IMG/VR virus record: IMGVR_UViG_3300045988_148900 | Coordinates: 32,001-96,000 of that record | Source: a virus | DNA: 64,000 nucleotides | Reading direction: 5' to 3' (one strand) | Shown: one piece after another, positions 1 through 64,000 of the stretch | Position numbering within the stretch: position 1 is the stretch's first letter | How the letters are laid out: each line of letters starts with the position of its first letter | Made by a program: the position numbers and the translations under genes | Notes under the pieces: generated by a model | Told to the model about the DNA's origin: nothing | What the model saw: the letters and a program-made list of their open reading frames with translations, nothing else | The model's database searches: none

Positions 1-2543
1 AAGAAACCACTACCAATGCTCGTATAGGAACCATGCCAGAAAACATACGACGACAACGACGAACCACCACCCGTAGGCGTGCCAACAAGAGTCAAAGACG
101 TCCCGGAAACATTCACAATCGAATCTGCGTAGGGAGCAGCAAAAGACTCCTCCTTGGAAATGCTATAACGGAACTTGCTAACCGTATCCGAACTAATGAC
201 AAAGTATACTAACCCCAAGTAACGCTTCGAATCGCGCTCGTAGATCATAACCATGTAAGTGGGATTCACAACACGCATGCTCAAAACATTAACACCCGAC
301 AAAGAACCCACAGAGTCGCTTCCTGAAATAAGCTCAAGATCCAAAGACTTAGACCACACCGAAACGCCAGCCTCATTCGTAACACCAAGACCCGGAGACG
401 ACTCATTATGAATCAAGAAACCGGAAAGACTACCCGACGAATCCGACGAAAGAGGCATATACCAAACACCGTCATAGTAAGACGACGCAGACGCAAAGGA
501 CGACGTCGTATTAGCAAGCATCATAGTCAAGTCCAAGTAATACTCAGAACCAGAACGACGATAGCGAGCTAAACCATACTGAACAGGAGAACTGCTGACA
601 CTCAACTTATAGCTTATAGAGGCTATAAGAAAATCTGAGTCCGAGCCAGAGCCACTAACCCCCAAAATACTATAAACACTAACCGTCTCGTAAGACTTCA
701 ACCTAAACAAACCTGACGGATCAGACGACGAAACAGGAGTAATATAAGACGGACGCTCAAACAAGGAATAACGACCCGCATGGAAAATAGATGAATCCCT
801 ATAAAGACGGAACGAAACATCCTTGTCACTCCTACTCCACAAGGCAAGAAGACCATCCGAATAAGGCGCAAACTGAGCAGACTCCGAAGCAAAAGAAACG
901 GACGAATCCGAAAGAAGTAAACGACCGTCAAGAAGCGAAACAAGATAACTTACATTATTCCCGCCAAGCCAAACGTAATCACCAACACCTGACGCAACAA
1001 CGCCATCGGAATTCAACAACGACGCAAGCGTACTGCTCAACTCAACATACTCCTTAAAACGACCGTCAGAATCAAAACCAAAAGTCAAACCAGACCGATC
1101 CCGCAAAACAATAGAACCAACAGCAGGCAACGACTGAAGCGTAAAAGAACCCCCCGTATCCTCCGGAACAGACTCCCGAGCATACAACGTAGCAACAATG
1201 CCATTAAGACCCTGAAGCGTAAGCTCCTGCTGAACCAAAGCACTCGAAACACGTGTCGACAACGTCACATTGTCGTAAGAGTAAAGCTGACGCAAGTAAT
1301 TCTGAGCCTGAATCAACGACGACGAACTGTCAGACGTAGACGCCCGAAGAGAAATAATAAAAGGCAACGCTGTAGCTACGGAAACACTATAATGAATGCC
1401 GCTAACGCCATACTGATACAAGTAATCGGATATGAAACCAAAAGCAGTATCACCCTCCGTAACAGGCTTGACATAAACATCTACAGACTGAGGCGAAACA
1501 GACAAATAAGTGCTCTGGACACTCGAAAAGGATAAAACAAAATTACGAATCTGAGTCTCCGTTACCAAACCACTATCCCGAAAAATAGACGAAATAACAT
1601 AGTTCCGAGCATAAGACAAACTCGGAGACTCCCCGTCAACCGAACTCACAACGCGAAAACCAACACCCGACTCGGAACTCGAAAGCTGCTTCAACGACGA
1701 AACGGACGACGAACCCGTAACCTCAATAGACAGACCACTCGTAACCGTGAAACGGGTATAAGTCCCGCGAAGCCAAACTATGCAATAGTCATACTGGCTC
1801 GGCAAAACAGGCTGGGCCCAGTTACTGTCACCAAACAAAACAACACAACTCGAATCCCACAAGCTACGAACCTTGTACAACTTAGCAGACGGATTCGATA
1901 AAGACGCATTGTAACTCGTGTAGGGAAAAACAGGACCATAGTCGGAACCAGACGTCCCTATAGAGCGTGCGAAAACCCAAACACTCGACGACAAAACATC
2001 TGAACCAAGCTTCACGTAACTACTCTGATAACGACCCTCCCGAAGCTCCAAATATAAACGCCACGGACCTCCGTACGCCAAATCGGACGCCGGAAAAGGA
2101 AAAGACGACCGGAAATCAGAACCCGAAATAACATACTGTGGATCGCCCTGATACAAGGCAACCTCACCACTCGTATCGCAATAACCAATATTATAAAACG
2201 ACGAATCGCCTACACGCAAACACAACGAGAACGGCGCAAACGTCTGAGGACTACTGCTCGAGAACCCGGAAAACGATATCTTAACACTCGCAGGACGACT
2301 CAAGTCTACCGGAACCTCATTCGTGTAAGCATACGAAAGCAACTGACGAAGATCATAGCGTGACAAGTCGAGAACCCCATTAACACTATCCGACAAAAGC
2401 TCCGTGGCACTAACAATATTGGCACCCGCCCACAAAAGCTCCTTGCCTACAAGGCTGTCCTTCAACGACGACCACGACGAACCACTCCGAGAGCCTATCA
2501 ACTCAACAAGCGAATCATAAATATCCTCTATATCGCGAGCCAT
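1..2543 (-). CDS. tail/baseplate-module structural protein, N-terminal ~847 codons (3' end lies beyond the window start)
   Basis: Manual reverse-complement translation from ATG 2543 (MARDIEDIYDSLVELIGSRSGSSWSSLKDS...) stays open to position 1. It is absent from the ORF track only because no stop lies in the window. It sits directly downstream of the gp25/W-like gene, the position of gpJ/gp6-type wedge or fibre genes. Confidence 0.55.
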   Translation of the reverse strand, partial: MARDIEDIYDSLVELIGSRSGSSWSSLKDSLVGKELLWAGANIVSATELLSDSVNGVLDLSRYDLRQLLSYAYTNEVPVDLSRPASVKISFSGFSSSSPQTFAPFSLCLRVGDSSFYNIGYCDTSGEVALYQGDPQYVISGSDFRSSFPFPASDLAYGGPWRLYLELREGRYQSSYVKLGSDVLSSSVWVFARSIGTSGSDYGPVFPYTSYNASLSNPSAKLYKVRSLWDSSCVVLFGDSNWAQPVLPSQYDYCIVWLRGTYTRFTVTSGLSIEVTGSSSVSSLKQLSSSESGVGFRVVSSVDGESPSLSYARNYVISSIFRDSGLVTETQIRNFVLSFSSVQSTYLSVSPQSVDVYVKPVTEGDTAFGFISDYLYQYGVSGIHYSVSVATALPFIISLRASTSDSSSSLIQAQNYLRQLYSYDNVTLSTRVSSALVQQELTLQGLNGIVATLYARESVPEDTGGSFTLQSLPAVGSIVLRDRSGLTFGFDSDGRFKEYVELSSTLASLLNSDGVVASGVGDYVWLGGNNVSYLVSLLDGRLLLSDSSVSFASESAQFAPYSDGLLALWSRSDKDVSFRLYRDSSIFHAGRYSLFERPSYITPVSSSDPSGLFRLKSYETVSVYSILGVSGSGSDSDFLIASISYKLSVSSSPVQYGLARYRRSGSEYYLDLTMMLANTTSSFASASSYYDGVWYMPLSSDSSGSLSGFLIHNESSPGLGVTNEAGVSVWSKSLDLELISGSDSVGSLSGVNVLSMRVVNPTYMVMIYERDSKRYLGLVYFVISSDTVSKFRYSISKEESFAAPYADSIVNVSGTSLTLVGTPTGGGSSLSSYVFWHGSYTSIGSGF

Positions 2544-2555
2544 GAAACACCAAGA

Positions 2556-2867
2556 TTAAAAACTACCCAAACTATACTCAAAATCAGACAACGAACCCCG
2601 ATAGGAAACACGAACTATAACCCGATCCCCAGAAACAACGACACTCTCACAAGAACAACCTGAAAGCTGCTCGATAGTCGCACTAATACCCGCCTGAAGC
2701 AAACCACCATCAATAGTATGTGGAGCAACTCGAGAACCCATAGCCGGACTCTGCAAAAAACGACCGTACTCCGTCTTCAATAACAAATAAAGGGTCTGAC
2801 GAAACTCATCATACCCGTAAACAAAACTCAAGTCCCTAACATTCGGAAGATAAGCAGGTATATCCAC
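2556..2867 (-). CDS. baseplate wedge protein, GPW/gp25-like
   Basis: 103 aa. FRQTLYLLLKTEYGRFLQSPAMGSRV fits the GPW/gp25 signature (L.T..GER...P.fGs). GTG start, with the conserved box 16 nt upstream. Confidence 0.6.
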   Translation of the reverse strand: MDIPAYLPNVRDLSFVYGYDEFRQTLYLLLKTEYGRFLQSPAMGSRVAPHTIDGGLLQAGISATIEQLSGCSCESVVVSGDRVIVRVSYRGSLSDFEYSLGSF

Positions 2868-2883
2868 ACTCTACAAATTTTAT

Positions 2884-2897
2884 GGATATATAATTGC
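2884..2897 (-). promoter_or_regulatory. conserved phage box GGATATATAATTGC (coding strand GCAATTATATATCC), putative late promoter
   Basis: 16 nt upstream of start 2867. It lies inside a 32-nt block (2877-2908) identical to 6190-6221. Confidence 0.55.
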
Positions 2898-3058
2898 ATA
2901 ACCCCAAAACAAAACACCCGGAACATAGAAATGTCCGGAACGTAAAAAAATATAGACTACAACGCTAACTCAAACGAACAACAAAGCACTCGCTGAAAGG
3001 CAAACATAGACCAAGACGCAAAGTATTAATGCAGTCTATGTGATAAACAAGCAAAAAA

Positions 3059-3547
3059 CTAAAGAAGACTAATGGCAACACGAGCACCCTCAAGAGACTC
3101 ACTCAGGGTATCAAGACCTGACTTCACGGCAGGCAACTCCTGAATCCCCAAGTCCGACAAAACACCAGTCAAAGACGACAGCAATGAAACACACGTCGAA
3201 ACACCGCCCGACAAACTCGACTTCTGGCTCGACTTAACACCCGAAACCAAACCAGACGCATCAGCAGTACCAGCACCAGTAGAAACTGCAACAACCAAAG
3301 CCGTATTCGTCGGCGTAGTCGACATAGTAAGCATACTCGAAGCACTCTGTGATAAACTCTTCAAACCTTCCTGAATCTGATCGTAATAAACCTGAGCCTC
3401 CGAAAGCTTCCGATTAATAAAAGCACGAGACGCCTCCGTCAAGATAGACTTGATACTATCACGAGAAACTGAATCCTCAATAGCTGAAAGACTCTCCCCG
3501 TACTTAACATCTATACACTCGGCAACGTCAATACCCAAAAAAGCCAT
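3059..3547 (-). CDS. hypothetical baseplate-module protein (helical, Ala/Ser/Leu-rich)
   Basis: 162 aa from ATG 3547 (MAFLGIDVAE...). The longer track ORF would start inside the upstream gene. It lies between the gpV-like and gp25-like genes. Confidence 0.55.
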   Translation of the reverse strand: MAFLGIDVAECIDVKYGESLSAIEDSVSRDSIKSILTEASRAFINRKLSEAQVYYDQIQEGLKSLSQSASSMLTMSTTPTNTALVVAVSTGAGTADASGLVSGVKSSQKSSLSGGVSTCVSLLSSLTGVLSDLGIQELPAVKSGLDTLSESLEGARVAISLL

Positions 3548-3552
3548 AACCC

Positions 3553-4086
3553 CTAATGTAAAAAGTTCTTGTCCTCCAAAAAAGGATCGTCCGTGCCAAG
3601 CCACTTAACTACATTGCTGCCGCTACCTACGACTGCAAGATCCTTGACCAAAGCCTCCACAAGACTACGAATGCGCGCGACGTTAACAACACCTCCATTG
3701 GAACCATCGTGAACCGTAACAACACCACCGTCGCTACGAAAAACAAAACCCGAACTATTCTCAAAGACGAAAACATCGCCCTCCGTGTAAGCAACACTCC
3801 AAGACGAACCGTCCGAACTAACACTCTCCCACAGTAAGCTGAAGCCCGAACCAAAAGAACTACCATGCGTACGCCAACTCCTATCGTGACTACGACCAAG
3901 AACCAAAGGACTATCAACACCGCAACTGATGTCGACAAAGACAATGTCACCCTCATTCAACGCAACATTCCCTACAACGGGTATCCGCAAGCTACGATCC
4001 CATAAACCACTCGAACGCAACGCAACCCTCCCGAAACCAAGAGGATCACTCGACGAACCGCCTACAACCTCTGCCTTAACTAACAT
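3553..4086 (-). CDS. baseplate hub/spike protein, P2 gpV / Mu gp45-like OB-fold
   Basis: 177 aa from ATG 4086. FGRVALRS..LRIPVVGNVALNEGDIVFVDISCGVDSPLVLG resembles the gpV/gp45 N-terminal OB-fold pattern. Gene order is V - x - W - J-like. Confidence 0.5.
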   Translation of the reverse strand: MLVKAEVVGGSSSDPLGFGRVALRSSGLWDRSLRIPVVGNVALNEGDIVFVDISCGVDSPLVLGRSHDRSWRTHGSSFGSGFSLLWESVSSDGSSWSVAYTEGDVFVFENSSGFVFRSDGGVVTVHDGSNGGVVNVARIRSLVEALVKDLAVVGSGSNVVKWLGTDDPFLEDKNFLH

Positions 4087-4095
4087 CACTAAAAG

Positions 4096-5007
4096 CTAAT
4101 CTACGCGCACAACGTCTAACTCGATATCCTGAACATCTCCACAAAAAGACGAACGATATCCTACACACACAAAATGCTGACCATCCGAACTACCGTCAAG
4201 GTAAGTACAAGAACCACCACAACACAACGTACCGCCAACAAGCTCAACACCCCGAAAAGTAAAACTACGACTCCGCAAGTAACTACGCCAGTAACCATTA
4301 CGACTCCGCCACTGACGATCCAAGCGCAACTCGTCATTCGACAAGTAACTCTTATAAACACCAACCAAACTCCCCGACGACCCAAAGGTCAGATCGACAC
4401 CATCCGAAACACCACCGTCGCCGTCCAAGTACATCCGAAGACGACCCGGAACGTCCGGCTCCGACAAACGACTCGTACTATAACTGTCATTACGACCCCG
4501 GAACCCGAAGCAACTCGGCATACCCCAAGACGCAAGCAAGTCACAATACATAAAGTCCCCACCAACGGTATAATGAAGAGTACTACACCCGCCACCACTG
4601 CAAGCTCCTCCAAGCGTCAACGTCTCGAACAAGTAAGAACCCCTAAGACGCCCGAAGCACCACCAATGACGAACAAGGCTACTCAAACTAGGAAGACTCC
4701 GAAAAGGCAAACCCAAAACGCTACAAACATCCGACAATGTATAGTCTCCGCAAACAGGCTGACGCAACATACCACACATCTTCCAGTAACCCTCCGGATA
4801 ACTCAGATAACGATACGAATTGACGCCCAAGACCTCTACGGAAACAACAACGTACCTACAACCAGTACCACGCCACTCCCAAACGTCGCCTCGAAGAAGA
4901 GTAGACAACTCCATCCAAACCTCGCTGCTGTAACGCCAAACACTCTCCCGGACGCCCCACCGAACAACAGGATACAAAACACCATCGCAATCTACTCGAA
5001 GATCCAT
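4096..5007 (-). CDS. hypothetical tail/baseplate-module protein
   Basis: 303 aa from ATG 5007. Trp/Cys/Tyr/Gly-rich, with no motif recognised. The call rests on context only. Confidence 0.55.
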   Translation of the reverse strand: MDLRVDCDGVLYPVVRWGVRESVWRYSSEVWMELSTLLRGDVWEWRGTGCRYVVVSVEVLGVNSYRYLSYPEGYWKMCGMLRQPVCGDYTLSDVCSVLGLPFRSLPSLSSLVRHWWCFGRLRGSYLFETLTLGGACSGGGCSTLHYTVGGDFMYCDLLASWGMPSCFGFRGRNDSYSTSRLSEPDVPGRLRMYLDGDGGVSDGVDLTFGSSGSLVGVYKSYLSNDELRLDRQWRSRNGYWRSYLRSRSFTFRGVELVGGTLCCGGSCTYLDGSSDGQHFVCVGYRSSFCGDVQDIELDVVRVD

Positions 5008-5016
5008 GACCAAACA

Positions 5017-5241
5017 CTACGACAACGAATTCATACTAACAACGTCCGGACTCAAATAAACAATACTAACGCCGCCCGGAAGACTAAGCCAGTCAACACG
5101 CGGATTCAAAACCTGAAGGATCCGACGATAGTAACTCGAATCACTACCGTAAAGACGACGGCTCACAAAAAGAAGACTGTCACCCTCACTCGAAACATAC
5201 GTCAAATACCCATAGCTCTGATAAGCCTCCTCGATAGTCAT
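5017..5241 (-). CDS. LysM-like small tail protein (tail protein X-like)
   Basis: 74 aa. YVSSEGDSLLFVSRRLYG....ILQVLNPRVDWLSLPGGVSIVYL follows the LysM/gpX pattern (GDTL..IA.r.YG....l...N......L.aG..l.lP). Confidence 0.45.
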   Translation of the reverse strand: MTIEEAYQSYGYLTYVSSEGDSLLFVSRRLYGSDSSYYRRILQVLNPRVDWLSLPGGVSIVYLSPDVVSMNSLS

Positions 5242-5253
5242 AACACCTCAAAC

Positions 5254-6180
5254 TTAAAAACCCGTCATACGACCCGAAAGGCTGTCGAACAACATATCAC
5301 TCGTAGCAACACGAAGAGTCTCAAACGTCAGACTAACCTCCATAACCTGCGGAAAACCACCACTATAATAAAGCTTCGGAATACTAACTCCCAAACTCTT
5401 TATATAAACATTCGACACGAAGCTCCGACCGTAACCAACAGACAATCCACTATTCGTACTCGGATAATAATGAACCTCAACGCCATTAGACAGGGTGCGA
5501 CTATCGGCCCCGACGCCGCGCTTACGACCTCCTGTAACCCAACTAACAATAGGACTCCGAAAAGTGGGAGGAGCATACAAGCTATAAACATCCCCGAAAA
5601 GACCGTTGAAATTCTTGCTAACCCAATCAACAGCGCCCGAAATGCCCCCAGAACCACTATTACCCCTAAGTAAAAAGTCTGCCAAACTATACCAAAAGCT
5701 ATCCTTATGCTTCGCGGCGTCCTTAGCAAAGTCCGACGCAAACTTCGAAACACTCTCCGTAATACTCTTACTCATCTCGTCGCCACGCTGAGGATAAGTG
5801 AGGAAAAACAACCGAAGCAAAGGATCGTAAAAGTCGCTAACAACGTCATCCTCCAAAACCAAGTAACACTTACTACGGAAGCTCAAAGGACTCGTACCCT
5901 GAAACAAAAACTTACGACTATAGTCCACCTGCGGTACAAGACCCCAGCCTATCTGAGCAGCACCTGACAGAAACTTACCAATATTAGTAGAACCAACACC
6001 GCCCGGAATAAGATCCTCGGTCGTAATACCAGCGTCCAAACCAAGACCACCCTCGCTATACATCGAAAACTTCCAAACACCAGCACTACCCATGCTCAAA
6101 CGACCCGCAGGATCGCTACAGCACGTAACATACAACGACAACTTATTTAACTCGCGCAAACGCTGGATGTCCAATGGCAT
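5254..6180 (-). CDS. hypothetical tail-module protein
   Basis: 308 aa, ATG 6180, conserved box 16 nt upstream. It is the first gene after the 625-bp non-coding region. Confidence 0.6.
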   Translation of the reverse strand: MPLDIQRLRELNKLSLYVTCCSDPAGRLSMGSAGVWKFSMYSEGGLGLDAGITTEDLIPGGVGSTNIGKFLSGAAQIGWGLVPQVDYSRKFLFQGTSPLSFRSKCYLVLEDDVVSDFYDPLLRLFFLTYPQRGDEMSKSITESVSKFASDFAKDAAKHKDSFWYSLADFLLRGNSGSGGISGAVDWVSKNFNGLFGDVYSLYAPPTFRSPIVSWVTGGRKRGVGADSRTLSNGVEVHYYPSTNSGLSVGYGRSFVSNVYIKSLGVSIPKLYYSGGFPQVMEVSLTFETLRVATSDMLFDSLSGRMTGF

Positions 6181-6196
6181 GACTAAAACATTTTAT

Positions 6197-6413
6197 GGAT
6201 ATATAATTGCATAACCCCAAACAACACGCAAAAAACATAACCATAACAACAAAAAAACGGATATAGAATTGAGCAAAGCATGCTCTAAAGTAAAAATACC
6301 GGATATAGAATTGCTCCAAGCAACAACCTTGAACTCTATACAAACGCAAATTATAGGATATAGAATTGCTGAAAGTGACGACCAATCTACTAAAATAACG
6401 GATATAGAATTGC
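6197..6413 (-). repeat. array of five promoter-like boxes (1 canonical GGATATATAATTGC + 4 variant GGATATAGAATTG[CA])
   Basis: Boxes at 6197-6210 (canonical), 6259-6272, 6301-6314, 6356-6369 and 6400-6413. All share one orientation, with start-to-start spacings of 62, 42, 55 and 44 nt. The variants share an extended core, GGATATAGAATTGCTCAAAGC. Confidence 0.8.
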
Positions 6414-6610
6414 TCAAAGCAGAAGCTAAACCTAACAACTACACCTGAAGATAAACTCTAAGTAAACGCCGAAAGGCGCAGATAACCAAATGAATATAAA
6501 CGCCAAAGGCGAAGCAGAAGAACGAGCGACGAAATGCCAGAAGCTCCTACGCAAAAAGAAGAAGGCCCGGCCCAACAAGACACACCACCCCGGACCCCGG
6601 ATAACCCCCT

Positions 6611-6646
6611 AAAAGAAAAAGAACTCATCTAATAATAGATAAGCTC
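6611..6646 (-). terminator. intrinsic terminator (minus strand)
   Basis: Minus-strand RNA reads GAGCUUAUCU-AUUAUU-AGAUGAGUUC, a 10-bp stem with 2 G.U pairs, followed by UUUUUCUUUU. It lies about 160 nt downstream of the M23 gene stop. Confidence 0.7.
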
Positions 6647-6805
6647 CTAAAATCTACCTTTTACGTATGATTTTAGACTACCAAAATGTAAATAAAATAA
6701 ACTATGACACCTAAAACGAACCTTTTGAACAAATAATCAAGAAAATCCCATTAGGAAAATCGCAGAATATAGGGAAATTTAGACCAATGAAATTATTTTA
6801 ATTGC

Positions 6806-8428
6806 CTAAAACTTTTGGACATTGGGTAAAACTATCGCACCCCGCTGATTATTGTAACATAGTCGCGGCTCCCGCAAAACAGACGTTACGACACGCTTGG
6901 CAACCTCCGGCTCCACAACCGTACCTGACTCCTGCTTAACAAGACCAAGTAACACATTAGTGGCTGTATCTGCATCTCGTAAGTCTATAGGCTGATCCGA
7001 ACGAACACCAACATAAGAAGCTACGTTAGAAGCCCATGCCAGAATGTCGTCACCAGCGTAAGCAGGACGACCTGACATGTTGCCTCCAACATACATACGG
7101 CTAACATCGCCTAAAGTAACCCACTGACCATTAGAACGTGAAATATCCCGGCGATCCTGATAACCAAGCAATGTCATATAGGCAGCCCGCAAAGATAACT
7201 CTGGCGACGAGAACTTAACAAAACGCCTGCCATCAGGTAAGACCTTAGTGCCAGTACGACCCTTCCACTTGACACCAAAGTCCTGAACGTTGGCAATATT
7301 ATTAGTCTGTTTGGCGAGGCTGGAACCTATAGTGATACCTGTGGTCGACTGCTGAGAGATCGGCGAAATTTGAGGCGTTTCCATGGCTGGAATAGCAACT
7401 CCTAAGTCTCTGGAAAACTCAGTAGGACTGACGCGCGAGCCAGACGCGTCTCTAAAGGTGATATGTAAGTGAGCCCCCGAAGTATGCGAGCCTGTGTTGC
7501 CTGAAATAGCTACCACATCCCCTCGTTTTACTTCTGCCCCAACAGGTAAAACCGTATTACTGCTTAGGTGGGCCATACCTATACGACGCCCAGACTTCAT
7601 CCTAACAATAAGAGAAAGACCGCCCGCATCATTATTGGTACCATAAGCCTTCTCAATAACACCTGGCTCGTCGAATGGCCACCGAAGCGGTGTTCCTCCT
7701 GCAATGCGTAAGTCAAGACCACTATGAGCCTTAGAATGCCAACTATCGGTCACTCCGTAATAGGTAGACACCGCACCCTTCTTCTTATCACCGTACTCCT
7801 CACCCACAAGACGCTTGTAAAGCTCCTCGCCAACAACCCCCTGAGCCATGCGCTCAGTATAACCAACTCCAAGTACTGCCGAAGATACAGAGCCTGAAGC
7901 AGAACCTGACCGCATGTCGGAAATCCAAGTCGGCTCCAAAACCCACTCGGCGGTCATGGAATTCCCATCTCCGTCTTTAGGCTCCGCTAAAGAAGAGGCT
8001 GCACGCCTAACCAACTTGAACCCTCCCCACAAAAGAAGACCCCATACTGCTGTAGAACCCACAGACTTGACAAGCTCAAGTAACGCTAAACCCGCCTTAA
8101 TAGGTGCAGGAAGCAACATGGAAGCTCCCTTAGACATCAACCAGCCAAGAACACCCCCATCCTCCTCATCATCATCCTCATCAGCGGCCTTCGCGAGCTT
8201 AGGAGTCTCTACTCCATCCAACGCCGACTGATCGGCCACAGACGTGGACTCCAAGAACTCCCGTAAGGCACTAAGAGACATCTCGCGCCCATTAACAGAC
8301 AAGTCATCAGAATCCGAGAGAGCTGATACTGCCGCAAGCCATACGTCAAGAACAGACGTAGAAAGCTCCGTAAAAGCCTCAACACCCGAACCTATAAGAG
8401 TATCTCGTCCCTCTGATTGCATAAACAT
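6806..8428 (-). CDS. tail-associated peptidoglycan hydrolase with M23/LytM peptidase domain
   Basis: HSGLDLRIAGGTP (HxxxD) and GNTGSHTSGAHLHITF (HxH) are the M23 metallopeptidase motifs. There is an N-terminal hydrophobic segment. ATG 8428 overlaps the TGA of the upstream gene (TGATG). Confidence 0.75.
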   Translation of the reverse strand: MFMQSEGRDTLIGSGVEAFTELSTSVLDVWLAAVSALSDSDDLSVNGREMSLSALREFLESTSVADQSALDGVETPKLAKAADEDDDEEDGGVLGWLMSKGASMLLPAPIKAGLALLELVKSVGSTAVWGLLLWGGFKLVRRAASSLAEPKDGDGNSMTAEWVLEPTWISDMRSGSASGSVSSAVLGVGYTERMAQGVVGEELYKRLVGEEYGDKKKGAVSTYYGVTDSWHSKAHSGLDLRIAGGTPLRWPFDEPGVIEKAYGTNNDAGGLSLIVRMKSGRRIGMAHLSSNTVLPVGAEVKRGDVVAISGNTGSHTSGAHLHITFRDASGSRVSPTEFSRDLGVAIPAMETPQISPISQQSTTGITIGSSLAKQTNNIANVQDFGVKWKGRTGTKVLPDGRRFVKFSSPELSLRAAYMTLLGYQDRRDISRSNGQWVTLGDVSRMYVGGNMSGRPAYAGDDILAWASNVASYVGVRSDQPIDLRDADTATNVLLGLVKQESGTVVEPEVAKRVVTSVLREPRLCYNNQRGAIVLPNVQKF

Positions 8429-10809
8429 CACATGTTTCCGGCACTCTTAGGTGCAACCTGAACATTTACAGACGAGTTGCTAACAACTGCAGAACCGCCT
8501 GCATTAGACAGCTTATCACCTAAAGACTGCTGGCCCTTAGTCAAGATATCCACCTTAGCGTTAACCGTCTCTACTGCATTAAGTAGACCCTTAAGCTCCT
8601 GATCAAGACTCAGTAAATTCCCCGAAAGAGGATTGCGACCCGAACCCTCACGCATAAAGTCGGTAACCCCAGAACGAACCTCAGAGAACCCAGCAGAGTA
8701 CTCAGGGCGATAGGTCCCAACAGTCGCCTTCACAATAGCATTCTCGCCTATGAAGTAATCTCCAGTCCAACCACTGACAATAGACCCAAGCCGCTTAATC
8801 GCCGGATTGGAAATGTAACCCAAGATAGGACGACGCTCCAGCTCCGCATCTAAATTTGCCTTAGTATAATCATGAAAACGCTGCGTAGTCCAATCAGCAC
8901 CCTTCATATAACCACCGGAAGCCACAATCTCGCCCGGAGCAACCCGCAACTCCTGTAACCGACGCTGAAATTCTGGATCATTCTCGCCGCCCGGATAACC
9001 TAAAGACGCCGCATGAAGCATATCCGAAAGGGACTCAAAATGAACATTACCCAATACCGAACTACGATTCAAAGCCGATGAGTAACCACCCGGAAAATAC
9101 TTCAACGACCCATCCAGTAATGTCCTATACAACTCCGGATGTGCCTGCAAGAAAGCCTCCCTCTCCTCGGGCGTGGTTGAATTAAGCCAGTCCGTAAAAG
9201 CCTCAGACTTATTCTTCGCTGAAGCATAAGCCCCACCACCCATAGCTAACACTCCTACGGTATCCGGATTGGCGGCAAAAGCAGCATTAATAATATTATA
9301 CGAATTCTGAGACTGCAAATGATGACCCAGCCATGCATAAGTGTTAGTAGCTACTCCAAGCTGATCATCCTCAGACATCTCAGAATACAAGGTGCCGCCA
9401 CTCTGGCCGCGTAAGCTACTCAAAGCTACAAGTGCCGGAGGCCCTTCGGTCGAACCATCGTGAAACAAATAAGCTACCCCTGACCCTATCTTCAAGGCAT
9501 AAGCCATTGACTTCATATTAAACACCGTGCGAGAAGCCTTATCCATCTCCTGCCAAGCTCTAAGACCAAGCAAGGTGAAACCCATCGTCGTGACTAAGGG
9601 TCCCGCGAGCTTATAAAGTGCCGAAAGGCCGCCCCACCTAATACCTGCACCGACAGCACCTCCGGCAAGTAGACCTCCCGCAAGTGTGTCAAAAGCAGCA
9701 GAACTTCCAGAAGTAACTAAAGACTCGTTCCCGCTAATGCCATAAGCATCAAACGGTTTTTCATTAGAAAGTGTATCTGCAAAATCAGAAATACGCGAAC
9801 GCATCGTATCGGAAGCTGTAGTGTAAGCTGCAACCCCCGCCTGAGCCTGACCAAGCAAATGTTCCTTAGGGCTGGTCGTAGAAGAAGCTATCAAATCATA
9901 AACACTCGTGACCTTCTCCCAAATGGCCGTAATCTTAGAAAAAAGATCATTCCGACCATCAGGATCAATGATATTCTTCTTAATCCAGTCCTGAACCTTC
10001 GGGATACTAAGAATACCATATAAGGCCCCTGCAGTGCCCGCAATCCCACCAAGCAACTTCAATGTCGACCACCAACTACCATGATCCTTCTTAGGCTTAT
10101 TCGGCTTAGAAGCCTCGACGGTAATATTAGTACCACCGCGCTGCTTACCAAGAGCTGTCAGAATGGCGTCAGACGTGGACTCAATAGTAGCAACAGCACC
10201 CTCGAACTTCTCCTGACGATCCTCTGCAGCAAGCTCTGTAACAAGATGATCGCTATCCCCACCAATGCGAGAGTCAAGACCACTGCCCAGAGAAAAAGTA
10301 CTCTCCTGCATATATGACATCATACTCCTCCGAGACGGTGCAGACCCAGAACGAGACGACCAGTCAAGAAGAGGACGAAGCTGAGCAGGTGAAACCTGTG
10401 AAAAGGTGGGCCCCAAACCCGACTTATTAATACCAGCAGACAAAGACTGTAAACCATCCCGCTCAGATAGAGATAAACTCGGAAAAGACGACGCTGCAGT
10501 ACCTCGACGAGTCAAATCAACAGCTCGAGCCTCCTGACGCAACAATGAATCAACAGAACCACCACTCAAAGCAGTAGTCTTGATCCGAGACAGCAAACCC
10601 GCACGAGCAGACTTCTCACCCGCAGACGCTCCAGACGACTCAATAGCTTTAATCTTCGAATCCAAAGAATCCGAAAGACGAATACAATCCTCCAGAAGCT
10701 TCTGGTTAGCAAGTAAAGACTCCCGACTCAGATTGACCTTGTCGATCTTCGATAAATACTCATCTAAGGCGGCATTTAGACCGCTAATTTTGAATTTCTC
10801 GTCCGCCAT
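8428..10809 (-). CDS. tape measure protein (putative)
   Basis: 793 aa. It has a helical N-terminus and Gly/Ala-rich hydrophobic stretches (LLGGIAGTAGALYGILSI, GGLLAGGAVGAGIRWGG). It is the largest gene between the tube and baseplate genes. Confidence 0.55.
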   Translation of the reverse strand: MADEKFKISGLNAALDEYLSKIDKVNLSRESLLANQKLLEDCIRLSDSLDSKIKAIESSGASAGEKSARAGLLSRIKTTALSGGSVDSLLRQEARAVDLTRRGTAASSFPSLSLSERDGLQSLSAGINKSGLGPTFSQVSPAQLRPLLDWSSRSGSAPSRRSMMSYMQESTFSLGSGLDSRIGGDSDHLVTELAAEDRQEKFEGAVATIESTSDAILTALGKQRGGTNITVEASKPNKPKKDHGSWWSTLKLLGGIAGTAGALYGILSIPKVQDWIKKNIIDPDGRNDLFSKITAIWEKVTSVYDLIASSTTSPKEHLLGQAQAGVAAYTTASDTMRSRISDFADTLSNEKPFDAYGISGNESLVTSGSSAAFDTLAGGLLAGGAVGAGIRWGGLSALYKLAGPLVTTMGFTLLGLRAWQEMDKASRTVFNMKSMAYALKIGSGVAYLFHDGSTEGPPALVALSSLRGQSGGTLYSEMSEDDQLGVATNTYAWLGHHLQSQNSYNIINAAFAANPDTVGVLAMGGGAYASAKNKSEAFTDWLNSTTPEEREAFLQAHPELYRTLLDGSLKYFPGGYSSALNRSSVLGNVHFESLSDMLHAASLGYPGGENDPEFQRRLQELRVAPGEIVASGGYMKGADWTTQRFHDYTKANLDAELERRPILGYISNPAIKRLGSIVSGWTGDYFIGENAIVKATVGTYRPEYSAGFSEVRSGVTDFMREGSGRNPLSGNLLSLDQELKGLLNAVETVNAKVDILTKGQQSLGDKLSNAGGSAVVSNSSVNVQVAPKSAGNM

Positions 10810-10832
10810 GACATAAACCCTCTAATTGTAGA

Positions 10833-11660
10833 CTACTCGCCAGAATTCCGCAAATTAAGCTCCATCTGAGAAAGCTCCGGCATCGACAAATCCAGAAAAT
10901 CCTTGAAAGTAACCATCCCCGACAAGCTCATGAACCTGTTGACAATCTTCGCAGAGTCCATTGTAGTCACAGCCGCCGTGAAAGGAATGATAACCTTAAT
11001 ATCCCCACCACAATGAGAACACTTACCAATAGCATACTGAGGAACCCCATGATAAGTCATCTGACTAAACAACAATGCCGAAAAGTAAACATACATAGGA
11101 TACTCGTCAACCCGCTTGATGCTCGCCTCAATCTCGGACACAGACCCGATAGGCTGACCAAGAGTAGCCGCAATAAAAGCCTGCTCGTAACGCAAGGTGT
11201 AATTCTCGTAATCAGCAAGAGCGTAATTGATGATCTTCTCCTCATCCGGAACAGACAAAAAACGATACGTTACATCCATATCAATCCCATCCCAACGCTT
11301 CTTAACCTCGACAGGAGTACCCTCATCCAAAGCAATAAGCTCCTGCTGCGTAATATCATAAACAACACTATTGGTGACCGGATTCCCATTGTCGTCCTTG
11401 CACAAAGGACATACAAAGTCAGTGCTAATCTGATTCAAACAGACACCAGACGCAGCAACATCAAAAAGAAAGTCCCGATCACACAAGGTCATCTTAGACA
11501 AATCCTCCGGACGCTCCAAAAGCATCCGAACAAACTCCGTCTTCAACTGCTCGTCCGTATAAGACGCAGAGTTAATACTCCGAATATGGCCCAGCTTCGG
11601 CGTGTTCAAAACTGTCTGGTGCAGGCCAAACAAACCATTAGAAGGTAATGTTATAATCAT
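10833..11660 (-). CDS. hypothetical tail-module protein with Cys4 zinc-ribbon-like motif
   Basis: 275 aa from ATG 11660 (MIITLPSNG...). It carries CPLC ... CSHCGG. The longer track ORF overlaps the upstream gene. Confidence 0.5.
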   Translation of the reverse strand: MIITLPSNGLFGLHQTVLNTPKLGHIRSINSASYTDEQLKTEFVRMLLERPEDLSKMTLCDRDFLFDVAASGVCLNQISTDFVCPLCKDDNGNPVTNSVVYDITQQELIALDEGTPVEVKKRWDGIDMDVTYRFLSVPDEEKIINYALADYENYTLRYEQAFIAATLGQPIGSVSEIEASIKRVDEYPMYVYFSALLFSQMTYHGVPQYAIGKCSHCGGDIKVIIPFTAAVTTMDSAKIVNRFMSLSGMVTFKDFLDLSMPELSQMELNLRNSGE

Positions 11661-11668
11661 AATAAAAA

Positions 11669-12484
11669 CTATTTTGCTGACGAAACCATAGGATAAACCG
11701 TCGATCCTTTCATAGCAGAGGTACGATCCTTCCCTAAAAGAGACCCTACATTCCATTTAATAAACTGGTACCCTATCTGCTGAGTAAAAGACATCGGTGA
11801 AACCCCAGACGGATTAGGAGACGGTGTAGGCGTACCAAAAACACAACGAGTAAATCTACACAACTCCAGCTCCTCGTCTGCCTCCGTGATATCGGAATTC
11901 GGACATAAAGCAATAAGAGCAATTGATGGGCGAATATAGATATCCGTACCCACGGTATCAATAGAGCCCCCGCCGGAACCTCCAAAAACATCGGCATCAT
12001 TATTAAACCTATTTGTTTCTGCAGCTGCCCGAGCCGACTCGGTAGCACGCGGACCCACTACCATACTATCAATATCAACCCAATTACGCTGTACAGGAGC
12101 ACGCAGTAACCCATCGCTGGAAAACTGCTCATTATAATACATCAGACTCGGAAAGCTCTTAGAGGCAAAGTCTGCATCCCCTGAAATATAAAAAGTTATC
12201 GACAAATAATCAGTCTGAACAGAGGGCATTGGTACACCATACACCGAACCATGAGGTGACCACGACAAAGCAGCCCCCGGAAGTGTAATACCCGTAAGTA
12301 AAAAATCGGTTGAATCTAAGGACATTCCATTTCCTATAAACCGCAAAACAAAGTCTCCCTGAAGCAACGGCGCAATAGGACGGTCCTGAGACAGAAGACC
12401 TGAACCAAGAGACCCCGACGACTGGCTCATCAACTTCACACGACTGGCAATAGCCTGCTTAACCAAATTGTTTAACCTTCCCAT
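11669..12484 (-). CDS. tail-tube-fold paralog (possible tube initiator/baseplate tube protein)
   Basis: 271 aa. FLLTGITLPGAALSW...SVQTDYLSITFY aligns loosely with the VQS.TFP core of the two tube-like proteins at 12489-13016 and 14737-15243. Confidence 0.4.
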   Translation of the reverse strand: MGRLNNLVKQAIASRVKLMSQSSGSLGSGLLSQDRPIAPLLQGDFVLRFIGNGMSLDSTDFLLTGITLPGAALSWSPHGSVYGVPMPSVQTDYLSITFYISGDADFASKSFPSLMYYNEQFSSDGLLRAPVQRNWVDIDSMVVGPRATESARAAAETNRFNNDADVFGGSGGGSIDTVGTDIYIRPSIALIALCPNSDITEADEELELCRFTRCVFGTPTPSPNPSGVSPMSFTQQIGYQFIKWNVGSLLGKDRTSAMKGSTVYPMVSSAK

Positions 12485-12488
12485 GACT

Positions 12489-13016
12489 CTAACCCAAAGG
12501 CGATAACTTCGAAATGTAAGTATAATGAACCTTCACGTTCCACACAATAGCCTCCGTGGCTGACGACGTCTTCGAAAACTGAGCAGGATCAATGCCCTTA
12601 ATAAAAGCCTTCTCCAGCTGAACAGCCGTAAGCAAGGACGCAGATGTCATAGAACCAACACGTGCAAGAGAATTCAAAGCCCCTCCGGTACCAAGAACAT
12701 CCAGCATATTGCCCATTATCAGTGTAATGGTATGCATCTTACGCTCATAGAAAGCACGCTCAATCTCATACCGAACAGTAGTAAACATACTATCGGGTAT
12801 CTCGAAGGACCAATCGCCCGGCTTGAAAACATGAGTCGGAAGCTCTATATCAACTCCCCTATGAGGAACCGTAACCGTAGCTAATTCCTCCGTGGGAAAA
12901 GTAAGAGACTGAACCAAGATGGTAGACTGAGGTAACGCAGGCCACACCATCGTGATATCGCGCTTCGTAAGCGGTGACGTAACAAGTGCCTTAAAAGCAT
13001 CTATGCGATAACTCAT
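12489..13016 (-). CDS. tail tube protein paralog
   Basis: 175 aa from ATG 13016. VQSLTFPTEELATVTVPHRGVDIELPTHVFKPGDWSFEIPDS aligns with VQSTTFPSEQLRTTVLYMDGEEVRYPTIPQNSGTWGFNVPET of 14737-15243. Confidence 0.5.
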   Translation of the reverse strand: MSYRIDAFKALVTSPLTKRDITMVWPALPQSTILVQSLTFPTEELATVTVPHRGVDIELPTHVFKPGDWSFEIPDSMFTTVRYEIERAFYERKMHTITLIMGNMLDVLGTGGALNSLARVGSMTSASLLTAVQLEKAFIKGIDPAQFSKTSSATEAIVWNVKVHYTYISKLSPLG

Positions 13017-13023
13017 GAAACCT

Positions 13024-13071
13024 AAACAAAAAGCTGTGAGCGTGGGACAATATAAACCCACAGCCCACAGC
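13024..13071 (-). terminator. intrinsic terminator (minus strand)
   Basis: Minus strand reads GCTGTGGGCTGTGGG-TTTATATTGT-CCCACGCTCACAGC, a stem of about 14 bp with one bulge, followed by TTTTTGTTT. It lies downstream of 13104-14675. Confidence 0.75.
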
Positions 13072-13103
13072 GGTTAATTAAATGCAATCGTATAATGCCT
13101 CTA

Positions 13104-14675
13104 CTACGCCCCCTCCGTAATAGAAGCATTGTCCATCGGACCAAATACCTCATCTAAATGAGCATCTGCCTCGTCGTAACCACAATGCTCCTCGTGGCAG
13201 AACATCACAGCATCAAAGATGTCATCAATCTGAGACTTCGTCGGATTGGTGACCGTGTACTCTTTAGGAATCACACCATAGTCACCGAACTTCTTGAACA
13301 GCTGGACACCAACCGTCGAAATATCAGCTTTAGCATAGAAGGCGTCAATCCCCTCATTGTCATACAGATCATCCAAACGATCCTCGTCGCCGTCCAGAGC
13401 ATCTTTGCTCTTGCCATAAACAATCAGCATGGCCTCATCGCCCTGATCATGATTGTCGAGTTTGATCTGCTCCGACCACAGAACATAGTCCTCCATCGAG
13501 TACTCAATGCCATTCTTATTGAACGCCTCCGCAAGAGTATCATAAACAACCTCCTCTGATGCATCTGAAACCTTCTTGCCGCGACAAACACAAGGTGCAC
13601 TGTCACTCACTTTATTGCTCTTCAGCTCTAAATCGTTATCAAGATATGATACAACCTCATCTGACGACAAATGTTCATCCGAGCAGAACAAAGCAGCATC
13701 AATAATCTCTCTAACCTGACCAATAGTAGGATTAATAATGTTCCATTCTGCAGACGGACCCTTATCAGATTTAACATCATAAACCTGAATACCCAACACC
13801 TCCAAAGGAGTCTGATCATAGAAGGCATTATCACCAACCTCATCGTAACGAGACGCCAAAACATCCAAAACAGGATCAGTATAAGCATCTTTAGCCATAC
13901 CATAAATCTGAATCTGACCCGCGTCTGCCTGATTGCCATGACCATCAAACTTCTGCTCGTTCATCCAAATAACATAATCCTCAAGGGTATAAGGAAGGTT
14001 AGCATCATCCAAAGCATCCGCCAAATCAGCATAGGTCAAAGTCGCATCATCTTTAACATGCGCCTTCCGAACAGGCTTGCCAACACGCTCACCGACAATC
14101 TTAGCAACCTCGGCCGAATCCTGAACATACCCAGAATCAGACGTCGGAAGAGCCTGATCCAACGCAACAGCTGCATCCTCTGCCGACGACTCCGAGCCGC
14201 GAACATCTGCAACAATCTTCGCGACAGTCTCGAATAACTCTTTAGACGGATTCTTCCACATCCACTCCTTGTAGAAGTCTGACTCGTCGTCAATAAGCTG
14301 AACAAGTAAATACTCCGCGGCAGTCTCAGCAAGAGCCTCATCCATCTTAAAGTACTTAGAACGGCTCCCGCGGAAAACCTCTTCTCGAGCCTCAGTATCC
14401 ATACCACCTACGCTCATATCCAAGCGAACCTCATGACCGTCGTTAATCCATGAATAATTACTCCACATAGTGCCATCGAAAAGCTGCATGTCAACATTGT
14501 GCTTCCGAGAGAGAACCACAGCATCCGTATAAGAGAACGGTACAAGCACCTCCTCCGAATCTGAAACACGACCGCGCTTGCGAGGCAAAGCTGAATCTGA
14601 TACACGACCACTCCGGTTGGTCGAAACCGAGATAACGTCGCCTACAACCTCAGTATAAAAATCTACACTATTCAT
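13104..14675 (-). CDS. acidic protein with internal tandem duplication, function unknown
   Basis: 523 aa. It has two internal repeats of about 150 aa (..LTYADLADALDDANLPYTLEDYVIWMNEQKFDGHG.. vs ..VVYDTLAEAFNKNGIEYSMEDYVLWSEQIKLDNHD..). Confidence 0.6.
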   Translation of the reverse strand: MNSVDFYTEVVGDVISVSTNRSGRVSDSALPRKRGRVSDSEEVLVPFSYTDAVVLSRKHNVDMQLFDGTMWSNYSWINDGHEVRLDMSVGGMDTEAREEVFRGSRSKYFKMDEALAETAAEYLLVQLIDDESDFYKEWMWKNPSKELFETVAKIVADVRGSESSAEDAAVALDQALPTSDSGYVQDSAEVAKIVGERVGKPVRKAHVKDDATLTYADLADALDDANLPYTLEDYVIWMNEQKFDGHGNQADAGQIQIYGMAKDAYTDPVLDVLASRYDEVGDNAFYDQTPLEVLGIQVYDVKSDKGPSAEWNIINPTIGQVREIIDAALFCSDEHLSSDEVVSYLDNDLELKSNKVSDSAPCVCRGKKVSDASEEVVYDTLAEAFNKNGIEYSMEDYVLWSEQIKLDNHDQGDEAMLIVYGKSKDALDGDEDRLDDLYDNEGIDAFYAKADISTVGVQLFKKFGDYGVIPKEYTVTNPTKSQIDDIFDAVMFCHEEHCGYDEADAHLDEVFGPMDNASITEGA

Positions 14676-14736
14676 AAAAAAATAAGTTTAAGTCCACTAA
14701 TAATACAAAAGTAAAATAAATTACTGAAACCGCAAA

Positions 14737-15243
14737 CTATTTACCCCGCAAATTTTTTTCCTCAAGCCACTGATATCGGATAACCCAGTCGTACCGGAAG
14801 TTCGTCTCCACGCTCTGCTTGTTGAGCTGAATGTCATTGTGGCCCTGAAGCCATGCACCATGAAGAACTACACAGAAAGACTCAACGGAATTCAAATCCC
14901 GGCAAGTAACCGTAATATCCCGCCATAAAGAAATGTCAGGCGTGAAAGCTCCGGACTTCTGGTTCCACATCTGAGCCTTGATGGCGTTCAAGGCAGCACC
15001 AATAGATCCGTCATCCGTCTCGGGAACATTAAAACCCCAAGTACCGCTGTTCTGCGGAATGGTAGGATAACGAACCTCTTCACCATCCATATATAAGACC
15101 GTAGTCCTAAGCTGCTCCGACGGAAAAGTCGTAGACTGAACCGTGATGGCGTAATCCTCAAAACCCGGAATATCCAACGCAAAGTTATGCGTATTCATCG
15201 GATTTGAAATGACATTCGTAAAAGTAGATATCTTAATAGACAT
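14737..15243 (-). CDS. tail tube protein (putative, T4 gp19-sized)
   Basis: 168 aa, immediately downstream of the sheath-sized gene. It has paralogs at 12489-13016 and 11669-12484. Confidence 0.5.
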   Translation of the reverse strand: MSIKISTFTNVISNPMNTHNFALDIPGFEDYAITVQSTTFPSEQLRTTVLYMDGEEVRYPTIPQNSGTWGFNVPETDDGSIGAALNAIKAQMWNQKSGAFTPDISLWRDITVTCRDLNSVESFCVVLHGAWLQGHNDIQLNKQSVETNFRYDWVIRYQWLEEKNLRGK

Positions 15244-15284
15244 GACCTAAATGTATTTATCGAATTAACAACCTCTATAAAAGA

Positions 15285-17099
15285 CTACGCTGACATCGAA
15301 ACATCCGCCGAAACAGAACCGTCGCGTGCTACAACCGTAATGAATACCTTCTCCGTAAGGCTCATGAAGTAGCAAACAAGCTGAATGCGCAAGTAACGAC
15401 CACCATTCGTATTCACATCCGAATTGAGCTCATCTCCCACATTAGCATACGACTCCACCTTCAACTCCTGACGAGCAGCAAAATTGCCAAGAAGCGTATT
15501 CAAACGACCCTCCAAAGCAAGGCGATTCGACCGATTGGCAGCAACATCCGTATGGATAACCTCCTCGACCATATCGAAAGTCTGAGAAAGCAACGCCGCC
15601 GTAACACGCATGACGTTCAAGCGAGCGAAGTAAGACTCGCCGGCACCATACAAGTCGCGGATGCAGAAGATGTAATTGCCAACAGCCGACGAGTAAACAG
15701 ACCCAATACCATCCTCATCGTGCATAGCTACAACCGTGTCGAAATCAAGAGTCCGAACAAGAGACCCCGAGAACGAACCGTAAGCCTTGTAAGACGGAAG
15801 CTGGTTGCGATTATGCAGTGCTGACGCAACCGCACAAATACGTCCAGCCCAAGCAGCGGTGCAATCTAAGTCGAACCGCTGAATACCAAGAGTGGTGCGT
15901 AGCGTATAAGTCTCCCAGCCCACAATCCCCGACGTAAACATGCGAAGACCCCCATTGCTAATGCTGGCGATATTAAACCATGCAACAGCATTGTCTCGCG
16001 TCTCAGAATCAGGAGTACCTTTGGACTTCCAATAATATGGATTAGTAATTGTCGGAAAACCAACCAAAGAATTACAATCCTTGCGAGACTCCGAAACAGA
16101 GGACATGGCTGACAAAACAGAAGCATAATCAGTAAAACCAGTAATCGCAGAGGAAGCATCAGACGCCTTTTTAGAATCCATTAACGGAATGAAAGAGCTA
16201 ACAAGCAACGTAGAAGAAGAAATATCTCGATCCCCAAACAACCCATAAGCTAACTTAAAGGCTGACGCCGAATAAGCCGGAGCTTGCATAGACACATCCT
16301 TAGAAGCCGTAGAAACTTCATAGCCCTGAATATCACCCATACCCACATTCACATACGACAAAGCTACTCCAGTCGAGGAAGTCGGAGTCGTATACTTAGA
16401 AGTATTTGAGTACGCCCACGTAATATCCGTAGTAAAGTAAGCTGAATTGTTCGATATCTGATCAGCATAGAAGTATGAAACCCCACTGGCCTCTAATTCC
16501 TCCAAAGTAAAGGACAACGTCTCTAACGTGTTATTGAAAGACGGAGTGGACTTGCCAGAAGAATCATAAGTAAAGCCGGAAAAAGCCGAAAGCGTGAGAG
16601 TAAACAACTGCTTCTGCATGAAAGTCTTGGACGACGACAAAGACACTCGCATCGGAAAACCTCCCGGATAACGCAACCGGAAAGCAGCAACAGAACCCTC
16701 TTTGATCGGATTATTCTCACTCGACGTAACAGCTTTAAAATCTGTAGCCTCCGTATCATCAGCGTAAGTAAAATCAGCATCGGCGGTCAACACGCCTTGA
16801 GCATCAATGCTAAAGAACACCCACGGCTCCGAAGTAGAGGCATCCTTACCAAGCCGTACAACCTCAACAAAGGAAGCACCCATCTCTAAAACACGAGTAA
16901 CAGTCGCTAAAGATGAATTTAACCGACCAAGACCCTGAGGATTAAACAAAGTCCGATAAGTGCTACTATTGCAAACCGTGGGAACACCAACAGGACCCCA
17001 GTTCGTATCTGCTACAACCCCGACGATATCTGAACCGTCCGAAACAGAGATGTAGTTAGTCTCATCTAAAAAATCGACTTGGATAAGATTCGAAGCCAT
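15285..17099 (-). CDS. tail sheath protein (putative; positional/size call)
   Basis: 604 aa from ATG 17099. It lies directly upstream of the tube gene and is preceded by a terminator plus the conserved box. No motif was verified by eye. Confidence 0.45.
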   Translation of the reverse strand: MASNLIQVDFLDETNYISVSDGSDIVGVVADTNWGPVGVPTVCNSSTYRTLFNPQGLGRLNSSLATVTRVLEMGASFVEVVRLGKDASTSEPWVFFSIDAQGVLTADADFTYADDTEATDFKAVTSSENNPIKEGSVAAFRLRYPGGFPMRVSLSSSKTFMQKQLFTLTLSAFSGFTYDSSGKSTPSFNNTLETLSFTLEELEASGVSYFYADQISNNSAYFTTDITWAYSNTSKYTTPTSSTGVALSYVNVGMGDIQGYEVSTASKDVSMQAPAYSASAFKLAYGLFGDRDISSSTLLVSSFIPLMDSKKASDASSAITGFTDYASVLSAMSSVSESRKDCNSLVGFPTITNPYYWKSKGTPDSETRDNAVAWFNIASISNGGLRMFTSGIVGWETYTLRTTLGIQRFDLDCTAAWAGRICAVASALHNRNQLPSYKAYGSFSGSLVRTLDFDTVVAMHDEDGIGSVYSSAVGNYIFCIRDLYGAGESYFARLNVMRVTAALLSQTFDMVEEVIHTDVAANRSNRLALEGRLNTLLGNFAARQELKVESYANVGDELNSDVNTNGGRYLRIQLVCYFMSLTEKVFITVVARDGSVSADVSMSA

Positions 17100-17122
17100 A
17101 ATAAAAAACAATTTAATTTAAC

Positions 17123-17136
17123 GGATATATAATTGC
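17123..17136 (-). promoter_or_regulatory. conserved phage box GGATATATAATTGC, putative late promoter
   Basis: 23 nt upstream of ATG 17099 and immediately downstream of terminator 17150-17191. Confidence 0.55.
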
Positions 17137-17149
17137 TTCTGCTTACACA

Positions 17150-17191
17150 AAGAAAAAGCAGGCCCCGGGCAAACCACCTCCCGAAACCTGC
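17150..17191 (-). terminator. intrinsic terminator (minus strand)
   Basis: Minus-strand RNA reads GCAGGUUUCGGG-AGGUGGUUUG-CCCGGGGCCUGC, 12 bp including 3 G.U pairs, followed by UUUUUCUUUG. Confidence 0.75.
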
Positions 17192-17218
17192 ACATGTGTA
17201 CTGCTACACAAGTTATCT

Positions 17219-17848
17219 CTAAACGGAAACCTTCAAATTATCAACCGTAGGCTCTACACCTCCGATAGGCAAGTCACCCTCTGCAGCAAGCCACTCCTCT
17301 GCCTCCACGCCATTGGGTACAATGTAGATCCTATACCCCAGCCACCGCATAGCTTCGTCATAATCCTCCAGCTGAAGAACAGAACGCCAGCGCATGGTCA
17401 AAACACGACGCGCGCCCTTCCGATCCAAATTGTCACGCTCCGACTCTACACGGAAAGACAAAAGACGCATACCCACATCCAAAAGCCAGTCTGCACCCTT
17501 CGGACGAACATGAGCATAAGAGTCATAACTCCAATGTTGACGTATGGCATTAGCAATAGCCCAAATATCCGACTGCTTCTCGGTGACGAGCTTCGCAGTA
17601 TAAATCTGCTCAAAAGGAAAAGTCCGGATATGCTGAAGAGTGCCGTCGACGTCAGTCTCATAAGAGTCGTAAGGAACTCCCGATACAATGTCACTATCCT
17701 CACGTGAATAGATCAACGACGGATACTTAACAATAGCATCCTTCGACAGAAGCTTATCAATATCAGCCGCATAAATCATCTCACGCAACTTAGGATAAGC
17801 CGCATGAAACCATTCTAAAACCGCCTTCTCGTACTGAAGCAACAACAT
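17219..17848 (-). CDS. hypothetical neck/tail-completion-module protein
   Basis: 209 aa, ATG start. It is the last of four genes between the accessory cluster and the sheath gene. Confidence 0.5.
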   Translation of the reverse strand: MLLLQYEKAVLEWFHAAYPKLREMIYAADIDKLLSKDAIVKYPSLIYSREDSDIVSGVPYDSYETDVDGTLQHIRTFPFEQIYTAKLVTEKQSDIWAIANAIRQHWSYDSYAHVRPKGADWLLDVGMRLLSFRVESERDNLDRKGARRVLTMRWRSVLQLEDYDEAMRWLGYRIYIVPNGVEAEEWLAAEGDLPIGGVEPTVDNLKVSV

Positions 17849-17851
17849 GAC

Positions 17852-18355
17852 CTATGCAATATAAGCTAAGGAATCTATGAAATCGTCATAACTGGAAACA
17901 CTCGACACAACGTCTAAAACATAATCAATGAAAGACCCAAAGTCCCCATATGACCAAGACGACGCATCAAGAACTACTGCATCACGATCCACAGACGGCT
18001 TAGCAATCGTAATCTCGTCCCCAGAAAACCAAATTCGAAACACATCTGACCCCGAAAGAGGCTTAACAATAAAGGATGTACCTGACGACGAACCCTCCAC
18101 AACTGAAATATCAGGTATAATAGATCCAAGAACCCGCGCCAAAACCTCTGCAGACGGACGATCTGACGAAGCCGCGTCCGCAACCTCCTCACGAGCCCGC
18201 TCGCGCAAGTCCTCCAAAGACGGAACATGAGCATCCGCACCACCACGATGACGATGATACTCCGAGAGACCCAAGCCTATCTTGCGACCATCACGAGCCT
18301 TCTTATTAACTGACGCAGCGTTATCACTATCAATCACATCCTTATAAAACACCAT
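17852..18355 (-). CDS. hypothetical neck-module protein
   Basis: 167 aa, ATG 18355, tightly packed with its neighbours. Confidence 0.5.
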   Translation of the reverse strand: MVFYKDVIDSDNAASVNKKARDGRKIGLGLSEYHRHRGGADAHVPSLEDLRERAREEVADAASSDRPSAEVLARVLGSIIPDISVVEGSSSGTSFIVKPLSGSDVFRIWFSGDEITIAKPSVDRDAVVLDASSWSYGDFGSFIDYVLDVVSSVSSYDDFIDSLAYIA

Positions 18356-18368
18356 GACACACCTAAGA

Positions 18369-18932
18369 TTAAATGCCCGACGAATAAATGAATATAGACT
18401 CCTTCAGCTCCTCATAGCGACTCCGGCATGTAGACGCAAAATCGGATAAAGCATCCAAGTTAACCTGACCATTATCCGCATCAAGAACTACCGACCGAAG
18501 AATAGACAACTCCTTCTCGGCCATCTTGCTCAATACATACATCAAAGCAAAAACAAGCTGATCGCCTGCTAAGGTATCAAGATCTGACAAACGCAAATAA
18601 CGACGGTAAGTAACACGAGCAGGAACATAGCGACACAGAATCTGATGAGCACCGCGATCCAACTCTACACGAACACTCCGGTTACCCTGAAAAGGAAAAG
18701 TGAGCTTTGCATTAACAACAGCAAAGACATCCTCATCAACATACGTGGTCATGGAATTCAAAACCATGTAATCCGTGATATACAAGTCCGACCGAAGCTC
18801 GTCAACGCAAGACGCTATAAGAACATCCAAATCCGAAACCGCCTGCGTAGTAACACCGTCGCCATACCAACAAGACGCCGTCTGTGGAATGACATACTGA
18901 GACCACAACTTATCCTTAAAAGAAACTGCCAT
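18369..18932 (-). CDS. hypothetical neck-module protein
   Basis: 187 aa, ATG 18932, 2 nt after the upstream stop. Confidence 0.5.
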   Translation of the reverse strand: MAVSFKDKLWSQYVIPQTASCWYGDGVTTQAVSDLDVLIASCVDELRSDLYITDYMVLNSMTTYVDEDVFAVVNAKLTFPFQGNRSVRVELDRGAHQILCRYVPARVTYRRYLRLSDLDTLAGDQLVFALMYVLSKMAEKELSILRSVVLDADNGQVNLDALSDFASTCRSRYEELKESIFIYSSGI

Positions 18933-18934
18933 CG

Positions 18935-19702
18935 CTAACCAACATAAGTCCTGCTCGTGCAGGGAGTAATATACATAACACCATCTGAGTCAAGTAAGCC
19001 ATTGAAACCTGCCGCCACGGACGCAGACGACCCACAAGGACGACCGCCAAAAGTGAAGCCTACAACCTCCCCGGACTCACCCCGAACGAATAAACGTGAC
19101 GCCTTATTCGGAACCGTGACAGACGACGTCGGAACAAACGGAACCCACGTCTTCTTATCCCAAGACATCTCAATAGGATAACCACCCCAGATAATCTGCA
19201 TAGCAACCTCCTTGCCCCAAGCATCCTCTAAAGAGACAGGAACAAAGTTGCTATGAAAAGACACAGAATAAATAGCAAGAGAGTCTATAAAATCCCTACG
19301 CTCAGGGTAAACCAAACACTCAATAACACCCTGAGAATCTCGATTTATAGGCTTCACGGCAGAAACAGAGTAGACAAGACCGTCAAGCAAAAACCGATCA
19401 TCAAGCATAGGAAGCCGAGGTAAACCTGTACACGACATGTAGATAACCCACGGAATAATATCGCCATCCTGAACCATAGCGTCGTCGCCAAAAGACTCCT
19501 GAACATAAAACATGTCCGGATTCTTCTTAACAATACACTGCTTCAAGACCCGAGCCTCCTCATGAGAGTGACCATCCTGATAAATGTCAAACTCAGTACA
19601 GTTGACTATAAAGATACAATCACGCCGAAGCGGATGCCGGGAAATCCGAACATCCGCCATCTTAGCAGTATATTGCTCTAAAGCACTAAGTCGAGCGTCC
19701 AT
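18935..19702 (-). CDS. hypothetical neck/head-completion-module protein
   Basis: 255 aa, ATG 19702, conserved box 19 nt upstream. Confidence 0.5.
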   Translation of the reverse strand: MDARLSALEQYTAKMADVRISRHPLRRDCIFIVNCTEFDIYQDGHSHEEARVLKQCIVKKNPDMFYVQESFGDDAMVQDGDIIPWVIYMSCTGLPRLPMLDDRFLLDGLVYSVSAVKPINRDSQGVIECLVYPERRDFIDSLAIYSVSFHSNFVPVSLEDAWGKEVAMQIIWGGYPIEMSWDKKTWVPFVPTSSVTVPNKASRLFVRGESGEVVGFTFGGRPCGSSASVAAGFNGLLDSDGVMYITPCTSRTYVG

Positions 19703-19721
19703 GCACAGATCCGAATTTCTT

Positions 19722-19735
19722 GGATATATAATTGC
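19722..19735 (-). promoter_or_regulatory. conserved phage box GGATATATAATTGC, putative late promoter
   Basis: 19 nt upstream of ATG 19702, in an intergenic spacer. Confidence 0.55.
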
Positions 19736-19850
19736 AGAACCGCCGAAGCAAACGACCTATAAAAACAACAACGTCGCAAAGAATCCACAGTACTGCAATA
19801 ATAGGAATTAAGTACATGAAAACACCTATAATAAAGTCTGCCCACATAAC

Positions 19851-20174
19851 CTACTTCGTGTCTAAAGGTTGCAAGGCTTCTAAAATAGTATCACAACCAA
19901 AAAATACAACCCTTGAATTGGACCTCAAGTGCTTCGAATGACGACACAAGGGATAAACATACAAAAAATCCCTAAACTCAATCCACAAATAGTTGCTAAC
20001 ACTAAAACGATATATCTTCGAAGTACTCGCGTCCTGAAAAGTCATTGCAAAGCACACAATTTGAGGACAGAATGCCACAACACGCACTCTAATATCCAAC
20101 TTCCAACCCGAACGCAAATAAAAACCCTTAAGCAAATACTCCGAATCTATCTTGAGATCTGAATAAGATACCAT
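19851..20174 (-). CDS. hypothetical protein, 'SYSDLKID' N-terminal paralog family
   Basis: 107 aa. It begins MVSYSDLKIDSEYLLKGFYLRSGWKLDIRVRVVAFCP... and aligns along its whole length with the 20268-20588 reading frame. Confidence 0.55.
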   Translation of the reverse strand: MVSYSDLKIDSEYLLKGFYLRSGWKLDIRVRVVAFCPQIVCFAMTFQDASTSKIYRFSVSNYLWIEFRDFLYVYPLCRHSKHLRSNSRVVFFGCDTILEALQPLDTK

Positions 20175-20267
20175 AAGATTGTTATTTTACACTCTCTATG
20201 CTCGTCAAACCGACACACTGACGACAATACATCAGATAAATCATCATACACCTGTATAAACAAGACG

Positions 20268-20588
20268 TTAGTTTGAAATCGGGATTAGCATATCCAAAAA
20301 ATCATCACAAAGAAAAGGTACAACCCTCGAATTAGACTTCAATCGTTTCGAACAACGAGATAAAGGATGATTATGAAGATAATCTTCAAAAGAAATAACA
20401 TTATACAGAGTCTTACTAAAAAGACGTCTCCGGCCCGTAGAATCCTCGTAAAAAGTTATCCCCAAACAAACGCTTTCTGGACAGAACGCAACCACGCGTA
20501 CCCTAACATCCAAACGCTCGCTATCTCCAAGATAAAAATCTCAAATCAAATAATATGAATCTATCTTGAGATCAGAATAAGATGCCAT
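20268..20588 (-). pseudogene. paralog of 19851-20174 interrupted by an in-frame TGA (20541-20543)
   Basis: ATG 20588 gives MASYSDLKIDSYYLI*DFYLGDSERLDVRVRVVAFCPESV.... The stop aligns with Lys in the paralog (..SEYLLKGFYL..). The track ORF restarts at a TTG codon at 20513. Confidence 0.55.
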
Positions 20589-20590
20589 AG

Positions 20591-21496
20591 TTAATTGTTA
20601 TAAAAATTTACATACTCAGTCAGCAACTCACGAAGACGCTCAATCACATAGCAATCCTGAAAGTCTAAACACTCCGTATTGCTAACACGCGAATCAGAAA
20701 CCAACTGTGACTCGTCACTCTTATTGAAAGGATAAACATTATCAAACCCCCTCCCAATATCTGGAATGAAATAAGAACCACTTCCAATGTTCACAAAGGT
20801 ATCACCCCAATAAGAAACCTCAATCCCATGAGTATGAGTATAAAGACTCTTTACAACGTCTATGTTGACGACACTTGCATTCCCGAAACGACAACCATTA
20901 GAAATCTTAACTCCCTCCGAAACAAACGAATTGCGACCAATAATAACATCAGAACCTACTGAAGCATTAGCCATAACAACAGTGCCAGATCTAATGATAG
21001 AATTAACACCCACTCGAACATTGGAGCCAAGTTTGCACTTAGACTCTACAACACAACCATGATACAGACAAACCTCAGCACTCAACTCAACATCTGAGCC
21101 CAACAATATGTCGTAGTAGCTTAAAATAGCACTCAACTCCGAAATGGAATCATAGGTAAACCGTTTTTCTGTCTCATCAAACCCTATAATGGAAATGGAA
21201 TTATTACGCTGTACGGGAGTCAATTGATCCAAGACATAATCTCCAGCAACTAAGACACGATCCTCGACATCAAAAGCATCCGAATACTTAATATCCGGAT
21301 ACCTACTAACAACCGTCGACGCAGGAATTCGGCGAATAAGGGACAAGACTGCATCTTCTCCAGAGACCTGAAAAACGAGAACGAGATTCGAATCGAACAG
21401 GCCCGAAGAACCCATACCAACAAGAGTGAAAGAAATCTTGTCGGAAAAAGACTGCATCCGATAAACAGACCCTAAAGTTAAATCATCGTAAGTCAT
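20591..21496 (-). CDS. left-handed beta-helix (hexapeptide-repeat, acyltransferase-like) protein with family N-terminal domain
   Basis: 301 aa. GSNVRVGVNSIIRSGTVVMANASVGSDVIIGRNSFVSEGVKISNGCRFGNASVV is a run of hexapeptide repeats. The N-terminus, MTYDDLTLGSVY, resembles the neighbouring small paralogs. Confidence 0.6.
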   Translation of the reverse strand: MTYDDLTLGSVYRMQSFSDKISFTLVGMGSSGLFDSNLVLVFQVSGEDAVLSLIRRIPASTVVSRYPDIKYSDAFDVEDRVLVAGDYVLDQLTPVQRNNSISIIGFDETEKRFTYDSISELSAILSYYDILLGSDVELSAEVCLYHGCVVESKCKLGSNVRVGVNSIIRSGTVVMANASVGSDVIIGRNSFVSEGVKISNGCRFGNASVVNIDVVKSLYTHTHGIEVSYWGDTFVNIGSGSYFIPDIGRGFDNVYPFNKSDESQLVSDSRVSNTECLDFQDCYVIERLRELLTEYVNFYNN

Positions 21497-21532
21497 AGCC
21501 GCCTAAAATTGAAACAAACTGCCAAAAACAAC

Positions 21533-21847
21533 CTAAAGCTCCTCTAACGAGCTAATCCCAATAGACCCAAAACAAAAAACAGAATCTTCCAATGAAGCAG
21601 AGGAATCAATATCAGTAATGTGGTAATACTGTTCATCCAAATCCGAAATGACATCCTTCCGATAAATAGACATATCAACATGACGCCCACTCATATCTAT
21701 GACATCCGTAGATATGGCAATAAACGGAGATTTACCATCAGATAGAAAACCCACTGCAACAAGATTGACAAGTGCAGGTCGGTCATAACCAACCAACCCA
21801 TGGAAGATATAAGTTCGTCCAACCTTCAAATCTGAAAAAGAAAGCAT
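21533..21847 (-). CDS. hypothetical protein, same N-terminal family (MLSFSDLKVGRTY...)
   Basis: 104 aa. Its N-terminal motif is shared with 19851-20174, 20268-20588 and 20591-21496. Confidence 0.5.
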   Translation of the reverse strand: MLSFSDLKVGRTYIFHGLVGYDRPALVNLVAVGFLSDGKSPFIAISTDVIDMSGRHVDMSIYRKDVISDLDEQYYHITDIDSSASLEDSVFCFGSIGISSLEEL

Positions 21848-21881
21848 AATCGTAGAAAATTAAAAAACCAGAACCCGCCAA

Positions 21882-22097
21882 TCAGTAACCTGCCTTCGTC
21901 TGACGTGTATTAGCAACAAAGTGCTTGTTGGAACCCTTCAAAACAATAGGACCAATAGGCTCCCAATCGCCATTCGACCATACCTTCGTAATTGAACCTT
22001 TGGCATTATGCTCCTTCATAGCCTTCTTAGCAGCAGACAGAGAATGAAAAGTCTCGTGATAACCCGTCTCGTGATTATAAACCGAATAAATCTTCAT
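21882..22097 (-). CDS. hypothetical small protein
   Basis: 71 aa with ordinary, unskewed amino-acid composition. ATG start. Confidence 0.45.
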   Translation of the reverse strand: MKIYSVYNHETGYHETFHSLSAAKKAMKEHNAKGSITKVWSNGDWEPIGPIVLKGSNKHFVANTRQTKAGY

Positions 22098-22207
22098 GAC
22101 TTAAAATGTTATATTAAATTCAACAATCAATCGTAATCCCTATCGATCACAACACAAAGGTAGGAAAATTAATTTTATTCTCCAAATAAAATGAAAAAAG
22201 AGTTGTA

Positions 22208-22525
22208 TTAATTGTGTGTCTCCTCCCGAACCCAAGCTTGCTTGGCCGTATCCCATCGAACAGTATAAAAATACTCCTCATCACCATGAATAGACGTCGT
22301 CAACTCATAATCAGGCAACCGCTGCTTCTGCCAACCCGAGTAAGTAACTGCCAAGAACAAAGTAACCAACAAGGATACCTCAGAACAACTCCAGCGACCT
22401 TGCGCAATAGACAAAACCCGATCAATATCAGGCTCCACAATCTCTGGAAAGCCGTCGTGACCCCGGTAAATATAGACAACATTGGCATACTCGTCTATGA
22501 ATCTAAGAGAAGCACGTGTACTCAT
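22208..22525 (-). CDS. hypothetical protein
   Basis: 105 aa from ATG 22525 (MSTRASLRFIDEY...). This start avoids overlap with the methyltransferase gene. Confidence 0.5.
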   Translation of the reverse strand: MSTRASLRFIDEYANVVYIYRGHDGFPEIVEPDIDRVLSIAQGRWSCSEVSLLVTLFLAVTYSGWQKQRLPDYELTTSIHGDEEYFYTVRWDTAKQAWVREETHN

Positions 22526-22530
22526 GACTG

Positions 22531-23187
22531 TTAAAATAATTGTTGTTGACGCTGATGCCACTCTAATCTCCTAACAGCATCAGCATAATAATCTGAATCA
22601 AGCTCTATGCCAAGCATCTCAAAACCAAGACCGTGGCACGCAATACATATAGAACCACTCCCAAGATGAGTATCCAAAATACGAAAACCCGGCTTAGCGT
22701 AATTATTCAAAACCCACCCATACAATGCGACAGGCTTCTGAGTAGGATGGATACGCTTCTCCTTATGCTTCATGTTACCCTGAAGCATGCCCTGCCAACG
22801 GTAACTAAACATACGAACCGACGACTTAAAAGACGTCCATGCAAGCTCACAATCGGCAAAGTCGTTCACGCCGTTCTGCTTATCCCAAACAAGCCAACAA
22901 GACGAAGGTGGAAGAAGATCGGCAAAGTAATTACCACCCCAGATGATCTGATCCTTGCTGACACGACGAAGCTCCTTAAAGTACTCCGCAGACGGACGCT
23001 CACTATCCCACGACTTGACAGCATAATTAGACGCCTTAGCCAAGACACCTGCTCCACGCGGACGATCCTTCTTAATACCATAAGGAGGATCTACAACCGC
23101 CAAATCAAAAGAGTTATCCGCAAGGCCCCGAAGTACATCCATACAATCTCCGCAGACCAACTCTATATTACCTAACTTAATGCTCAT
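22531..23187 (-). CDS. DNA methyltransferase, N6-adenine/N4-cytosine family (beta class)
   Basis: It carries VVDPPYG (motif IV), HPTQKPVAL, and ILDTHLGSGS (the FxGxG-type SAM motif) near the C-terminus. Confidence 0.85.
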   Translation of the reverse strand: MSIKLGNIELVCGDCMDVLRGLADNSFDLAVVDPPYGIKKDRPRGAGVLAKASNYAVKSWDSERPSAEYFKELRRVSKDQIIWGGNYFADLLPPSSCWLVWDKQNGVNDFADCELAWTSFKSSVRMFSYRWQGMLQGNMKHKEKRIHPTQKPVALYGWVLNNYAKPGFRILDTHLGSGSICIACHGLGFEMLGIELDSDYYADAVRRLEWHQRQQQLF

Positions 23188-23211
23188 TATAAATGCACTG
23201 ACAAAAATAAT

Positions 23212-23457
23212 CTAAAAACAGCCATTCCGGAACCAATACTCATGACCACAATGTCTGCAACAATGAACCTCATCCCAATCGTGAATCGTTCCATCCGGAC
23301 CACCACTCAAATGCTCATTGCAACAAATAGGATATGTCTTAGAACCCACCACATAAAAGTCATCGCCACTCTCATCAAAATAACCACAAGTGGGACATGC
23401 ATATGAACCATACCCAGAAAAAGGTCCGACGATAAGTCTATAGTAGGCAAACCCCAC
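23212..23457 (-). CDS. small zinc-ribbon protein
   Basis: 81 aa with CPTCGYF...CCNEH...CCRHCGHEYW. Confidence 0.5.
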   Translation of the reverse strand: MGFAYYRLIVGPFSGYGSYACPTCGYFDESGDDFYVVGSKTYPICCNEHLSGGPDGTIHDWDEVHCCRHCGHEYWFRNGCF

Positions 23458-23871
23458 AAACGATAAGCACTAAAAGAACCCATGGCGAAAACACTAATTA
23501 AGACATAGAACCTATGGACGATAATCACTCACGCAAGGAATCCTCCGTCTCCTACGCAAGAGCATCATCCAGAAGCGACTCCAAAAGAGAAAGATCAATC
23601 ATAAAAACCATGAATATTAATTGCAAAGATAAACGTAAGAATGCCTTATATCAAGGTGTCAAAATAGTAAAAAAGCATTGATACAGAGATCAATAAACCA
23701 GTAAGTATGCTAAAAATGGAACCATAAGATCAATTAAGGCGAGAGCCGCAAAAAGAAAGCCTAATTTAGAGTAGACACCCCCAATTTGTATCTCCATACC
23801 AATGCAATCATCTATACGTAAAGCCTCAGAGAATATAAAAATAACCCGCAGCATAAAAGCAAAACACGAAG

Positions 23872-25161
23872 CTACTCACAAGAAGCGTATCTAAAAGTAT
23901 AACCTTTTACTGACTGTATCTTACCTGTACAACAGCATACAATAGAAGTGCGATTAATTCCCAATACCGATCCAGCCTCTGCAGAAGACTTAAACTGTGA
24001 AGTAACTCCATCTACAAGACGAGTGGAAATAACCGACTTCCGTCTCTTCGCGCCACAGTCAAAATAATCTGCAGGCAACTCTGACAAAGAAGGAGCTTTA
24101 GCATCATCAGGATACCTGAAAATATACCCCTTACCCTGCTTATAACGACCCAAACAACAACCCGTAATATGAGAAGAACGAACTCCGGTTGCCTTACTTG
24201 CCTCAGACAAAGACGAAAAAACAACAGAGACTCCTGAAGCAATATTTATCGCCTCTACTGATCGCACGCGTGCAGCACAAGCTACCGTGCGCAAAACGTT
24301 GGAATTATTAGCATACGGATCATAACACAATCGCCGGGCAACCTCGTCTAAATCCATAGAACGCAAAAAAATAAACCCGTACACCTTCGGCGGATTACCA
24401 TCCACAGCATCCAAAATGCGAGAAACACGATTCTGAATATCCAACTCCTTAACCAAAACATGTACATTAGGCCAAGACTTAACGAAAGAGCCATCCTTGG
24501 CTGAAAACCCAAATATTTCAAAATCTGAGTCCTTCCGCTTAGGACGCTTATAAACCTTATTCTGAACATCAGAAAGAACCAACAAAGCATCATCAGGACT
24601 ATCTTTATACAGAAATAGATAACCACATACAGATAAAAGCTTCCGCTGACAGCATAACGTAATAGACGCAGAAGCAACACCCAACTTCTCGGATGCTGCC
24701 TTAGCTCCATAAAACTCTCCAACAAACTCTCCAGTAGAAACCCGATAGCAAACCACAGGACGACTCTTGCGACGACGCGTCTCCCCCGACGCACGACGAT
24801 TATGAAGCATTGCTATAACATGATCAGGCTGCTTAAATCCGCTACAACCATCACCTCCCTTAGTGGAATTATAACCATGAAGATATGTATCATAAAAGGC
24901 AATCCAATAAATCTCTCGCTCATTTAACCCTTTACTACGAGCTTCTATGGAGTCATAAGATAACCTCTCTAAAATCTCATAATCAAAAGACTCGGGGCCA
25001 TACTTCCGACGCGCATTATCAATAGCACTCCTACCACTCGTATAAGTGGTACCTATTGACAAAAACTGACTATGACGTTCTTCCCCATCACCTATAGCCT
25101 GACCAACATAAGACCTCCCAGAAACCTTACAGGTGTACTTATAAATTATACCCTCAAACAT
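23872..25161 (-). CDS. free-standing GIY-YIG homing endonuclease with repeated NUMOD/IENR-like DNA-binding modules
   Basis: GIIYKYTCKVSGRSYVGQA (GIY..YVG), NEREIYWI (Glu) and GYNSTKGG (Asn) match the catalytic domain. Four C-terminal repeats end in GYLFLY, GFIFLR, GYIFRY and GYTFRY. Confidence 0.85.
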   Translation of the reverse strand: MFEGIIYKYTCKVSGRSYVGQAIGDGEERHSQFLSIGTTYTSGRSAIDNARRKYGPESFDYEILERLSYDSIEARSKGLNEREIYWIAFYDTYLHGYNSTKGGDGCSGFKQPDHVIAMLHNRRASGETRRRKSRPVVCYRVSTGEFVGEFYGAKAASEKLGVASASITLCCQRKLLSVCGYLFLYKDSPDDALLVLSDVQNKVYKRPKRKDSDFEIFGFSAKDGSFVKSWPNVHVLVKELDIQNRVSRILDAVDGNPPKVYGFIFLRSMDLDEVARRLCYDPYANNSNVLRTVACAARVRSVEAINIASGVSVVFSSLSEASKATGVRSSHITGCCLGRYKQGKGYIFRYPDDAKAPSLSELPADYFDCGAKRRKSVISTRLVDGVTSQFKSSAEAGSVLGINRTSIVCCCTGKIQSVKGYTFRYASCE

Positions 25162-25179
25162 AATACTTTAATTATGGCA

Positions 25180-25187
25180 CAAATATA
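25180..25187 (-). promoter_or_regulatory. host-type -7 box TATATTTG (Bacteroidota TAnnTTTG consensus)
   Basis: Plus-strand caaatata lies 18 nt upstream of ATG 25161 of the homing endonuclease and downstream of the MCP terminator. Confidence 0.4.
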
Positions 25188-25220
25188 GTAAAATGTTTGT
25201 GTAATTCAAAATAAAGACAT

Positions 25221-25251
25221 AAAAAAAGTGGAGAACATAAAAGTTCTCCAC
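25221..25251 (-). terminator. intrinsic terminator after the capsid gene
   Basis: Minus strand reads GTGGAGAAC-TTTTAT-GTTCTCCAC, a perfect 9-bp stem, followed by TTTTTTT. Confidence 0.85.
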
Positions 25252-25274
25252 CAAAAAGAAACCGTAAATTAGTA

Positions 25275-26780
25275 CTATACGTAACGAACGGTCAATTTCG
25301 AAATGCAATTGGCCTTGTGCAGCTTATAAGCTTCCATGCTTACCATCGACTGGCGAACGGTAACACCAATAGCTACCTGATCCGTCGGAACCAAAGGTAA
25401 GAAGATACCCATGTACATGACGGCGTCGTACCATTCAGGACCTCGATAGGTCATCATGACAGCATCGTCAGCCCTCCAAGGATCGTAATAGACCTTAAAC
25501 GAACCAAACTGACCGATCTCACGAGCTGCTGACCACTGAGCCTGATAGCGCACAGGCTGGAACCACGTGTTGGGCAGTGACTCAAGGAACGACTTCATGT
25601 TCTTGCCTACAACCAGACGGTTGCCCTCGATACGGCCTGACGCCAGCTCGATCTGCGTAGCATACTGCTTCAGCTGCTGCATCACATTAGCTGCCTGTAC
25701 GTCAAGAGAGATCGACGTCGACTGGGGAATGTTGATCGTTCCGGTAGCTCCGGTAGCGAACGTCCACATGGTGTCGAGAATGTAACGAACCTGATACTGA
25801 TACATGAGGTTCAGTACGCGCTTCGTGTTCTCGGTGCGGATGTCGGTGCCGAACTGCGACTTCTTGAGAGCCTCAGCAAAGATGGTCCACTCCATGCCGA
25901 TAGCACGCGGAATGGCACGCATCTCGACCTTCTCGACCTGCTCCTTGACCTTCGGAATGTTCTCCTGAATGGCGTAGTCGAGGTTCCAAACGTAGTTGGC
26001 GTTGATGCACGGAGCCGTCAGAGCACCACCTGCGTCTGCAGCAGCGATGAAGATACCACCCGAGCTAATCAGCATGTACGACGCCGGAGCCTGAGTGGGT
26101 GCCGAAGCCGGAACAAGGTTGATCTTGTCGCCTATAACGCCTGCGGGAATCATCGAAGCCTTCAGCTCCTGACCGTCGTAGATGTCCAGCTTGAACTTGT
26201 CGATGTAGTCGCCCGAAACGTTCAAAGCGAAGTAAGCTGTAACAGCCGTGATGTTGTTAGAAGCGTCAACCTCCAGCTGATCCGACGGAATGGTCTCGCC
26301 GAGAATCTCACCAGTCGGGTAGTAACCATTGATCTGACGCATACCCGTAGCGGTCTCAACGGCCTGACCTACAATCGTGGGAGCCTTGTTCGTGCCAGTA
26401 ACGAGTTTCGAGAAGAACAGGAAGGCAAGGTCCTGCGACATGTCCTGAACCGAAATCAGGTCCTTCAGTGGGAAGTCGGGATACCAAGCAGCAACGATGG
26501 GGAATACCTCCGGAACGTAGGGACCGAAGTCACTCATCATGTTGACCTGCTGACCACGAGTGGCGGGAGCGTCAATCGAGTCGCAAACCTTCTCGCACTC
26601 ACGCTTGAAGGTGTTCAGAATACCTGCCTGAATGCCACGATCTTTAACCGAAAGGGCCATGCCATGCTTCTTGGCAAAGGCATCATACCGATTCATGTAT
26701 TCGGTAATACGCTTGCTCTTACGAGTGAGGGCGATACTGTCAGTAACGCGACTCATCTCCTGTGAAATAATATCAGTCAT
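25275..26780 (-). CDS. major capsid protein (putative)
   Basis: 501 aa, directly after the prohead protease gene and followed by the strongest terminator in the window. Its composition is balanced and unskewed. No motif was verified by eye. Confidence 0.55.
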   Translation of the reverse strand: MTDIISQEMSRVTDSIALTRKSKRITEYMNRYDAFAKKHGMALSVKDRGIQAGILNTFKRECEKVCDSIDAPATRGQQVNMMSDFGPYVPEVFPIVAAWYPDFPLKDLISVQDMSQDLAFLFFSKLVTGTNKAPTIVGQAVETATGMRQINGYYPTGEILGETIPSDQLEVDASNNITAVTAYFALNVSGDYIDKFKLDIYDGQELKASMIPAGVIGDKINLVPASAPTQAPASYMLISSGGIFIAAADAGGALTAPCINANYVWNLDYAIQENIPKVKEQVEKVEMRAIPRAIGMEWTIFAEALKKSQFGTDIRTENTKRVLNLMYQYQVRYILDTMWTFATGATGTINIPQSTSISLDVQAANVMQQLKQYATQIELASGRIEGNRLVVGKNMKSFLESLPNTWFQPVRYQAQWSAAREIGQFGSFKVYYDPWRADDAVMMTYRGPEWYDAVMYMGIFLPLVPTDQVAIGVTVRQSMVSMEAYKLHKANCISKLTVRYV

Positions 26781-26818
26781 AAGATAAAAACTTAAAAAAA
26801 AATGTTAATAACCAAAAT

Positions 26819-27526
26819 CTAACGAACTCCAAGACTCCGACTAACACGGTCCTTCAGCCGCTCTAAGTCCGAAATAACCTTGCTAATGTCCGCCAATAAA
26901 TGATCGGGATTATAAGCATCGTCTACAGAATCTCGTAACTGATACATCTGCACAGCTTCTCTGAACAGCGGGGACGCCATAAGAGAATCCGAAACTTTCT
27001 CCAACCGAATATCCTCAAAGTTGGGCGACCGAACAAGATCCCATGTAATAACATAGTAGTTGTTCTCATCCAAGTACTCCGAAATGGAGTCCTCCAGATA
27101 GTCACCCAAAGCACGAGTGCTACAACCCGGACGGAAGCCTACGTCGACAAGAGCCTTGATAGCACAACCATCCTCGTTATTAAGCAACCCGCAGTCAATG
27201 TATGGATCATGTGAGGAATCATCAACCCACGCACGCAGCACAATATGCGACGCCTTATTCAAAGGAGTACGCATGTACTCAGAATCATCAAGTGGATGCT
27301 CAATCATCCCAAGCATATCACGACCCTCAACTCGCTGCTGAAGCTGAGAATCGTTCACCACCTTATCCCAAAAACCCTTACGATACCGATAACCCTTCTG
27401 ACTCCGAACGTCACTATGGGACGCCGCACCACGAATAATAGGAATCTTCACTCCCGTGGTGGGATCCTCCTTCGAGTCGACAACCCGGAAAGAACTGCGG
27501 TACGTAGATAAAACTTTGTTAAGCAT
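26819..27526 (-). CDS. prohead protease, T4 gp21-like (putative)
   Basis: 235 aa. GMIEHP resembles the GELDHP His motif, and CSTRALG resembles the Ser motif of gp21-type proteases. It lies immediately upstream of the MCP gene, with the box 17 nt upstream. Confidence 0.5.
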   Translation of the reverse strand: MLNKVLSTYRSSFRVVDSKEDPTTGVKIPIIRGAASHSDVRSQKGYRYRKGFWDKVVNDSQLQQRVEGRDMLGMIEHPLDDSEYMRTPLNKASHIVLRAWVDDSSHDPYIDCGLLNNEDGCAIKALVDVGFRPGCSTRALGDYLEDSISEYLDENNYYVITWDLVRSPNFEDIRLEKVSDSLMASPLFREAVQMYQLRDSVDDAYNPDHLLADISKVISDLERLKDRVSRSLGVR

Positions 27527-27543
27527 CTCTGAAAAAGTTTAAG

Positions 27544-27557
27544 GGATATATAATTGC
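27544..27557 (-). promoter_or_regulatory. conserved phage box GGATATATAATTGC, putative late promoter
   Basis: 17 nt upstream of ATG 27526. Confidence 0.55.
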
Positions 27558-27567
27558 TTAGAGTGTC

Positions 27568-27936
27568 CTAAGGCTGCACCGCCGGAGCAACTGCCCACGG
27601 CAAGTAGATAACCTGATTAATGCCCTCCGGAACAAGAGTCCCCTCGATAGCAACATAGCCGTCAGCCTCGGCCTTATAAGACACCTCCTCGCCCGACTTC
27701 AGAATCGCAACCGCACGATCCTCAGTACTCTCGTAAGCAACTCTCGAAATCGTAACCTTGAAACCCGCAGGAATGGCTCCCAGAGAACTCTGGAAAACAA
27801 CCGCCGTCTGAGGCTCCTCGAAAGTAGCACCAGCCTTGCCTGCAAGAATCGAAATGTTGTATGCCATAACGTCCAGCATAGCAACAGGCGACGTGAAACG
27901 ATCGCGCTCCATGCGCCGCAATTTTTGATCTGCCAT
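27568..27936 (-). CDS. hypothetical head-module protein, paralog of the N-terminal domain of 27966-28811
   Basis: 122 aa. MADQKLRRMERDRFTSPVAMLDVMAYNISILAG.. aligns with MAQLKSMIRTQFTSPVAMMDVIASNVKVLAA.. along its whole length. Confidence 0.6.
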   Translation of the reverse strand: MADQKLRRMERDRFTSPVAMLDVMAYNISILAGKAGATFEEPQTAVVFQSSLGAIPAGFKVTISRVAYESTEDRAVAILKSGEEVSYKAEADGYVAIEGTLVPEGINQVIYLPWAVAPAVQP

Positions 27937-27965
27937 AACTAACTATAAAATTAAAAAGTGAAAAA

Positions 27966-28811
27966 TTACTTCTTCTCGGAACCGCTATGCGTCGATGCAT
28001 CGACAACATCCGGATCCAACGACGCAACCTCCGGATCGGACTCAGCAGCAGAAACGGCATCCAGAACAACATCGATAGTCTGAGTAGCCGAAACGGTCAC
28101 GGTAGCCGACTTGGTAACATAATCCGTCTTCGAAACCTCGTAAGTGACCTGTGAACCCTTGTCAACCTCGATAGACTTCTGCTCCACGTTATTCAGTTTA
28201 ACCGTGGCATCTGCAGGAGTAGGATTAATGGTGATAGTCACCTTCGCAACAGGAACCTCCTCCAGAACAACATCAACCGTCTTGGTCGAATCAGCTACCA
28301 CAGAGCCACTCTTCGGAGTGTAGCCATCCTTAGATACCTCGTAAGAGACAGACGACCCAGACTCCACAGAGATAGATGACTGAACAACTCCATTCAGCTT
28401 AACCTCAGCATCCGACGGAGTGGGATTAATCGTGATAGTATACATCACAGGCTCCGGAGCAGGAGAAGCAACAGCAAAACGAGGCAACAAAATCTCCACA
28501 TTGACACCAGACGCTACAAGAGAACCTGTAATATCCTCAAAGCCCTCAGAACTGATGGTATAAGAGACTGCCGAATCGCGCACAACCAAAGCCTCCGCAC
28601 GCCCACCAACAGACGCAAACTTGTCAGACCCTACCGTAACTGTGTACTCATTGCCGTCGCCAAAAGCACGATGGAAAACAACAACCGAAAACAAATCCGA
28701 AAAGTCAACACCAAGCGCGGCGGCAAGAACCTTCACGTTAGAAGCAATAACATCCATCATAGCCACCGGAGAGGTGAACTGCGTCCGAATCATCGATTTT
28801 AACTGTGCCAT
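27966..28811 (-). CDS. head-module protein with two PEGA/Ig-like repeats (possible capsid decoration)
   Basis: 281 aa from ATG 28811. It carries tandem repeats ITINPTPSDAEVKLNGVVQSSISVESGSSVSYEVSKDGYTPKS... and ITINPTPADATVKLNNVEQKSIEVDKGSQVTYEVSKTDYVTKS.... Confidence 0.55.
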   Translation of the reverse strand: MAQLKSMIRTQFTSPVAMMDVIASNVKVLAAALGVDFSDLFSVVVFHRAFGDGNEYTVTVGSDKFASVGGRAEALVVRDSAVSYTISSEGFEDITGSLVASGVNVEILLPRFAVASPAPEPVMYTITINPTPSDAEVKLNGVVQSSISVESGSSVSYEVSKDGYTPKSGSVVADSTKTVDVVLEEVPVAKVTITINPTPADATVKLNNVEQKSIEVDKGSQVTYEVSKTDYVTKSATVTVSATQTIDVVLDAVSAAESDPEVASLDPDVVDASTHSGSEKK

Positions 28812-28832
28812 AAAAAACAATTTTAATTTTAC

Positions 28833-28846
28833 GGATATATAATTGC
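28833..28846 (-). promoter_or_regulatory. conserved phage box GGATATATAATTGC, putative late promoter
   Basis: 21 nt upstream of ATG 28811 and just downstream of hairpin 28857-28887. Confidence 0.55.
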
Positions 28847-28856
28847 TACAGGCACG

Positions 28857-28887
28857 CAAAAAAAGAAGAGCCTACAAGACTCTTCTT
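28857..28887 (-). terminator. intrinsic terminator (A/U-rich stem)
   Basis: Minus strand reads AAGAAGAG-TCTTGTAGG-CTCTTCTT followed by TTTTTGCG. Confidence 0.5.
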
Positions 28888-28907
28888 AAACAAACAAGAA
28901 CCATAAA

Positions 28908-29669
28908 CTACTTCCACCGACCAATAGCAAGCCACATGAAGGTATTACCTGAATTGCCGTACTCCGACTGAGCATTAGACAACCTCTTAATATAACGAGG
29001 CTTCATGGTAAAATAAGTAGTGTCAACAACAGCTGCGCTAGCTGACTCTACTGCAGAATCTCCAAAACCAGTAGACGTCGTATAAATACAATATGGAGTA
29101 GTATAAAAAGCCGTAGCGTAATATACCGAAAGTGACAAAACCTGACTTCCTAACGAACCCCAACAAAACATCATACCGTCAGGTGCCTTATAATAACCAG
29201 AAGGACCAAAACCCTTCGTTAAAGTAACATTACTCAGAGTGGTATTAGCGCAAGAGGTAAAAGAAAAAGATGTCCCTCTTCTAATTCTGTCTAAAATCTG
29301 ACTGTCCGTACCAGAGGCTAAACTGGCTTGAGTATCTGTAAAAGTGTTGCAGTAAGCAACTTTGGTTTTTGCCTCGTAAACAAAACCACTATTACTACCG
29401 GAACTATTATTAGCCCAAGCAACCCCAAAATAAGGCGCGTTATGAATAAAACGAACACTCCCCGTATGAATGAGACCAAAAAGACGAGAAATAAGATCGG
29501 TGATATTCTGATCCGAATCTAAAAAAGAAGACCAACCCTCCCCCTCACCAAGAGAAGAAGCCTGCATCGTCAAAGGAGCCTTCGCAGATACAGACTGCTC
29601 TAAAGGAGTCACCTTAGACAAAAGATCATCAATCTGAGGACCTGTATATGAGCTAACATAATCCGCCAT
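28908..29669 (-). CDS. fibre protein with gp53-like C-terminal domain (putative head/neck or tail fibre)
   Basis: 253 aa. It has an N-terminal YTGPQIDDLLSKV motif and a C-terminal ..SGYYKAPDGMMFCWG...TFMWLAIGRWK pattern typical of phage-fibre C-terminal domains. Confidence 0.45.
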   Translation of the reverse strand: MADYVSSYTGPQIDDLLSKVTPLEQSVSAKAPLTMQASSLGEGEGWSSFLDSDQNITDLISRLFGLIHTGSVRFIHNAPYFGVAWANNSSGSNSGFVYEAKTKVAYCNTFTDTQASLASGTDSQILDRIRRGTSFSFTSCANTTLSNVTLTKGFGPSGYYKAPDGMMFCWGSLGSQVLSLSVYYATAFYTTPYCIYTTSTGFGDSAVESASAAVVDTTYFTMKPRYIKRLSNAQSEYGNSGNTFMWLAIGRWK

Positions 29670-29688
29670 AACACATAAATAGTTTTAC

Positions 29689-29702
29689 GGATATATAATT
29701 AC
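29689..29702 (-). promoter_or_regulatory. conserved phage box, variant GGATATATAATTAC
   Basis: 19 nt upstream of ATG 29669. Confidence 0.5.
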
Positions 29703-29761
29703 CGACCCGCCAGCTAAGAAGATACAGGTCTAAAGCCTTCTTGCCGTACCACAGAATATTT

Positions 29762-29851
29762 AGGTGATTATATACAATTTTACACTGCACATATTGGCGA
29801 TTCTACGACATCGTAACCTCCGTCTCCACGCCCGTCAAACCGTCCCACCGA
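29762..29851 (-). ncRNA. candidate omega-RNA 3' scaffold / right-end block of element A
   Basis: By my count, 83 of 90 nt are identical to 40246-40335 of element B. The next roughly 90 nt of coding sequence are visibly less conserved. In IS200/IS605 systems the omega-RNA overlaps the tnpB 3' end. Confidence 0.3.
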
Positions 29852-30958
29852 CGGCGATAATTTTGCTAATCCTTCTTTTAGAATATTGGTCGCGGCGGTA
29901 AGATCCCGATCATGGATCGTACCACATTGCGGACACGCCCATGTCCTATCACTTAACGTAAAGCCATCGTTCTTGTAACCGCAACATCCGCAGGTCTTAC
30001 TACTCGGAAAGAAACGGTCGATCTTCAAAACTGTCCTACCAAGCCAACGGGCCTTGTAATCCAAGACACGAACGAACTCAAACCAACAAATGTTTTGGAT
30101 GGATTCAGCTAAACTGTGATTACCCATCATACCTTTCACATTTAAGTCCTCGATAAAGACGGCTTGGTTCTCACCCAATATCGAGTTAACCGTATGATGG
30201 ATAAGATTATTAATCAAATTGCGTTTCTTAGCATACAGCTTATTAATTTTTAGCCTTATCTCCGAACGGCGGCGACTGCCTTTTTGTCGTCGTGATTCTA
30301 TCTTCTGCAACCGAGAGATACGACGGTCTATGACATCCGCGAAACGCGGATTAGGTATCTTCCGACCATCGGAGGTGACTATAAAGTCTTTTAAGCCTAA
30401 ATCAAGACCGACGCACTTGGACTGACTCGTGATGGGCTCCGGCTTTGGTTCTTGAACACCTGTCTCCACAAGACAACTCGCCCAAAAGCGTCCGCAACCG
30501 TCACAACTAACCGTAACATTCCTAAGCTGACCCTTAAACCGACGATCCTGCTTATACCTAACCAAACCGATCTTCGACAGTTTGACGTGACGACTATCCT
30601 GATCGACGCTGCAATGAGTGGAAGGAAATCTGCAAGATAGCTTACTCCAATGCTTCGTCTTGTGCTTCGGAAATCCTTGCTTCGTCTTGAAAAACATCTG
30701 GTAGGCACTACTCATGTCGCGTACTGACTGAACCAAACAGACAGCGGGTACATCATACAACCACCCGTACTCGGACTTCAAGCCCGTCATCAAATTGATA
30801 CATTCGAACTCCGATAACGAGGTCTTATCTGTCTCGTAAGCTTTGATCTTAGCATCCAACGTAGCATTATAAACATATCGACAACAACCGAACGTCTGAC
30901 GCAACAAAACCTGTTGTGTCTTATTGGGATAAAGTCGATATTTATAAGTGCGCTTCAT
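29780..30958 (-). CDS. tnpB: TnpB RNA-guided endonuclease (OrfB_IS605 + RuvC + Zn-ribbon)
   Basis: 392 aa. It begins MKRTYKYRLYPNKTQQ and carries the RuvC triad contexts VGLDLGLKDF, VFIEDLNVKGM and IHDRDLTAATNI, plus the zinc ribbon CGCCGY...CPQCG. Confidence 0.9.
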   Translation of the reverse strand: MKRTYKYRLYPNKTQQVLLRQTFGCCRYVYNATLDAKIKAYETDKTSLSEFECINLMTGLKSEYGWLYDVPAVCLVQSVRDMSSAYQMFFKTKQGFPKHKTKHWSKLSCRFPSTHCSVDQDSRHVKLSKIGLVRYKQDRRFKGQLRNVTVSCDGCGRFWASCLVETGVQEPKPEPITSQSKCVGLDLGLKDFIVTSDGRKIPNPRFADVIDRRISRLQKIESRRQKGSRRRSEIRLKINKLYAKKRNLINNLIHHTVNSILGENQAVFIEDLNVKGMMGNHSLAESIQNICWFEFVRVLDYKARWLGRTVLKIDRFFPSSKTCGCCGYKNDGFTLSDRTWACPQCGTIHDRDLTAATNILKEGLAKLSPSVGRFDGRGDGGYDVVESPICAV

Positions 30959-30962
30959 GCTA

Positions 30963-30970
30963 CAAATATA
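30963..30970 (-). promoter_or_regulatory. host-type -7 box TATATTTG upstream of tnpB (A)
   Basis: Minus strand reads TATATTTG-TAGC-ATG, which implies a leaderless or near-leaderless mRNA. Confidence 0.4.
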
Positions 30971-31076
30971 GTTATTTATTTACGTCTATGCAAGATGGTA
31001 GTGTAAAATTATATGTAGTCGCCATCTGAAAAACGAAGAGCAACACTCATAAGACAATCCTTTAATATCAACCTAC

Positions 31077-31322
31077 CTATTTATCAGCATCGAAAAAATA
31101 ACGCCAGCCAACAATATTTAAGCATCCAAAAGGAATCACATCTCCTGAGGCTGTCTCCCAGTAATCATTACCACGATAGAATCCAAACACTATATGATAG
31201 TTCCCATCCTTGTGAAGACGCAGAAGAACACGGGTATCAACGTCGGGATAACTATCAACACCCGGAGTATGCCACCGAGTCAGAAAATTATAGGCCCACA
31301 TAGCCCCATTCTCAAAATCCAT
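31077..31322 (-). CDS. hypothetical small protein
   Basis: 81 aa, Trp/Tyr-rich, ATG start. Confidence 0.45.
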   Translation of the reverse strand: MDFENGAMWAYNFLTRWHTPGVDSYPDVDTRVLLRLHKDGNYHIVFGFYRGNDYWETASGDVIPFGCLNIVGWRYFFDADK

Positions 31323-31493
31323 GCTGGCAATTTTATTAGACCCACCAGCATAATCAGACGACGAGGACTTTAAAACGTCAAAGAAATCTATAGTATTAAA
31401 TTTATGTTAAAGCGAAGCTTACAAAAACCCGCATAAATTATAAAGATAAAAGTAAATAAAATAATCTTAAAATGCAAAACAAAATGAATAAAA

Positions 31494-32711
31494 TTACTTT
31501 AACGCGCGGCGGAAATAATAACCCTTCGTAGGCGAATCTCTATCAAGACCATACGCTACTGTAGACAAACCAATACCCATAACTCGAGACGCCTCTGATA
31601 TAGATGGAAAAGACCCATATAAAGAACCATCTAAAGTAAAAACGTCAACGTCAGTAGACCAACCATAATGATCCTTCTTAATTGTATGTTTAAGCCTATT
31701 CATACTCGTGGCAGCCCGAGCAACACGATTCGATATATCCTCTGCAGACGCACCCGGAAAAGCCCAAAGATAACCTCCAGCTGACGCACGATCGCATGTA
31801 CCCTCCGCACAAAACATAATAGACGCATTATCGGCTCCAGAAGCAATAGAAGCCTGATGATACGATGGATAAGAAGCAACAAAAACACCGTCTAAAGTAT
31901 ACTGATTGACGGCAACCTTCGTGCGATGCAAACGCTTAGGCTCCCGCAAGACTCTAACAGGAATGTCAATGTCATCTCGACGCCACTGATAACCACCAGC
32001 TGACTGTAACTCTCCTCTTGCAGCCCGAGCTATAAGAGACGAATCAAAATTAATCAAACAACCTGCCTCTGCCATGCTAATATAGCTGCGAATAAATTTA
32101 CCCGACATGGAATACTGCGAAACGGAAATCGGCTGATTACTCTCTATTACTGAAATCTCCTCCGCAGACAACACACGCGCCGACTCGCCTGCCCAACGCC
32201 ACTGAAAACCATTATGTGCAGGACGAAGCCCTCTACAACACCGACAAATACTCGAATGATTGGAACCAGTCTGTGACGCGGCCTCCACCGCACTCTCGAA
32301 CTGACCAACCAAACGACCAGCATAGTCATACTGCCAAACAGCCTTGGCCCTAAGTAACCCTAATGCATGGCGATCCTCAGCGGACGCCGCGGCCCACGTA
32401 AAACCAATGCCTCCAGAAACTACATTGTAACCAAACGACGGATTAGTAGCCTTATAGAAATCAATAAAGTAAACCTCCTCATGGGCCAAAGAATCCAACA
32501 AACTGACCACATCATCCATCTCAAAACGACGTAGAACTCGATACTCCCAAAGCTCAGGAGAATACTTCTTACGAGCAGCAGCTACCCTAAACCCAGAATA
32601 AGAACCCGAACGAAACCAACATGCGCGACGTCTACGCTCATCGATAGTTATTCCAATATACACCTTCTCCTCCGGAGAAATGTACATATATACAACACCT
32701 CTGTACTGCAT
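31494..32711 (-). CDS. free-standing GIY-YIG homing endonuclease with repeated NUMOD/IENR-like modules
   Basis: 405 aa from ATG 32711. VVYMYISPEEKVYIGIT (GIY..YIG), HEEVYFI (Glu) and GYNVVSGG match the catalytic domain. C-terminal repeats end in GFQWRW, GYQWRR, GYLWAF and GYYFRR. Confidence 0.85.
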   Translation of the reverse strand: MQYRGVVYMYISPEEKVYIGITIDERRRRACWFRSGSYSGFRVAAARKKYSPELWEYRVLRRFEMDDVVSLLDSLAHEEVYFIDFYKATNPSFGYNVVSGGIGFTWAAASAEDRHALGLLRAKAVWQYDYAGRLVGQFESAVEAASQTGSNHSSICRCCRGLRPAHNGFQWRWAGESARVLSAEEISVIESNQPISVSQYSMSGKFIRSYISMAEAGCLINFDSSLIARAARGELQSAGGYQWRRDDIDIPVRVLREPKRLHRTKVAVNQYTLDGVFVASYPSYHQASIASGADNASIMFCAEGTCDRASAGGYLWAFPGASAEDISNRVARAATSMNRLKHTIKKDHYGWSTDVDVFTLDGSLYGSFPSISEASRVMGIGLSTVAYGLDRDSPTKGYYFRRALK

Positions 32712-32763
32712 AAAAAAAATCTGCAACAACAGCACAGCGTCCATTCCATACTGAAGTTGCAGA
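32712..32763 (-). terminator. hairpin + U8 abutting the homing-endonuclease start codon
   Basis: Minus strand reads TCTGCAAC-(28 nt)-GTTGCAGA followed by TTTTTTTT and then ATG 32711. Confidence 0.45.
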
Positions 32764-32882
32764 CAAAACCATTCAAGAAAGAATGGTGATGACTATATCA
32801 ACGTATACACTAAAATGGACGACGTGCTAACGTTAAACTTAACTGAAACAAAGATAACATCTCCGAAGACAAAAAACAAATT

Positions 32883-33542
32883 TTATAGATCAATCTTTAT
32901 GCGTTTGGCGGCAGCAGCTATTGCATCTGTCACCTCTTTGACTTGATCCATATTATTGGACCAATACTTTCTTAAGAACTTTGAAATCGAAGGAACCCAA
33001 AAAGGCAACGCCATACAAATCGCTCTGCAGTGCTTGCAGCTCGACTTGACCAATCTTGGATTCCTTATCTTAGGATAAGAGACCCGCCACGAACCAAATG
33101 CTGCATAATTATACTTAACAGCAACATACTGAAAAAAATAATAAAATGCAGCACAAGAGCAGTACAGTTTTATCCCCGAGTCCAGCAGCAGCTTATTCAG
33201 GTTCGTCCGCTTATTAACAATCAAGTCCGGACTCAAAGGATTGAACTGCAAAATGACCGTATACTTCTTACCCGGAGTAGTGACAGAGTTGCACTGAAAG
33301 CGAAGCTCGTTGGCAGCAGCGTCAATGCTAATAAGGTCAATGCCGTTGACCATCATGGAACGCTTCTTGACCTTTAGGAACTCCGTCTCCGAAAGTATCT
33401 TCTTATAAGTCGTCGTAGAGAGCTTAGACTCCGGCTTCATCCGAGACGACGGCTTAGGAAGGGTGCTTCCACTTTTACGAGTGGACGCATACTTCCGAGT
33501 ATTAGCCTTCGTGAGGCGAATTGGTTTATTAACCTTTGCCAT
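32883..33542 (-). CDS. SWIM-type zinc-finger protein with basic N-terminus
   Basis: 219 aa. YCSCAAF...SSCKHCRAI gives the CxC...CxH pattern. It lies directly downstream of the portal gene. Confidence 0.5.
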   Translation of the reverse strand: MAKVNKPIRLTKANTRKYASTRKSGSTLPKPSSRMKPESKLSTTTYKKILSETEFLKVKKRSMMVNGIDLISIDAAANELRFQCNSVTTPGKKYTVILQFNPLSPDLIVNKRTNLNKLLLDSGIKLYCSCAAFYYFFQYVAVKYNYAAFGSWRVSYPKIRNPRLVKSSCKHCRAICMALPFWVPSISKFLRKYWSNNMDQVKEVTDAIAAAAKRIKIDL

Positions 33543-33553
33543 AAAAACTGCTT

Positions 33554-35122
33554 CTACTCGGGAATAGCGGACGGAGCACCCGCGTCGGCAGCTCCGGCGG
33601 CTAAAGCAGCCCCAGCAGCTATCTCCTCAGCATCCATGCCTGCAGACGCTGCAGCCTCTGCGGCATCAAATCCCGGAGGAGTGGGAACATCTCCCGACGC
33701 GGAAGATTCGGACTCCAAGAGCCCCTCAGCGGCAGCCTGCTCGCGGTCAATAGCGTCAAACTTATCGTTCACGTACTTGCGAATCTCCTCAAGCCAACTC
33801 TGAATGGAATGAAGATTGGACGTATCATCCAACAAAGACTCCAAAGACGAAATGCGAGCTAAAGCCTCCTCGCGTGTCTCACTCGCATTCAAAGTATCAA
33901 AGAAGGCATTCGAGAAATCTGCAAAATTGGTGAGCGTATCAACAACATCTGAATCCTCGGACGTAGGAAGCTTCACGAGACGGAAAAAAACATCCGACTG
34001 CTCCAGAACATCTGCCGTAGACCGAAACCAATGATTGATAGTATCCTCCATCAAAGACCTACAAGACGCTACCATGCGAGAGTAACGAATATCACCTCTA
34101 ATCAACGAAACCGTGTTGGAGTCAAGCTGCTGATTGAAATCGGCATACGTCTTAGGAAAACGCATGGCAAGAAAAACGCGCCCAAGAGTGTAATCCAAGT
34201 CGGCCATCTCCTTGATATCAAAGGACGGAATATCCGTCACAATCTCAGGCTTACCAACACCCTTGCGATGAGGATGTACGGGAATGCCATCATCGAAACT
34301 CGCATTAGGCGTCATGGTAGTCTGTAACGACAGAGAATCTGCATTCAAAGTCTGAGAAATGTCATCAATAATCTCCTGAGTCCGATCACCCTGAGACGTG
34401 CCAACGTCAACCGTAGCAAACCTAACAACTCGAGCAAGCTTCTGACGATAACTATACATCGACCGCTCAACAGCGTACAAGTCCTGAGCTACAGAACTTA
34501 TATTCTTTAACTGAATAGGCTCCGGAATAACCCTATACTTAATCTCCGACCAATCAATTCCGTCAACATCCTCGGAACTCATATCTGACGTGATAATCTC
34601 CAAAGACGACTTCGAGTAATTCAAGAAGACCAATACATTCTCAAGAACGTGCCCATTACTATCATAAATGATAATAGTACCATCCCGACGCATATAAATA
34701 CCAACGTCCTCAATAAATGGAACAAGCTTAGCCTTCTTCCGGCGGGCAACAGCATCATCATATGTATGCAGAACATACATAGACAACCCCGTCTTCAAAA
34801 GATCAATAGCAGTCCACTTAGCAATACCATTCAAGGCGTCGCATAAGTCAGAAACACGCTGCCGCAAGACAACACTCTTGATAGTATCCAAACCCGAAAC
34901 ATAGACAGGAGAACTACCTATACAAACATCGTCGGCAGTAATGTCAACCATCGAGTTGATGAAGTCATGAGTCTCAATAGCATCAGCAATCCCTCCAGTC
35001 TGATTCACCGTCGACGACTGACCGTTAATACCCGTGTAAGTCTTACGAAGCGTGACACCCGGAGCAATGCCAAGAGTCCTGCCAATCATCAAACCAAAAG
35101 CCTGCAACGCGCCAGTATACAT
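33554..35122 (-). CDS. portal protein (putative)
   Basis: 522 aa, the first large gene after terminase, with an acidic, Ala-rich C-terminal tail. The call is based on position and size. Confidence 0.5.
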   Translation of the reverse strand: MYTGALQAFGLMIGRTLGIAPGVTLRKTYTGINGQSSTVNQTGGIADAIETHDFINSMVDITADDVCIGSSPVYVSGLDTIKSVVLRQRVSDLCDALNGIAKWTAIDLLKTGLSMYVLHTYDDAVARRKKAKLVPFIEDVGIYMRRDGTIIIYDSNGHVLENVLVFLNYSKSSLEIITSDMSSEDVDGIDWSEIKYRVIPEPIQLKNISSVAQDLYAVERSMYSYRQKLARVVRFATVDVGTSQGDRTQEIIDDISQTLNADSLSLQTTMTPNASFDDGIPVHPHRKGVGKPEIVTDIPSFDIKEMADLDYTLGRVFLAMRFPKTYADFNQQLDSNTVSLIRGDIRYSRMVASCRSLMEDTINHWFRSTADVLEQSDVFFRLVKLPTSEDSDVVDTLTNFADFSNAFFDTLNASETREEALARISSLESLLDDTSNLHSIQSWLEEIRKYVNDKFDAIDREQAAAEGLLESESSASGDVPTPPGFDAAEAAASAGMDAEEIAAGAALAAGAADAGAPSAIPE

Positions 35123-35181
35123 ACAATCTCCATTTAAAAACTCAAACCAAAAGCGGCGGCACTAAACCGCCGCTATGAAAA

Positions 35182-35874
35182 CTAACCTATAACATTCGTG
35201 TGGCACTTGCCGTCCAACTCACTGAACTTGGCGTTCATGCGAGAACGAATAACTGCCGACGGACGCTGACCACCTCCCGTAAAGGTCCGAGACTTAATAA
35301 TATCCGACGCAGACATCTTAGCAACCTCGCTGCCACGAACAAAAGAGCCAGAACGCTCCGCGATAAGCTGAGACATACTAACTCGCTCACCCGGAGCATG
35401 CGACCCCGACCGAACCGCAACAATGTCCGAAACACAACCGCCACCAAAAGAATCTGACGACGCGGACGCAGGAGAAACATCTACAACACCTGCAGCTACC
35501 GGATCAGGAAAAGAAGCCATAATATCATCATCCGATACAGACACACCCGGCATATCCATAACAGAATCATCGGGAACAACATCTGAAGCAAACGATGTGT
35601 CATCCGACATCACATCCGCCATAGACTCACCACCTACAACAGGCGATACTGCCGGAATATCAGGAACTACCGCCGGAGCGGAATCCATAACAATGTCTTC
35701 GGGAACACCATCCCCAGCAGCAACCGTCGGCGAAACAAAAACATCCGACTCAGAAGAAACCGCAACAACTTCATCTGCCGACGAAGAAACACCTGAAACA
35801 ACATCTACCGAAACATCGGCAGACACACGAGCACCTTCCGTAGAATGTGCAGCTTTACGAGCTCGTCTAACCAT
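35182..35874 (-). CDS. low-complexity acidic Ser/Val/Asp-rich protein with basic termini
   Basis: 230 aa between the terminase and portal genes, with the box 19 nt upstream. Confidence 0.5.
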   Translation of the reverse strand: MVRRARKAAHSTEGARVSADVSVDVVSGVSSSADEVVAVSSESDVFVSPTVAAGDGVPEDIVMDSAPAVVPDIPAVSPVVGGESMADVMSDDTSFASDVVPDDSVMDMPGVSVSDDDIMASFPDPVAAGVVDVSPASASSDSFGGGCVSDIVAVRSGSHAPGERVSMSQLIAERSGSFVRGSEVAKMSASDIIKSRTFTGGGQRPSAVIRSRMNAKFSELDGKCHTNVIG

Positions 35875-35893
35875 AATACAAAAATAATTTAAC

Positions 35894-35907
35894 GGATATA
35901 TAATTGC
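35894..35907 (-). promoter_or_regulatory. conserved phage box GGATATATAATTGC, putative late promoter
   Basis: 19 nt upstream of ATG 35874 and 11 nt after the terL stop. Confidence 0.55.
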
Positions 35908-35918
35908 TTAACGGAATC

Positions 35919-37913
35919 TCAGTCCGACGGCGCATCCATAGCATTCAAGATGTCCCAAACACCTCCTCGACGACGAGAACGCTGACTCATAGCAACAACA
36001 TCAGACGAGGTGAAAGACGAGCCTGTAGACGCTCGACCTGCAATCAAATCTCGCATCCGAGAGCTACCAACATCTGGAACATCCTCCGCATAACCAGAAA
36101 CCCGCGAAACGCCATGCCGACGATCGAAGGACATCCCCTCATAACCAAGACGCTTCATCATGCCCTCAATGCTCGTAGCACCACAAAGATTTATGCGACC
36201 ATCGTACAAGCTACTAAGGTCGCCATCCTGCGTACAAACCGTCTCCGACAAAAAGAAGGCACCAATGCAAGTCTGGAACTGGTCGTCTGTAGAACCATCG
36301 CGCTTAACAACACGATGCTTCGCAATATCATGAACAGCCTCACGAATCTCGGTATCCTGACGCTCCAAATACTGCATATGAATACGAGCATCGACAACCA
36401 TAGAAAGCCAAAGCAAATGCGGAATATCCGAACTATCCAAAGACATGCGAATATTCGGTAAATCCAGCCGCTCACAGACATTTTGTCGTAGCTGGGCGGA
36501 CTGGAATGCGTCGGAACTGAAAACAACGATATTTAGCCGATCTGCAAGCCAATAAAGCAAATCCTCAACCTTGGAAATCTTAAGCATCCCCGGAAACTGA
36601 GGAGGAACAAGATCCAAGTTGAAAACCTCCGAATGCTCAGCACGACCATCATCCATGAAACCGTCAAAGCGAACACAACACAACGACGCATGGTCGCCCG
36701 TCAAGGACAAGTCAAGGCACAAAGCATGCGGCCTATCCGTATCCACAAACTTACGCTCATCGAAAACAGAATTCAAAGGAACATCATCCTGATCCGAAAC
36801 AACAATGCTATCCTGAACCAAAGGACATGCCCGTCGAAGAGAATCAGAATAACAAGCCTTAACAGCGTCATAGTTCGTAATAAAACCTCCCTTAGACGCC
36901 GTAGACCGCCCACAATGGTTCTGAATAGCCAAGTAGATATTCTTCTTAAACTGAGGCTGCAAGTCAACTGGTACCTTCTCAAAGAACGACTGTGCCTTAG
37001 GACGCGGTAAACCAATAGAGCGAAGTAACGTATCCTTATGGGCCTTGCTCTGAACAACACAAGGTGACAACTGCTGATAACCACAGAAAACCTCGAACAT
37101 CTTCTTAGAATAGTTCTGGGGACAAATCTTATATTGAACAGCCGTGACAACTCGAGCATACGGATCATGCTCAAACTCCTCTATCTTCTGCTCTATAAAG
37201 GAAGACGCATAAGAAGCTGAGGAAATATAACAAGTAAACGAGATCAGCTTACCTCCTTCGCGAGTGAAACGTGAATGCATACGGTCCTCCAACTGCTGAG
37301 CCAAACGCTGAACCTCTGTATACTCGGACAACATACCATTGCCAACACCACTCCTAAAGTTTGCCTCGTCAAGAATAGCCCCAACAACATTCAAACCAAT
37401 AGCATGACTCTCTCCTGACGCAAACTCTATAGAAAAATTGTTGCCAAACTGGATAGACGACTGGATATCCTTCCGACGCGGAAAATGATTCTGAAACCAC
37501 GGAGCGTTATCTATCATCTGACGAAGCTGCTTAAAACCAGAACGCTCCGCGGCCTTCATCGAAACCGAAAAGTATAAAAAGTAAATAGGAGTGCCACGCA
37601 AAATGCCAAAGTAGCTATACAAGTCGCCCTGCATAAACCACCGATACAACCGATAGCAAACAATCATATTAGCGTAGCTCGACTTGCCCGATCCCAGAGA
37701 CCCAGTCAATATCAGCGAATTAACATCAGAACTCGTCCGCTTAGCCTCCTCTAACCAAAAAGGATAGACTCCCTCCAATGCCATATACTGAGGATCGGTA
37801 AGAAACGTGTAGAAATCTACAAGCTCATCCTCCCCGGCACCCAAGAAGTCCTTGACCGCAGAAACCACAGACCCTCCACTACGCTGCTTAAGTATATCGT
37901 CTATCCGACCCAT
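35919..37913 (-). CDS. terL: terminase large subunit
   Basis: 664 aa from ATG 37913. It has Walker A LTGSLGSGKSSYA and Walker B VVGAILDEANF, plus a C-terminal nuclease-sized domain. Confidence 0.8.
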   Translation of the reverse strand: MGRIDDILKQRSGGSVVSAVKDFLGAGEDELVDFYTFLTDPQYMALEGVYPFWLEEAKRTSSDVNSLILTGSLGSGKSSYANMIVCYRLYRWFMQGDLYSYFGILRGTPIYFLYFSVSMKAAERSGFKQLRQMIDNAPWFQNHFPRRKDIQSSIQFGNNFSIEFASGESHAIGLNVVGAILDEANFRSGVGNGMLSEYTEVQRLAQQLEDRMHSRFTREGGKLISFTCYISSASYASSFIEQKIEEFEHDPYARVVTAVQYKICPQNYSKKMFEVFCGYQQLSPCVVQSKAHKDTLLRSIGLPRPKAQSFFEKVPVDLQPQFKKNIYLAIQNHCGRSTASKGGFITNYDAVKACYSDSLRRACPLVQDSIVVSDQDDVPLNSVFDERKFVDTDRPHALCLDLSLTGDHASLCCVRFDGFMDDGRAEHSEVFNLDLVPPQFPGMLKISKVEDLLYWLADRLNIVVFSSDAFQSAQLRQNVCERLDLPNIRMSLDSSDIPHLLWLSMVVDARIHMQYLERQDTEIREAVHDIAKHRVVKRDGSTDDQFQTCIGAFFLSETVCTQDGDLSSLYDGRINLCGATSIEGMMKRLGYEGMSFDRRHGVSRVSGYAEDVPDVGSSRMRDLIAGRASTGSSFTSSDVVAMSQRSRRRGGVWDILNAMDAPSD

Positions 37914-38034
37914 ACATCTAAAGAAAAGCCCCAAAGGAGGAGGGCCTGCACTCCCTCACTCCCCGGAGCAATACACATCCATCAATCTAATCTACTATCT
38001 GGCGAAATCCTCGTGCAGAAGGACTATATAAAAA

Positions 38035-38560
38035 CTAAGAACGCAAGTCAGCCAAGAAGTCATTAAGACCCGATAAATGATCATACTCGTCCGCCTGAAT
38101 CTCCTTAACCAGCCGCTCCGTCGTGTAGTCACCCAAATCCCGAGACAAATCAATAATCCGCTGATAATGACGAATAGCGCACTCCTCGGACTCGATATTC
38201 TGCTCCAGTATAGGAACGAGCTCCGAAACATTCTCCGGCGTGTGATACTCACACTCAGCTGTCGACTGAATATTGGCAAAGTCGAAAATGTGCGTCGGAA
38301 CATACTGAAGCTCATTCATACGATTGAGAAGCTTCACAAAATGATCATCAAGCTCATCTTTAGCTGTAGCATTGAAAAACTCCTCGATATTGGCTCGCTC
38401 CTGACCCACAAGATAAGGAGAGACGACACGATAAGCGTAAAAAGCGAGAATTTCTTCTGCCGCTGCAATTTCGAGCTCATTGCAAATAGACAGACGAGAC
38501 TCGTCGGGCAAAATATCATCTAACGAGTCGGAAATATACGAAGCAAAATCCCTGACCATA
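38035..38560 (-). CDS. ferritin-like four-helix-bundle protein (alternative: small terminase by position)
   Basis: 175 aa from ATG 38560, or GTG 38589. The Glu/His pattern ..NELEIAAAEE.., ..KDELDDHF.., ..ESEECAIRHY.., ..EIQADEYDHL.. resembles bacterioferritin di-iron ligands, though helix B is ExxxH rather than ExxH. Confidence 0.4.
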
Positions 38561-38601
38561 TTATAAAAAGATATATCCGGTAAACCCACATTGAATTTAC
38601 T

Positions 38602-38615
38602 GGATATATAATTGA
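38602..38615 (-). promoter_or_regulatory. conserved phage box, variant GGATATATAATTGA
   Basis: In the spacer between 38630-39430 and the next gene. It lies 41 nt from ATG 38560 and 12 nt from GTG 38589. Confidence 0.5.
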
Positions 38616-38629
38616 TTGTCCCATGCAAG

Positions 38630-39430
38630 CTACAGGTCGGCAAACTCGTCGAAATCCGACACACCACTCGACGCAGGAGTAGAACTAACAGACTCCGCAA
38701 CACCCGGAATCGACGAATCGAAGCCATCAATAACAGGAGGTTCCGGTAGAGTAATACCAGCCGGAGCAGGCTCCAAATAATCAGCAGGCTCATCAGTAGC
38801 CTTAGGCTCAATAGCATCCTGACGAGGAGCAACCGTCTTGCCTTTAGGCTTACGAACCTTCTCATCCGGAACCGCAGTAGTCGACGTGCCTACAACATCG
38901 GCAGGCTGCACAGCCGAGAATTCATCATAAGAAACATGATCCTCCGAATCAGCGGAACCAGCAGGAGCGTCGAAGCCATTCTCCGAACCAAACTCACGCT
39001 CAATAATAGCTACGAAACGATCCTTCTCCTCACGAGTCTTGAGACTCGAGAAAAGAGCAAGCAACCGACGATCCTCAGGAGAGAACGTGTCCTCAGGGAA
39101 CAACGACTTGCCCTGAGCAATCTTAGCCTCCAACTTCACAACCTCAAGAACGCGCTTCATGAGAATGTCGTACTCAACAGAACACTCCACACGAGTAAGC
39201 GTAGGCAACTCCTCAACAAGAAGAGTGTTGTAACGCTCATCCAAAGCACGCATCAAAGACATGCTCTCCTCAGCCATACTATGCATCTTCTGCAACGCAG
39301 AACAAGCCATAGTAGAGACCCCAAGCTGAACCGCCCGAAGCGCAACTCCCTGAGCCTGCTCGGACTCCATACCAAGACGTACCAACTGCTCCAAGTTCAT
39401 AACAGGAGCCAAAGACTTATTATCCTCCAT
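38630..39430 (-). CDS. hypothetical protein with acidic C-terminal half
   Basis: 266 aa, ATG 39430. Confidence 0.5.
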   Translation of the reverse strand: MEDNKSLAPVMNLEQLVRLGMESEQAQGVALRAVQLGVSTMACSALQKMHSMAEESMSLMRALDERYNTLLVEELPTLTRVECSVEYDILMKRVLEVVKLEAKIAQGKSLFPEDTFSPEDRRLLALFSSLKTREEKDRFVAIIEREFGSENGFDAPAGSADSEDHVSYDEFSAVQPADVVGTSTTAVPDEKVRKPKGKTVAPRQDAIEPKATDEPADYLEPAPAGITLPEPPVIDGFDSSIPGVAESVSSTPASSGVSDFDEFADL

Positions 39431-39439
39431 GAAAAAAAA

Positions 39440-40000
39440 CTAAATATTATTGCAAAAATCTACCATCATATCCAAAACAGCCTCCGTAGCCTCCAACTCC
39501 GACTGTCGCTTATGAAGACCACGCTGGCAAAACACAAGCAACGACGGCACTAAACGCCGCGGAACATCAATACGTGAGAAACCAGCATCGCCAGAAAGAT
39601 AAGGAAGCAAATCGGAAAGCTCCGACGGTACAATCTCCGGAACCTTACCCTTCGACGGCGAAACAGACTCAAGCCTATCTTCACGGTTCAATCTACGTAA
39701 CAAATTGCCAGCCTCATTGCGAATCATCGTATAAAGATAATTATACGGTGACATCGACTTATCGAAACGATCGTGACGCTCCATAATAGTCATCAAAGCC
39801 TGACTACGCAAATCGTCAAAGTCCTGATAATACTTGCCAAAGTGAGTATTCAAAACAATACTGATAACCTTGTGAATCTCGTCAAGCTCCCGAGACGTAA
39901 CCTCAGAAACAGGATGAAGATAAAACTGAAGAAGTATCTTCTTATCTATCGCAACACGAGCGGTAGAAGAACTGACAAGTATCTCTGACGAATCACACAT
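39440..40000 (-). CDS. late-transcription sigma factor, T4 gp55-like (sigma-70 region 2 only)
   Basis: 186 aa. RFDKSMSPYNYLYTMIRNEAGNLLRRLNRE parallels my recollection of T4 gp55 ([32 protein letters not shown]) and generic sigma region 2. Confidence 0.55.
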   Translation of the reverse strand: MCDSSEILVSSSTARVAIDKKILLQFYLHPVSEVTSRELDEIHKVISIVLNTHFGKYYQDFDDLRSQALMTIMERHDRFDKSMSPYNYLYTMIRNEAGNLLRRLNREDRLESVSPSKGKVPEIVPSELSDLLPYLSGDAGFSRIDVPRRLVPSLLVFCQRGLHKRQSELEATEAVLDMMVDFCNNI

Positions 40001-40245
40001 GGCTGTAGTAACTTTTTAAGTAATCCAAAACTCGAAAACGTGTGGTCCTATCAGCTAAAGGCCACCAATAAACACACTTCAACTCCTCTTTATGAACATG
40101 AGGCTTACATCGGTAATCTACAGTAGTCCACGTGCGGGGCTTGAATGAACTCGTAAGATGCGGACGTGTAAACTCCTCTATGACATCGGACGTCTTTAAC
40201 AACGACGGCAACCAAAAAGGCCGTGTATCATCAAAAGATAAACAC
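39993..40245 (-). pseudogene. 3' fragment (83 codons) of a phage gene split by TnpB element B
   Basis: The frame continues from 41509-41675 once 40246-41508 (1263 = 3 x 421 nt) is removed. The track ORF 39993-40319 borrows an ATG and 25 codons from inside the element. Confidence 0.55.
40240..40245. repeat. putative 6-bp target-site duplication AAACAC (left copy)
   Basis: aaacac lies immediately outside the left TIR of element B. The same hexamer is at 41509-41514, outside the right TIR. Confidence 0.5.
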
Positions 40246-40335
40246 AGGTGATTATATACAATTCTACACTGCACATATTGGCGTTTCATCGACTTCGTAA
40301 CCTCCGTCTCCACGCCCATCGAACCGTCCCACCGA
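40246..40335 (-). ncRNA. candidate omega-RNA 3' scaffold / right-end block of element B
   Basis: 83 of 90 nt are identical to 29762-29851, although the two TnpB proteins differ at about 12% of residues. Confidence 0.3.
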
Positions 40336-41442
40336 CGGCAAAAACATCGCTAAACCCTCTCTCAAAATGTTGCTGGCGGCATTTAAGTCTCGGTCGTGGA
40401 CCGTACCACATTGTGGACACGCCCAAGTCCTATTGCCTAACGTAAGACCGTCGTTCTTGTAGCCGCAACACCCACAGGTCTTGCTACTCGGGAAGAAACG
40501 GTCGATCTTTAAAACCGTCTTACCCAACCAACGCGCCTTATATTCCAAGACACGAACGAACTCAAACCAACATACACTCTGGATGGATTTAGCTAATCTA
40601 TGGTTACCCATCATGCCCTTAACATTCAAGTCCTCGATAAAAATGGCTTGGTTCTCACCTAAAATACCGTTGACTGCATGATGGATAAAGTTATGAATTA
40701 AATTACGTTTCTTAGCATATAGTTTATTGATTTTTAATCTTATCTCCGCACGGCGACGACTGCCTTTCTGTCGTCTTGCTTCTATTTTCTGCAAGCGGGA
40801 TATCCGACGATCGATGACGTCCGCGAAACGCGGATTAGGTATCTTGCGACCGTCGGAGGTAACCACAAAGTCCTTCAAACCCAAGTCCAGCCCGACACAC
40901 TTGGACTGGCTTGTGATAGGCGTGGGTTTAAGCTCAGGAACACCCGTCTCGACAAGGCAACTCACCCAAAAGAGTCCGCAGCCGTCGCAACTTACCGTGA
41001 CGTTACGTAACTGACCCGCAAACCGACGATCCTGCTTATAGCGTACTAAACCAATCTTCGATAGTTTGATGTGACTACTTTCCTGATCGACACCACAATG
41101 GGTGGACGGAAAACGACATGATAGCTTGCTCCGATGCTTCGACTTAAACCTTGGAAAACCCTGATGCGTCCGGAAAAACATCCGGTAAGCACTATACATA
41201 TCTCGAACCGACTGAACCAAACAAACCGCAGGAACGTCATACAACCATGCGTACTCGGACTTCAGGCCCGTCATCAAGTTAATACATTCGAACTCCGACA
41301 AGGACGTCTTATCTGTCTTGTAAGCCTTAATCTTAATATCAAGCGTAGCATTATAAACAAACCGACAACAACCGAACGTCTGACGCAACATTGCCTGCTG
41401 CGTCTTGTTCGGATAAAGCCGATATTTATAAGCACGCTTCAT
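40264..41442 (-). CDS. tnpB: TnpB RNA-guided endonuclease (paralog of 29780-30958)
   Basis: 392 aa, the same length as copy A. The RuvC contexts VGLDLGLKDF, IFIEDLNVKGM and VHDRDLNAASNI are intact, as is the Zn ribbon CGCCGY...CPQCG. Confidence 0.9.
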   Translation of the reverse strand: MKRAYKYRLYPNKTQQAMLRQTFGCCRFVYNATLDIKIKAYKTDKTSLSEFECINLMTGLKSEYAWLYDVPAVCLVQSVRDMYSAYRMFFRTHQGFPRFKSKHRSKLSCRFPSTHCGVDQESSHIKLSKIGLVRYKQDRRFAGQLRNVTVSCDGCGLFWVSCLVETGVPELKPTPITSQSKCVGLDLGLKDFVVTSDGRKIPNPRFADVIDRRISRLQKIEARRQKGSRRRAEIRLKINKLYAKKRNLIHNFIHHAVNGILGENQAIFIEDLNVKGMMGNHRLAKSIQSVCWFEFVRVLEYKARWLGKTVLKIDRFFPSSKTCGCCGYKNDGLTLGNRTWACPQCGTVHDRDLNAASNILREGLAMFLPSVGRFDGRGDGGYEVDETPICAV

Positions 41443-41446
41443 ATCA

Positions 41447-41454
41447 CAAAGATA
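41447..41454 (-). promoter_or_regulatory. host-type -7 box TATCTTTG upstream of tnpB (B)
   Basis: Minus strand reads TATCTTTG-TGAT-ATG. Confidence 0.4.
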
Positions 41455-41508
41455 GTTATTTATTTACATCTATGCAAGACGGTAGTGTAAAATTGTATGT
41501 AATCACCT

Positions 41509-41675
41509 AAACACAAACCAATACGCTGATGCGTAGTGTAATAATGCTCCGCGCGACATATCCAACGACATATAATCCTCCGCCGCCAACTACCAACACC
41601 ACTCAGAATACTCCAAACTATCCTCTTCATCTCACCTATGACAACCTTAACTTTTGACTGTATAAATCCCTCCAA
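41509..41675 (-). pseudogene. 5' fragment (~55 codons) of the phage gene split by TnpB element B
   Basis: The frame opens at TTG 41675 (ATG at 41630) and runs straight into the element at 41508. It is in frame with 39993-40245 after excision. Confidence 0.5.
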
Positions 41676-41701
41676 AAACCAGTTTCCGAAGCACGACTCC
41701 T

Positions 41702-42724
41702 CTACCTATTTCCAGACCGCGTGCTCACAGTACGCTCTATTAACGACCTAAGCAAAACTTCAACACCTACCTCCGACCCCAAAGCCTGCTGAGCCAAAGG
41801 AGAAAAGAAGAACCCAAACAGAGTCTTACCCAAACCTGCCTTCTGAAGCCGAAACTCAACAGAACCCTCATCAGTAGTAGCGTAAATATTACGCAACAAC
41901 AAACCAACGGACATCCGAACATCTATAGTCGGATACAACAGCAACTCCGAAAGAAGAGACGACGGATCTGTACCCCCAGACTTCGAAAAGCAAGCAACAA
42001 TGAAATCACGGAACTTGAAGTAAGAACTATCCAAAGCACGCGGACCCGCAAGCTCATAGAACTGAAGAAGCTGAAGAGCATTACGCATATGACCCTCCGA
42101 CTTCATAGCCAAAATGTGAAGCTCGTCCGCAGACAACCGAGTACCACGACTCGCAGCGATCTTAGCAACATGAGCCTCAACCAACGGAAGAGGAATAGTA
42201 CTAATGTCGATATTCACACACCGAGACTTCAAAGTAGGCGAAATATCCTCCGTACCACAAAACATGAAAATAGTATTAGGAACACCCTCCTCAACCGTCT
42301 TCAAAAGAGCATCACTACTACTACGAGAAATGGCCTGAACCTCGTCCAAGACCACAACACGACGCCCTTCCGGCACTACCATAAGCTGCTCCTTAAGACG
42401 TCTAATCCCCTCAATATTGCCCACAACCGTACCATCAAGCTCCCAGTAAAGACTCGAGTTGGACGCAGAAGCCTCCTGACACCCAGCACACGCATTACAA
42501 ACGTCGTCCTTGTGCTTAAACTCCGTACAATTCATAGCTCTGCCAAAAATACGAGCTATGCTTGACTTCCCTGAACCGAAGCTTCCCTTCAAAAACAAGG
42601 CCCGGGCTGCAATCCCGTCAGCATGGGCTATACGCTTCAGAGTCGTAACAGCCAAATCCTGACCAACCATCTCGCCAAAGGTCTTCGGCCTATACAAATT
42701 AGCTAAATTCTGATCCTGCGCCAT
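41702..42724 (-). CDS. clamp-loader AAA+ ATPase, DnaX (gamma/tau)-like
   Basis: It has Walker A GSFGSGKSS, the zinc module CNACAGC, Walker B VVVLDEVQ, sensor-1 FMFCGTE and the SRC motif (TLKSRCVNI). Confidence 0.7.
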   Translation of the reverse strand: MAQDQNLANLYRPKTFGEMVGQDLAVTTLKRIAHADGIAARALFLKGSFGSGKSSIARIFGRAMNCTEFKHKDDVCNACAGCQEASASNSSLYWELDGTVVGNIEGIRRLKEQLMVVPEGRRVVVLDEVQAISRSSSDALLKTVEEGVPNTIFMFCGTEDISPTLKSRCVNIDISTIPLPLVEAHVAKIAASRGTRLSADELHILAMKSEGHMRNALQLLQFYELAGPRALDSSYFKFRDFIVACFSKSGGTDPSSLLSELLLYPTIDVRMSVGLLLRNIYATTDEGSVEFRLQKAGLGKTLFGFFFSPLAQQALGSEVGVEVLLRSLIERTVSTRSGNR

Positions 42725-42727
42725 AAA

Positions 42728-43060
42728 CTACTCCTCCGGCTTGAACAAAGAATAAAGAAGATCTGCGTCCAAGGAAACCCAGAAATCTATATCAGCATCA
42801 TGAAAAACCTCCGAGTGCGATATCCACTCGTCCGTGTCATGGTAAACAACTTCAACGATAAAACCACTCGTGAGAAAAGCTAAAACCGAAGACCCAACAC
42901 GAGGATGTTGATCAGAAGGCTTATAAGAACGCACATCCGGACCGAAAAGATTCTCAAGGACCGCTATAACGCCTCGCCGACACGAACCATAACTCAGAAG
43001 CCGATCCAACTCCGAAAGCCTCCGGGCTATCCCATCAACAAATGAATCAAGCTGCTTCAT
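42728..43060 (-). CDS. hypothetical protein
   Basis: 110 aa, ATG 43060, with a box variant 21 nt upstream. Confidence 0.5.
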   Translation of the reverse strand: MKQLDSFVDGIARRLSELDRLLSYGSCRRGVIAVLENLFGPDVRSYKPSDQHPRVGSSVLAFLTSGFIVEVVYHDTDEWISHSEVFHDADIDFWVSLDADLLYSLFKPEE

Positions 43061-43081
43061 TGCCTTAACCCAAAAAATATA

Positions 43082-43095
43082 GGAGTTATAATTGC
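43082..43095 (-). promoter_or_regulatory. conserved phage box, variant GGAGTTATAATTGC
   Basis: It overlaps the stop codon of the methyltransferase gene and lies 21 nt upstream of ATG 43060. Confidence 0.4.
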
Positions 43096-43862
43096 TACTC
43101 CCTACCTAAACACTTGAATAACTTCTCAATATGAGATACAGCTGCACCCTCCTTAGAGTACATAAGATTACGCTTCTCGTTGGACCAAATAAGCTCCCAA
43201 CGCCCCCAATCCGGCTCCGTATACTCTGAAAGATAAACATCACAATGATTATCGTCTACCTGGGAACAGGCCCAACGGTAAAAAGCAGCATGATCAAAAG
43301 CATTAGACTTCCCATCGCCTGTCTTGTATCCTGAAACGCTGCGGTAAGGAATATCATTGTAAACCATTGATTCTGAGGGTATTACGAGATCTCTGTAGTC
43401 TCCGCTGAACAACTTGACGTCACGCATGCCGCTATGATACTTCATGGTGAACTGACGATAGATAGATGCACGGTTCCGGTCCTGATACATCTTCCCTGCG
43501 TAGCCCTGAAAGTAAGTGGCCTTAAAGGAGCAGCAGAAGCCAACATAAGCTATAAACCAAGACTGATACTCGTCCTTATGAGCCCGGATGTAAAGGTAAT
43601 CCTCCTTAGAAACCTCCTCCGGAAAGGTGTCTGCAGGAAAGCACCACTCACAGGTGCGCTCATCGAAGTAAACCTTCTCCTGAAGGTATTTGAACATGTC
43701 AACAATGACATGATTATACTCATTGCCCCAACGAGGACCACTCATGGCGGTAACAACATTGAAACCACCACCAAAGGCATCCACAAATAACTGATCCGGC
43801 GAACGCCTACGAGACTCCAAGATTGGAATTATCTGCTCAAGGATGCCTCCCTTGCTACCCAT
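43095..43862 (-). CDS. DNA adenine methyltransferase, D12 (Dam-like) class
   Basis: It has N-terminal MGSKGGILEQIIP (the GxK motif), FVDAFGGGFNVV (FxGxG) and VYNDIPY (a DPPY-like motif IV). A GTG at 43871 is an alternative start. Confidence 0.65.
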   Translation of the reverse strand: MGSKGGILEQIIPILESRRRSPDQLFVDAFGGGFNVVTAMSGPRWGNEYNHVIVDMFKYLQEKVYFDERTCEWCFPADTFPEEVSKEDYLYIRAHKDEYQSWFIAYVGFCCSFKATYFQGYAGKMYQDRNRASIYRQFTMKYHSGMRDVKLFSGDYRDLVIPSESMVYNDIPYRSVSGYKTGDGKSNAFDHAAFYRWACSQVDDNHCDVYLSEYTEPDWGRWELIWSNEKRNLMYSKEGAAVSHIEKLFKCLGRE

Positions 43863-43894
43863 GTAAACCACTGTAAATCTGTGTTTTATAAAGT

Positions 43895-44494
43895 TTAACT
43901 GAACCTGAACTTCAAATTAGACAAAAACTGCTCCGTAAGATCATTAAAAGGCATGTCTGGAAACATTAACGTAACACGCTTCCCATAACTGCTGTAAAAC
44001 GACTGAACCTTAGAACCAGCACGAAGACCCGTGTTCGTCTCCTTGCCAAAGTCATTATCACAACAATAAGAAATATCATCAAACAAAGACAATACAATAT
44101 GAGTAGCTTTTCGATTGCCTGCCAAGGACGTAAAACCTAAGACATTACGATCCGGAAAACACAGCTTAGCAGACAGGTAATCAGAAACACCCTCAGTGAT
44201 AATAACAGAGCGATCCTGTAGATTTAATAACGAAAGACCTACAAGACCAAAATGATCTATAACCGTATCCTTAACCTTTGAACCAACGGAGCGCGTATAC
44301 CAAAAAGATACCCGCGCTCCAGATGGATTAGGAAGCCGCTCGATCACATCTACAGAAACACTCTCCGTAATAAGATTATTACGAACCTCAACACCTCCGC
44401 GAACCCCGCCCCACAACTCCAGCAACTGAAGCCACTGGTAGTTCTTAAGACGAAAGCCATCCGGAAGACGAATGTGATCAAGCGGCAAAAGCAT
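43895..44494 (-). CDS. Toprim-domain protein (primase-like)
   Basis: 199 aa. It has VIITEGVSDYLS (the conserved Glu) and CCDNDFGKETNTG (DxD). Confidence 0.45.
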   Translation of the reverse strand: MLLPLDHIRLPDGFRLKNYQWLQLLELWGGVRGGVEVRNNLITESVSVDVIERLPNPSGARVSFWYTRSVGSKVKDTVIDHFGLVGLSLLNLQDRSVIITEGVSDYLSAKLCFPDRNVLGFTSLAGNRKATHIVLSLFDDISYCCDNDFGKETNTGLRAGSKVQSFYSSYGKRVTLMFPDMPFNDLTEQFLSNLKFRFS

Positions 44495-44499
44495 GACAA

Positions 44500-44808
44500 C
44501 TACTCTGACGCCTCGCCCGAAACCCCAGCAGCCTCAGCAGACGGCGAAACAATAGGCTCCAAATAATAGAACCCGCCCCAACGACTCCGAATCTTGAATA
44601 CGTCGCCGACGAGATGCTGAACCTTATTCTTGATGACACGCAAATTGCGAATCTCGACCTCTAACTTCGTGCACAAGTCCGTAACACTCACACGATCCCC
44701 AACAGGAACCTCCGTCAAAAGACGCCAGAAAGAAGCCTGCATGTGAGTAAGATCAACACTTACACCATCCTTCAAAACTACACTCTCACGATCTACACTT
44801 CTTGCCAT
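44500..44808 (-). CDS. winged-helix DNA-binding protein, OmpR/PhoB C-terminal-like
   Basis: 102 aa. DLTHMQASFWRLL...IRNLRVIKNKVQHLVG..IRSRWGGFYYL follows the Trans_reg_C pattern (LT..E..lL...i..LR.Kl...i.tvrG.GY.l). Confidence 0.45.
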   Translation of the reverse strand: MARSVDRESVVLKDGVSVDLTHMQASFWRLLTEVPVGDRVSVTDLCTKLEVEIRNLRVIKNKVQHLVGDVFKIRSRWGGFYYLEPIVSPSAEAAGVSGEASE

Positions 44809-45133
44809 AATTTAAAACTTTTGTTAAAATAAAATCTATAAAGACATCTAAAATGGACTCCAAGCCTGCATAAGGACAGTACGGAAACCTAAGCTCACCA
44901 TACTGTGCGTCGCAAGACCCGCTAAGTAAGCCCTCAATCTGTAAAAACGAATCGTCTGAAACGCGTACAAGCCTAATGAAGCCAAAGACACCTAAATCGT
45001 CCCAGCCAAAACTTACACAACCACGAGTTGGGATGACAGGAGACAACAACGGCGACTGAGGCTGAACTATAAGGACATTCATCAGCTCCCACCGCAAACG
45101 ACGACGCAACTCGAACTCTAAATCAAAATCCAT
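44786..45133 (-). CDS. hypothetical protein
   Basis: 115 aa, ATG 45133, preceded by a host-type -7 box. Confidence 0.5.
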   Translation of the reverse strand: MDFDLEFELRRRLRWELMNVLIVQPQSPLLSPVIPTRGCVSFGWDDLGVFGFIRLVRVSDDSFLQIEGLLSGSCDAQYGELRFPYCPYAGLESILDVFIDFILTKVLNYGKKCRS

Positions 45134-45137
45134 AACG

Positions 45138-45145
45138 CAAAAGTA
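45138..45145 (-). promoter_or_regulatory. host-type -7 box TACTTTTG
   Basis: Minus strand reads TACTTTTG-CGTT-ATG, upstream of 44786-45133. A TTTG lies about 20 nt further upstream. Confidence 0.4.
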
Positions 45146-45175
45146 AGTAGAATAAAATTGATAAACAAATTGTAT

Positions 45176-48028
45176 CTACCGCATTGACGCTAAAAAAGAC
45201 TTGCTAAGACACTCCTCGCACAACGTGAACCCTTTGCCGGAACCCACATCAAGCACTGCAGGACGGCCACAGCACTTACAAGAATGAAACTCACGAGAAC
45301 GCAAGGTAGTAACGCAATCAACTGCAGTACCCCTAAAAAGCTTGTTCGGGTGAACACGCTTCGGACGTAAAACCGCCTGAATGTAATACCACGGATTACA
45401 ACGCACCGGAATGACTAAGACACCCTTAGATCCTCCGCGACCGTCTGAGACGACCAATGGGGCGGAAAGCGGCCCAGACCTCAACATATATGGCTTATAC
45501 TTGTCTCCCTCCAAATGTAAGGTAGAACCGTCATACTTAGGAAGCACAAAAGACCAAACGTCCATAGGCAAATCCGACCGGAAAGAAAACAGATTCAAAT
45601 CATCCAACGAAATTGGAATATCAGAAACATCATCTGAAACCCCAAGAACCTCAAAGGACACACTACGGGAATTTAACCCCTGAAAGAACTGACTAACAGC
45701 CGAAACATCATTATAAGACCGAAACTCCAAGTCCACAAGCTGGCTCCCGCCAACATCCCAATGACTATCCGGATAACTCTGACCATAAAGAGAATTAACC
45801 TGCGACACCCGAATAAAAGAATCACAAAGACCCTGATTACACCTTAAAAGACTTGACGCAAAAAGATGCGACGTGGCGCGCGGATTTAGAATTCTGCCAT
45901 AGGACGTCCTCTTTAATCTGAAACGCAGAATATGGGCCGCCTCTGGCTTCTTGTGGGCCTTTATATCGTCGGCGGAGATGGTCGAAGGCAAAGAACGACG
46001 AGACGCAAGACCCGAACGCCCGCAGGCATGGCAATCTGAAACACGAACACCCGGAGAACCTGAAAGAAAACCATCAGATCCTAACGAGACATCCGCAAAC
46101 TGAAAGACCGGATTATTCGAAACCAAAAAAGACGAACAAACACCCCTACACGAATCGGTGCGCAAACACCGAGGCATGCTGAAATCCGGAAAACCTGACG
46201 ACGAAAGACCCTTACGCTCCTGATACCGACGAACGCCATCCAAGCTCGTATGAACCCAATGCAACAACGATATGTAACCATTAAATGAACGCTTATCGAA
46301 GAAGCCTGACTCATCACTACCAATCATAGTACGAAGAGACTTAAAGAAAGGCAAGTCGCGTAAAGACCGCAGCTTATACAAGTTCGAACCCGACGCAACC
46401 TCCCGATGAAGCAACGGAGTCAGACGACGACCAAAGGACACCAAAGCCTGCTCAAGCAGCGTGCTATAACGATAACCATTAACCTCAAAGCGAACACCAA
46501 GCTCGTCCGTGAACCGAGAATACCACTCAGTCGAAATCCACTGACCGTCGTCAAAACTAAGACGAGCAGCGCGCTTCTCAATACACTCCAAAGGCGTCAA
46601 CGGATACTGAACCAAAGGCGTAGCCTTAAACCGTATAGGTAACTTGCCCCCACGACTTGCAGCATACGTAAGCCAACGCTTCGTGAAGCCATAAAGCCAC
46701 TGCCAGTCCGACTCCTCCTCGTAACCCGAAAGAACAAGACCAATCTTAATATCCAAGCAACCCCTATGAATCATGAAGCGCATATAAGACTCCAAAGCCT
46801 CCTCCGAAAGACCCTTATTATAAAGACTGTTCCATATCCGAGGACTAACACCCTCAATAGGAGCCGTGCCGCGACGAAAACCTAAGGCGAAAAGAAGCTC
46901 CATAGCATCTTCATCCTTCCCAAGCTCCTCCATGCGCATATTGCTGAACGTAACCGTAGGAAACACATCCTGAACCTTAGCTACCGTGCCCTTCCAATCC
47001 GTCAAATAGTTGAGATTATAGGCGGCGAGCTTAACCGTATCCGACGCACTCCGAAGCTTAGCAACACGCGCCATAGAAACAATGGTATCCTGAGACTCCT
47101 CCTGTAAGCCACCCGCAAGATGACCCTCAGCACAGAAAGAACAGTTGCCCGCAAAACCACAACCCTCGGCGGCCGAAACCATAGCCAAATTGGTATTACC
47201 ACCATTGCCGCGAATATAACCCGCAGCAGCCCCAAGCAAACCCTCAGGCTTGGACGAACCCAGACAGAAAGTAGCATGATCTGGAGCATCTGCACGAACA
47301 CGACATGTAGACACAATCCTATTACCGCACCACTCAAAAGAATAAGACTGCGGCTGGTAAAAACAAAAAGAACCTTGACTATACCATAAGTAATTCAAAT
47401 ATTGATCCACCGTAGTAGTAGACCGTGGAAAAGAACCCATAGCGTCAAAAAGAAGCTTCTCGTCCCACGTCTGACCCAAATACATGAAGTCTAAGTAACT
47501 ATAACGACCGTCACCAAGAGACCCAAACAAAACATCAGCATAAACAACAGACGCACCTCCCGCATAAATAAGAGGAACATCGGTACGACCATTCCGCTCC
47601 GTGTACGACAACGGAATAGGCTTATCGCACCTGCTGAACGTAGCAAGCATCCACGGAACAACCGGAATCTCATAAAGACACGAAATACTAAAACCAACAA
47701 TGTCAAAATGAGACGGATCGAGATGAGACGAAATACCAATAGCATAAGGAACCTGCTCCTTATCATACCAGCGTATATCATCCCTATGCGGTAGAAACGC
47801 AAAGTCTATAAATACGCCCGGACAGCAAGTCTTAACCCAGTCGAGCAAGACCGTAGGAGTCATCGAATGAGTCTTATCAAAAGACGACGACGGAAAGACT
47901 ATAAGCAACTTCAGATTAGAAGCAGCATAAGCGTCCATAGACATCAGACCTGCATCCGGGTTGTAAAACTCACACCCGTCATGCAAGACTGACTTGTAAC
48001 TCTCTATAAACCGCTCGCTACGTGTCAC
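45176..48028 (-). CDS. large radical-SAM-like protein with B12-binding-like N-terminal region and C-terminal zinc ribbon
   Basis: 950 aa. The Cys cluster is AEGCGFAGNCSFCAEG (Cx5Cx2C). GTAPIEGVSPRIWNSLYNKG resembles the G.ES...L...K region of radical SAM enzymes. The C-terminus carries CKCCG...CEEC. The GTG start overlaps the upstream TGA (GTGA). Confidence 0.5.
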   Translation of the reverse strand: MTRSERFIESYKSVLHDGCEFYNPDAGLMSMDAYAASNLKLLIVFPSSSFDKTHSMTPTVLLDWVKTCCPGVFIDFAFLPHRDDIRWYDKEQVPYAIGISSHLDPSHFDIVGFSISCLYEIPVVPWMLATFSRCDKPIPLSYTERNGRTDVPLIYAGGASVVYADVLFGSLGDGRYSYLDFMYLGQTWDEKLLFDAMGSFPRSTTTVDQYLNYLWYSQGSFCFYQPQSYSFEWCGNRIVSTCRVRADAPDHATFCLGSSKPEGLLGAAAGYIRGNGGNTNLAMVSAAEGCGFAGNCSFCAEGHLAGGLQEESQDTIVSMARVAKLRSASDTVKLAAYNLNYLTDWKGTVAKVQDVFPTVTFSNMRMEELGKDEDAMELLFALGFRRGTAPIEGVSPRIWNSLYNKGLSEEALESYMRFMIHRGCLDIKIGLVLSGYEEESDWQWLYGFTKRWLTYAASRGGKLPIRFKATPLVQYPLTPLECIEKRAARLSFDDGQWISTEWYSRFTDELGVRFEVNGYRYSTLLEQALVSFGRRLTPLLHREVASGSNLYKLRSLRDLPFFKSLRTMIGSDESGFFDKRSFNGYISLLHWVHTSLDGVRRYQERKGLSSSGFPDFSMPRCLRTDSCRGVCSSFLVSNNPVFQFADVSLGSDGFLSGSPGVRVSDCHACGRSGLASRRSLPSTISADDIKAHKKPEAAHILRFRLKRTSYGRILNPRATSHLFASSLLRCNQGLCDSFIRVSQVNSLYGQSYPDSHWDVGGSQLVDLEFRSYNDVSAVSQFFQGLNSRSVSFEVLGVSDDVSDIPISLDDLNLFSFRSDLPMDVWSFVLPKYDGSTLHLEGDKYKPYMLRSGPLSAPLVVSDGRGGSKGVLVIPVRCNPWYYIQAVLRPKRVHPNKLFRGTAVDCVTTLRSREFHSCKCCGRPAVLDVGSGKGFTLCEECLSKSFLASMR

Positions 48029-48402
48029 CGCTTATTGAAGTGATAAGATAAACCATAGAGCCCATTACATGGACTATCATCCAAAGTGTAGCCATAATCC
48101 CACATGGTGTTAATCTGAGCCTGCGTAGGATAACCAACACACATAGGATGACGATAAGAGGCATCAACCTGAACAGAAATATAACCTCGCTGAGTCATGT
48201 AATCATCCGGATGAGGAACAAAGGGAAAACGCTGCTGAGCAATGCATCTATGAAGAGACATTATGCTAACCGCTATGAGCTCCGAGGTATCACCATCCTC
48301 CGGCCTGTAGTACAGCACATTGCCATCCGGAGCAACCCAAAACTCGTTACGAATCCGACGCTCCGCCTCTAATAACCACTCGTCCTCAACACCCGTACCC
48401 AT
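48025..48402 (-). CDS. hypothetical protein
   Basis: 125 aa. Its stop overlaps the start of the radical-SAM-like gene. Confidence 0.5.
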   Translation of the reverse strand: MGTGVEDEWLLEAERRIRNEFWVAPDGNVLYYRPEDGDTSELIAVSIMSLHRCIAQQRFPFVPHPDDYMTQRGYISVQVDASYRHPMCVGYPTQAQINTMWDYGYTLDDSPCNGLYGLSYHFNKR

Positions 48403-48420
48403 CTCCTAAGCTTAAAAAAA

Positions 48421-48933
48421 CTACATATCCGACAAGTCGTAATCGCACGGCACGTAACCCCGAGACTCCAAAGCTGCGGCCATACGCGCCGCGCGCTCCA
48501 TAGGCCAGTCATAACCCACAGTCTTCGGCAGAAGAAGCCACGCGGAAGACAACAACGTGTAAACCTCAGACTCGAAATCCACAGAACCGTCCGTCGGCCG
48601 AGAAAGCATGTACATGTAATGACCATCGGCGGACTTCCCAACCGACCGTCCGTAAGCATAAACGTTAACTACAAGACAATTTACATCGCCGAGACCATGC
48701 AACGTAGCATCTGAACTCTGAGGACTCCGACGAACCAAAACCCTGAGCTCGCAACCATCCTGATATTCATCGTACTGACGCTCATCAAGATATCGATAAG
48801 CGTCTCTACGAATGCAATAAGGGTCATCGAAGGCAAGAACGCCGCAGATGCTACTGTCATCATCCGCACGGCTAATAGTCATGTTAGGACATACAGAAAG
48901 CCGCGCCAAACACATTCCAAAATCGTTTTTCAT
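48421..48933 (-). CDS. hypothetical protein
   Basis: 170 aa, ATG 48933. Confidence 0.5.
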   Translation of the reverse strand: MKNDFGMCLARLSVCPNMTISRADDDSSICGVLAFDDPYCIRRDAYRYLDERQYDEYQDGCELRVLVRRSPQSSDATLHGLGDVNCLVVNVYAYGRSVGKSADGHYMYMLSRPTDGSVDFESEVYTLLSSAWLLLPKTVGYDWPMERAARMAAALESRGYVPCDYDLSDM

Positions 48934-48982
48934 AGCACATTAAAATGGTATATAATCTCCAAAACTAAAATAGCTTCAACAA

Positions 48983-49372
48983 TCAACAACACATGGCTCG
49001 ACGTAAGCTCGAACGTAAGATATCGCAGCGAAGATCGTAATTCGGACACCAGCGATCACTGACTGCATCGAGTGTCATCAAGCGGTTACGCGGAACCCCC
49101 TTAGGACTACGTGACAAGTAACGTACTGAGCAATAAACATAGCACACAGAGTAACCAAAGCGTACACGATAGATGCTACCACGAAGGCAATCCCTATCGG
49201 GCTGCTTATCATAACCATGCAAACCGCAAACGCACTTCACGGTAGCAGCAACCCCATGACCCGGAAAGCCTGCGGATATACATGTGGAGATAACAGAGCG
49301 GAGGATAGACTTCTCACTCTTAAACTCACTCCCTAACAAAGCAGGCGATAAAACTCTCGACAAAGATTCCAT
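48983..49372 (-). CDS. hypothetical Cys-rich protein
   Basis: 129 aa, with a host-type -7 box upstream. Confidence 0.45.
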   Translation of the reverse strand: MESLSRVLSPALLGSEFKSEKSILRSVISTCISAGFPGHGVAATVKCVCGLHGYDKQPDRDCLRGSIYRVRFGYSVCYVYCSVRYLSRSPKGVPRNRLMTLDAVSDRWCPNYDLRCDILRSSLRRAMCC

Positions 49373-49391
49373 CTCGTAGCTAATTATACCA

Positions 49392-49399
49392 CAAAGATA
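49392..49399 (-). promoter_or_regulatory. host-type -7 box TATCTTTG
   Basis: Plus-strand caaagata lies 19 nt upstream of ATG 49372. Confidence 0.4.
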
Positions 49400-49541
49400 A
49401 AAACGTTAAATTAATAAAACAAATAAAAACCATGGAAAATTGCTTCTATCGCAAAAAAAGATGGATGGAGACATACGACTCCATCCACCATCGACTACAT
49501 TTGCAAAGCTCCTAAAAGGAAGCTACTACCATAAACGTAAA

Positions 49542-51863
49542 CTAATCCTTCTTAGGCTCGTAAGACTCCGGAGAAACATCAATACTCGGATAAGCTGCCT
49601 TAGCGGCATTAACGATCTTCTTAACAAGACCCGCAACATCAAGGTCGCCGGAATACCAAGTAGGTTTCTCCGTCATCTTATTCGCGTAAGCAATAGCCGC
49701 ACGGGCGCGGGCAAGACTGTTCAGAGGATAGTGACACTTGCCGTCATTCACATCCGGAGAATCCTTCGGGAAAACACAATCCGTCCGAGGAGCATCGGCA
49801 GAATCATTAACTGCAACCACATTAAACCCGTCGAAGTAAGAATTCAGAATGCGAACTGCGGCAGCAATAGTATCTGAAGCGTCGCCTCCAAAAGCCTCAA
49901 AATCGCCAAGCAAGTCCTTAAGTTCCGAAAGACCCGGCGTGGGAACTTTCCACGAAGCTACAGTAGCATCACCATCAAAAACCGAGATATGAGCCACATT
50001 AAGTTTACCATTCAAGGCAGACCGCAAACCCAAATTGGTGCTCTCAAAGTCAAATTTGACACCGCCAGACTCTACGGGAATAAACACCTCGATAGAACCA
50101 TCCCCAGCCTGATCGAAGGTATAACCTTCTCCGTGGAGAAGCAAAAGCAAATCTGTCATATCAATACCCGGATCATCTGACGAGTCTACAACCCACTTCA
50201 TCGAAGAAGCATAGTAAGGATCATCTTTATGCTCCTCGACAAAAGACTTAGCCTGTGCCAGATTGTGGTCGTAATCCTCCTTGATCAACTCGGAAATTGA
50301 ATGATTCTTACCATTGGGCGAAAAATACTCAATCCCATACAGATCACGACCCTTCTCATCCTGCTTGCCAAGACTACCCAAATAACCAATGGTCTGACCA
50401 AGAGACATCAAATCCACACCATCCCAGTTAATCGTATCGGATGTCTTCGCCCAATCGGCATCCTGATAAGGATTCACAACACCCGGACGAACAAACTCCG
50501 GTGTAAGACCCGACTCCGAAACATAAACACTATCCGAAACCTTCGCCGAATCCGACACGCCAATATTAGCCTTCTTTACACTCTGAACAACATCGATAAA
50601 GTCATAGGCATCATCTGCTGCCTGCACAAACCAAAGAAGTGCCAAAAGAGACTCAACCTTCTTGTAAAAGTCAAAAGGTACGACAGTTTCATAAGGATCA
50701 GAATCTGCATCTGACGGATTCTCGTAAGAGTAGAATACAATCTTATCCGGATACAACGAAATATGACCCTCATTGCCGTCGCCAAGCTTGTAGTAACCGG
50801 AAACAAGGTCCTTGGTATCATCCTCGACTGTAAAAGCACTATCCTCATGAAGACGCTTAGAAACTGTATCGAACCACAACGAACGATCGATATCTCCTGA
50901 TACTGAAATCTTAGTATCTCCGTCGGAAACAGCAGAGACACCAACCCGTTGGCCCTGATACCACCGAGTAGGGGTCGAGTCTTCAACCTTCCCAAGCGAC
51001 GCCAAATCACCATACACATGTGACGCCTTAGCGTCAATGCCGTAATCGAAACCACGACGCTTGCCATCCGACGTCCGAGCCTCAACCGTAATCTTAGGCT
51101 CCTTGTCCTTACTGTAAGCCTTAACACTCACAATAGCACCTCCGAGGTCCTTCAAATCCAAAGTAATACCCTTAATCTCTGCGGGCTTACCGGAAACCTT
51201 GAAGTTCTCCTTCACAAGCTTCAAAGCACCCGAAATCTTAGAAAGATCAGAAGCCTTCGAATCCGAAACCTTAGCGCGCTGAACAGGCTTGCCTACACGC
51301 TGACCTCCGTCCACCTTCGAAATATAATCCCGACCCCGAGTGACTCCAGAACCCGAAGGACGAGCATGATTGACAGGACGACCCAAACGCTCTCCAGACA
51401 TATAACGAACAGGAGAACCACCATTCCGATTCTTGGCGTCCACATACACCGCATCAGACACCTTCAAGTCCTCCAGCTTATCTACATCCTCCCCGGCATG
51501 CTTCTGTAAGACGTCAATAAACCGACGGAACTTATTGAGCTTCTCGCCAGCCTCCTTGCCAGAAATACCCAAGAAACGAGCCAAGTCTCCCATCTCTGAC
51601 TCTGACAAATTACGCTTACTCGAACCCTCAACTACCACGGACTCCCCGTCCAAGTACACATCCACATAGACAAAAGGAGCATCCGGCTTCTCGCCCGTGT
51701 AAATACGATACCCATCACGACGAGGCATAACCGTAACAAAAGACTCAAGACCCGCCTTACGCAAAGCACCCTCAAGGTACTCCTTAAGACGCTCGTTGGA
51801 GTCACAAACACGAGAATAGCTGTCACATACAACCTCCTCGAAAAAACCACCCTGTTTACCCAT
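49542..51863 (-). CDS. large acidic hypothetical protein
   Basis: 773 aa from ATG 51863 (MGKQGGFFEE...). It is in the same frame as 52056-52919 across two TAG codons. Confidence 0.55.
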   Translation of the reverse strand: MGKQGGFFEEVVCDSYSRVCDSNERLKEYLEGALRKAGLESFVTVMPRRDGYRIYTGEKPDAPFVYVDVYLDGESVVVEGSSKRNLSESEMGDLARFLGISGKEAGEKLNKFRRFIDVLQKHAGEDVDKLEDLKVSDAVYVDAKNRNGGSPVRYMSGERLGRPVNHARPSGSGVTRGRDYISKVDGGQRVGKPVQRAKVSDSKASDLSKISGALKLVKENFKVSGKPAEIKGITLDLKDLGGAIVSVKAYSKDKEPKITVEARTSDGKRRGFDYGIDAKASHVYGDLASLGKVEDSTPTRWYQGQRVGVSAVSDGDTKISVSGDIDRSLWFDTVSKRLHEDSAFTVEDDTKDLVSGYYKLGDGNEGHISLYPDKIVFYSYENPSDADSDPYETVVPFDFYKKVESLLALLWFVQAADDAYDFIDVVQSVKKANIGVSDSAKVSDSVYVSESGLTPEFVRPGVVNPYQDADWAKTSDTINWDGVDLMSLGQTIGYLGSLGKQDEKGRDLYGIEYFSPNGKNHSISELIKEDYDHNLAQAKSFVEEHKDDPYYASSMKWVVDSSDDPGIDMTDLLLLLHGEGYTFDQAGDGSIEVFIPVESGGVKFDFESTNLGLRSALNGKLNVAHISVFDGDATVASWKVPTPGLSELKDLLGDFEAFGGDASDTIAAAVRILNSYFDGFNVVAVNDSADAPRTDCVFPKDSPDVNDGKCHYPLNSLARARAAIAYANKMTEKPTWYSGDLDVAGLVKKIVNAAKAAYPSIDVSPESYEPKKD

Positions 51864-52055
51864 AACAGCTGAAATATAGAAATAAAACAATAACTACTTC
51901 TGACGACCGGAACTACGACGATTCGCAGGGTAACGACCCGGAACACTCGAACCAATATCCGACATCCGAGTAACACCGTCGGAACAATCCTGCGCCTTCA
52001 TAGGATAATCCCCATACTGATCGATGTAGATAGCCTCGTAACGGGAATTGTCATC

Positions 52056-52919
52056 CTAGAGAAAACCCTCCTGAAACAAAGACAAGGCGACATCATCATA
52101 GTTTATTTTTTGATCTGCAGACTCTACGGCCGAAAATAACAACGTAGGCTTGCCGGACGCTGCATCTACTGCTACTACATGAACAAAACCTGCGTCTGCG
52201 TAAATGTCGCCCGAACGAGGTGTATCTCCCGTCACAAACTTAGGAACCCCGGCATTATCTACACGAATAAGTCCATTCGTATACCCATCGCCAAGAGGAG
52301 CTACAACAAAATAAGCCTTATCGCCATAAACACCATCAAGCATAGGATCGCCGAACTCCTTACGAAGATCGCGCGCAGCACCCTCCAAGAAGTCATTGGC
52401 AAAATCCTGACCAACGCTATCTGAAACACCATACTTGCGCGACGCGTCCCCCTCAAACTCAGCGTAACTATAGGCTACATCGGAATCCGGATAATCCCCA
52501 TACTTCTCCATGTAAGCATCCTCGTAGTACTCCGAGTCCTCCGGAAGAGCATCCTCGTCCAAAAGAATCTCCGCAACACTGGCATTATCCTCATGGCTGA
52601 AGTAAACCTCGTCAAGAACTTCGACGGCACCCGACTTACCGTAAACCTTCACCAAATAAACACTCCCCGGAATAACCGTAACATCTGCATCCGTAGACGC
52701 AGGACAAAAAGTACTATACGGCTTACCATTACCGTCCACACGAACCACAGCCTCAGAGACCCCAGAAGTGTGAGGAACACCCAAAAAGTAAAAGGTATCA
52801 CCGTACTTGTTTTTATACGGGAACCCAAACTCCTGCATGAGGCGATCGGCCTCCGACAAGACATCAGCCTCCGACAGCTGAATATCGCTCAACGACATAT
52901 CCTCTACAAACGAACTCAT
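52056..52919 (-). CDS. acidic protein with internal duplication
   Basis: 287 aa with two related halves (EFGFPYKNKYGDTFYFLGVPHTSG..VRVDGNGKP vs EFGDPMLDGVYGDKAYFVVAPLGDG..IRVDNAGVP). The linker motif YMEKYGDYP recurs after the TAG stop. Confidence 0.55.
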   Translation of the reverse strand: MSSFVEDMSLSDIQLSEADVLSEADRLMQEFGFPYKNKYGDTFYFLGVPHTSGVSEAVVRVDGNGKPYSTFCPASTDADVTVIPGSVYLVKVYGKSGAVEVLDEVYFSHEDNASVAEILLDEDALPEDSEYYEDAYMEKYGDYPDSDVAYSYAEFEGDASRKYGVSDSVGQDFANDFLEGAARDLRKEFGDPMLDGVYGDKAYFVVAPLGDGYTNGLIRVDNAGVPKFVTGDTPRSGDIYADAGFVHVVAVDAASGKPTLLFSAVESADQKINYDDVALSLFQEGFL

Positions 52920-52947
52920 AACTATACAAATTTTTGTTTTGACAAAG

Positions 52948-52955
52948 CAAAGTTA
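52948..52955 (-). promoter_or_regulatory. host-type -7 box TAACTTTG
   Basis: Plus-strand caaagtta lies 28 nt upstream of ATG 52919. Confidence 0.35.
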
Positions 52956-52979
52956 ATTAAAATAGTGCAAACGTCCAAA

Positions 52980-53792
52980 TCATCGCTGCTCCTTAGGCAT
53001 CCGGGCCAGCTTAACATCATTCTTAAAAGGATTCAAGACGGACAACGTGAACTTGGAGCCACTCTTACCTGCAGACCCGGAAACATTCAAAAGAAAACCA
53101 TGATCCATATCATGCGACGGAACATAGGTCATCTGAAGCTCATAATCACCCGACACCGGATTGGCCGAAACATACTTGAGAAAATCCTTGCCCTTAAAGC
53201 TGTCCGTAAGAGGCTTGTTGACAACCCGAGACTGAAGATCCTCCAAGGCCGCCTTATCCTCCGCGGAAAGACGCCCATCCTCCTGACGCGACGAAGCCTT
53301 ACCCAACGCCTCTATGAATGACTTGTAAGCCGACCAATCCAAAGCAAGAATAATAGGCATCGAAAAAGTCATAGACGACAAAGACGCATCGGTGACTCCT
53401 GACGCACCCAAAAGATAAAAACCCTCCGGAAGCTTACAAGACCCATAACCAATCATGGTCGTCTTCGTAGCATCTAAAGCACTCTTAGCGTCCGCCTCCT
53501 TAAGCAAAGAATCGATAGCCTTCTTCTGCTTCTCGTCCCAATCCCTGTCAGCCTCAAGCTCCTTACGGATGGACTCCCAGATGCCCCAAATACCTAAACC
53601 CCCAAGAAGACTCTTGCCAACAGCTCGACGAAAATCCTTAAACTCACTCTTCAAGGCCCGACCAATAGCACTACCCTTTGGCTTATCACCCGACGCATCT
53701 ACAACAGAAAGGCTGTCCAAAATGCGAACCGCATCCTCGACAGACAAATCCGAGTCAAAACCCGAAACACACTCATAGAAATTATCTCCCAT
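52980..53792 (-). CDS. hypothetical protein
   Basis: 270 aa, ATG 53792. Confidence 0.5.
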   Translation of the reverse strand: MGDNFYECVSGFDSDLSVEDAVRILDSLSVVDASGDKPKGSAIGRALKSEFKDFRRAVGKSLLGGLGIWGIWESIRKELEADRDWDEKQKKAIDSLLKEADAKSALDATKTTMIGYGSCKLPEGFYLLGASGVTDASLSSMTFSMPIILALDWSAYKSFIEALGKASSRQEDGRLSAEDKAALEDLQSRVVNKPLTDSFKGKDFLKYVSANPVSGDYELQMTYVPSHDMDHGFLLNVSGSAGKSGSKFTLSVLNPFKNDVKLARMPKEQR

Positions 53793-53797
53793 ACAAA

Positions 53798-54415
53798 CTA
53801 CCTCCTACGAGACTGACGCAACTTTCTATAAAACGGCATGACATCATAGTAACGAAGACGATCAGACCCTAACTTATCAAAAGCAAGATCCAAAGCAGAA
53901 GACCATAAAGACTGAGACATCTCCGGATAGGGAATCTTGCTAAGCTCCGAACGAGTCTGATAAACCATCCAACGCCTCTTCGCATCCGGAGAAACGCCCG
54001 ACGAAACACTACGAGAAGGTGACGACGGACGAGAAGACGACAAGGACTCAGCAAAACTGCCAAAGTCGCCAACACGCGGCGAAACAACAGGATCAAAATC
54101 TATATCCGTGCCATCCTTCGGGAAAGAATGATAACCATCACTCCCATCCTCCGGAAACAAATCCTCAACAAGCCAAGCGGTATCCGTCTCTCCGCGAAAA
54201 CGGTAAGTGACACCATCAATCTCAACCAAAGAACCTACAGAACCACTCGACGCATCCAAAACCTCATCCGACGTCAAAAGTGCAAAAGCCGACGAGTCCG
54301 AAACACGGCAGAGACTATAAACAACGCCACCACGAACACCATCCGAACGCAACGACGAAAGACCCCGACGACGACACTCCGACGCACTCAATCCCGAAAG
54401 AAGCTCTATGACCAT
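53798..54415 (-). CDS. hypothetical Ser/Arg-rich protein
   Basis: 205 aa, with the box 20 nt upstream. Confidence 0.5.
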   Translation of the reverse strand: MVIELLSGLSASECRRRGLSSLRSDGVRGGVVYSLCRVSDSSAFALLTSDEVLDASSGSVGSLVEIDGVTYRFRGETDTAWLVEDLFPEDGSDGYHSFPKDGTDIDFDPVVSPRVGDFGSFAESLSSSRPSSPSRSVSSGVSPDAKRRWMVYQTRSELSKIPYPEMSQSLWSSALDLAFDKLGSDRLRYYDVMPFYRKLRQSRRR

Positions 54416-54435
54416 GAAGCTACGTTAAATTTAAC

Positions 54436-54449
54436 GGATATATAATTGC
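54436..54449 (-). promoter_or_regulatory. conserved phage box GGATATATAATTGC, putative late promoter
   Basis: 20 nt upstream of ATG 54415 and downstream of hairpin 54464-54494. Confidence 0.55.
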
Positions 54450-54463
54450 TTATGCCGCAGACG

Positions 54464-54494
54464 AAAAAACTGCCGAAATGGAGAAGATCTCGGC
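54464..54494 (-). terminator. intrinsic terminator (moderate)
   Basis: Minus strand reads GCCGA-GATCTTCTCCATT-TCGGC followed by AGTTTTTTCG, after the stop of 54543-55757. Confidence 0.45.
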
Positions 54495-54542
54495 GGAAAC
54501 AAAAACATAAAAACAAAAAAAAGAAGCCTAAAGGCGCATAAC

Positions 54543-55757
54543 CTACTGCTGCATGAGAACCGACCGAACGCAGTAAACAGCGTCGCCCAAATCTACAACA
54601 AGACTACTCGACGAACAGCTGTACTTCGTGTCTGCAGTGCTCTTCGACAGAACACCCAACAGAACCGGAATGGAGACAACAATAGCTCCGCCCGAACTCT
54701 GACCCAACTTGTATGCAAACGTATACTTCGCGTCCTCGCCATCCTTACGATGGGCCGTGACAACAAAGTCATTTGGATTGAAATCTACACGAACCGTGTC
54801 CGTAAAGTAATCCAAAGAACCGATAACCGTAAGAAGCTGACGGAAGGCACCATCCTCAACAAGAACAGACTGGTCATACAAAAAAGCACTCTTAAAAAGA
54901 GGACTCATGAAACGACCAACAGCCTCACCCGACGTGTAAGCAAAACGAAGATAATGAGAACCACCGAAATTCATCGACATGTGATCATCCGAAAAACAAG
55001 CCGAAGTGTCGCCGTCATTCGTCGCCGCAAGGGTGGACACCACGTCTACTAAAATGCGTGACAAAATACAGTCGTGGGACCCAAAGAAAGACTTCATGCG
55101 ACCCAAGATGGACCCGATGTTGATATATGAGTACCCATCACGCGTAATCAGCTGACGCTCCGACGTACGCTCCGAGTAGGCAAGCAACGACGAAAACGTC
55201 AGGAGATTCCGACGAATATGATCCCCGTCCAGCTTATCGGTCATCTGCTCGTACTGAAAATCATAAACAGACGCGTCGAAAGGCTGAGTCTCAACATAAA
55301 CCAAGTTGCCCGAAAAATAAGCATACAACCCCGGCTGACCAGAACCAGACGACGCATCCTGAGACACCAAGACAAGATGAGCCACAACGTTCCCGAAAAG
55401 CTTCTTCAGGTGAACAATAGGAATGGAAAAACCACGAAGAGTCTTGCCAGACGAATTCACAAAACGATACACAAGCTGATAAGCCGAATTGTCGTACTTG
55501 ACATAAACCCAATCCGCCGTAGCGTAAAGGTAAACATTCTTCCCAGACAACGACGCAGCGAGCTTCGACAGACAATCCAAAACATGAAGCATCGGCGTAG
55601 CCTCAAGCTTCGGAAGCGAAACATAACTCTCGTAAGGAAGACCTGACGTAACCTCCGAAATGCCGGAAATCACCTGATCAACACCATCGCCATCCAAACC
55701 ATCCAAAGGTGACATAGGATCGAAACCCGACGAACTCAAATCCTCAACATTGCTCAT
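54543..55757 (-). CDS. hypothetical protein
   Basis: 404 aa, with no motif recognised by eye. Confidence 0.5.
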   Translation of the reverse strand: MSNVEDLSSSGFDPMSPLDGLDGDGVDQVISGISEVTSGLPYESYVSLPKLEATPMLHVLDCLSKLAASLSGKNVYLYATADWVYVKYDNSAYQLVYRFVNSSGKTLRGFSIPIVHLKKLFGNVVAHLVLVSQDASSGSGQPGLYAYFSGNLVYVETQPFDASVYDFQYEQMTDKLDGDHIRRNLLTFSSLLAYSERTSERQLITRDGYSYINIGSILGRMKSFFGSHDCILSRILVDVVSTLAATNDGDTSACFSDDHMSMNFGGSHYLRFAYTSGEAVGRFMSPLFKSAFLYDQSVLVEDGAFRQLLTVIGSLDYFTDTVRVDFNPNDFVVTAHRKDGEDAKYTFAYKLGQSSGGAIVVSIPVLLGVLSKSTADTKYSCSSSSLVVDLGDAVYCVRSVLMQQ

Positions 55758-55779
55758 ATAAAATAAAAGTTAAAATTAA

Positions 55780-56688
55780 CTACTTGCCCTTCTTCTGAAC
55801 GGACGCAGCACCAAGAATACCATCACAGTAACTAACAACATCGTCTGGAGCAACCATACGCAAAGCGTCCATAAAACTCAAGTCCTCACCTCCGCTGCTA
55901 TTACGAAGCAACTCCAAAAGAGTATCGTAACTCATAATAGACGGATCGGAAGAGGTAACCGACTCCGTCTTAAAACCCGAAACCGAAAAAATATCCGACG
56001 CGGAACGTGCCACAGAGACCTCCAAAAGACTATGCCGTATCGAGTCGTTCTCTACTTCAACGTAAACAGCCTTCGGAACCCTATCCGACGTGGAAACACG
56101 ACGGTTCCGAAACAAACTACCCGGACGAACAACAGTGATACGATCATTAACAACATAGTCGGCATACTCGACATGATCATGACCAAGTAAGACCAAAGCA
56201 GGAGACGAACAACCAACAAGGTCGGAAACCGAAACCGTAAAACGACCATCCTTCTGCTCCAAGAAACCGTGATAAACCAAAAGCTGAGGCTTATCTCGTG
56301 TCTCCAAAGGAAGCTGGCCGCCAACATAGCAGTCCGGATAAGACACAACCGTGTTATCCATAAAGCCTACAACCCCCGACGCGCCCAGCGTGTACAAGGC
56401 ACAACGCTTAGCGTTCTCGTCCGCCCTATATAACATATCATGATTACCCCACACACATAGGGCGGTATAACGGCACCCGGACAGAACATCCATAACACCA
56501 TTCACCGCCTCATAAGGAACCGTAGCCTTATCGAATATATCACCACCAAGAAGAAGTGTAGCATCTAACTCGTTGGCCTTAGCAACACACCACCGAAGCT
56601 TCTGCAACACGTCATCCAAAGGATTGCCCGTCCGAACAGCACAAACCGTGTTAATATGTAAATCCGTGACAAAAAGAAACCTGCTCAT
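55780..56688 (-). CDS. Mre11/SbcD-like metallophosphoesterase nuclease
   Basis: It carries the calcineurin-like motifs VTDLH, GGDIFD, WGNHD and LLGHDH in canonical order. Confidence 0.8.
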   Translation of the reverse strand: MSRFLFVTDLHINTVCAVRTGNPLDDVLQKLRWCVAKANELDATLLLGGDIFDKATVPYEAVNGVMDVLSGCRYTALCVWGNHDMLYRADENAKRCALYTLGASGVVGFMDNTVVSYPDCYVGGQLPLETRDKPQLLVYHGFLEQKDGRFTVSVSDLVGCSSPALVLLGHDHVEYADYVVNDRITVVRPGSLFRNRRVSTSDRVPKAVYVEVENDSIRHSLLEVSVARSASDIFSVSGFKTESVTSSDPSIMSYDTLLELLRNSSGGEDLSFMDALRMVAPDDVVSYCDGILGAASVQKKGK

Positions 56689-56691
56689 AGG

Positions 56692-57015
56692 CTAAACAAG
56701 CGTATCTGCATCAACCCCAAAAATACCAAAAAGGTCTGAAATCTCCCTATAGGTAATACAAGGACCACTAAAATCCATAGTAGTACTTTCGTCCCGGAAA
56801 ACACGAACAAAGTTCTCGCCACCCGGAAAGGTGACGACAAACTCAACGCGAACCGTCGTAAAGTCAGGAAGACAGTACTCTAAAATGAAGTCCCGACCAT
56901 CTCTAATCAACTTGAAGTCACACCCATACTCCTCAGACAGAAGACGAACCAACAAAAGAGCCCGATCAAAATTAGACCCGCCAATGAAAGAACTCGAAAA
57001 ACTACCAAAAGTCAT
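56692..57015 (-). CDS. hypothetical protein
   Basis: 107 aa. Confidence 0.45.
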   Translation of the reverse strand: MTFGSFSSSFIGGSNFDRALLLVRLLSEEYGCDFKLIRDGRDFILEYCLPDFTTVRVEFVVTFPGGENFVRVFRDESTTMDFSGPCITYREISDLFGIFGVDADTLV

Positions 57016-57017
57016 AA

Positions 57018-57227
57018 CTAACCCTCCAACTTTGACTCCAACTCAAAATAATAACCAAAAGTATGCTCTTCCGGGACCCCAACGGCGGTAGCTAACTCGC
57101 ATAAGCACCCGTCTAAAGGATCACACACGTCATATAGAGAACAAGACTGACCACAAACGAAATCAGGACTATTACGAAGAACATGACGGACGCCGTCAAT
57201 CTCTACAACTACACGATCCATAAGCAA
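57018..57227 (-). CDS. hypothetical small Cys-containing protein
   Basis: 69 aa. Confidence 0.4.
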   Translation of the reverse strand: MLMDRVVVEIDGVRHVLRNSPDFVCGQSCSLYDVCDPLDGCLCELATAVGVPEEHTFGYYFELESKLEG

Positions 57228-57281
57228 ATACCAATATCTACAACCACGAACCTTGTGAACATAAAGAACAAGACCGTAACA

Positions 57282-58004
57282 TCACAACTTAACTACACTA
57301 CGAACTACACGTATCTCAACATGACACGCGCCGCGCAAGTCAAAACCACGAGCCTGAAGCTCCTCCAAAAGCTCTCGAGAACTAATCCCAGAAAAAAGAG
57401 GATTGACAGCCTCCTTGGACTCCAAAGGAGCCGTACCGTCAACTGAAAGCTCCGTGGTGACACGCGGGGCCGAAACTGGAGGCAAAGACGAAGAATCAGC
57501 CGCAGTCGCCGACAAAGGCTTCAAGTTCTTCGGAATAGACACACCTGAAACAGGAACGCCATTCCGGGCAACAACGCGACGAGACGGAACATGTAAAGAA
57601 AGACCATCCCGAACTGCCTTATTCCGCAACGCCGCAGCGCGGGACTTATTACGAGCCTGCGCGTAAGAAGTACAACACGACTTGCACCAACCCTTATGAC
57701 CATCCCTATTACGAGGATCTGGCGAAAACTCCGACAGTGGCTTCACTGTCTGACAACGAGCACAAAGCTTGATATTCTGGGCACGCATATCTGCCCTCGA
57801 CAACAAACCTAAAGCATCCCCACTCAACGACGAAACCGACGGCGTAGAACGAGAACCGCACGCCCGACGAGACGACGAACGATTGCAAGCACGCTGGCAA
57901 TCCTTACACCAGCACTGAAGACCATCCTTATTCTTGCTCGACCGCGAAAAGCTACTAACAGGCAGAACTCGACCACAATGAGAACACCGCATTACATCAC
58001 TCAT
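57282..58004 (-). CDS. protein with duplicated zinc-ribbon modules
   Basis: 240 aa. CSHCGRVLPVSSFSRSSKNKDGLQCWCKDC and CARCQTVKPLSEFSPDPRNRDGHKGWCKSC are clear tandem repeats. Confidence 0.5.
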   Translation of the reverse strand: MSDVMRCSHCGRVLPVSSFSRSSKNKDGLQCWCKDCQRACNRSSSRRACGSRSTPSVSSLSGDALGLLSRADMRAQNIKLCARCQTVKPLSEFSPDPRNRDGHKGWCKSCCTSYAQARNKSRAAALRNKAVRDGLSLHVPSRRVVARNGVPVSGVSIPKNLKPLSATAADSSSLPPVSAPRVTTELSVDGTAPLESKEAVNPLFSGISSRELLEELQARGFDLRGACHVEIRVVRSVVKL

Positions 58005-58093
58005 GACAACACTATATTAAAATCATGGAAACAGCTCCACAACGACAAAGATAATTAATGTTATTTAATTGTCAAAATGTAGAGGCCATAAAA

Positions 58094-58318
58094 CTACACA
58101 ACTTGATCACCCCAGTACCTACTGACGCGACTCAACTTCTTACCGCACCGACTACAACACTTGTAGAAAACAGGTACAACACGCTTCTTACAAGGAGAAC
58201 CACCAAAGGTAGTACTCGTAGACCAATGCGAAGCCCGACAACCACTCGAACGACGACGGGTAGTAAACACGTAAGCCACCTTATGACCAAAAAGACAACA
58301 CCACAACCTTCTAAACAT
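58094..58318 (-). CDS. hypothetical small zinc-binding protein
   Basis: 74 aa with CCLFGHK...CSRCGKK. ATG 58318. Confidence 0.35.
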   Translation of the reverse strand: MFRRLWCCLFGHKVAYVFTTRRRSSGCRASHWSTSTTFGGSPCKKRVVPVFYKCCSRCGKKLSRVSRYWGDQVV

Positions 58319-58330
58319 AACCCATGAAAA

Positions 58331-58720
58331 TCACTCACCCAAAATAGCGTCCTCAAGAGCTCGAGAAACAACGGGATGAAGAGCAATAGTATCCGAGGAC
58401 AAATCGCAAACGTAATCCAACAAAGTCTCTGAACTCAAAACAACACGCTCCCAAGCACCACACATGCGGGAAATCCGTGAACGAACAAAAGCCTCGAAAA
58501 CAAGACGATTGTCAACATCAGCCTCATCGCAACACTCCTCAGCAGCAAGCATGCGCCGAAGACGAAGCAACTCCTGCTTGGCTGGATCGTTGGCATCCCA
58601 AGAAACCCACTCATCCGAAAAATCCCAACGAGACGCGTAAAGGGCATCCAGAACACTAAAGAAACTATAAATACAATCAAAGTCGTCCTTAGACGGACGA
58701 GCCAAACTTACTCCTTTCAT
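58331..58720 (-). CDS. hypothetical protein
   Basis: 129 aa. Confidence 0.5.
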   Translation of the reverse strand: MKGVSLARPSKDDFDCIYSFFSVLDALYASRWDFSDEWVSWDANDPAKQELLRLRRMLAAEECCDEADVDNRLVFEAFVRSRISRMCGAWERVVLSSETLLDYVCDLSSDTIALHPVVSRALEDAILGE

Positions 58721-58796
58721 AAAAAAAGATTAAACGTTGGAACATTAACGCATAAACATAAAAAAACGACGCCCGAAAAAGACGTCTTGACATACT

Positions 58797-58816
58797 CCCA
58801 CGGCTAAAGCCGCGGG
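58797..58816. repeat. IS605 right-end subterminal hairpin
   Basis: cccacggc-taaa-gccgcggg, with one mismatch, overlaps the tnpB stop codon. Confidence 0.6.
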
Positions 58817-59934
58817 ATTCTTGACTCAGACATGGCCGCCACCGAGGTGGGCTTACTACCACTAATCAACGCGTCCATGCCCGAACGCCGAATGTTTAAC
58901 GCTGCGTTGAGATCACGATCATGATGCGTTCCGCACTGCGGACAAAGCCATGAACGGTCAACCAACCGAAGCTCTTTATTAACGTACCCGCATCCACTGC
59001 ACAGCTTGCTACTCGCAAACCACTTATCGACATGCACAACGTTCGTGTTGTACTTAGTAGCTACGAACTCCAAGCGCGACACGAATGATGCGTGGCTGAG
59101 ATCCGAAACCTTACGGCCCCATAAGCGACGCATACCATCAAGGATCAACGTCTCCAAGCAGATCGTAGAATAACACTGACAAAGATCATGCGCTAAGCGC
59201 CACTGATAATCGTCACGATGGTTGCTGATCCCACGATAGAGCCTGCTGAGTTCAAGACGCCGACGGCGGTGGTTATTTGAGCCTTTGACGGATTGGCTCA
59301 ACCGCCGATGCGCCTTACGGATATCACGAAGCGTCTGCTTAAAGAATTGAGGGTTCTCGTAACTGCGCCCGTCGGATAACGTCAAATACGTCTTCAAGCC
59401 AAAGTCAATGCCTACAACCGCACCATCATGTGTCGTGTTGCTGGATTCTACCTTAGCGTCGGTTACGACGTACAACCAAAAGTCGCCGCACGGAGCACGC
59501 TTAACGCGAACCGTCTTTATCGCACCATCAAAATTACGGGATTTATGAAATTTATAAGTCTTCTTAAGTCTGTTGATTGTGAAGCAATTGCCGTCTATCT
59601 TATACCCATAATGCAGCTTATAGGCAAAGGATTGAAAATCCGCGGCACATCGGAACTTAGGCGGCCGCTTGGCAAGCTTCTTGAAGAAACGTTGGTACGC
59701 AGCAGCAAGTCGCTGCAACACCTCAATGCTATTGTGTGAGTACAATAGATGCCGCTTGATGCGCTTTGTAAAATGCTTCTGCATGTCAACCGTTGAAACG
59801 TACTTGCCATACATACGGTAGTATCTACGTTGAAGCGCAAGTGCGTGGTTCCATACAAACGCACACTCCCGAAGCATCCGGTCCAACCATACGGTCCGAT
59901 GTGTCTTGTAGAGTTTGTATTTGTATGTCAACAT
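58804..59934 (-). CDS. tnpB: TnpB RNA-guided endonuclease (IS605 OrfB)
   Basis: 376 aa. It begins MLTYKYKLYKT and carries VGIDFGLKTY, ICLETLIL and HHDRDLNAALNI, plus the Zn ribbon CSGCGY...CPQCG. Confidence 0.9.
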   Translation of the reverse strand: MLTYKYKLYKTHRTVWLDRMLRECAFVWNHALALQRRYYRMYGKYVSTVDMQKHFTKRIKRHLLYSHNSIEVLQRLAAAYQRFFKKLAKRPPKFRCAADFQSFAYKLHYGYKIDGNCFTINRLKKTYKFHKSRNFDGAIKTVRVKRAPCGDFWLYVVTDAKVESSNTTHDGAVVGIDFGLKTYLTLSDGRSYENPQFFKQTLRDIRKAHRRLSQSVKGSNNHRRRRLELSRLYRGISNHRDDYQWRLAHDLCQCYSTICLETLILDGMRRLWGRKVSDLSHASFVSRLEFVATKYNTNVVHVDKWFASSKLCSGCGYVNKELRLVDRSWLCPQCGTHHDRDLNAALNIRRSGMDALISGSKPTSVAAMSESRIPRL

Positions 59935-59973
59935 TACTGTACTCTTTATGCCACAAATATAAGAATAAAATAC

Positions 59974-59981
59974 TATCTTTG
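59974..59981 (+). promoter_or_regulatory. host-type -7 box TATCTTTG upstream of tnpA
   Basis: Plus-strand tatctttg lies 12 nt upstream of ATG 59994. Confidence 0.45.
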
Positions 59982-59993
59982 CAAATAAAAACT

Positions 59994-60392
59994 ATGCGTA
60001 CACGTTGGCAGACGAATAAAGGCTCCGTCTATAATGTAGCCTATCATATCATCTGGTGCCCCAAGTACCGGAGGAAAGTTCTTACAGGAGATATTGCCGA
60101 GCGCTTCAAGGCTTTGCTCTATGAACAAGCCGCCAAGTTCGGATGGGTTATCGAGTCGCTGGAGGTCATGCCTGATCATGTACATCTATCCATTAAGGCT
60201 AATCCTATTGATCCGGTTGCGCGGATTGTGGCACAGCTTAAGGGCTACACGTCACACATGCTGCGGCTTGAATTTCCGTCGCTTCAGACGCGCATGCCGA
60301 CCCTCTGGACGCGATCCTATTACGTCGAGACGATAGGACACATTTCAGAGGATACGATACGTCGATATATTGAGGATCAGAAGAAAAAGTAG
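59994..60392 (+). CDS. tnpA: IS200/IS605 Y1 (HUH) transposase TnpA
   Basis: 132 aa from ATG 59994. It has YHIIWCPKYRR, the HUH motif PDHVHLSI and the catalytic-Tyr context WTRSYYVETIG. Confidence 0.9.
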   Translation: MRTRWQTNKGSVYNVAYHIIWCPKYRRKVLTGDIAERFKALLYEQAAKFGWVIESLEVMPDHVHLSIKANPIDPVARIVAQLKGYTSHMLRLEFPSLQTRMPTLWTRSYYVETIGHISEDTIRRYIEDQKKK

Positions 60393-60434
60393 GCTGCATT
60401 CATCCCATGCCTAAAGGCATGGGCTTTCTGCAGC
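60393..60434. repeat. IS605 left-end subterminal hairpin
   Basis: gctgca-ttcat-cccatgcc-taaa-ggcatggg-ctttc-tgcagc. Confidence 0.6.
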
Positions 60435-60465
60435 TTTAATTCGTAAACTATACAAAACAAAGACG

Positions 60466-60783
60466 CTAACGCTCCGGCGCCCCAAGCTCGCTGAAGCCCC
60501 CGAAAGGAATCGAGAAACCACGCTCCAAAGGACCTACAAGAGTGACAACAACATCTGTGCCGTCGGGCCGACACTTGCCGTAACAACCACCGAAGATAGG
60601 AACGGCACGCTGGCATAAACAAGGAGAATCCCGAAAGACACAAACACTGCACCAGCAGTAAGGCAACGCCGTAACCTCCGACGAATCCGTAGGACGCAAC
60701 AAATATAAATCCGACGCGCGCGTAACCGCATAAATGTTACCGCACAACGCAAAACGACCTCCGGCTGGAACGAAACCTCTCAT
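60466..60783 (-). CDS. hypothetical Cys-rich protein
   Basis: 105 aa from ATG 60783 (MRGFVPAGG...), with the box only 7 nt upstream. Confidence 0.45.
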   Translation of the reverse strand: MRGFVPAGGRFALCGNIYAVTRASDLYLLRPTDSSEVTALPYCWCSVCVFRDSPCLCQRAVPIFGGCYGKCRPDGTDVVVTLVGPLERGFSIPFGGFSELGAPER

Positions 60784-60790
60784 GGTATCC

Positions 60791-60804
60791 GGATATATAA
60801 TTGA
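60791..60804 (-). promoter_or_regulatory. conserved phage box, variant GGATATATAATTGA
   Basis: In the spacer between 60823-61554 and 60466-60783. Confidence 0.5.
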
Positions 60805-60822
60805 CGGCAACTGAAACAGACT

Positions 60823-61554
60823 CTACTCGTCTAAGGGCAAGCAAGACGGCTCTACTGACAGGGAGGCAACAGGAATACCCGTCAAACGAGCATCGTGGTA
60901 CCAGCATAAGTCGTAAGACGACGATAAGGACAAAAAGCCCGGCGACGCGGCATCTACCACTAACACGGAGGAGTCAAGAGTAATGCAAACCTCCGTAACA
61001 TCCAAAGAGAGAGCACACGAGGGAACAGCCCAACCATACAACACACTAAACTCCTTAAGCAGACACCTGCGGCCCGAAAAAACACGACCCGTAAGAACTC
61101 CATTCTCCGAAATCCAAACACTACCTACAGACCACCCAGAACTCTTAACAGGATGAAGCTCTAAAGACAAGTTACCCAGACGACGAATAAGAGTAAAACG
61201 ACAAGTAAAAGCGTCAGTAACGTAAGGACGAAAAGAGTAAAAGGACCGATCCCGGAAACAACTGCTATAGCGTATGTGCTGAAAAACACCCGAGCCGCAT
61301 TCATTCCACATGGAGTCCTCGAACGTCAAAGGACTAAACGGACAATAAGAACGCGCCCGAGACACATAGTCAAGCAAAATACCAACATCGCTATAACTCT
61401 CACTAAAGCTATCTACCAAAGACAAAATAGCCAAAGCAGAACTACGCAAAGCCGCATTAAACGAATCGTTGAAAGCAAGACCGCTAAGGTCGAACTCCTG
61501 ACGCGCGTAAGACGTAAAACCGCCCGACGAACGTACTACAACATCAGTATCCAT
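60823..61554 (-). CDS. hypothetical protein
   Basis: 243 aa. Confidence 0.5.
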   Translation of the reverse strand: MDTDVVVRSSGGFTSYARQEFDLSGLAFNDSFNAALRSSALAILSLVDSFSESYSDVGILLDYVSRARSYCPFSPLTFEDSMWNECGSGVFQHIRYSSCFRDRSFYSFRPYVTDAFTCRFTLIRRLGNLSLELHPVKSSGWSVGSVWISENGVLTGRVFSGRRCLLKEFSVLYGWAVPSCALSLDVTEVCITLDSSVLVVDAASPGFLSLSSSYDLCWYHDARLTGIPVASLSVEPSCLPLDE

Positions 61555-61562
61555 ACCAACAA

Positions 61563-62153
61563 CTATTTAACACGATGGGCAACACCGTCACTTATCTCGT
61601 AACAACGATCACACATGTCATCCGTCAAACGAGCGTCATGCGAAATCAACAAAATATCAAAATCAAAATCAGAGCATACCTTACGAACAAAAGACAAAAA
61701 ACGACCATAATGAGACGCACTGACCTGAGTCCACTGCTCGTCCAAAAACATAACACGACGGCTACCAAGCTTCAAGATCAAGTACAACGTGAAAACGAAG
61801 CTCACAACCGTAATAACACCACCACTCTGAGCAGTCGTCAAATCGCTAACGCAACCGTTACCGTAGTCCAGAACGAAGCAACCTCCGTCACTATCATAAA
61901 CAACCTTAGCATCCAAACCAAAGATGCTCTGAACTCCTACAGTAGCCAAGTCCTCGCACTGACGCAAACTCGAACACGTAAGCAACTCCTTAGCCTGACG
62001 TAAGTAATCCTTGCAACTCTGACATAACGTAAGCTCCGACGATAAAGAAGCACGCTGACGCTGGTAGCTATCAAGACGACTCGAACTCGACGACGCTAAC
62101 TCCCTGCAACGCCGATAAGACGAAAGAAAGGAACTATAACGGGACAAATCCAT
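61563..62153 (-). CDS. Rad50/SbcC-like ATPase, C-terminal head fragment
   Basis: 196 aa. It has the signature motif TTAQSGGV, Walker B VMFLDE and the H-loop LLISHD. Confidence 0.65.
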   Translation of the reverse strand: MDLSRYSSFLSSYRRCRELASSSSSRLDSYQRQRASLSSELTLCQSCKDYLRQAKELLTCSSLRQCEDLATVGVQSIFGLDAKVVYDSDGGCFVLDYGNGCVSDLTTAQSGGVITVVSFVFTLYLILKLGSRRVMFLDEQWTQVSASHYGRFLSFVRKVCSDFDFDILLISHDARLTDDMCDRCYEISDGVAHRVK

Positions 62154-62162
62154 AACCTAACC

Positions 62163-62543
62163 CTAAAAGTCGTCAGAACCAGCAGACGCAAAAGACCCGG
62201 AAGCACCCCCAACCCCGCCTGACGGAACGGACGGAGAACCAACCGACGGAACACCCACAACAACTGTCTCCGACGCATCTGACGACGACAAAGACGCAAA
62301 CTCACGCTCCCAAGACTCTATCTCCGATAAACGACTCGACAACTCACCCTCCAAACGAACACGATCCGAATCCAAACGCGACAACTCACTCTCCAAAGAC
62401 TCAACACTCGGACAAGAATCAAAACCAAGACTTATACACAACTCCGAAATCCGACCGTCAAGCTGACTCAAACGACCCTCAGCATCCCGAAGCTTCTGCT
62501 CAACAACTGACCGACGACGAGCTATCTCCACTAAATCAACCAT
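62163..62543 (-). CDS. coiled-coil protein (middle piece of split Rad50/SbcC-like system)
   Basis: 126 aa from ATG 62543. The sequence is heptad-like (EQKLRDAEGRLSQLDGRISEL..LESELSRLDSDRVRLEGELSSRLSEIE). Confidence 0.5.
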   Translation of the reverse strand: MVDLVEIARRRSVVEQKLRDAEGRLSQLDGRISELCISLGFDSCPSVESLESELSRLDSDRVRLEGELSSRLSEIESWEREFASLSSSDASETVVVGVPSVGSPSVPSGGVGGASGSFASAGSDDF

Positions 62544-62578
62544 AAAAAAAGATATATTAAAAATTAAAAACCAAAACA

Positions 62579-63778
62579 CTATACGTCCGACGAACTGCAA
62601 CCCAAAGAACCGCCACACAACGGACAAACAGCCGACGACGTCAAGACACGAAGACCTTCTATATGAGACGAAACGTCACCCCGGGAACGAAGCAAACCAA
62701 GAAGATCGGACAAAACACCACGACGTGACGAAATACTAACCATAGAACGACAGACAGACGAACAAACACCGTAAGACGAAACACCAACCCCAAGACTCGA
62801 AACAACTCCCGACAACGACGAACGACAAGAAACACTGCTCCGCAAAGACAACAAAAGGGAAATACGAGCAAGAAGAAGGCCGTAAGAACCGTCAGAACCT
62901 AAGTCAAAATAATAGCTCGTATAAGCTGATAAAACACGACGACCGCAAGAAAGGTAAGACAATAAAAAAACGCGACTCGAAGCAATACCTCGAAAATAAG
63001 AAACCCCTACAACGCGACGACAAACGGACGAAAGACTATCAAAACAAGACAAGCAAGACCTATAACCACAGACAACCCGAAACAACGACGAACGACGACC
63101 CAAAAGCAACAACAGCTGATAAACACAAGACCGACGTGACGAAACCGTGCCCAAAGACGATAACATATCCGATACAACCGAAAACAACGACGACCCAGAC
63201 GATAAGCAACCACGAAAACCCTCCAAAACAGCACGCTCCGTGTCAACCAAACTAGCCAACATACTCAAACCTCCCCGAAGCTCCGACGAACGACGACGAA
63301 GACCGTCTACGCACAAACCTAAGTCGTCCAAACCACGACCACTACCCAAGAACTCGCGAACCCTACTCTGACTATAACTCAATAACAACGGACTACGAAA
63401 CTGAGGCCAGAAACTCAACGAAACGATATCGCTACCGCTGCCCAAACTCCCGAAGCCAAGAAACGACGAAACACAACCCGGAACGTCGCGGCCAGGCTTA
63501 TCGTAAACAACACCGTCCAACTCGTAACGAGCACCAACCTTATTCCCCTTGACAACCCGAAGAACAGGACCAGCAACGCTGAAACGAACGCTAACGATAC
63601 TACAAGAACAACCCCACCGAACGCAACGACTACTCCACCGATTAGTAAAAGCACTAACCAAACCCCGGAACATACTACTCTTACCGCTGTAACTCTCACC
63701 TCGAACAACCGTAAGACCCCGAACGCCTATACGAACATCGCGGCAAGCCAAGTAATCCTTAACTATCAGATCAACCAT
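62579..63778 (-). CDS. Rad50/SbcC-like ATPase, N-terminal head + coiled coil ending at a CxxC zinc-hook-like motif
   Basis: 399 aa. It has Walker A VRGESYSGKSSMF, a long Ser/Leu/Arg/Val-rich helical region, and the C-terminus ..AVCPLCGGSLGCSSSDV. Confidence 0.6.
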   Translation of the reverse strand: MVDLIVKDYLACRDVRIGVRGLTVVRGESYSGKSSMFRGLVSAFTNRWSSRCVRWGCSCSIVSVRFSVAGPVLRVVKGNKVGARYELDGVVYDKPGRDVPGCVSSFLGFGSLGSGSDIVSLSFWPQFRSPLLLSYSQSRVREFLGSGRGLDDLGLCVDGLRRRSSELRGGLSMLASLVDTERAVLEGFRGCLSSGSSLFSVVSDMLSSLGTVSSRRSCVYQLLLLLGRRSSLFRVVCGYRSCLSCFDSLSSVCRRVVGVSYFRGIASSRVFLLSYLSCGRRVLSAYTSYYFDLGSDGSYGLLLARISLLLSLRSSVSCRSSLSGVVSSLGVGVSSYGVCSSVCRSMVSISSRRGVLSDLLGLLRSRGDVSSHIEGLRVLTSSAVCPLCGGSLGCSSSDV

Positions 63779-63784
63779 AAAACT

Positions 63785-64000
63785 CTACAAATAGAGATAC
63801 AACCAGGAGAAACGACGACGAAGCCGTAAACTAACACGACGATTAAAAAGCTCCTCGTGAACTACAAACGACGCGTAATCAGACGAAGCGACATACACGA
63901 AGTCAACGGCGCCAACAAGGCGACGATAAACACGCAGGCCAAACAAACGCCAGTAAACATAATACTTAATATGACCCCTATAAGGAGAAACCGAAGAACC
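63785..64000 (-). CDS. hypothetical protein, C-terminal 71 codons (5' end beyond window)
   Basis: Manual translation is open from 64000 to TAG at 63785-63787. It is not in the ORF track because it is truncated by the window edge. Confidence 0.4.
   Translation of the reverse strand, partial: GSSVSPYRGHIKYYVYWRLFGLRVYRRLVGAVDFVYVASSDYASFVVHEELFNRRVSLRLRRRFSWLYLYL

Follow-up and report, generated by a model that had tools for sequence, protein, structure and literature searches.

Genes and boxes in the window

The stretch of DNA that was analysed (the window, 64,000 nt) belongs to an uncultured T4-like phage of gut Bacteroidales. Its genes include a prohead protease gene (PHROG match, 2e-16), head and tail genes, a clamp-loader gene and a gene for a small sigma-like protein. 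Several genes are preceded by a 14-nt box, GCAATTATATATCC, which is present in eight exact copies and six copies with one mismatch (Table 1). Searching with at most one mismatch yielded 14 matches compared to 0.01 expected (100 shuffles), and allowing up to three mismatches yielded 20 compared to 4.7 expected.

The first-pass annotation had listed 12 boxes, all in spacers, in the single orientation of the minus-strand genes and mostly 16-23 nt from the start codon. All 12 were recovered with at most two mismatches on the minus strand, which is the coding strand, and no copy was found on the plus strand. According to the gene map made in this analysis, 12/12 are intergenic and none lies in coding sequence, with non-coding DNA amounting to only 7.7% of the window. 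Besides the exact boxes the list comprises one-mismatch copies at 29689 (GTAATT..), 38602 and 60791 (both TCAATT..) and a two-mismatch copy at 43082. Gaps to the start codon range from 7 to 42 nt, boxes 60791 and 38602 being the two outliers. The hairpins that had been described right before three of the boxes were confirmed, and a fourth terminator-like hairpin with a T-run is located at about 2902-2938, upstream of box 2884. Boxes 17123, 28833 and 54436 (and 2884) begin about 4-13 nt past the hairpin and T-run. Thus, there is no room for another promoter at these sites.

Table 1 Boxes, adjoining genes and terminators in the window
Feature	Coordinates	Strand	Box start	Gap to start codon (nt)	Remarks
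Exact box + aTAAAATt	2876..2897	-	2884	16	GTG of 103-aa gene
103-aa gene after box 2884		-			Weak baseplate/gp25-like match; then >850-aa ORF leaving the window
Exact box + aTAAAATg	6189..6210	-	6197	16	ATG of 308-aa gene 5254-6180; box kept in relatives
Four-box variant array (G/T)CAATTCTATATCC	6259..6413	-	6259, 6301, 6356, 6400		
Exact box + gTTAAATt	17115..17136	-	17123	23	ATG (17099) of 604-aa gene, no known function
Terminator hairpin + T-run	17150..17191	-			Stem 17191-17158, -23 kcal/mol; directly upstream of box 17123
Exact box + aAGAAATt	19714..19735	-	19722	19	ATG of 255-aa gene 18935-19702
Exact box + cTTAAACt	27536..27557	-	27544	17	Prohead protease gene 26819-27526
Major capsid gene	25275..26780				Downstream of protease gene
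Terminator	25227..25252				After major capsid gene
Exact box + gTAAAATt	28825..28846	-	28833	21	ATG (28811) of 281-aa gene
Terminator hairpin (11 pairs) + T-run	28857..28887	-			Stem 28887-28863; directly upstream of box 28833
One-mismatch box GTAATTATATATCC + gTAAAACt	29681..29702	-	29689	19	253-aa gene, tail-fibre C-terminal domain
Exact box + gTTAAATt	35886..35907	-	35894	19	230-aa gene 35182-35874, tail-tube position (synteny)
Terminator	35152..35174				After 230-aa tube-position gene
One-mismatch box TCAATTATATATCC + aGTAAATt	38594..38615	-	38602	42	Dps/ferritin-like gene 38035-38559
186-aa sigma-region-2-only protein	39440..40000	-			Candidate late sigma; no box upstream
Degenerate box GCAATTATAACTCC, no AAAT	43082..43095	-	43082	21	110-aa gene + clamp-loader gene
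Exact box + gTTAAATt	54428..54449	-	54436	20	205-aa gene 53798-54415
Terminator hairpin + T-run	54464..54494	-			Stem 54494-54472; directly upstream of box 54436
One-mismatch box TCAATTATATATCC, no AAAT	60791..60804	-	60791	7	ATG (60783); atypical

The motif runs on in 3′ direction as NNN-AAAT, an extension that is absent from the first-pass annotation. In a logo of 73 non-redundant sites the information is confined to box positions 1-14 and 18-21, with A at position 20 in 68/73 and T at position 21 in 64/73 sites; these two positions were contained in none of the search patterns. Upstream of the box the same logo revealed neither conservation nor a -35-like element. The AAAT segment keeps a constant spacing from the box and not from the ATG (gaps 16-23 nt). 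Boxes 43082 and 60791 are atypical in lacking this extension, and box 43082 is probably weak or inactive.

Conservation in related phages

On related phage contigs 111 box sites were detected (15 contigs), which occupy one strand within each contig. An ATG-started ORF of at least 60 aa begins 10-41 nt downstream of 85 of the 100 testable sites in relatives, compared to 23% of random positions. Before the orthologous genes for the protease, the head fibre and the tube-position protein the 14-mer does not vary, although matching stretches there share only 65-78% DNA identity, and the sequences flanking it differ between orthologous loci. Among bacterial and archaeal species genomes (one each, 185,579), several copies were found only on phage contigs binned with a Muribaculaceae MAG. 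Since multiple copies are restricted to phage contigs, the box is not a host regulon.

Genes preceded by the box and a possible second promoter class

Within the window the box precedes the operon of protease and major capsid genes, a gene with a tail-fibre domain, the gene at the tail-tube position and a gene with a weak baseplate match. In relatives it was also found before genes encoding a holin (6e-13), a head fibre (5e-15) and an fn3 protein, and an orthologue of the 281-aa gene behind box 28833 has a head-fibre domain in a distant clade. The earlier statement that mostly virion genes are served is supported by the protease, capsid and fibre genes and by the weak gp25-like match, but the labels "neck" and "sheath-sized" found no confirmation: the 604-aa gene behind box 17123 shows no detectable sheath similarity, and synteny assigns the sheath position to 35919-37934, a gene without a box of its own. 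Some further genes count against a late-promoter reading. The portal gene and the 523-aa gene 13104-14675 are structural genes without their own box, and some genes behind a box, namely the Dps/ferritin-like gene and several unknowns, are not obviously virion genes. In the related locus L137 the ferritin gene is likewise preceded by a box.

No canonical box was found in the window for the clamp-loader, methylase, sigma, TnpB and endonuclease genes. Host-type TAnnTTTG boxes (18 intergenic copies on the gene strand of the window) are located before many replication and mobile genes, among them three TnpB genes and one for a homing endonuclease, and before several small genes. The two motifs may represent two promoter classes in one phage, as expected for an early/late switch. 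Promoters of the Bacteroidota primary sigma factor carry TTTG at -33 and TAnnTTTG at -7. In the 14-nt box there is no TAnnTTTG, and a partner at -33 is likewise missing; the box is indeed distinct from the host-type boxes, as had been noted before, and this promoter type was rejected for it.

A sigma-like protein encoded in the window

The product of 39440-40000 matches Sigma70_r2 (1e-8), and NCBIfam ECF profiles match it over profile positions 17-84 of 165 only. With its AF2 model, the best fold matches were obtained to region 2 of sigmaE and to phage sigma factors, several of the latter annotated as gp55 or late sigma, although these matches are weak (E 0.01-0.1). Searching solved structures by sequence resulted in a marginal match to an ECF sigma and did not retrieve T4 gp55. 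The protein had been designated gp55-like, a name that is backed by the Sigma70_r2/ECF-type match and by the weak fold matches, some of them to gp55-annotated phage sigmas, and not by a sequence-based assignment to the gp55 family. ECF (group 4) promoters consist of -35 and -10 elements about 16-17 bp apart, which are read by regions 4 and 2. This type was rejected for the box because there is no second conserved element and the protein matches the region-2 half only.

Nine related contigs contain the sigma gene, and 9/9 carry boxes. Contigs with sigma homologues of 55%, 48% and 44% identity carry GCAATTATATATCG/CT, TCAATTATATATAC and GCAATTATATATTT, respectively, again positioned after terminators and before genes; the core CAATTATATAT is kept down to 44% identity, and no box was detected on the contigs of homologues with 38% and 33% identity. 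Based on this co-occurrence in one clade, the 39440-40000 sigma may well read the box. Nevertheless, the presumed recognition helix YTMxRNExGN is also conserved in two homologues on box-less contigs, which counts against the pairing.

A candidate single-element late promoter

We consider the box a candidate for the core of a single-element late promoter read by the phage sigma-region-2 protein, and put the probability of this reading at roughly two in three. A late promoter had also been proposed in the first-pass annotation. Strand, position, conservation, architecture, gene classes and the sigma-like protein are in line with it, while we infer promoter function, late action, pairing with the sigma and the position of the transcription start. 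The promoter would comprise GCAATTATATATCC, three variable bases and AAAT, forming a -10-type block without a -35 partner. The 186-aa sigma would be produced from the box-less block of early/middle replication genes, would join the core of the host (Bacteroidales) RNA polymerase and bring it to the box, and transcription of virion and lysis genes would begin a few bases downstream.

Late promoters of T4 carry a TATA box of 8 bp, placed about one helical turn before the start, and an AT-rich downstream segment but no -35 element; the consensus TATAAATA is read by gp55 together with gp33 and the gp45 sliding clamp, and late transcripts are of either polarity (PMC2988020). The box is likewise a single AT-rich TATA-type element without -35 and with an AT-rich segment after it, it is located before virion and lysis genes (classes assigned from sequence), and the phage shares with T4 a core of portal, capsid, protease and clamp loader as well as a small sigma, here with a region-2-like domain only. 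T4 gp55 is about the same size as this protein. Box positions 6-13 (TATATATC) agree with TATAAATA at 6/8 positions, and in the most likely register TATATATC would take the place of the T4 element (-13 to -6). Transcription would then start at the conserved A run 4-6 nt past the box (s-4 to s-6 in window coordinates, s being the start of the box), and the predicted leaders would be A/U-rich, about 11-20 nt long and free of a Shine-Dalgarno sequence. In a possible alternative register wwAAAT would be the T4-like -10, with a start about 13-16 nt past the box and leaders of 2-10 nt.

The box as a whole does not follow the T4 consensus, and the downstream wwAAAT matches its AAAT core only. Unlike in T4, the conserved block comprises 14 invariant bases plus AAAT instead of 8 bases, all box sites point one way, the host is a member of the Bacteroidales, with no Shine-Dalgarno sequence and a short spacing to the ATG, and the sigma matches ECF-type region-2 profiles and not gp55 by sequence. 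In addition, no homologue of gp33 or gp45 was recognised among the ORFs scanned, which counts against a T4-type reading. The sigma factor gp36 of phage phiEco32 has no region 4 and uses one element only, tAATGTAtA, which lies 6-8 bp before the start (PMC8948821). Common to both phages are a sigma without region 4, one conserved element with no -35, and sites whose genome positions are conserved in related phages. However, phiEco32 is a podovirus of E. coli with unrelated sequence and a 9-bp element as opposed to at least 14 bp, and its middle/late promoters have a known accessory factor, gp79, whereas none was identified in this phage. A region-2 domain would need far less information than 14 invariant bases hold (T4 uses 8, phiEco32 9), and this counts against the proposed promoter.

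A sigma factor with a single-element late promoter is an arrangement expected for a T4-like phage, and the advance lies in detail and scope, not in principle. The clade consists of uncultured 100-140 kb T4-like gut phages, and to our knowledge promoters of Bacteroidales phages are almost unknown. If the proposed reading is true, a defined late promoter would make late genes callable from sequence alone, including many family-less genes, and the T4 late-transcription model could be put to the test with hosts of a distant phylum. The sigma/promoter pair would be compact, probably orthogonal and usable for engineering Bacteroides.

Alternative explanations

The least unlikely alternative is that the box is a promoter whose specificity does not come from the 39440-40000 sigma alone but from a different phage protein. 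This protein could be a phage RNA polymerase that escaped recognition, with a promoter that is T7-style, contiguous and about 21 nt long and spans the start site; it could also be a late activator that binds duplex DNA and acts with the host polymerase. Indeed, the long block of 14 invariant bases plus AAAT looks more like the promoter of a single-subunit polymerase than like a -10 element, and it resembles T7-type promoters in being contiguous over about 20 nt, nearly invariant, co-oriented with the genes and probably inclusive of the start site. Large family-less proteins are encoded in the window (950, 793 and 782 aa) and in relatives (1304 and 682 aa), and the recognition helix that is unchanged on box-less contigs also fits this explanation. 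Nevertheless, no RNA polymerase domain was detected in the tested window ORFs or in large ORFs of related loci; the search covered the window, about half of a genome of some 135-142 kb, together with these loci, and the large ORFs with matches were a family A DNA polymerase and an SNF2 helicase. Moreover, the core of the phage is T4-like and a sigma is among its gene products, and we know of no T4-type phage carrying its own RNA polymerase. The conserved sigma gene would also be left unexplained, as there is no other candidate promoter class for it.

It is improbable that the box works in RNA, as a processing site, in ribosome loading or translational control, or as the arm of a regulatory hairpin in 5′ leaders of transcripts starting further upstream. 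The fairly fixed short distance to start codons in a host group without Shine-Dalgarno sequences would suit such a role, as would the finding that the 3′ half of the box can pair with a downstream GGATAT(AT) beside the start codon at 9 of the 57 non-redundant sites (-10 to -16 kcal/mol); at box 38602 the 3′ half is able to pair with GGATATAT at about 38571-38578. Most sites are without a pairing partner, however, there is no Rfam match, the four boxes behind terminators have no promoter space upstream, and the AAAT is fixed relative to the box. The hairpins are lineage-specific and better fit the arrangement of T4 e, soc, 49 and I-TevI, where the late promoter lies inside a hairpin formed only by read-through transcripts (PMC3014915); some of the boxes are likewise placed within a hairpin that would need read-through RNA to form.

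Even less probable is a recombination or mobile-element landmark, be it a target or portable end for homing-endonuclease/IS cassettes or a PeSL-like shuffling repeat. In near relatives, an exact box and the degenerate box that is found in the window at 43082 do directly flank a homing-endonuclease cassette of 1.1 kb (GIY-YIG/NUMOD), and a TnpB gene is located just upstream of box 29689, with another likewise in L132. But the TnpB homology stops about 60 nt short of box 29689, most boxes have no mobile gene nearby, and the box is invariant across clades before orthologous core virion genes. A preference of mobile genes for intergenic promoter regions would be an expected side effect.

Instead of acting as a simple -10 element, the late promoter could finally be recognised in two parts, which appears rather unlikely. 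The 14 bases would then be read as duplex, either by a second protein of the phage or by the C-terminal (non-sigma4) domain of the small sigma, with melting and initiation in the adjacent AAAT segment, and the A7-to-C array upstream of 5254-6180 would tune late transcription by offering sites for docking or titration at which no melting takes place. If so, sigma and box together would give Bacteroidales an orthogonal transcription system. This array, missing from the first-pass annotation, consists of four more copies with A7 replaced by C, lacks AAAT, has a spacing of 42-62 nt and is located upstream of the exact box 6197. Near relatives carry 2-4 such copies, with either C or T at position 7 and A in none of them.

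Occurrence of the box in the window

The reading of the 14-nt box as a late promoter is well supported by its position, its conservation, the class of the genes behind it and its co-occurrence with a sigma factor comprising region 2 only. On the minus strand GCAATTATATATCC occurs in eight exact and six one-mismatch copies (0.01 expected from dinucleotide-preserving shuffles), and 20 matches at ≤3 mismatches compare with 4.7 expected. All 12 sites of the first-pass annotation were found again at their coordinates (see table), every one in the non-coding 7.7% of the gene map and none in coding sequence. They share the orientation of the genes, as had been claimed, with no copy on the plus strand; nearly all long ORFs of the window lie on the minus strand, too. 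The gap to the start codon, described as mostly 16–23 nt, measured 16, 16, 23, 19, 17, 21, 19, 19, 42, 21, 20 and 7 nt. The three terminator hairpins reported in front of boxes are real, and box 2884, too, has a terminator-like hairpin and T-run upstream of it, the fourth such case. Two features were missing from the first-pass annotation: the box extends 3′ as box-NNN-AAAT, and four copies with an A-to-C change at position 7 form an array just upstream of the exact box 6197.

A literature search for the motif gave unrelated primer matches only. Neither tRNA genes nor Rfam families were found in the window, and a scan for sigma-70 promoters, a model not relevant to this host, gave counts not above those of shuffles. 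Strand skew is strong and uniform in the window (T >> A and G > C on the coding minus strand; plus-strand AT skew 0.13–0.55) and thus generates long spurious antisense ORFs. At the ORF-poor left end a single minus-strand frame is open throughout and runs off the window; this end is therefore one gene of >850 aa after the gp25-like gene and not non-coding DNA. Recoded stop codons were ruled out as its cause, one frame being open from 2555 to the window edge.

Coordinates of features in the window (L numbers are loci of related phages)
Feature	Position	Strand	Remarks
Box sites (start)	2884, 6197, 17123, 19722, 27544, 28833, 29689, 35894, 38602, 43082, 54436, 60791	−	
Variant array	6259–6413	−	four variants (G/T)CAATTCTATATCC, 42–62 nt apart
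Degenerate box	43082–43095		GCAATTATAACTCC
Protease-capsid operon	protease gene 26819–27526		putatively box-driven (box 27544); ends at strong terminator 25227–25252
Tube-position gene	35182–35874		230 aa; putatively box-driven (box 35894); own terminator after gene
Sheath-position gene	35919–37934		671 aa
Protein with tail-fibre C-terminal domain			putatively box-driven
103-aa protein, weakly baseplate-like, then >850-aa ORF	ORF frame 1–2555	−	putatively box-driven; ORF runs off window
Dps/ferritin-like gene	38035–38559		NCBIfam 1.5e-16; under box variant
Several further genes, function not recognised			putatively box-driven
Candidate sigma factor	39440–40000	−	186 aa
TnpB (IS605 OrfB) genes	29780–30958, 40264–41442, 58804–59934		first two ~83% identical in DNA
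108-aa ORF	39993–40319		overlaps 3′ end of TnpB 40264–41442 and start of sigma gene
Homing endonuclease gene	31494–32744		
GGATAT(AT) partners	38571–38578, 2859–2866		also L001 (~8139–8148), L087, L005, L011, L015
Tad3-domain protein	60823–61554		243 aa
Spurious antisense ORF (example)	4174–5673	+	499 aa

Genes behind the box

The first-pass annotation held that the box mostly serves virion genes. This stands for the protease-capsid operon and the protein with the tail-fibre domain, while the labels 'sheath' and 'neck' found no support in the searches. PHROG, Pfam and solved-structure sequence searches gave no match for most large or box-driven proteins, so that many gene functions, including these two, rest on putative labels. 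No canonical box precedes the clamp loader, methylase, Toprim-like, phosphoesterase, sigma or mobile genes. Box-driven genes of relatives encode a holin (6e-13), a head-fibre protein (5e-15, orthologue of 27966–28811) and an fn3 protein.

Conservation in related phages

Viral contigs were scanned with the box and part of its 3′ extension, and many loci were returned. On 15 related contigs 111 sites were found at ≤1 mismatch, with uniform strand within each contig. An ATG-started ORF of at least 60 aa begins 10–41 nt downstream of the box at 85 of 100 testable sites versus 23% of random same-strand positions. The relatives form two clades, with matching DNA 81–97% and 65–78% identical to the window, respectively. 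The distant clade has an unaltered 14-mer before the orthologous protease, head-fibre, tube-position, 604-aa, 308-aa, 103-aa and 205-aa genes, the flanks being different. A logo of 73 non-redundant sites revealed strong conservation of AAAT at positions 18–21 and zero information upstream of the box; position 20 is A in 68 and position 21 is T in 64 of these sites, and both positions lie outside every search pattern. In a scan of 185,579 species of bacteria and archaea, each represented by one genome, multiple copies occur in the MAG-binned phage contigs only, and all other matches are single ones. Thus, the box is not a host regulon.

The candidate sigma factor and its proposed link to the box

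The 186-aa product matches Sigma70_r2 at 1e-8, and NCBIfam ECF-sigma profiles align with it at positions 17–84 of 165 only, below cut-offs. The mean pLDDT of its AF2 model is 82.6. The best fold match among solved structures is region 2 of E. coli sigmaE, and the best among viral models are phage sigma factors, several of which carry a gp55 or late-sigma annotation (PhiW-14, CP20, Moby, Kuja); both sets of matches are weak (E 0.01–0.1) but consistent. Sequence and profile searches against solved structures gave a marginal ECF sigma match and did not retrieve gp55.

The sigma gene is present on nine related contigs, all nine of which carry boxes. The contig of a 55% identical homologue has GCAATTATATATCG and GCAATTATATATCT, that of a 48% identical one TCAATTATATATAC, and that of a 44% identical one (relative L137) has GCAATTATATATTT twice, once before the ferritin gene as in the window. 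These boxes lie 17–20 nt before start codons, on the 55% and 44% contigs directly after terminator-like hairpins with T-runs. No box was found on the contigs of homologues with 38 and 33% identity. As the core CAATTATATAT is kept on the contigs of the 55, 48 and 44% homologues, it is by co-occurrence a marker that tracks this sigma lineage. Nevertheless, all of the homologues keep the presumed recognition helix YTMxRNExGN, and the co-occurrence therefore falls short of true sigma-box covariation. In seven relatives the sigma gene directly follows a coding gene and has no box, and in L131 it is preceded by a good host-type promoter, TTTG...TATCTTTG.

Register of the box and alternative readings

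Late promoters of T4 have no −35 element; their 8-bp TATA box lies about one turn of the helix ahead of the start, and an AT-rich segment comes after it (PMC2988020). In phiEco32, gp36, a sigma factor without region 4, uses a single element located 6–8 bp before the start (PMC8948821). The box would act like these single-element late promoters, although its sequence falls outside the T4 family and it is much longer. With TATATATC (box positions 6–13) at −13 to −6, transcription would start at about position 19, within the conserved run of A. This register is favoured by the AT-rich segment downstream of the box, as in T4, and by divergent relatives in which AAAT is shifted by 1–3 nt or gone while the box core is kept. 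The array variants, every one altered at position 7, favour it as well: position 7 would be the A of the TA step, in place of the −11 base, the key base of sigma-70-type −10 elements. It is also possible that wwAAAT is a T4-like −10 element with a start about 13–16 nt after the box. The mRNAs would then be nearly leaderless, which the system may tolerate, since some ATGs are separated by 4 nt from a host-type −7 box.

The block is unusually long and invariant, and many large proteins have no annotation, which suggests that the box could be read not by the sigma factor alone but with a duplex-binding activator, or by a phage polymerase that escaped recognition. However, no RNA polymerase domain was found in the tested ORFs of the window or in the large ORFs of related loci, the searches giving an intein-containing family A DNA polymerase and an SNF2 helicase instead. 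That the box acts at the RNA level is unlikely, because four boxes directly follow terminators, a pairing partner is missing at most sites, and the AAAT extension keeps a fixed place relative to the box rather than to the ATG. Service as a landmark of mobile elements would be a side effect at most. A role as TnpB guide or insertion site was dropped, since the homology of two TnpB copies stops ~60 nt before box 29689.

Variant array and GGATAT hairpins

In near relatives the array has 2–4 copies, in which position 7 is always C or T and never A; the distant clade lacks it and has a G/T-rich non-coding stretch of 300–400 nt at the same place. The array could represent decoy or docking sites, degenerate tandem promoters, or an origin- or pac-like element.

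Nine of 57 non-redundant sites have GGATAT(AT) 17–25 nt downstream of the box (~2.3 expected; none upstream), where it adjoins or covers the start codon. Being complementary to the 3′ half of the box, it could form predicted hairpins of −10 to −16 kcal/mol, whose arms are ATATATCC/GGATATAT. Transcripts starting just 3′ of the box would be unable to form this hairpin, which read-through transcripts could form; the same layout has been reported at T4 e, soc, 49 and I-TevI (PMC3014915). As the partners are lineage-specific and not conserved between the clades, the putative read-through hairpin is a lead and not a finding.

Host-type promoters and mobile genes

TAnnTTTG is the −7 element of Bacteroidota promoters. 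Its occurrence in front of mobile genes, noted in the first-pass annotation, was confirmed: it precedes the three TnpB genes, a homing endonuclease gene and several small genes. In four cases (two TnpB genes, 44786–45133 and the tube-position gene) its distance from the ATG is exactly 4 nt. In two of the three TnpB genes this spacing suggests leaderless mRNAs. The 108-aa ORF at one TnpB element may be spurious and may cover the RNA/right-end region of the element. In the related loci L014 (~1021–2174) and L017 a 1.1-kb GIY-YIG/NUMOD homing-endonuclease cassette is located between an exact and a degenerate box (GCAATTATAACTCC), whereas the window has the degenerate copy alone. The 5′ leader of this cassette (tagcacgtc..ttagtg) resembles that of the endonuclease gene in the window.

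Phage, host and gene content

Megablast of 12 kb of the window against GenBank phages gave no matches, i.e. no close deposited relative. In tblastn the capsid protein matched a translated 4.6-kb fragment from human faeces (69% identity) and, remotely, T4-like capsids (~24% identity), and nothing else was found. Pfam and PHROG searches identified a T4-type portal, prohead protease and major head protein, a clamp loader, an M23 peptidase, a Dps/ferritin-like protein, three TnpB genes and two homing endonucleases. The gene order of distant relatives (clamp loader – sigma – x – large protein – ~165 aa – portal – ... – protease (Peptidase_S77) – Gp23) assigns the 671-aa and 230-aa proteins to the sheath and tube positions. 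A look-up of the tube-position protein, for contig ends as transcript 5′ ends, returned metagenome assemblies only. One related scaffold measures 134.6 kb. The bin of a rabbit-gut Muribaculaceae MAG contains related phage contigs, which together with the TAnnTTTG elements makes a member of Bacteroidales the most likely host.

In relative L061 the family A DNA polymerase is interrupted by inteins or LAGLIDADG domains, and so is the large protein in the sheath position of two relatives at greater distance (L134, 11127–14123; L136, 6628–10437). The Tad3 domain (type I Thoeris inhibitor; E 8e-13) marks the product of 60823–61554 as a candidate anti-defence protein.

What the first reader, a model, noticed from the sequence alone, without database searches (positions are those of the whole stretch)
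29762..31024. A second, diverged but intact copy of the TIR-bounded TnpB element, with a hyper-conserved 3' block that could be the omega-RNA
Seen in sequence:
- Elements A (29762-31024) and B (40246-41508) are collinear, and both are 1263 bp.
- Both encode 392-aa TnpB proteins differing at roughly 12% of residues.
- Both keep the RuvC D/E/D contexts and the zinc ribbon, so both appear to be under purifying selection.
- The last 90 nt at the tnpB 3' end are 83/90 identical by my count, while the adjacent coding sequence is visibly more diverged. This suggests an RNA- or DNA-level constraint.
- Both copies carry a TAnnTTTG box 4 nt from the ATG, which implies leaderless, host-RNAP-driven expression rather than the phage box.

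If the IS605 rule holds (guide = first ~20 nt beyond the right end), the guides would be AAATATTCTGTGGTACGGCA for A and GTGTTTATCTTTTGATGATA for B. Three TnpB genes within 31 kb of one phage is a high density. It raises the question of whether the phage uses them, for example for homing or competition with related phages, or whether they are purely parasitic.
Basis: partly seen in the sequence, partly recalled or inferred. Interest (0 to 1): 0.7.

Follow-up and report, generated by a model that had tools for sequence, protein, structure and literature searches.

The report
Phage TnpB guide-RNA element on IS1595 ends
This is an intact copy of a small mobile element that encodes an RNA-guided DNA cutter (TnpB) and its guide-RNA scaffold. 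It is unusual because it sits in a gut phage and uses the inverted-repeat ends of a different transposon family (IS1595) rather than the usual IS605 ends.

Summary
Elements A (29762-31024) and B (40246-41508) are collinear 1263-bp units, 82.7% identical. Each has an intact 392-aa TnpB.

The conserved 3' block is real and is an RNA:
- Synonymous divergence falls about 8-fold in the last 26 codons (dS 0.13 against 1.13; dN/dS about 0.8 against 0.07).
- Four helices covary on the tnpB-sense strand only.
- A model built without the terminal repeat finds the same RNA in non-coding DNA just after the stop codon of distant tnpB genes.

The ends are not IS605-like. A roughly 24-bp terminal inverted repeat (TIR), AGGTGATTAYATAC..., is shared with about 330-bp miniature elements and with 2.4-4.2-kb units that encode an IS1595-family DDE transposase. 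All of these make 6-bp target-site duplications (TSDs).

Three sister phages have B's site empty, with a single GTGTTT.

A looks like an older insertion. Its left repeat is degraded, it has no TSD, no empty site was found, and its ortholog in a sister phage is frameshifted.

Verdict: A and B are solo TnpB/omegaRNA elements that are probably moved in trans by an IS1595 transposase. They plausibly home between co-infecting phages. This is a new variant of a known kind.

The parts
29762..31024 (-). Element A: a solo TnpB/omegaRNA element, 1263 bp
   Evidence: It aligns without gaps to element B, and the homology ends at these coordinates. Its ortholog with the same flanks is L006/L212.
31000..31024 (-). 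Left-end TIR arm of A, degraded (TGGCGACTACATATAATTTTACACT; family consensus AGGTGATTAYATACAATTTTACAC)
   Evidence: Inverted repeat I1, 24 nt and 83% complementary.
30963..30970 (-). TATATTTG: a Bacteroidota-type -7 promoter box (TAnnTTTG), 4 nt before the ATG. A CTTGCA -33-like element lies at 30989-30994.
   Evidence: The position -12 to -5 is conserved in all 10 clade-1 copies, including copies whose left ends are unrelated. Promoter function is inferred, not shown.
29780..30958 (-). tnpB ORF, 392 aa, with RuvC D186/E270/D352 and an intact zinc ribbon. Residues 367-392 are read-through of the RNA scaffold.
   Evidence: Pfam finds HTH_OrfB_IS605, OrfB_IS605 and Cas12f1-like_TNB. NCBIfam guided_TnpB scores 309 bits. 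ISDra2 TnpB (8EXA) matches at E=7e-62 over residues 3-366. The core dN/dS is 0.07.
29762..29861 (-). omegaRNA scaffold, conserved core: helices P1-P3 (29795-29861), then helix 4 and the 3' tail ...AAUCACCU (29762-29794)
   Evidence: Synonymous diversity collapses from codon ~367. The tail has dS 0.13 against 1.13 in the core. 98% of cells are paired against 25-51% when slid, with 43 compensatory cells. Covariance model R1 hits at 86.5 bits. In the cross-clade alignment, 12 of 16 pairs are compensatory.
29762..29786 (-). Right-end TIR arm of A. It also forms the 3' strand of helix 4 plus the tail.
29742..29761 (-). Predicted guide of A (AAATATTCTGTGGTACGGCA)
   Evidence: The position follows from the right-end boundary. 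The only matches found are next to occupied copies.
40246..41508 (-). Element B: the sister copy, 1263 bp (tnpB 40264-41442; omegaRNA core 40246-40345; TIR arms 40246-40270 and 41484-41508)
   Evidence: R1 hits at 88.5 bits. The minimum-free-energy fold equals the covariation consensus.
41509..41514 (-). Left copy of B's 6-bp target-site duplication (GTGTTT in tnpB orientation)
   Evidence: GTGTTT is single-copy in the empty sites of L209, L210 and L211.
40226..40245 (-). Right TSD copy (40240-45) plus the predicted guide of B (GTGTTTATCTTTTGATGATA)
   Evidence: It matches the empty sites of three sister phages at 18-19 of 20 positions. Each match is preceded by ATTGG(T/C)TT.
58804..60392 (.). 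A separate, canonical IS605-type element: tnpB 58804-59934 (-) and a divergent Y1 tnpA 59994-60392 (+). It is not part of the TIR family.
   Evidence: Pfam Y1_Tnp E=5.6e-39 and NCBIfam transpos_IS200. It has the canonical ...GTCAAG omegaRNA end and no TIR.
20176..20531 (-). Decayed relic of a fourth element of the same family, lying between 58-bp direct repeats
   Evidence: Weak R1 hit at 20187-20231, E=0.004. The sequence was read. The flanking repeat is family D4.

Best explanation
Element A, like its sister B, is a non-autonomous 'solo' TnpB/omegaRNA element carried inside the terminal inverted repeats of an IS1595-family DDE transposon group that lives in phages of gut Bacteroidota.

**Shown**
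- tnpB is intact and under strong purifying selection.
- The last ~100 nt form a structured RNA on the tnpB strand. The ORF reads through it, and its final helix contains the right-end inverted repeat.
- The same repeats bound ~330-bp miniature elements and 2.4-4.2-kb units that encode an IS1595 transposase.
- Insertions make 6-bp target duplications at T-N6-A-like sites.
- B's site is empty in three sister phages.

**Inferred**
- tnpB is transcribed from its own Bacteroidota-type promoter as a leaderless mRNA.
- TnpB processes the 3' end of that transcript into an omegaRNA ending ...AAUCACCU, followed by ~16-20 nt of flanking phage DNA that serves as the guide.
- The ribonucleoprotein cuts genomes of co-infecting related phages that still have the uninterrupted site. 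That site is a T-ending, A/T-rich transposon-adjacent motif (TAM), then the 6 bp that becomes the TSD, then the downstream flank.
- Recombinational repair then copies the element in (homing, or marker exclusion).
- New sites are reached only when an IS1595 transposase acts in trans.
- A itself looks old and probably no longer transposes. Its nuclease and RNA module is still intact.
For: **Protein**
- Pfam, NCBIfam and PDB searches all identify TnpB.
- The catalytic triad and zinc ribbon are conserved.
- The core dN/dS is 0.07.

**RNA**
- The tail has dS 0.13 against 1.13 in the core, and dN/dS of about 0.8.
- The synonymous dip starts at about codon 367.
- RNAalifold finds 4 helices.
- 98.3% of cells are paired against 25-51% when the pairing is slid, with 43 two-sided compensations against 0-4.
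- The sense strand folds at -30 kcal/mol against -14 for the antisense strand.
- A TIR-free covariance model hits non-coding DNA just after the stop codon of 9 or more distant tnpB genes.
- Across clades, 12 of 16 pairs are compensatory.

**Ends**
- The TIR is general across clades.
- The TSD is exactly 6 bp: 7 exact and 4 at 5/6 among 40 copies, against 0-1 exact in 13 shifted controls.
- MITEs (miniature TnpB-less elements) have perfect TSDs at 9 or more sites, and larger units also have perfect TSDs.
- Those larger units encode an IS1595 transposase: PF12762 E=4e-42, and NF033547 at 193 bits against a cutoff of 75.
- The transposase and TIR-type TnpB elements co-reside in the same viral contigs.

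**Homing geometry**
- Empty B sites exist in L209, L210 and L211.
- Guide B matches them at 18-19 of 20 positions, with the mismatches far from the TAM end.
- T at -7 is found in 23 of 27 copies.
- The right end finishes in CCT where the target has WWT (W = A or T).

**Precedent**
- DDE-associated and solo TnpBs with inverted terminal repeats have been reported (PMC10691335).
- TnpB homing has been shown (PMC10055086, PMC10690162).
Against: - There is no expression, processing or cleavage data, and the TAM is only inferred.
- Single-sequence fold z-scores are unremarkable (-1.4 and -1.6).
- No IS1595 transposase lies in this 64-kb window. Co-residence was shown only for sister clades, not for the four contigs that carry clade-1 copies.
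- For A: the left TIR is degraded (83%), there is no TSD, no empty site or protospacer was found, and the ortholog in a sister phage has a 4-nt frameshift. A may therefore be drifting toward decay.
- ISfinder-type IS1595 elements are recalled (from memory) to make 8-bp TSDs, not 6-bp ones.
Confidence: 0.75

Rival explanations
1. The 3' block is conserved only as DNA. It would be a transposase-binding or TIR region, or an IS605-style single-stranded-DNA right-end hairpin, and not an RNA.
For: The last 24-25 nt are indeed the right-end TIR shared with IS1595 units that have no TnpB. G-T wobble pairs can also form in single-stranded DNA. No RNA data exist.
Against: Conservation and covariation extend about 75 nt beyond the TIR (P1-P3, 29795-29861). 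A model lacking the TIR finds the same structure downstream of distant, non-TIR tnpB genes. IS1595 units and MITEs lack P1-P3. DDE transposases act on double-stranded DNA ends, so single-stranded hairpins are not needed. Many pairs are G-U, so the structure is valid on the tnpB-sense strand only.
Confidence: 0.06
2. A is a domesticated or fixed phage gene. Its RNA-guided nuclease would serve the phage, for example as a weapon against competitors or the host, and the element would no longer be mobile.
For: A has a degraded left TIR and no TSD, yet its ORF, promoter box and RNA are intact. Copies L003-L005 lack the left TIR altogether but keep tnpB and the RNA. There are three to four elements per phage genome, and a GIY-YIG homing endonuclease lies next door.
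Against: The ortholog of A in the sister phage is frameshifted and has a triplicated right-end tip, so there is no sign of indispensability. Guide A matches nothing except its own flank. The low dN/dS reflects the whole lineage history, not necessarily the time since fixation.
Confidence: 0.12
3. The elements are purely parasitic, and A is functionally dead although its ORF looks intact. Nuclease-guided homing would play no role, and spread would be by IS1595 transposition only.
For: Decay is common in the family: a frameshift in L006, internal deletions such as L104, relics at window 20176-20531 and in L043, and TnpB-less MITEs that transpose perfectly well.
Against: Purifying selection on tnpB is strong (dN/dS 0.07-0.11 across many pairs). 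The RNA helices are maintained by compensatory changes. This is hard to explain if the nuclease module did nothing for the element's spread. B's guide still matches sister-phage empty sites.
Confidence: 0.07

Closest known systems
ISDra2 / IS200-IS605-type TnpB with its omegaRNA (reRNA) (PDB 8EXA, 8BF8, 8H1J)
   Same: The architecture is the same and the proteins align end to end (E=7e-62). The D-E-D RuvC triad and zinc ribbon match. The RNA scaffold overlaps the 3' end of the ORF and runs to the right end, and the guide is taken from the flanking DNA. The best NCBIfam model is IS200_TnpB.
   Different: There is no Y1 TnpA and there are no subterminal hairpin ends. The element has a 24-bp TIR and a 6-bp TSD. 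The last omegaRNA helix is replaced by one containing the TIR, ending ...AAUCACCU instead of ...GGTTCAA-type ends. The guide begins with the TSD. The element is phage-borne.
DDE-transposase-associated and 'solo' TnpB branches (Altae-Tran et al. 2023, PNAS, PMC10691335)
   Same: These have inverted terminal repeats, a TnpB 3' end close to the transposon end (18 nt here), and solo TnpBs flanked by the same ends as transposase-bearing units, which implies mobilisation in trans.
   Different: That paper's text names IS630 (branch DDE-6). An IS1595 partnership is not mentioned in any searchable text. Here the family is essentially restricted to phages of gut Bacteroidota. It comes with MITEs, a documented 6-bp TSD and empty-site/guide pairs.
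IS1595-family insertion sequences (ISXO2-like DDE transposase)
   Same: The TIRs are identical to those of units encoding a bona fide IS1595 transposase. Other shared features are the TSD, MITE derivatives and passenger genes.
   Different: A and B carry no transposase. Their only gene is tnpB plus its RNA. The TSD is 6 bp, whereas 8 bp is recalled as typical (from memory, not tested).
Fanzor1-only eukaryotic TIR elements (e.g. SPu-1; Bao & Jurka 2013, PMC3627910)
   Same: A TnpB homologue is the sole ORF of a TIR/TSD element that depends on a DDE transposase supplied elsewhere.
   Different: These are eukaryotic, with Tc1/mariner-type TA duplications and a different protein clade.
Free-standing phage homing endonucleases (Seg/Mob; intronless homing) and TnpB homing or gene drive (Meers 2023; PMC11870625)
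   Same: The predicted behaviour is the same: cut the allele that lacks the element in a co-resident genome, then get copied in by recombination.
   Different: Specificity here would come from a guide RNA read from the flank, not from protein-DNA contacts. This is untested.

Membership tests
TnpB (OMEGA RNA-guided nuclease) | Domain architecture: HTH/WED-REC, a split RuvC, and a zinc-finger TNB domain | tested here: met
   Pfam PF12323, PF01385 and PF07282 all score above cutoff. NF040570 scores 309-325 bits against a cutoff of 100.
TnpB (OMEGA RNA-guided nuclease) | Intact RuvC D-E-D catalytic triad | tested here: met
   D186/E270/D352 align with ISDra2 D191/E278/D361. They are invariant in 13 homologues.
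TnpB (OMEGA RNA-guided nuclease) | A structured omegaRNA scaffold at or overlapping the 3' end of tnpB and ending at the element boundary | tested here: met
   Supported by covariation, suppression of synonymous change, and homology to non-coding blocks 3' of distant tnpB genes.
TnpB (OMEGA RNA-guided nuclease) | The RNA is expressed and processed, and it directs TAM-dependent DNA cleavage | not testable with these tools
   This needs RNA-seq, ribonucleoprotein purification and TAM-library assays.
IS200/IS605 transposon | No TIRs and asymmetric subterminal hairpin ends | tested here: not met
   A 24-25-nt TIR is present in A and B and across clades.
IS200/IS605 transposon | Insertion without a target-site duplication | tested here: not met
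   B has a 6-bp TSD verified against empty sites, and the family statistics agree.
IS200/IS605 transposon | A Y1 (HUH) TnpA partner | tested here: not met
   There is none in A or B. A Y1 tnpA exists only in the separate third element at 59994-60392.
IS607 transposon | A serine recombinase partner, no inverted repeats, and a GG core at both ends | tested here: not met
   No resolvase was found in the window. A TIR is present, and the right end finishes in CACCT. The IS607_TnpB model scores only 181 bits against 373 for IS200_TnpB.
IS1595-family transposon group (as a non-autonomous member) | Terminal inverted repeats shared with units that encode an IS1595 transposase | tested here: met
   AGGTGATTATATACAACTTTACAC...GTGTAAAGTTGTATATAATCACCT bounds 20 or more transposase units. 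B matches at 22 of 24 positions on each arm. The 1349-bp TnpB clade matches at 24 of 24.
IS1595-family transposon group (as a non-autonomous member) | A target-site duplication of the same length as the autonomous units | tested here: met
   The TSD is 6 bp in TnpB elements, MITEs and transposase units. It is met for B but not for A, which has no TSD.
IS1595-family transposon group (as a non-autonomous member) | A transposase source available in the same genome or cell | tested here: inconclusive
   None lies in the 64-kb window. Co-residence in the same viral contig is shown for sister TnpB clades. The rest of this phage genome was not seen.
IS1595-family transposon group (as a non-autonomous member) | Actual mobilisation by the IS1595 transposase | not testable with these tools
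   This needs a transposition assay.
TldR-type nuclease-dead TnpB regulators | An inactivated RuvC site | tested here: not met
   The catalytic triad is intact.

The most novel reading that the evidence does not exclude
These elements would be an RNA-guided gene drive operating between phages. TnpB uses a guide that begins with the 6-bp target duplication to cut sister phages that carry the empty site. Its TAM (A/T-A/T-T) has co-evolved with the T-N6-A target preference of an unrelated IS1595 transposase. The recurrent insertions and deletions that abut the right end would then be guide-retargeting or self-targeting scars. Examples are L025/L029, L002/L008, L115/L147 and the triplicated ATAATCACCT in L006. 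TnpB would thus have formed a third, independent prokaryotic partnership, with a DDE/TIR transposon, by fusing its omegaRNA 3' helix to the transposon's inverted repeat.
Probability: 0.3. Interest if true: 0.8.

Novelty: new variant of a known kind. Interest (0 to 1): 0.62.

Why it matters
TnpB is usually described as a passenger of IS605 (Y1) or IS607 (serine) transposons, which have neither inverted repeats nor target duplications. Recent reviews still say so.

This window contains a well-populated natural family in which the nuclease and guide-RNA module has been grafted onto IS1595-type DDE transposon ends. The family is found almost only in metagenomic contigs of phage size or phage classification, with Bacteroidota-type promoters. 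Several kinds of evidence are in hand:
- the RNA's last helix is built from the inverted repeat;
- autonomous partners and miniature derivatives exist;
- there is a polymorphic insertion whose predicted guide matches the empty allele in sister phages.

This gives a concrete, testable system for two open questions. One is how TnpB adapts its guide and TAM logic to a transposase that duplicates its target. The other is whether RNA-guided homing operates between co-infecting phages, as protein homing endonucleases do.

The family also supplies a set of compact, probably active TnpB/omegaRNA pairs from Bacteroidota phages.

Tried and rejected
1. **Rfam.** No family matched at gathering thresholds or at E<=10 for A or for the third element.
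2. **GenBank phages.** There was no nucleotide match to the window, to A or to the 1322-bp sister element. The best protein hit was 40% identical.
3. **Empty site or protospacer for A.** Only occupied copies were found.
4. **Y1 TnpA mobilisation.** Rejected, because the variable 6-bp duplications and B's empty site are incompatible with peel-and-paste transposition.
5. **IS607-like mechanism.** Rejected: the element has a TIR, has no GG core, and scores low on the IS607_TnpB model.
6. **TnpB as its own transposase, or RNA-guided insertion.**
   - No copy's guide matches another copy's insertion site.
   - No TAM-like motif sits at the inner edges of the TIRs.
   - The idea became unnecessary once the IS1595 partner was found.
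7. **A host IS with the same TIR.** Only 3 hits were found in representative genomes of 185,579 species. One is a phage-like contig binned as Muribaculaceae, and two are lone matches.
8. **A transposase in the window.** None was found apart from the unrelated Y1 tnpA.
9. **My first hand-typed structure string** was shifted by one column for two helices, and pairing fell to 12-59%. I corrected it. The error served as an accidental negative control.
10. **The '66-bp mini-elements'** turned out to be the hairpin-like left end of the 1322-bp clade. L104 is an in-situ deletion, not an independent MITE.
11. **L043's long spacing** is an inverted right-end relic, not cargo.
Full report
**1. Observation**

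The two 392-aa ORFs exist on the minus strand, at 29780-30958 and 40264-41442. An ungapped comparison shows that homology starts and stops exactly at 31024/29762 and 41508/40246. The units are 1263 bp and 82.7% identical, and their flanks are unrelated.

The proteins differ at 52 of 392 residues (13.3%). The last 90 nt of the CDS are 78/90. With two sequences this is not significant on its own, because other bins reach 89%.

The third TnpB is at 58804-59934 and is 29% identical. The TIR arms are 24 nt and 83% complementary in A, and 25 nt and 92% complementary in B.

**2. The protein**

Pfam finds HTH_OrfB_IS605, OrfB_IS605 and Cas12f1-like_TNB. NCBIfam places A and B with IS200/IS605-type TnpB, at 373-389 bits against 181 for the IS607 type. 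Both pass the guided_TnpB model.

A aligns over residues 3-366 with ISDra2 TnpB (8EXA/8BF8, E=7e-62). D186/E270/D352 correspond to D191/E278/D361, and the zinc ribbon is intact. Nei-Gojobori analysis over codons 1-366 gives dS=1.13 and dN/dS=0.07 for A against B, with similar values for six other pairs.

**3. The 3' block is an RNA**

About 6,800 homologues exist. Close and intermediate relatives sit in 60-160-kb viral contigs, often several per contig.

- In 21 copies from two clades (82-98% and 57-62% amino-acid identity), the last ~100 nt are nearly invariant. This holds even in copies whose left ends are unrelated.
- In the 26-codon tail, dS falls to 0.13 and dN/dS rises to about 0.8.
- Synonymous diversity collapses from 0.35-0.58 to 0.05-0.12 at about codon 367. 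This is the deepest dip in the gene.
- RNAalifold predicts four helices.
- In register, 98.3% of cells pair and 43 cells carry two-sided compensations. When the pairing is slid, 25-51% pair and 0-4 are compensatory.
- Many pairs are G-U, so the structure exists only on the tnpB-sense strand. The sense strand folds at about -30 kcal/mol and the antisense strand at about -14. B's minimum-free-energy fold equals the consensus. Single-sequence z-scores are modest.
- In a distant clade the ORF stops about 27 codons earlier (...NEGLKQLA*), and a homologous block lies in non-coding DNA.
- Covariance model R1, built from P1-P3 only with the TIR excluded, hits that non-coding position in nine or more distant loci at E=1e-6 to 1e-2.
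- On the 48-sequence cross-clade alignment, 12 of 16 pairs show compensatory changes. This alignment was fitted to the model.
- Rfam has no matching family.

**4. The ends are not IS605-like**

The TIR (AGGTGATTAYATACAATTTTACAC, with its inverse at the right end) recurs in the 60% and 44% clades. The right-end arm forms the 3' strand of helix 4 plus the tail ...AAUCACCU.

Pairing termini in all fetched loci revealed exact 6-bp direct repeats flanking many copies. There were 7 exact and 4 at 5/6 among 40 distinct-flank elements, against 0-1 exact in 13 shifted controls. No other repeat length fits.

Three sister phages (L209, L210, L211; flanks 92-97% identical) have B's site uninterrupted. It reads ...GCGTATTGGTTT-GTGTTT-ATCTTTTGAGGATACACGG..., with a single GTGTTT. 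IS200/IS605 and IS607 elements, and TnpB-only elements generally, are described as lacking TIRs and TSDs (PMC13565253, PMC3627910, PMC6188088, PMC10690162).

**5. The partner transposase**

- The window encodes no DDE transposase, integrase or resolvase.
- A bacterial-genome scan for the TIR gave only three hits, one of them a phage-like contig.
- The metagenome scan gave 120 human-gut loci, many on contigs of about 150-160 kb.
- Those loci include a 325-338-bp MITE family with perfect 6-bp TSDs at nine or more sites.
- They also include 3.0-4.2-kb TIR-bounded units, five with perfect TSDs.
- Six of seven such units encode a 303-307-aa IS1595-family transposase together with passenger genes. 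The matches are PF12762 at E=4e-42, a zinc ribbon, and NF033547 at 193 bits against a cutoff of 75.
- The transposase is widespread in viral contigs (237 hits) and co-resides with TIR-type TnpB elements in the same contigs.
- Fourteen more units show the same TIRs and TSDs, and a T-N6-A target bias.
- The window itself has no copy of the transposase.

This fits the report that DDE-associated TnpB branches have inverted terminal repeats, and that solo TnpBs share ends with transposase-bearing units (PMC10691335). An IS1595 link is not mentioned in any searchable text.

**6. Guides and targets**

Guide B (GTGTTTATCTTTTGATGATA) matches the three empty sites at 18-19 of 20 positions. The mismatches are at positions 10 and 16. 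Each match is preceded by ATTGG(T/C)TT.

When copies are oriented by tnpB, position -7 (just 5' of the TSD) is T in 23 of 27 copies and is preceded by A/T-A/T. The right end finishes in CCT, which is a plausible way to tell self from non-self.

Guide A occurs only beside occupied copies. No copy's guide matches another copy's insertion site, so RNA-guided insertion is not supported.

**7. Status of A**

- Its left TIR differs from the consensus at 4 positions.
- It has no TSD.
- Its ortholog (L006/L212) carries a 4-nt frameshift at about codon 72.
- That ortholog also has a triplicated ATAATCACCT at the right-end tip.
- A's own ORF, promoter box and RNA are intact.
- B's nearest sampled relative is only 89% identical, although its flanks are 95-97% identical to phages with the empty site. 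B was therefore acquired from an unsampled donor.

**8. Promoter and host**

TAnnTTTG lies at -12 to -5 from the ATG in all 10 clade-1 copies, and a TAACTTGC variant is found in the 60% clade. Distant non-TIR clades have Shine-Dalgarno sequences instead. This supports Bacteroidota hosts and a leaderless mRNA, which is an inference from established Bacteroides promoter knowledge. The phage is poorly characterised: it has a T4-like portal, an S77 prohead protease, a major capsid protein and few PHROG matches.

**9. Verdict**

Homing between phages is plausible for B and untested. A is an older copy, probably unable to transpose, with an intact nuclease and RNA module.

Noticed in passing
window 58804-60392: A complete, canonical IS605-type element lies here. 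It has a Y1 tnpA (59994-60392, +; Y1_Tnp E=5.6e-39) divergent from the third tnpB (58804-59934, -), and a canonical omegaRNA end ...GCCGTGGGAGTATGTCAAG with no TIR. The phage therefore carries two different kinds of TnpB element.
   Followed up: partly
window 20118-20589: The intergenic segment 20176-20531 is a decayed relic of a fourth TIR-family element. It has a promoter-like TTCTTTGTGATGA and a truncated RNA block with GTGTAAAATAACAAT (weak model hit, E=0.004). It is bracketed by 58-bp direct repeats that duplicate the 5' end of gene 19851-20174.
   Followed up: partly
L025/L029, L002/L008, L115/L147, L199/L200, L142/L175; L006 4198-4221: Copies that share the same left flank differ by insertions, deletions or replacements that directly abut the right end, which is the predicted guide. 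The differences are 8 bp, about 100 bp, about 105 bp and 700-960 bp. A's ortholog also has ATAATCACCT triplicated at the right-end tip. No converse cases on the left side were seen.
   Followed up: partly
L002 and L008 (same site in two phages): The elements at this shared site are only ~79% identical, while the flanks are ~92% identical. This suggests replacement by a different allele, or faster evolution of the element than of the phage backbone.
   Followed up: no
window 31494-32744: A GIY-YIG/NUMOD-type free-standing homing endonuclease gene sits 470 bp upstream of element A. This region also differs among sister phages: only 330 bp of the downstream gene is shared with L213-L215.
   Followed up: no
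window 2876-54467 (repeat families D2/D3): A phage 'box', GGATATATAATTGC (GCAATTATATATCC in gene orientation), is repeated at least 9 times upstream of genes. It shares the ATTATATA core with the element's TIR. Whether this is meaningful is unknown.
   Followed up: no
L243, L277, L299, L319, L326 (IS1595 units): The transposase-bearing units carry passenger genes: lipoprotein-like ORFs, a weak, below-cutoff OMP beta-barrel match, DUF5640 and a P63C-domain protein. In effect they are small cargo transposons inside phage genomes.
   Followed up: no
L142, L175, L199, L200 (1322-bp clade): In this sister clade the left end is a 66-bp near-perfect palindrome, made of the TIR plus an inverted copy (a 22-bp stem). 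A 112-bp palindromic mini-element occurs at three sites (L205, L089, L153).
   Followed up: partly
window, various ORFs: Pfam hits include Tad3 (an inhibitor of the Thoeris defence system), a sigma-70 region-2 protein, ferritin/rubrerythrin, an N6/N4 DNA methylase and a head-fibre protein. Only B's two flanking genes could be assigned from the aggregated scan, and only by guess: 39440-40000 as the sigma-like protein and 41702-42724 as the clamp-loader subunit.
   Followed up: no

Follow-up and report, generated by a model that had tools for sequence, protein, structure and literature searches.

The locus examined here lies in a window of 64 kb (the whole stretch of phage DNA that was analysed, from a source genome of 134.6 kb) and raises the question of how a tnpB gene with no transposase gene of its own came to sit between inverted repeats and a short duplication inside a phage gene. 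TnpB is the ancestor of Cas12, and in prokaryotes it is generally regarded as a companion of IS605 and IS607 elements, with few exceptions; these elements leave no scar on excision. A first-pass annotation of the window had proposed that a TnpB-only element split a phage gene in frame and was mobilised by a DDE-type transposase acting in trans, or else that it belonged to an undescribed type of TnpB transposon. The features on which our argument rests are the following.

40247-41507, minus strand: non-autonomous transposable element of 1261 bp, tnpB plus predicted guide-RNA scaffold between IS1595-type terminal inverted repeats
40247-40270: terminal inverted repeat at the tnpB 3' end, from complementarity and a repeat-pattern match; part of helix 4 of the predicted scaffold
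41484-41507: terminal inverted repeat on the 5' side of tnpB, within the leader of 65 nt before the tnpB ATG
40264-41442, minus strand: tnpB, 392 aa, ISDra2-like predicted RNA-guided nuclease (Pfam, NCBIfam and PDB matches; dN/dS)
40247-40338, minus strand: predicted guide-RNA (omega RNA) scaffold, 3' part (covarying helices; drop in synonymous divergence)
40239-40246: target-site duplication, tnpB 3' side, TAAACACA on the plus strand and TGTGTTTA in gene orientation
41508-41515: target-site duplication, tnpB 5' side, the same 8-mer
41516-41675, minus strand: N-terminal fragment of a 137-aa gene (reading frame; intact homologs found)
39993-40238, minus strand: C-terminal fragment of the same gene, its stop overlapping the start of the sigma-like gene (ATGTGTGA)
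39440-40000, minus strand: downstream sigma-70 region 2 gene (Sigma70_r2 domain match)
41702-42724, minus strand: upstream clamp-loader gene
29763-31023, minus strand: second copy of the element, 83% nucleotide identity, tnpB at 29780-30958, between genes and without flanking duplication

Boundaries of the element and its insertion site

The ends of the element are exact. Similarity to nine other copies, which are 80-89% identical at the DNA level, ends precisely at the repeats and breaks off at 40247 and 41507, and the empty-site alleles lack precisely 40247-41507 together with one 8-mer. The first letters of the element are GGTGATTA and its last letters TAATCACC. The interval proposed in the first-pass annotation (40246-41508, 1263 nt) was near-exact, but 40247-41507 gives the better bounds; the inverted repeats, then put at 28 bp, are reproduced with 24 of 28 positions matching and are here refined to 24-25 nt, the arms at 40246-40270 and 41484-41508 (25 nt) being 92% complementary. 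The terminal-repeat pattern matches at 40247-40269 on the plus strand and at 41485-41507 on the minus strand, and the window contains four occurrences of a 23-nt version of the repeat, where shuffled sequences give an expectation of 0.00. The sequence observations of the first-pass annotation are confirmed, two of them in refined form: a small mobile element with tnpB has inserted into a human-gut phage gene.

The flanking duplication had been described as 6 bp; AAACAC is indeed present at 40240-40245 and 41509-41514, but the true repeat is the 8-bp TAAACACA. GenBank phages gave no match, either by megablast of the 6-kb region or by tblastn of the fused ORF, and relatives were therefore taken from IMG/VR and metagenome scans. 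When the flanks are compared by BLAST with the empty-site alleles they overlap by exactly 8 nt, and TGTGTTTA stands as a single copy, exactly at the junction, in six empty-site alleles of related gut-phage contigs, the uninterrupted site reading ...TTGGTT and then TGTGTTTATCTTTTGA... None of the six related contigs covering the insertion site carries the element there. Three of the empty sites come from JGI/ENA metagenome contigs of relatives ~94% identical, and among the JGI/ENA contigs no empty site with the window-specific flank, that is, no same-strain empty allele, was found. At least 7 contigs, which come from no fewer than 2 samples, carry the insertion allele, and the phage lineage with the disrupted gene still circulates in several samples.

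Removal of the element and one copy of the repeat restores the 137-aa ORF exactly as it had been predicted, and this ORF is contiguous in the six related contigs. The flanking ORF has homologs, so that the flanking frames are not compositional artefacts. The protein family is restricted to this phage group, and searches of PHROGs and Pfam for a function returned no match. As also proposed before, the stop of the 137-aa gene (39993-39995) overlaps the start of the sigma-like gene (ATG at 39998-40000); the latter does contain a Sigma70_r2 domain, and its earlier label as gp55-like stays tentative, as it has no PHROG match and only sigma-70 region 2 is recognised. The inserted length is 1269 nt (3 x 423), and the reading frame is therefore kept under either choice of boundary. 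This preservation of frame, on which the first-pass annotation was correct, has no effect, because the frame that leaves the upstream fragment through the 8-mer meets a stop 15 codons into the element. The predicted chimeric ORF, from an ATG at 40319 inside the element to 39993, exists and has been annotated as a gene in publicly available assemblies (P0008); its expression, and the change in late-gene timing suggested in the first-pass annotation, would be speculative. The consequence at the locus is modest, namely the disruption of a small accessory gene upstream of the sigma-like gene.

Among the ten closest-copy loci, which represent eight distinct insertion sites, only the window copy has a target duplication. 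The other copies do not refute the reading, both repeats persisting at six of the eight further loci with close copies, but the duplication is missing from the other close copies. At three of the closest-copy loci the 5' repeat is degenerate or missing, and two of these insertions have replaced 13-17 nt of target. Such copies need either secondary rearrangement or another route, for example homing with imprecise repair. No conserved target motif is shared 5' of the close copies. Orthologous insertions occur in diverged phages, window copy B being matched at loci L011 and L123, and L006 at L013.

The TnpB protein and the predicted guide-RNA scaffold

The only gene of the element encodes a TnpB with the Pfam domains PF12323 (HTH_OrfB_IS605), PF01385 (OrfB_IS605) and PF07282 (Cas12f1-like_TNB), the NCBIfam match guided_TnpB (E=5e-97), and similarity to ISDra2 TnpB in PDB at E=1e-67. 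Alignment to TnpB structures places the RuvC motifs at DLG (~185), EDL (~271) and DRD (~350) and retains the zinc finger CxxC...CxxC. Against the other copies the dN/dS of tnpB is 0.07-0.12. From its sequence, tnpB is intact and evidently under purifying selection, and the protein looks functional.

For the last ~90 nt of the element a guide-RNA-like scaffold with covarying pairs is predicted, which takes in the 3' inverted repeat. It consists of four helices and overlaps the last ~25 codons of tnpB, the distance between the tnpB stop and the end of the element being 18 nt. Its 24 pairs are 97.6% paired over 12 copies, against 20-51% in slid controls, with compensatory changes in 4 pairs. Synonymous divergence between copies collapses at tnpB codons 361-392. 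In helix 4, 40268-40277 pairs with 40253-40262, and the 3' inverted repeat supplies its loop, its 3' arm, the innermost 3 nt of its 5' arm and the ATCACC tail. The copies diverge directly after CACCT, with a variable flank beyond, and the predicted guide reads from 40246 downwards as TGTGTTTATCTTTTGATGAT. Rfam, searched over the whole window at the gathering score and over the locus at E<=1, returned no guide-RNA family and no intron. TnpB and the scaffold seem to be under selection even in copies whose repeats have decayed.

A terminus in common with IS1595-family transposons

The terminal repeat, as the 20-nt pattern GGTGATTATATACAAYTTTACAC, is matched exactly by at least 120 stretches of IMG/VR phage contigs, and most of those listed do not lie beside this TnpB. 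The same terminus bounds TnpB elements of 1347, ~1320 and ~1325 bp, and the TnpBs that share it fall into two deeply divergent clades (21-26% identity between them, 41-45% within). It also bounds 183-bp miniature elements; miniature elements without TnpB carry a guide-RNA-like scaffold only. Moreover, in answer to the search suggested in the first-pass annotation, for other copies of the repeat and for a transposase gene bounded by it, the terminus bounds elements of 2.8-5.5 kb that encode a 307-aa IS1595-family DDE transposase (PF12762, E=3e-42; NF033547, E=7e-57). The transposase gene is flanked by the 20-nt terminus, with 0-4 mismatches, at L045, L065, L119, L173, L175 and L182, and likewise at L189, L203 and L213-L221; in all, 237 transposase stretches were found in IMG/VR. 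Perfect 8/8-bp duplications flank 14 transposase-bearing elements and 14 unique non-transposase insertions, with TnpB-only and miniature elements among them, together 28 unique insertions. A/T-rich 8-bp target duplications are characteristic of IS1595-family elements (PMC12561309, PMC10045372).

Transposase-bearing elements reside together with TnpB-only or miniature elements having these ends on one and the same phage contig, for example 3300014572_000003, 3300045988_084605 and 3300045988_077290. No transposase of this type is present in the 64-kb window, the 80 best transposase loci include no locus from the four closest IMG/VR relatives, and no element with both transposase and TnpB occurs among the TIR-bounded elements examined. 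A crude scan around TnpBs of 41-44% identity (L014-L022) gave no inverted repeats, a negative that is due to the scan window and scoring; by the pattern search, related elements do carry the repeat, for example L070, L083 and L110. Bacterial genomes gave 27 matches to the 20-nt terminus, about the number estimated by chance, and the only real relatives there are a pair of contigs from a Muribaculaceae bin (L152, L167), which look like phage DNA. A Bacteroidales host is therefore only weakly indicated.

Mode of movement and relation to known systems

We consider it likely that the window element is a non-autonomous member of a phage-borne group of IS1595-family transposons and was moved in trans. 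Its IS1595-type ends and 8-bp footprint make it most likely that the transposase responsible was encoded at another place, and mobilisation in trans is the best reading because the window holds no IS1595 transposase. The earlier proposal of a DDE-type enzyme acting in trans is supported, since the same ends bound IS1595-family transposase elements with perfect 8-bp duplications. The other proposal, an undescribed type, falls away: TnpBs associated with DDE transposases, and solo TnpBs that move in trans, have already been described (PMC10691335).

It is very improbable that this is an ordinary IS200/IS605 (IS1341-type) TnpB-only element, moved single-stranded by a Y1 TnpA, on which the repeats are incidental. 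The protein is a typical IS605-clade, ISDra2-like TnpB and most close copies have no duplication, as that reading would have it; however, the ends are a 24-25-nt inverted repeat common to DDE-transposase elements and not asymmetric subterminal hairpins, the absence of a conserved target motif 5' of the copies argues against it, and the 8-bp duplication is confirmed against six empty sites, whereas IS200/IS605 elements make none (PMC13565253). Ends of the IS607 type (serine recombinase) were dropped as a candidate, the terminal GG/CC being inverted and not direct and a duplication being present. We give very little credence to the idea that the repeat serves chiefly as a regulatory or RNA-structure motif of the phage, lying by chance beside tnpB, and not as a transposase recognition site. 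The 3' repeat does belong to a conserved RNA helix and these phages contain the motif very often, but it occurs nearly always as inverted pairs bounding discrete insertions, 28 of them with perfect 8-bp duplications, and one class of these insertions encodes the IS1595 transposase.

An IStron-like intron, by which the element would be removed from mRNA and the 137-aa protein still made, could explain why the insertion adds a length divisible by three; the element ends can pair with each other as RNA, and the phage with the insertion is viable in several samples. Yet no group I, group II or other Rfam match was obtained at the thresholds given above, 65 nt before tnpB are too little for a ribozyme, frame is kept by chance in one third of insertions, and the stop lies 15 codons into the element, so that we hold this explanation to be highly unlikely. 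The arrival of the copy by TnpB-guided homing, or by general recombination between co-infecting phages, instead of by transposition in this lineage, is unlikely. It would agree with the orthologous insertions common to diverged phages (window copy B with L011 and L123; L006 with L013), with the spread of the insertion allele over contigs and samples, and with selection on TnpB and guide scaffold even where the repeats have decayed. Homing only spreads an existing insertion, however, and the 8-bp duplication implies an original DDE-type insertion at this site whether or not homing followed; moreover, the element is missing from the site in all six related contigs that cover it.

For transposition by an IS1595-type enzyme in trans, the following course may be envisaged. 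The terminal inverted repeats of ~24 nt would be the putative transposase binding sites, and the element would carry tnpB and a 3' guide-RNA scaffold in place of a transposase. An IS1595-family DDE transposase, supplied perhaps by another element in the same phage, by a co-infecting phage or by the host, would insert it by staggered cleavage of the target, duplicating the 8 bp TGTGTTTA inside a 137-aa gene whose translation is probably coupled to that of the sigma-like gene. Transcripts that run on past the 3' end might then yield a guide made of the duplicated 8-mer and the downstream flank, which would correspond to the uninterrupted allele. In mixed infections TnpB may cut element-free related phage genomes, the element being copied in by recombinational repair, or it may restore the element after excision. 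The 5 nt that precede the 8-mer at the insertion, where a target-adjacent motif (TAM) would be expected, are TGGTT, and because they differ from TTGAT, the ISDra2 TAM, the homing step stays a proposal. Other subfamilies often have T[TA]TAA before the duplication, in an A/T-rich context; the subfamily of the window element has one intact duplication only.

The DDE-associated TnpBs described by Altae-Tran et al. (2023), DDE-1 to DDE-6, all have inverted terminal repeats, and their solo TnpBs share ends with transposase-bearing elements, which implies movement in trans (PMC10691335). The window element resembles them in its symmetrical inverted repeats, in a tnpB 3' end less than 250 bp from the element end (here 18 nt), and in solo TnpB copies that carry the ends of transposase elements (PMC10691335). 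The DDE partners named so far are IS630, ISL2 and IS1031 (PMC10691335, PMC13565253), and IS1595 is not among them. The elements described here differ from these systems in the type of partner, IS1595 with 8-bp duplications; they differ further in that no TIR-bounded element examined holds both genes, in residing in large human-gut phage genomes, and in having two TnpB clades and scaffold miniatures on one terminus. With the IS1595 family (Siguier et al. 2009; ISApl4, PMC12561309) they share repeats beginning with GG, A/T-rich 8-bp duplications, variable passengers and, in the autonomous members, a DDE transposase with an N-terminal zinc ribbon, whereas the window element has no transposase and tnpB as its only gene. 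Within the reach of our literature searches there was no report of TnpB as an IS1595 passenger.

As in IS200/IS605 elements (IS1341 group, ISDra2), a TnpB protein is encoded and the scaffold overlaps the tnpB 3' end and ends at the element boundary; unlike them, the window element is bounded by inverted repeats and flanked by an 8-bp duplication, whereas their marks are subterminal hairpins, seamless insertion and a target motif that is fixed. Fanzor1 (PMC3627910) is likewise a TnpB-family nuclease carried as a passenger in inverted-repeat, duplication-making DNA transposons, in contrast to the short ISDra2-like TnpB of a prokaryotic virus found here, with an IS1595 partner instead of Mariner, hAT, MuDR and similar; Merlin transposons are the eukaryotic relatives of IS1595. 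The window element is also like a MITE in being non-autonomous, with the repeats of an autonomous element, flanking duplications and a transposase in trans, but it is coding and not miniature, with a nuclease gene under selection and a predicted guide RNA.

What is new here is a DDE-associated TnpB with an IS1595 partner, abundant in gut phages. A recent review regards DDE partners of TnpB as rare and TnpB as of little benefit to cut-and-paste DDE elements (PMC13565253). The partnership found in this study is abundant, to judge from the counts of terminus and transposase stretches in IMG/VR (at least 120 and 237, respectively), and is confined to large gut-phage genomes in which insertion and empty-site alleles exist side by side. 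A wider model can be put forward only tentatively, and we think it somewhat doubtful: gut phages may host a large unreported group in which one IS1595-type terminus serves two divergent TnpB clades and scaffold-only miniatures, the 3' repeat being both transposase site and terminal guide helix, so that the transposase would provide new sites and TnpB would home them through co-infecting phages. If true, the two enzymes would divide the work between them in a way of which prokaryotic DDE transposons have so far offered no demonstrated example. In any case the system is suited to asking whether TnpB helps a cut-and-paste transposon, in what way a guide that starts with the target duplication is put to use, and whether TnpB acts as a phage homing nuclease in mixed infections.

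Insertion of a TnpB element into a previously intact phage gene

We show that a discrete 1261-bp element has entered a previously intact phage gene and generated an 8-bp duplication of its target. The features concerned are as follows.

40247-41507, minus strand: element proper, 1261 bp, ends GGTGATTA...TAATCACC
40239-40246 and 41508-41515: 8-bp direct repeat TAAACACA
40246-40270 and 41484-41508: arms of the longest inverted repeat of the region (repeat finder), 25 nt, 92% complementary
40264-41442, minus strand: tnpB, encoding 392 aa
29763-31023, minus strand: second copy of the element

The first-pass annotation had described AAACAC on both sides of the element. The hexamer is present on both sides, but the true direct repeat is 8 bp and not 6 bp; flank alignments to element-free related contigs overlap by exactly 8 nt, and the element proper is therefore 40247-41507. 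The copy at locus L099, delimited independently, is equal in length (1261 bp). For the 28-nt terminal inverted repeat we obtained the figure given earlier, 24 of 28 matching positions. The 64-kb window contains four matches to a degenerate 23-nt version of the repeat (0.00 expected), namely the two ends of the element and of its second copy.

Deletion of 40246-41514 joins both open frames into the 137-aa ORF that had been proposed, whose stop does overlap the ATG of the next gene (ATGTGTGA); the latter carries sigma-70 region 2. The uninterrupted alleles sought in relatives were found in six contigs. Two IMG/VR loci (L004, L005) encode an uninterrupted 137-aa protein with 86-87% identity, a related phage contig (L001) has the gene intact plus two tandem paralogs, and a metagenome scan for the junction recovered three further contiguous alleles from human gut, two of which match the window at 94% identity across a 1.2-kb stretch that includes the site. 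All six empty alleles read ...TTGG(T/C)TTGTGTTTATC..., with the 8-mer in single copy. Moreover, the flanking open frames have homologs, since a protein search returned eight intact relatives (122-152 aa, without annotation); the family is confined to this phage group. In L001 (phage 3300045988_143886, 7000-8700) the three tandem paralogs have the clamp loader on one side and the sigma-like gene on the other. A ferritin/rubrerythrin-like gene (PF00210, about 38035-38667), an unusual phage cargo, is called in the source contig two genes downstream of the sigma-like gene, beyond a 266-aa ORF.

The net gain is 1269 nt, which is divisible by three, as expected by chance for one insertion in three. 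This preservation of frame is without effect because the upstream reading frame meets a stop 15 codons inside the element. The chimeric 108-aa ORF of the insertion allele was matched in the protein search by a public protein (P0008) present on 7 contigs from at least two samples; the insertion allele thus represents a viable phage variant in circulation.

A constrained nuclease gene and a predicted guide-RNA scaffold

The encoded TnpB contains HTH_OrfB_IS605, OrfB_IS605 and Cas12f1-like TNB domains, matches NCBIfam guided_TnpB (E=5e-97), and aligns end to end with the ISDra2 TnpB structures 8exa and 8h1j (E=1e-67), with all three acidic RuvC motifs and the zinc finger conserved. The nuclease gene is intact and constrained: tnpB is intact in 10 of 10 copies, with dN/dS of 0.07-0.12.

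Conservation is much stronger in the element's last ~95 nt than in the remainder, and it extends through the last ~30 tnpB codons (361-392; window 40264-40360), where synonymous divergence is 0.04-0.34 versus 0.43-1.4 in the core. Such a drop is consistent with a constrained RNA that overlaps the coding sequence. In an alignment of 12 copies, a predicted four-helix structure that we assigned is 97.6% paired, whereas slid controls pair at only 20-51%; four pairs are changed on both sides, and none of 500 shuffles reaches the observed covariation score. We show in this way a predicted, covarying RNA scaffold, which no Rfam family matches. Similarity between copies stops directly after ...ATCACCT, where the guide would begin. 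The 3' inverted repeat contains the loop and 3' arm of the final helix and extends 3 nt into its 5' arm, so that the same sequence is a transposon end and part of the predicted RNA scaffold.

TnpB relatives of 82-92% identity occupy eight loci of four related IMG/VR contigs, plus the second window copy. In six of these eight loci the DNA similarity to the window element starts and stops precisely at the repeats, and L008, L009 and L010 have a degenerate 5' inverted repeat or none. No flanking duplication was found in the eight loci or the second window copy; the close-copy subfamily alone yields a single clean transposition signature, that at 40247-41507. Compared with empty sites in sister genomes, L008 and L009 have 13-17 nt replaced just upstream of a gene start. 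Copies lacking a duplication or with a decayed 5' repeat fit either later rearrangement or homing with imprecise repair. In L008, L009 and L010, tnpB is intact (dN/dS ~0.1) despite the decayed 5' repeat, which suggests that the element is kept or spreads without need of the transposase. The replaced target adjoins the gene's ATG in both L008 (element at 2935-4197) and L009 (2251-3513), and in L009 two bases of this start codon, A and T, come from the element end. Three tandem repeats of the element's terminal 10 nt (GGTGATTATA / TATAATCACC) stand at the tnpB 3' end in L011 (about 4190-4225) and L123 (4885-4924), which are orthologous to the second window copy (29763); this triplication does not occur in the window.

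Ends in common with IS1595-transposase elements

Scanning IMG/VR for the terminus GGTGATTAYATRYAAYTYTA returned at least 120 stretches; among the matches listed, these are mostly in 80-160-kb phage contigs, and most do not adjoin this TnpB family. A transposase gene bounded by the same repeat was also found, of IS1595 type. The element classes are listed below.

1347-bp and ~1320-bp elements: each with a TnpB of another lineage (41% identical mutually, 21-22% to the window TnpB)
~1325-bp elements: TnpB 45% identical to the window TnpB
183-bp miniature elements, together with shorter and longer derivatives (51 to 452 bp)
2.8-5.5-kb elements: 307-aa protein (ISXO2-like DDE PF12762, E=3e-42; IS1595 equivalog NF033547, E=7e-57)

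The transposase gene lies 256-275 nt from one repeat in most elements and ~1.1 kb in a few, with variable cargo adjoining. Among the matches listed, 14 unique non-transposase insertions have perfect 8/8-bp duplications at their sides, as do 14 transposase-bearing ones, the latter including L119/L175, L173, L182, L189, L203, seven of L213-L221, and L231. The ends of the window element are common to IS1595-transposase elements, and several phage contigs hold a transposase-bearing element together with TnpB-only or miniature elements with the same ends. The IS1595-type transposase itself is abundant and occurs in 237 IMG/VR stretches.

Within phage genomes, these IS1595-type elements act like small cargo-carrying transposons; passengers in L173, L182, L214 and L231 are variable (predicted lipoproteins, a Bro-N/KilAC-like protein). 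The 183-bp elements (L024 2637-2819, L027, L077 5242-5424, among many others) end in the same inverted repeats and have perfect 8-bp duplications and, beside one repeat, guide-scaffold-like sequence (hairpin CCGG...CCGG, CGTGGAGA, GAAGCGTGAAAATATG...), and may be TnpB-less guide-RNA carriers. At L109 5924-5974, a 51-bp unit of two inverted repeats face to face around a ~10-nt spacer may represent either a minimal element or what excision or a deletion left behind. T[TA]TAA is frequent as the 5 nt immediately 5' of the 8-bp duplication in two other TnpB subfamilies (L043, L046, L048, L057, L058, L137, L140); this could be a TnpB target-adjacent motif or just reflect the transposase's preference for A/T-rich targets.

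Host clues, mobilization and relation to known systems

In the tnpB leader (window 41443-41483), TATCTTTG lies 6 nt before the ATG, with CTTG ~25 nt further up. These motifs resemble the TTTG ... TAnnTTTG consensus of Bacteroidota promoters and hint at a Bacteroidales host. At the L008 and L009 sites, phage genes have similar motifs (TTTGTACTATG) upstream of them. Two loci binned in a rabbit-gut Muribaculaceae MAG (Lapin-011 bin11; L152, L167) have a TnpB element that carries the same terminus and is 60-62% identical to that of the window, and they share 78-98% identical DNA stretches with the window. They are probably phage DNA, and their binning is a weak host clue.

It had been proposed that a DDE-type transposase acts in trans, and the shared ends and 8-bp duplications support this. 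No IS1595 transposase lies within the 64-kb window, none of the four closest IMG/VR relatives is among the 80 best transposase loci, and no TIR-bounded element examined has both transposase and TnpB; mobilization in trans is therefore what we infer from those ends and duplications. An IS1595-family transposase supplied in this manner would have made the insertion. The predicted guide read out of the 3' end (TGTGTTTATCTTTTGA...) would match the uninterrupted allele, so TnpB could cut element-free relatives and the element could be spread or restored by recombinational repair. Homing of this kind during phage co-infection would extend behavior shown for IS605 elements (summarized in PMC13565253).

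IS200/IS605 elements indeed have neither inverted repeats nor duplications, as had been assumed (PMC13565253). IS1595-family elements make A/T-rich 8-bp duplications (PMC12561309; PMC10045372), and a link between Merlin transposons and the IS1016 group has been cited (PMC10045372). Altae-Tran et al. 2023 described six DDE-associated TnpB branches, all with inverted terminal repeats and with the tnpB 3' end near the transposon end (PMC10691335). This kind of element is not new, and the suggestion of an undescribed TnpB transposon type is only weakly upheld. The partners named there and in a 2026 review are IS630, ISL2 and IS1031 (PMC10691335; PMC13565253), and our full-text literature search found no paper linking IS1595 with TnpB. 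In contrast to those known DDE-associated TnpBs, the present group has an IS1595 partner and a phage setting, is unusually abundant, and has miniature relatives with guide scaffolds. After 2023 such an association is no surprise in principle, but the system is natural, clean and abundant, and both of its alleles are available.
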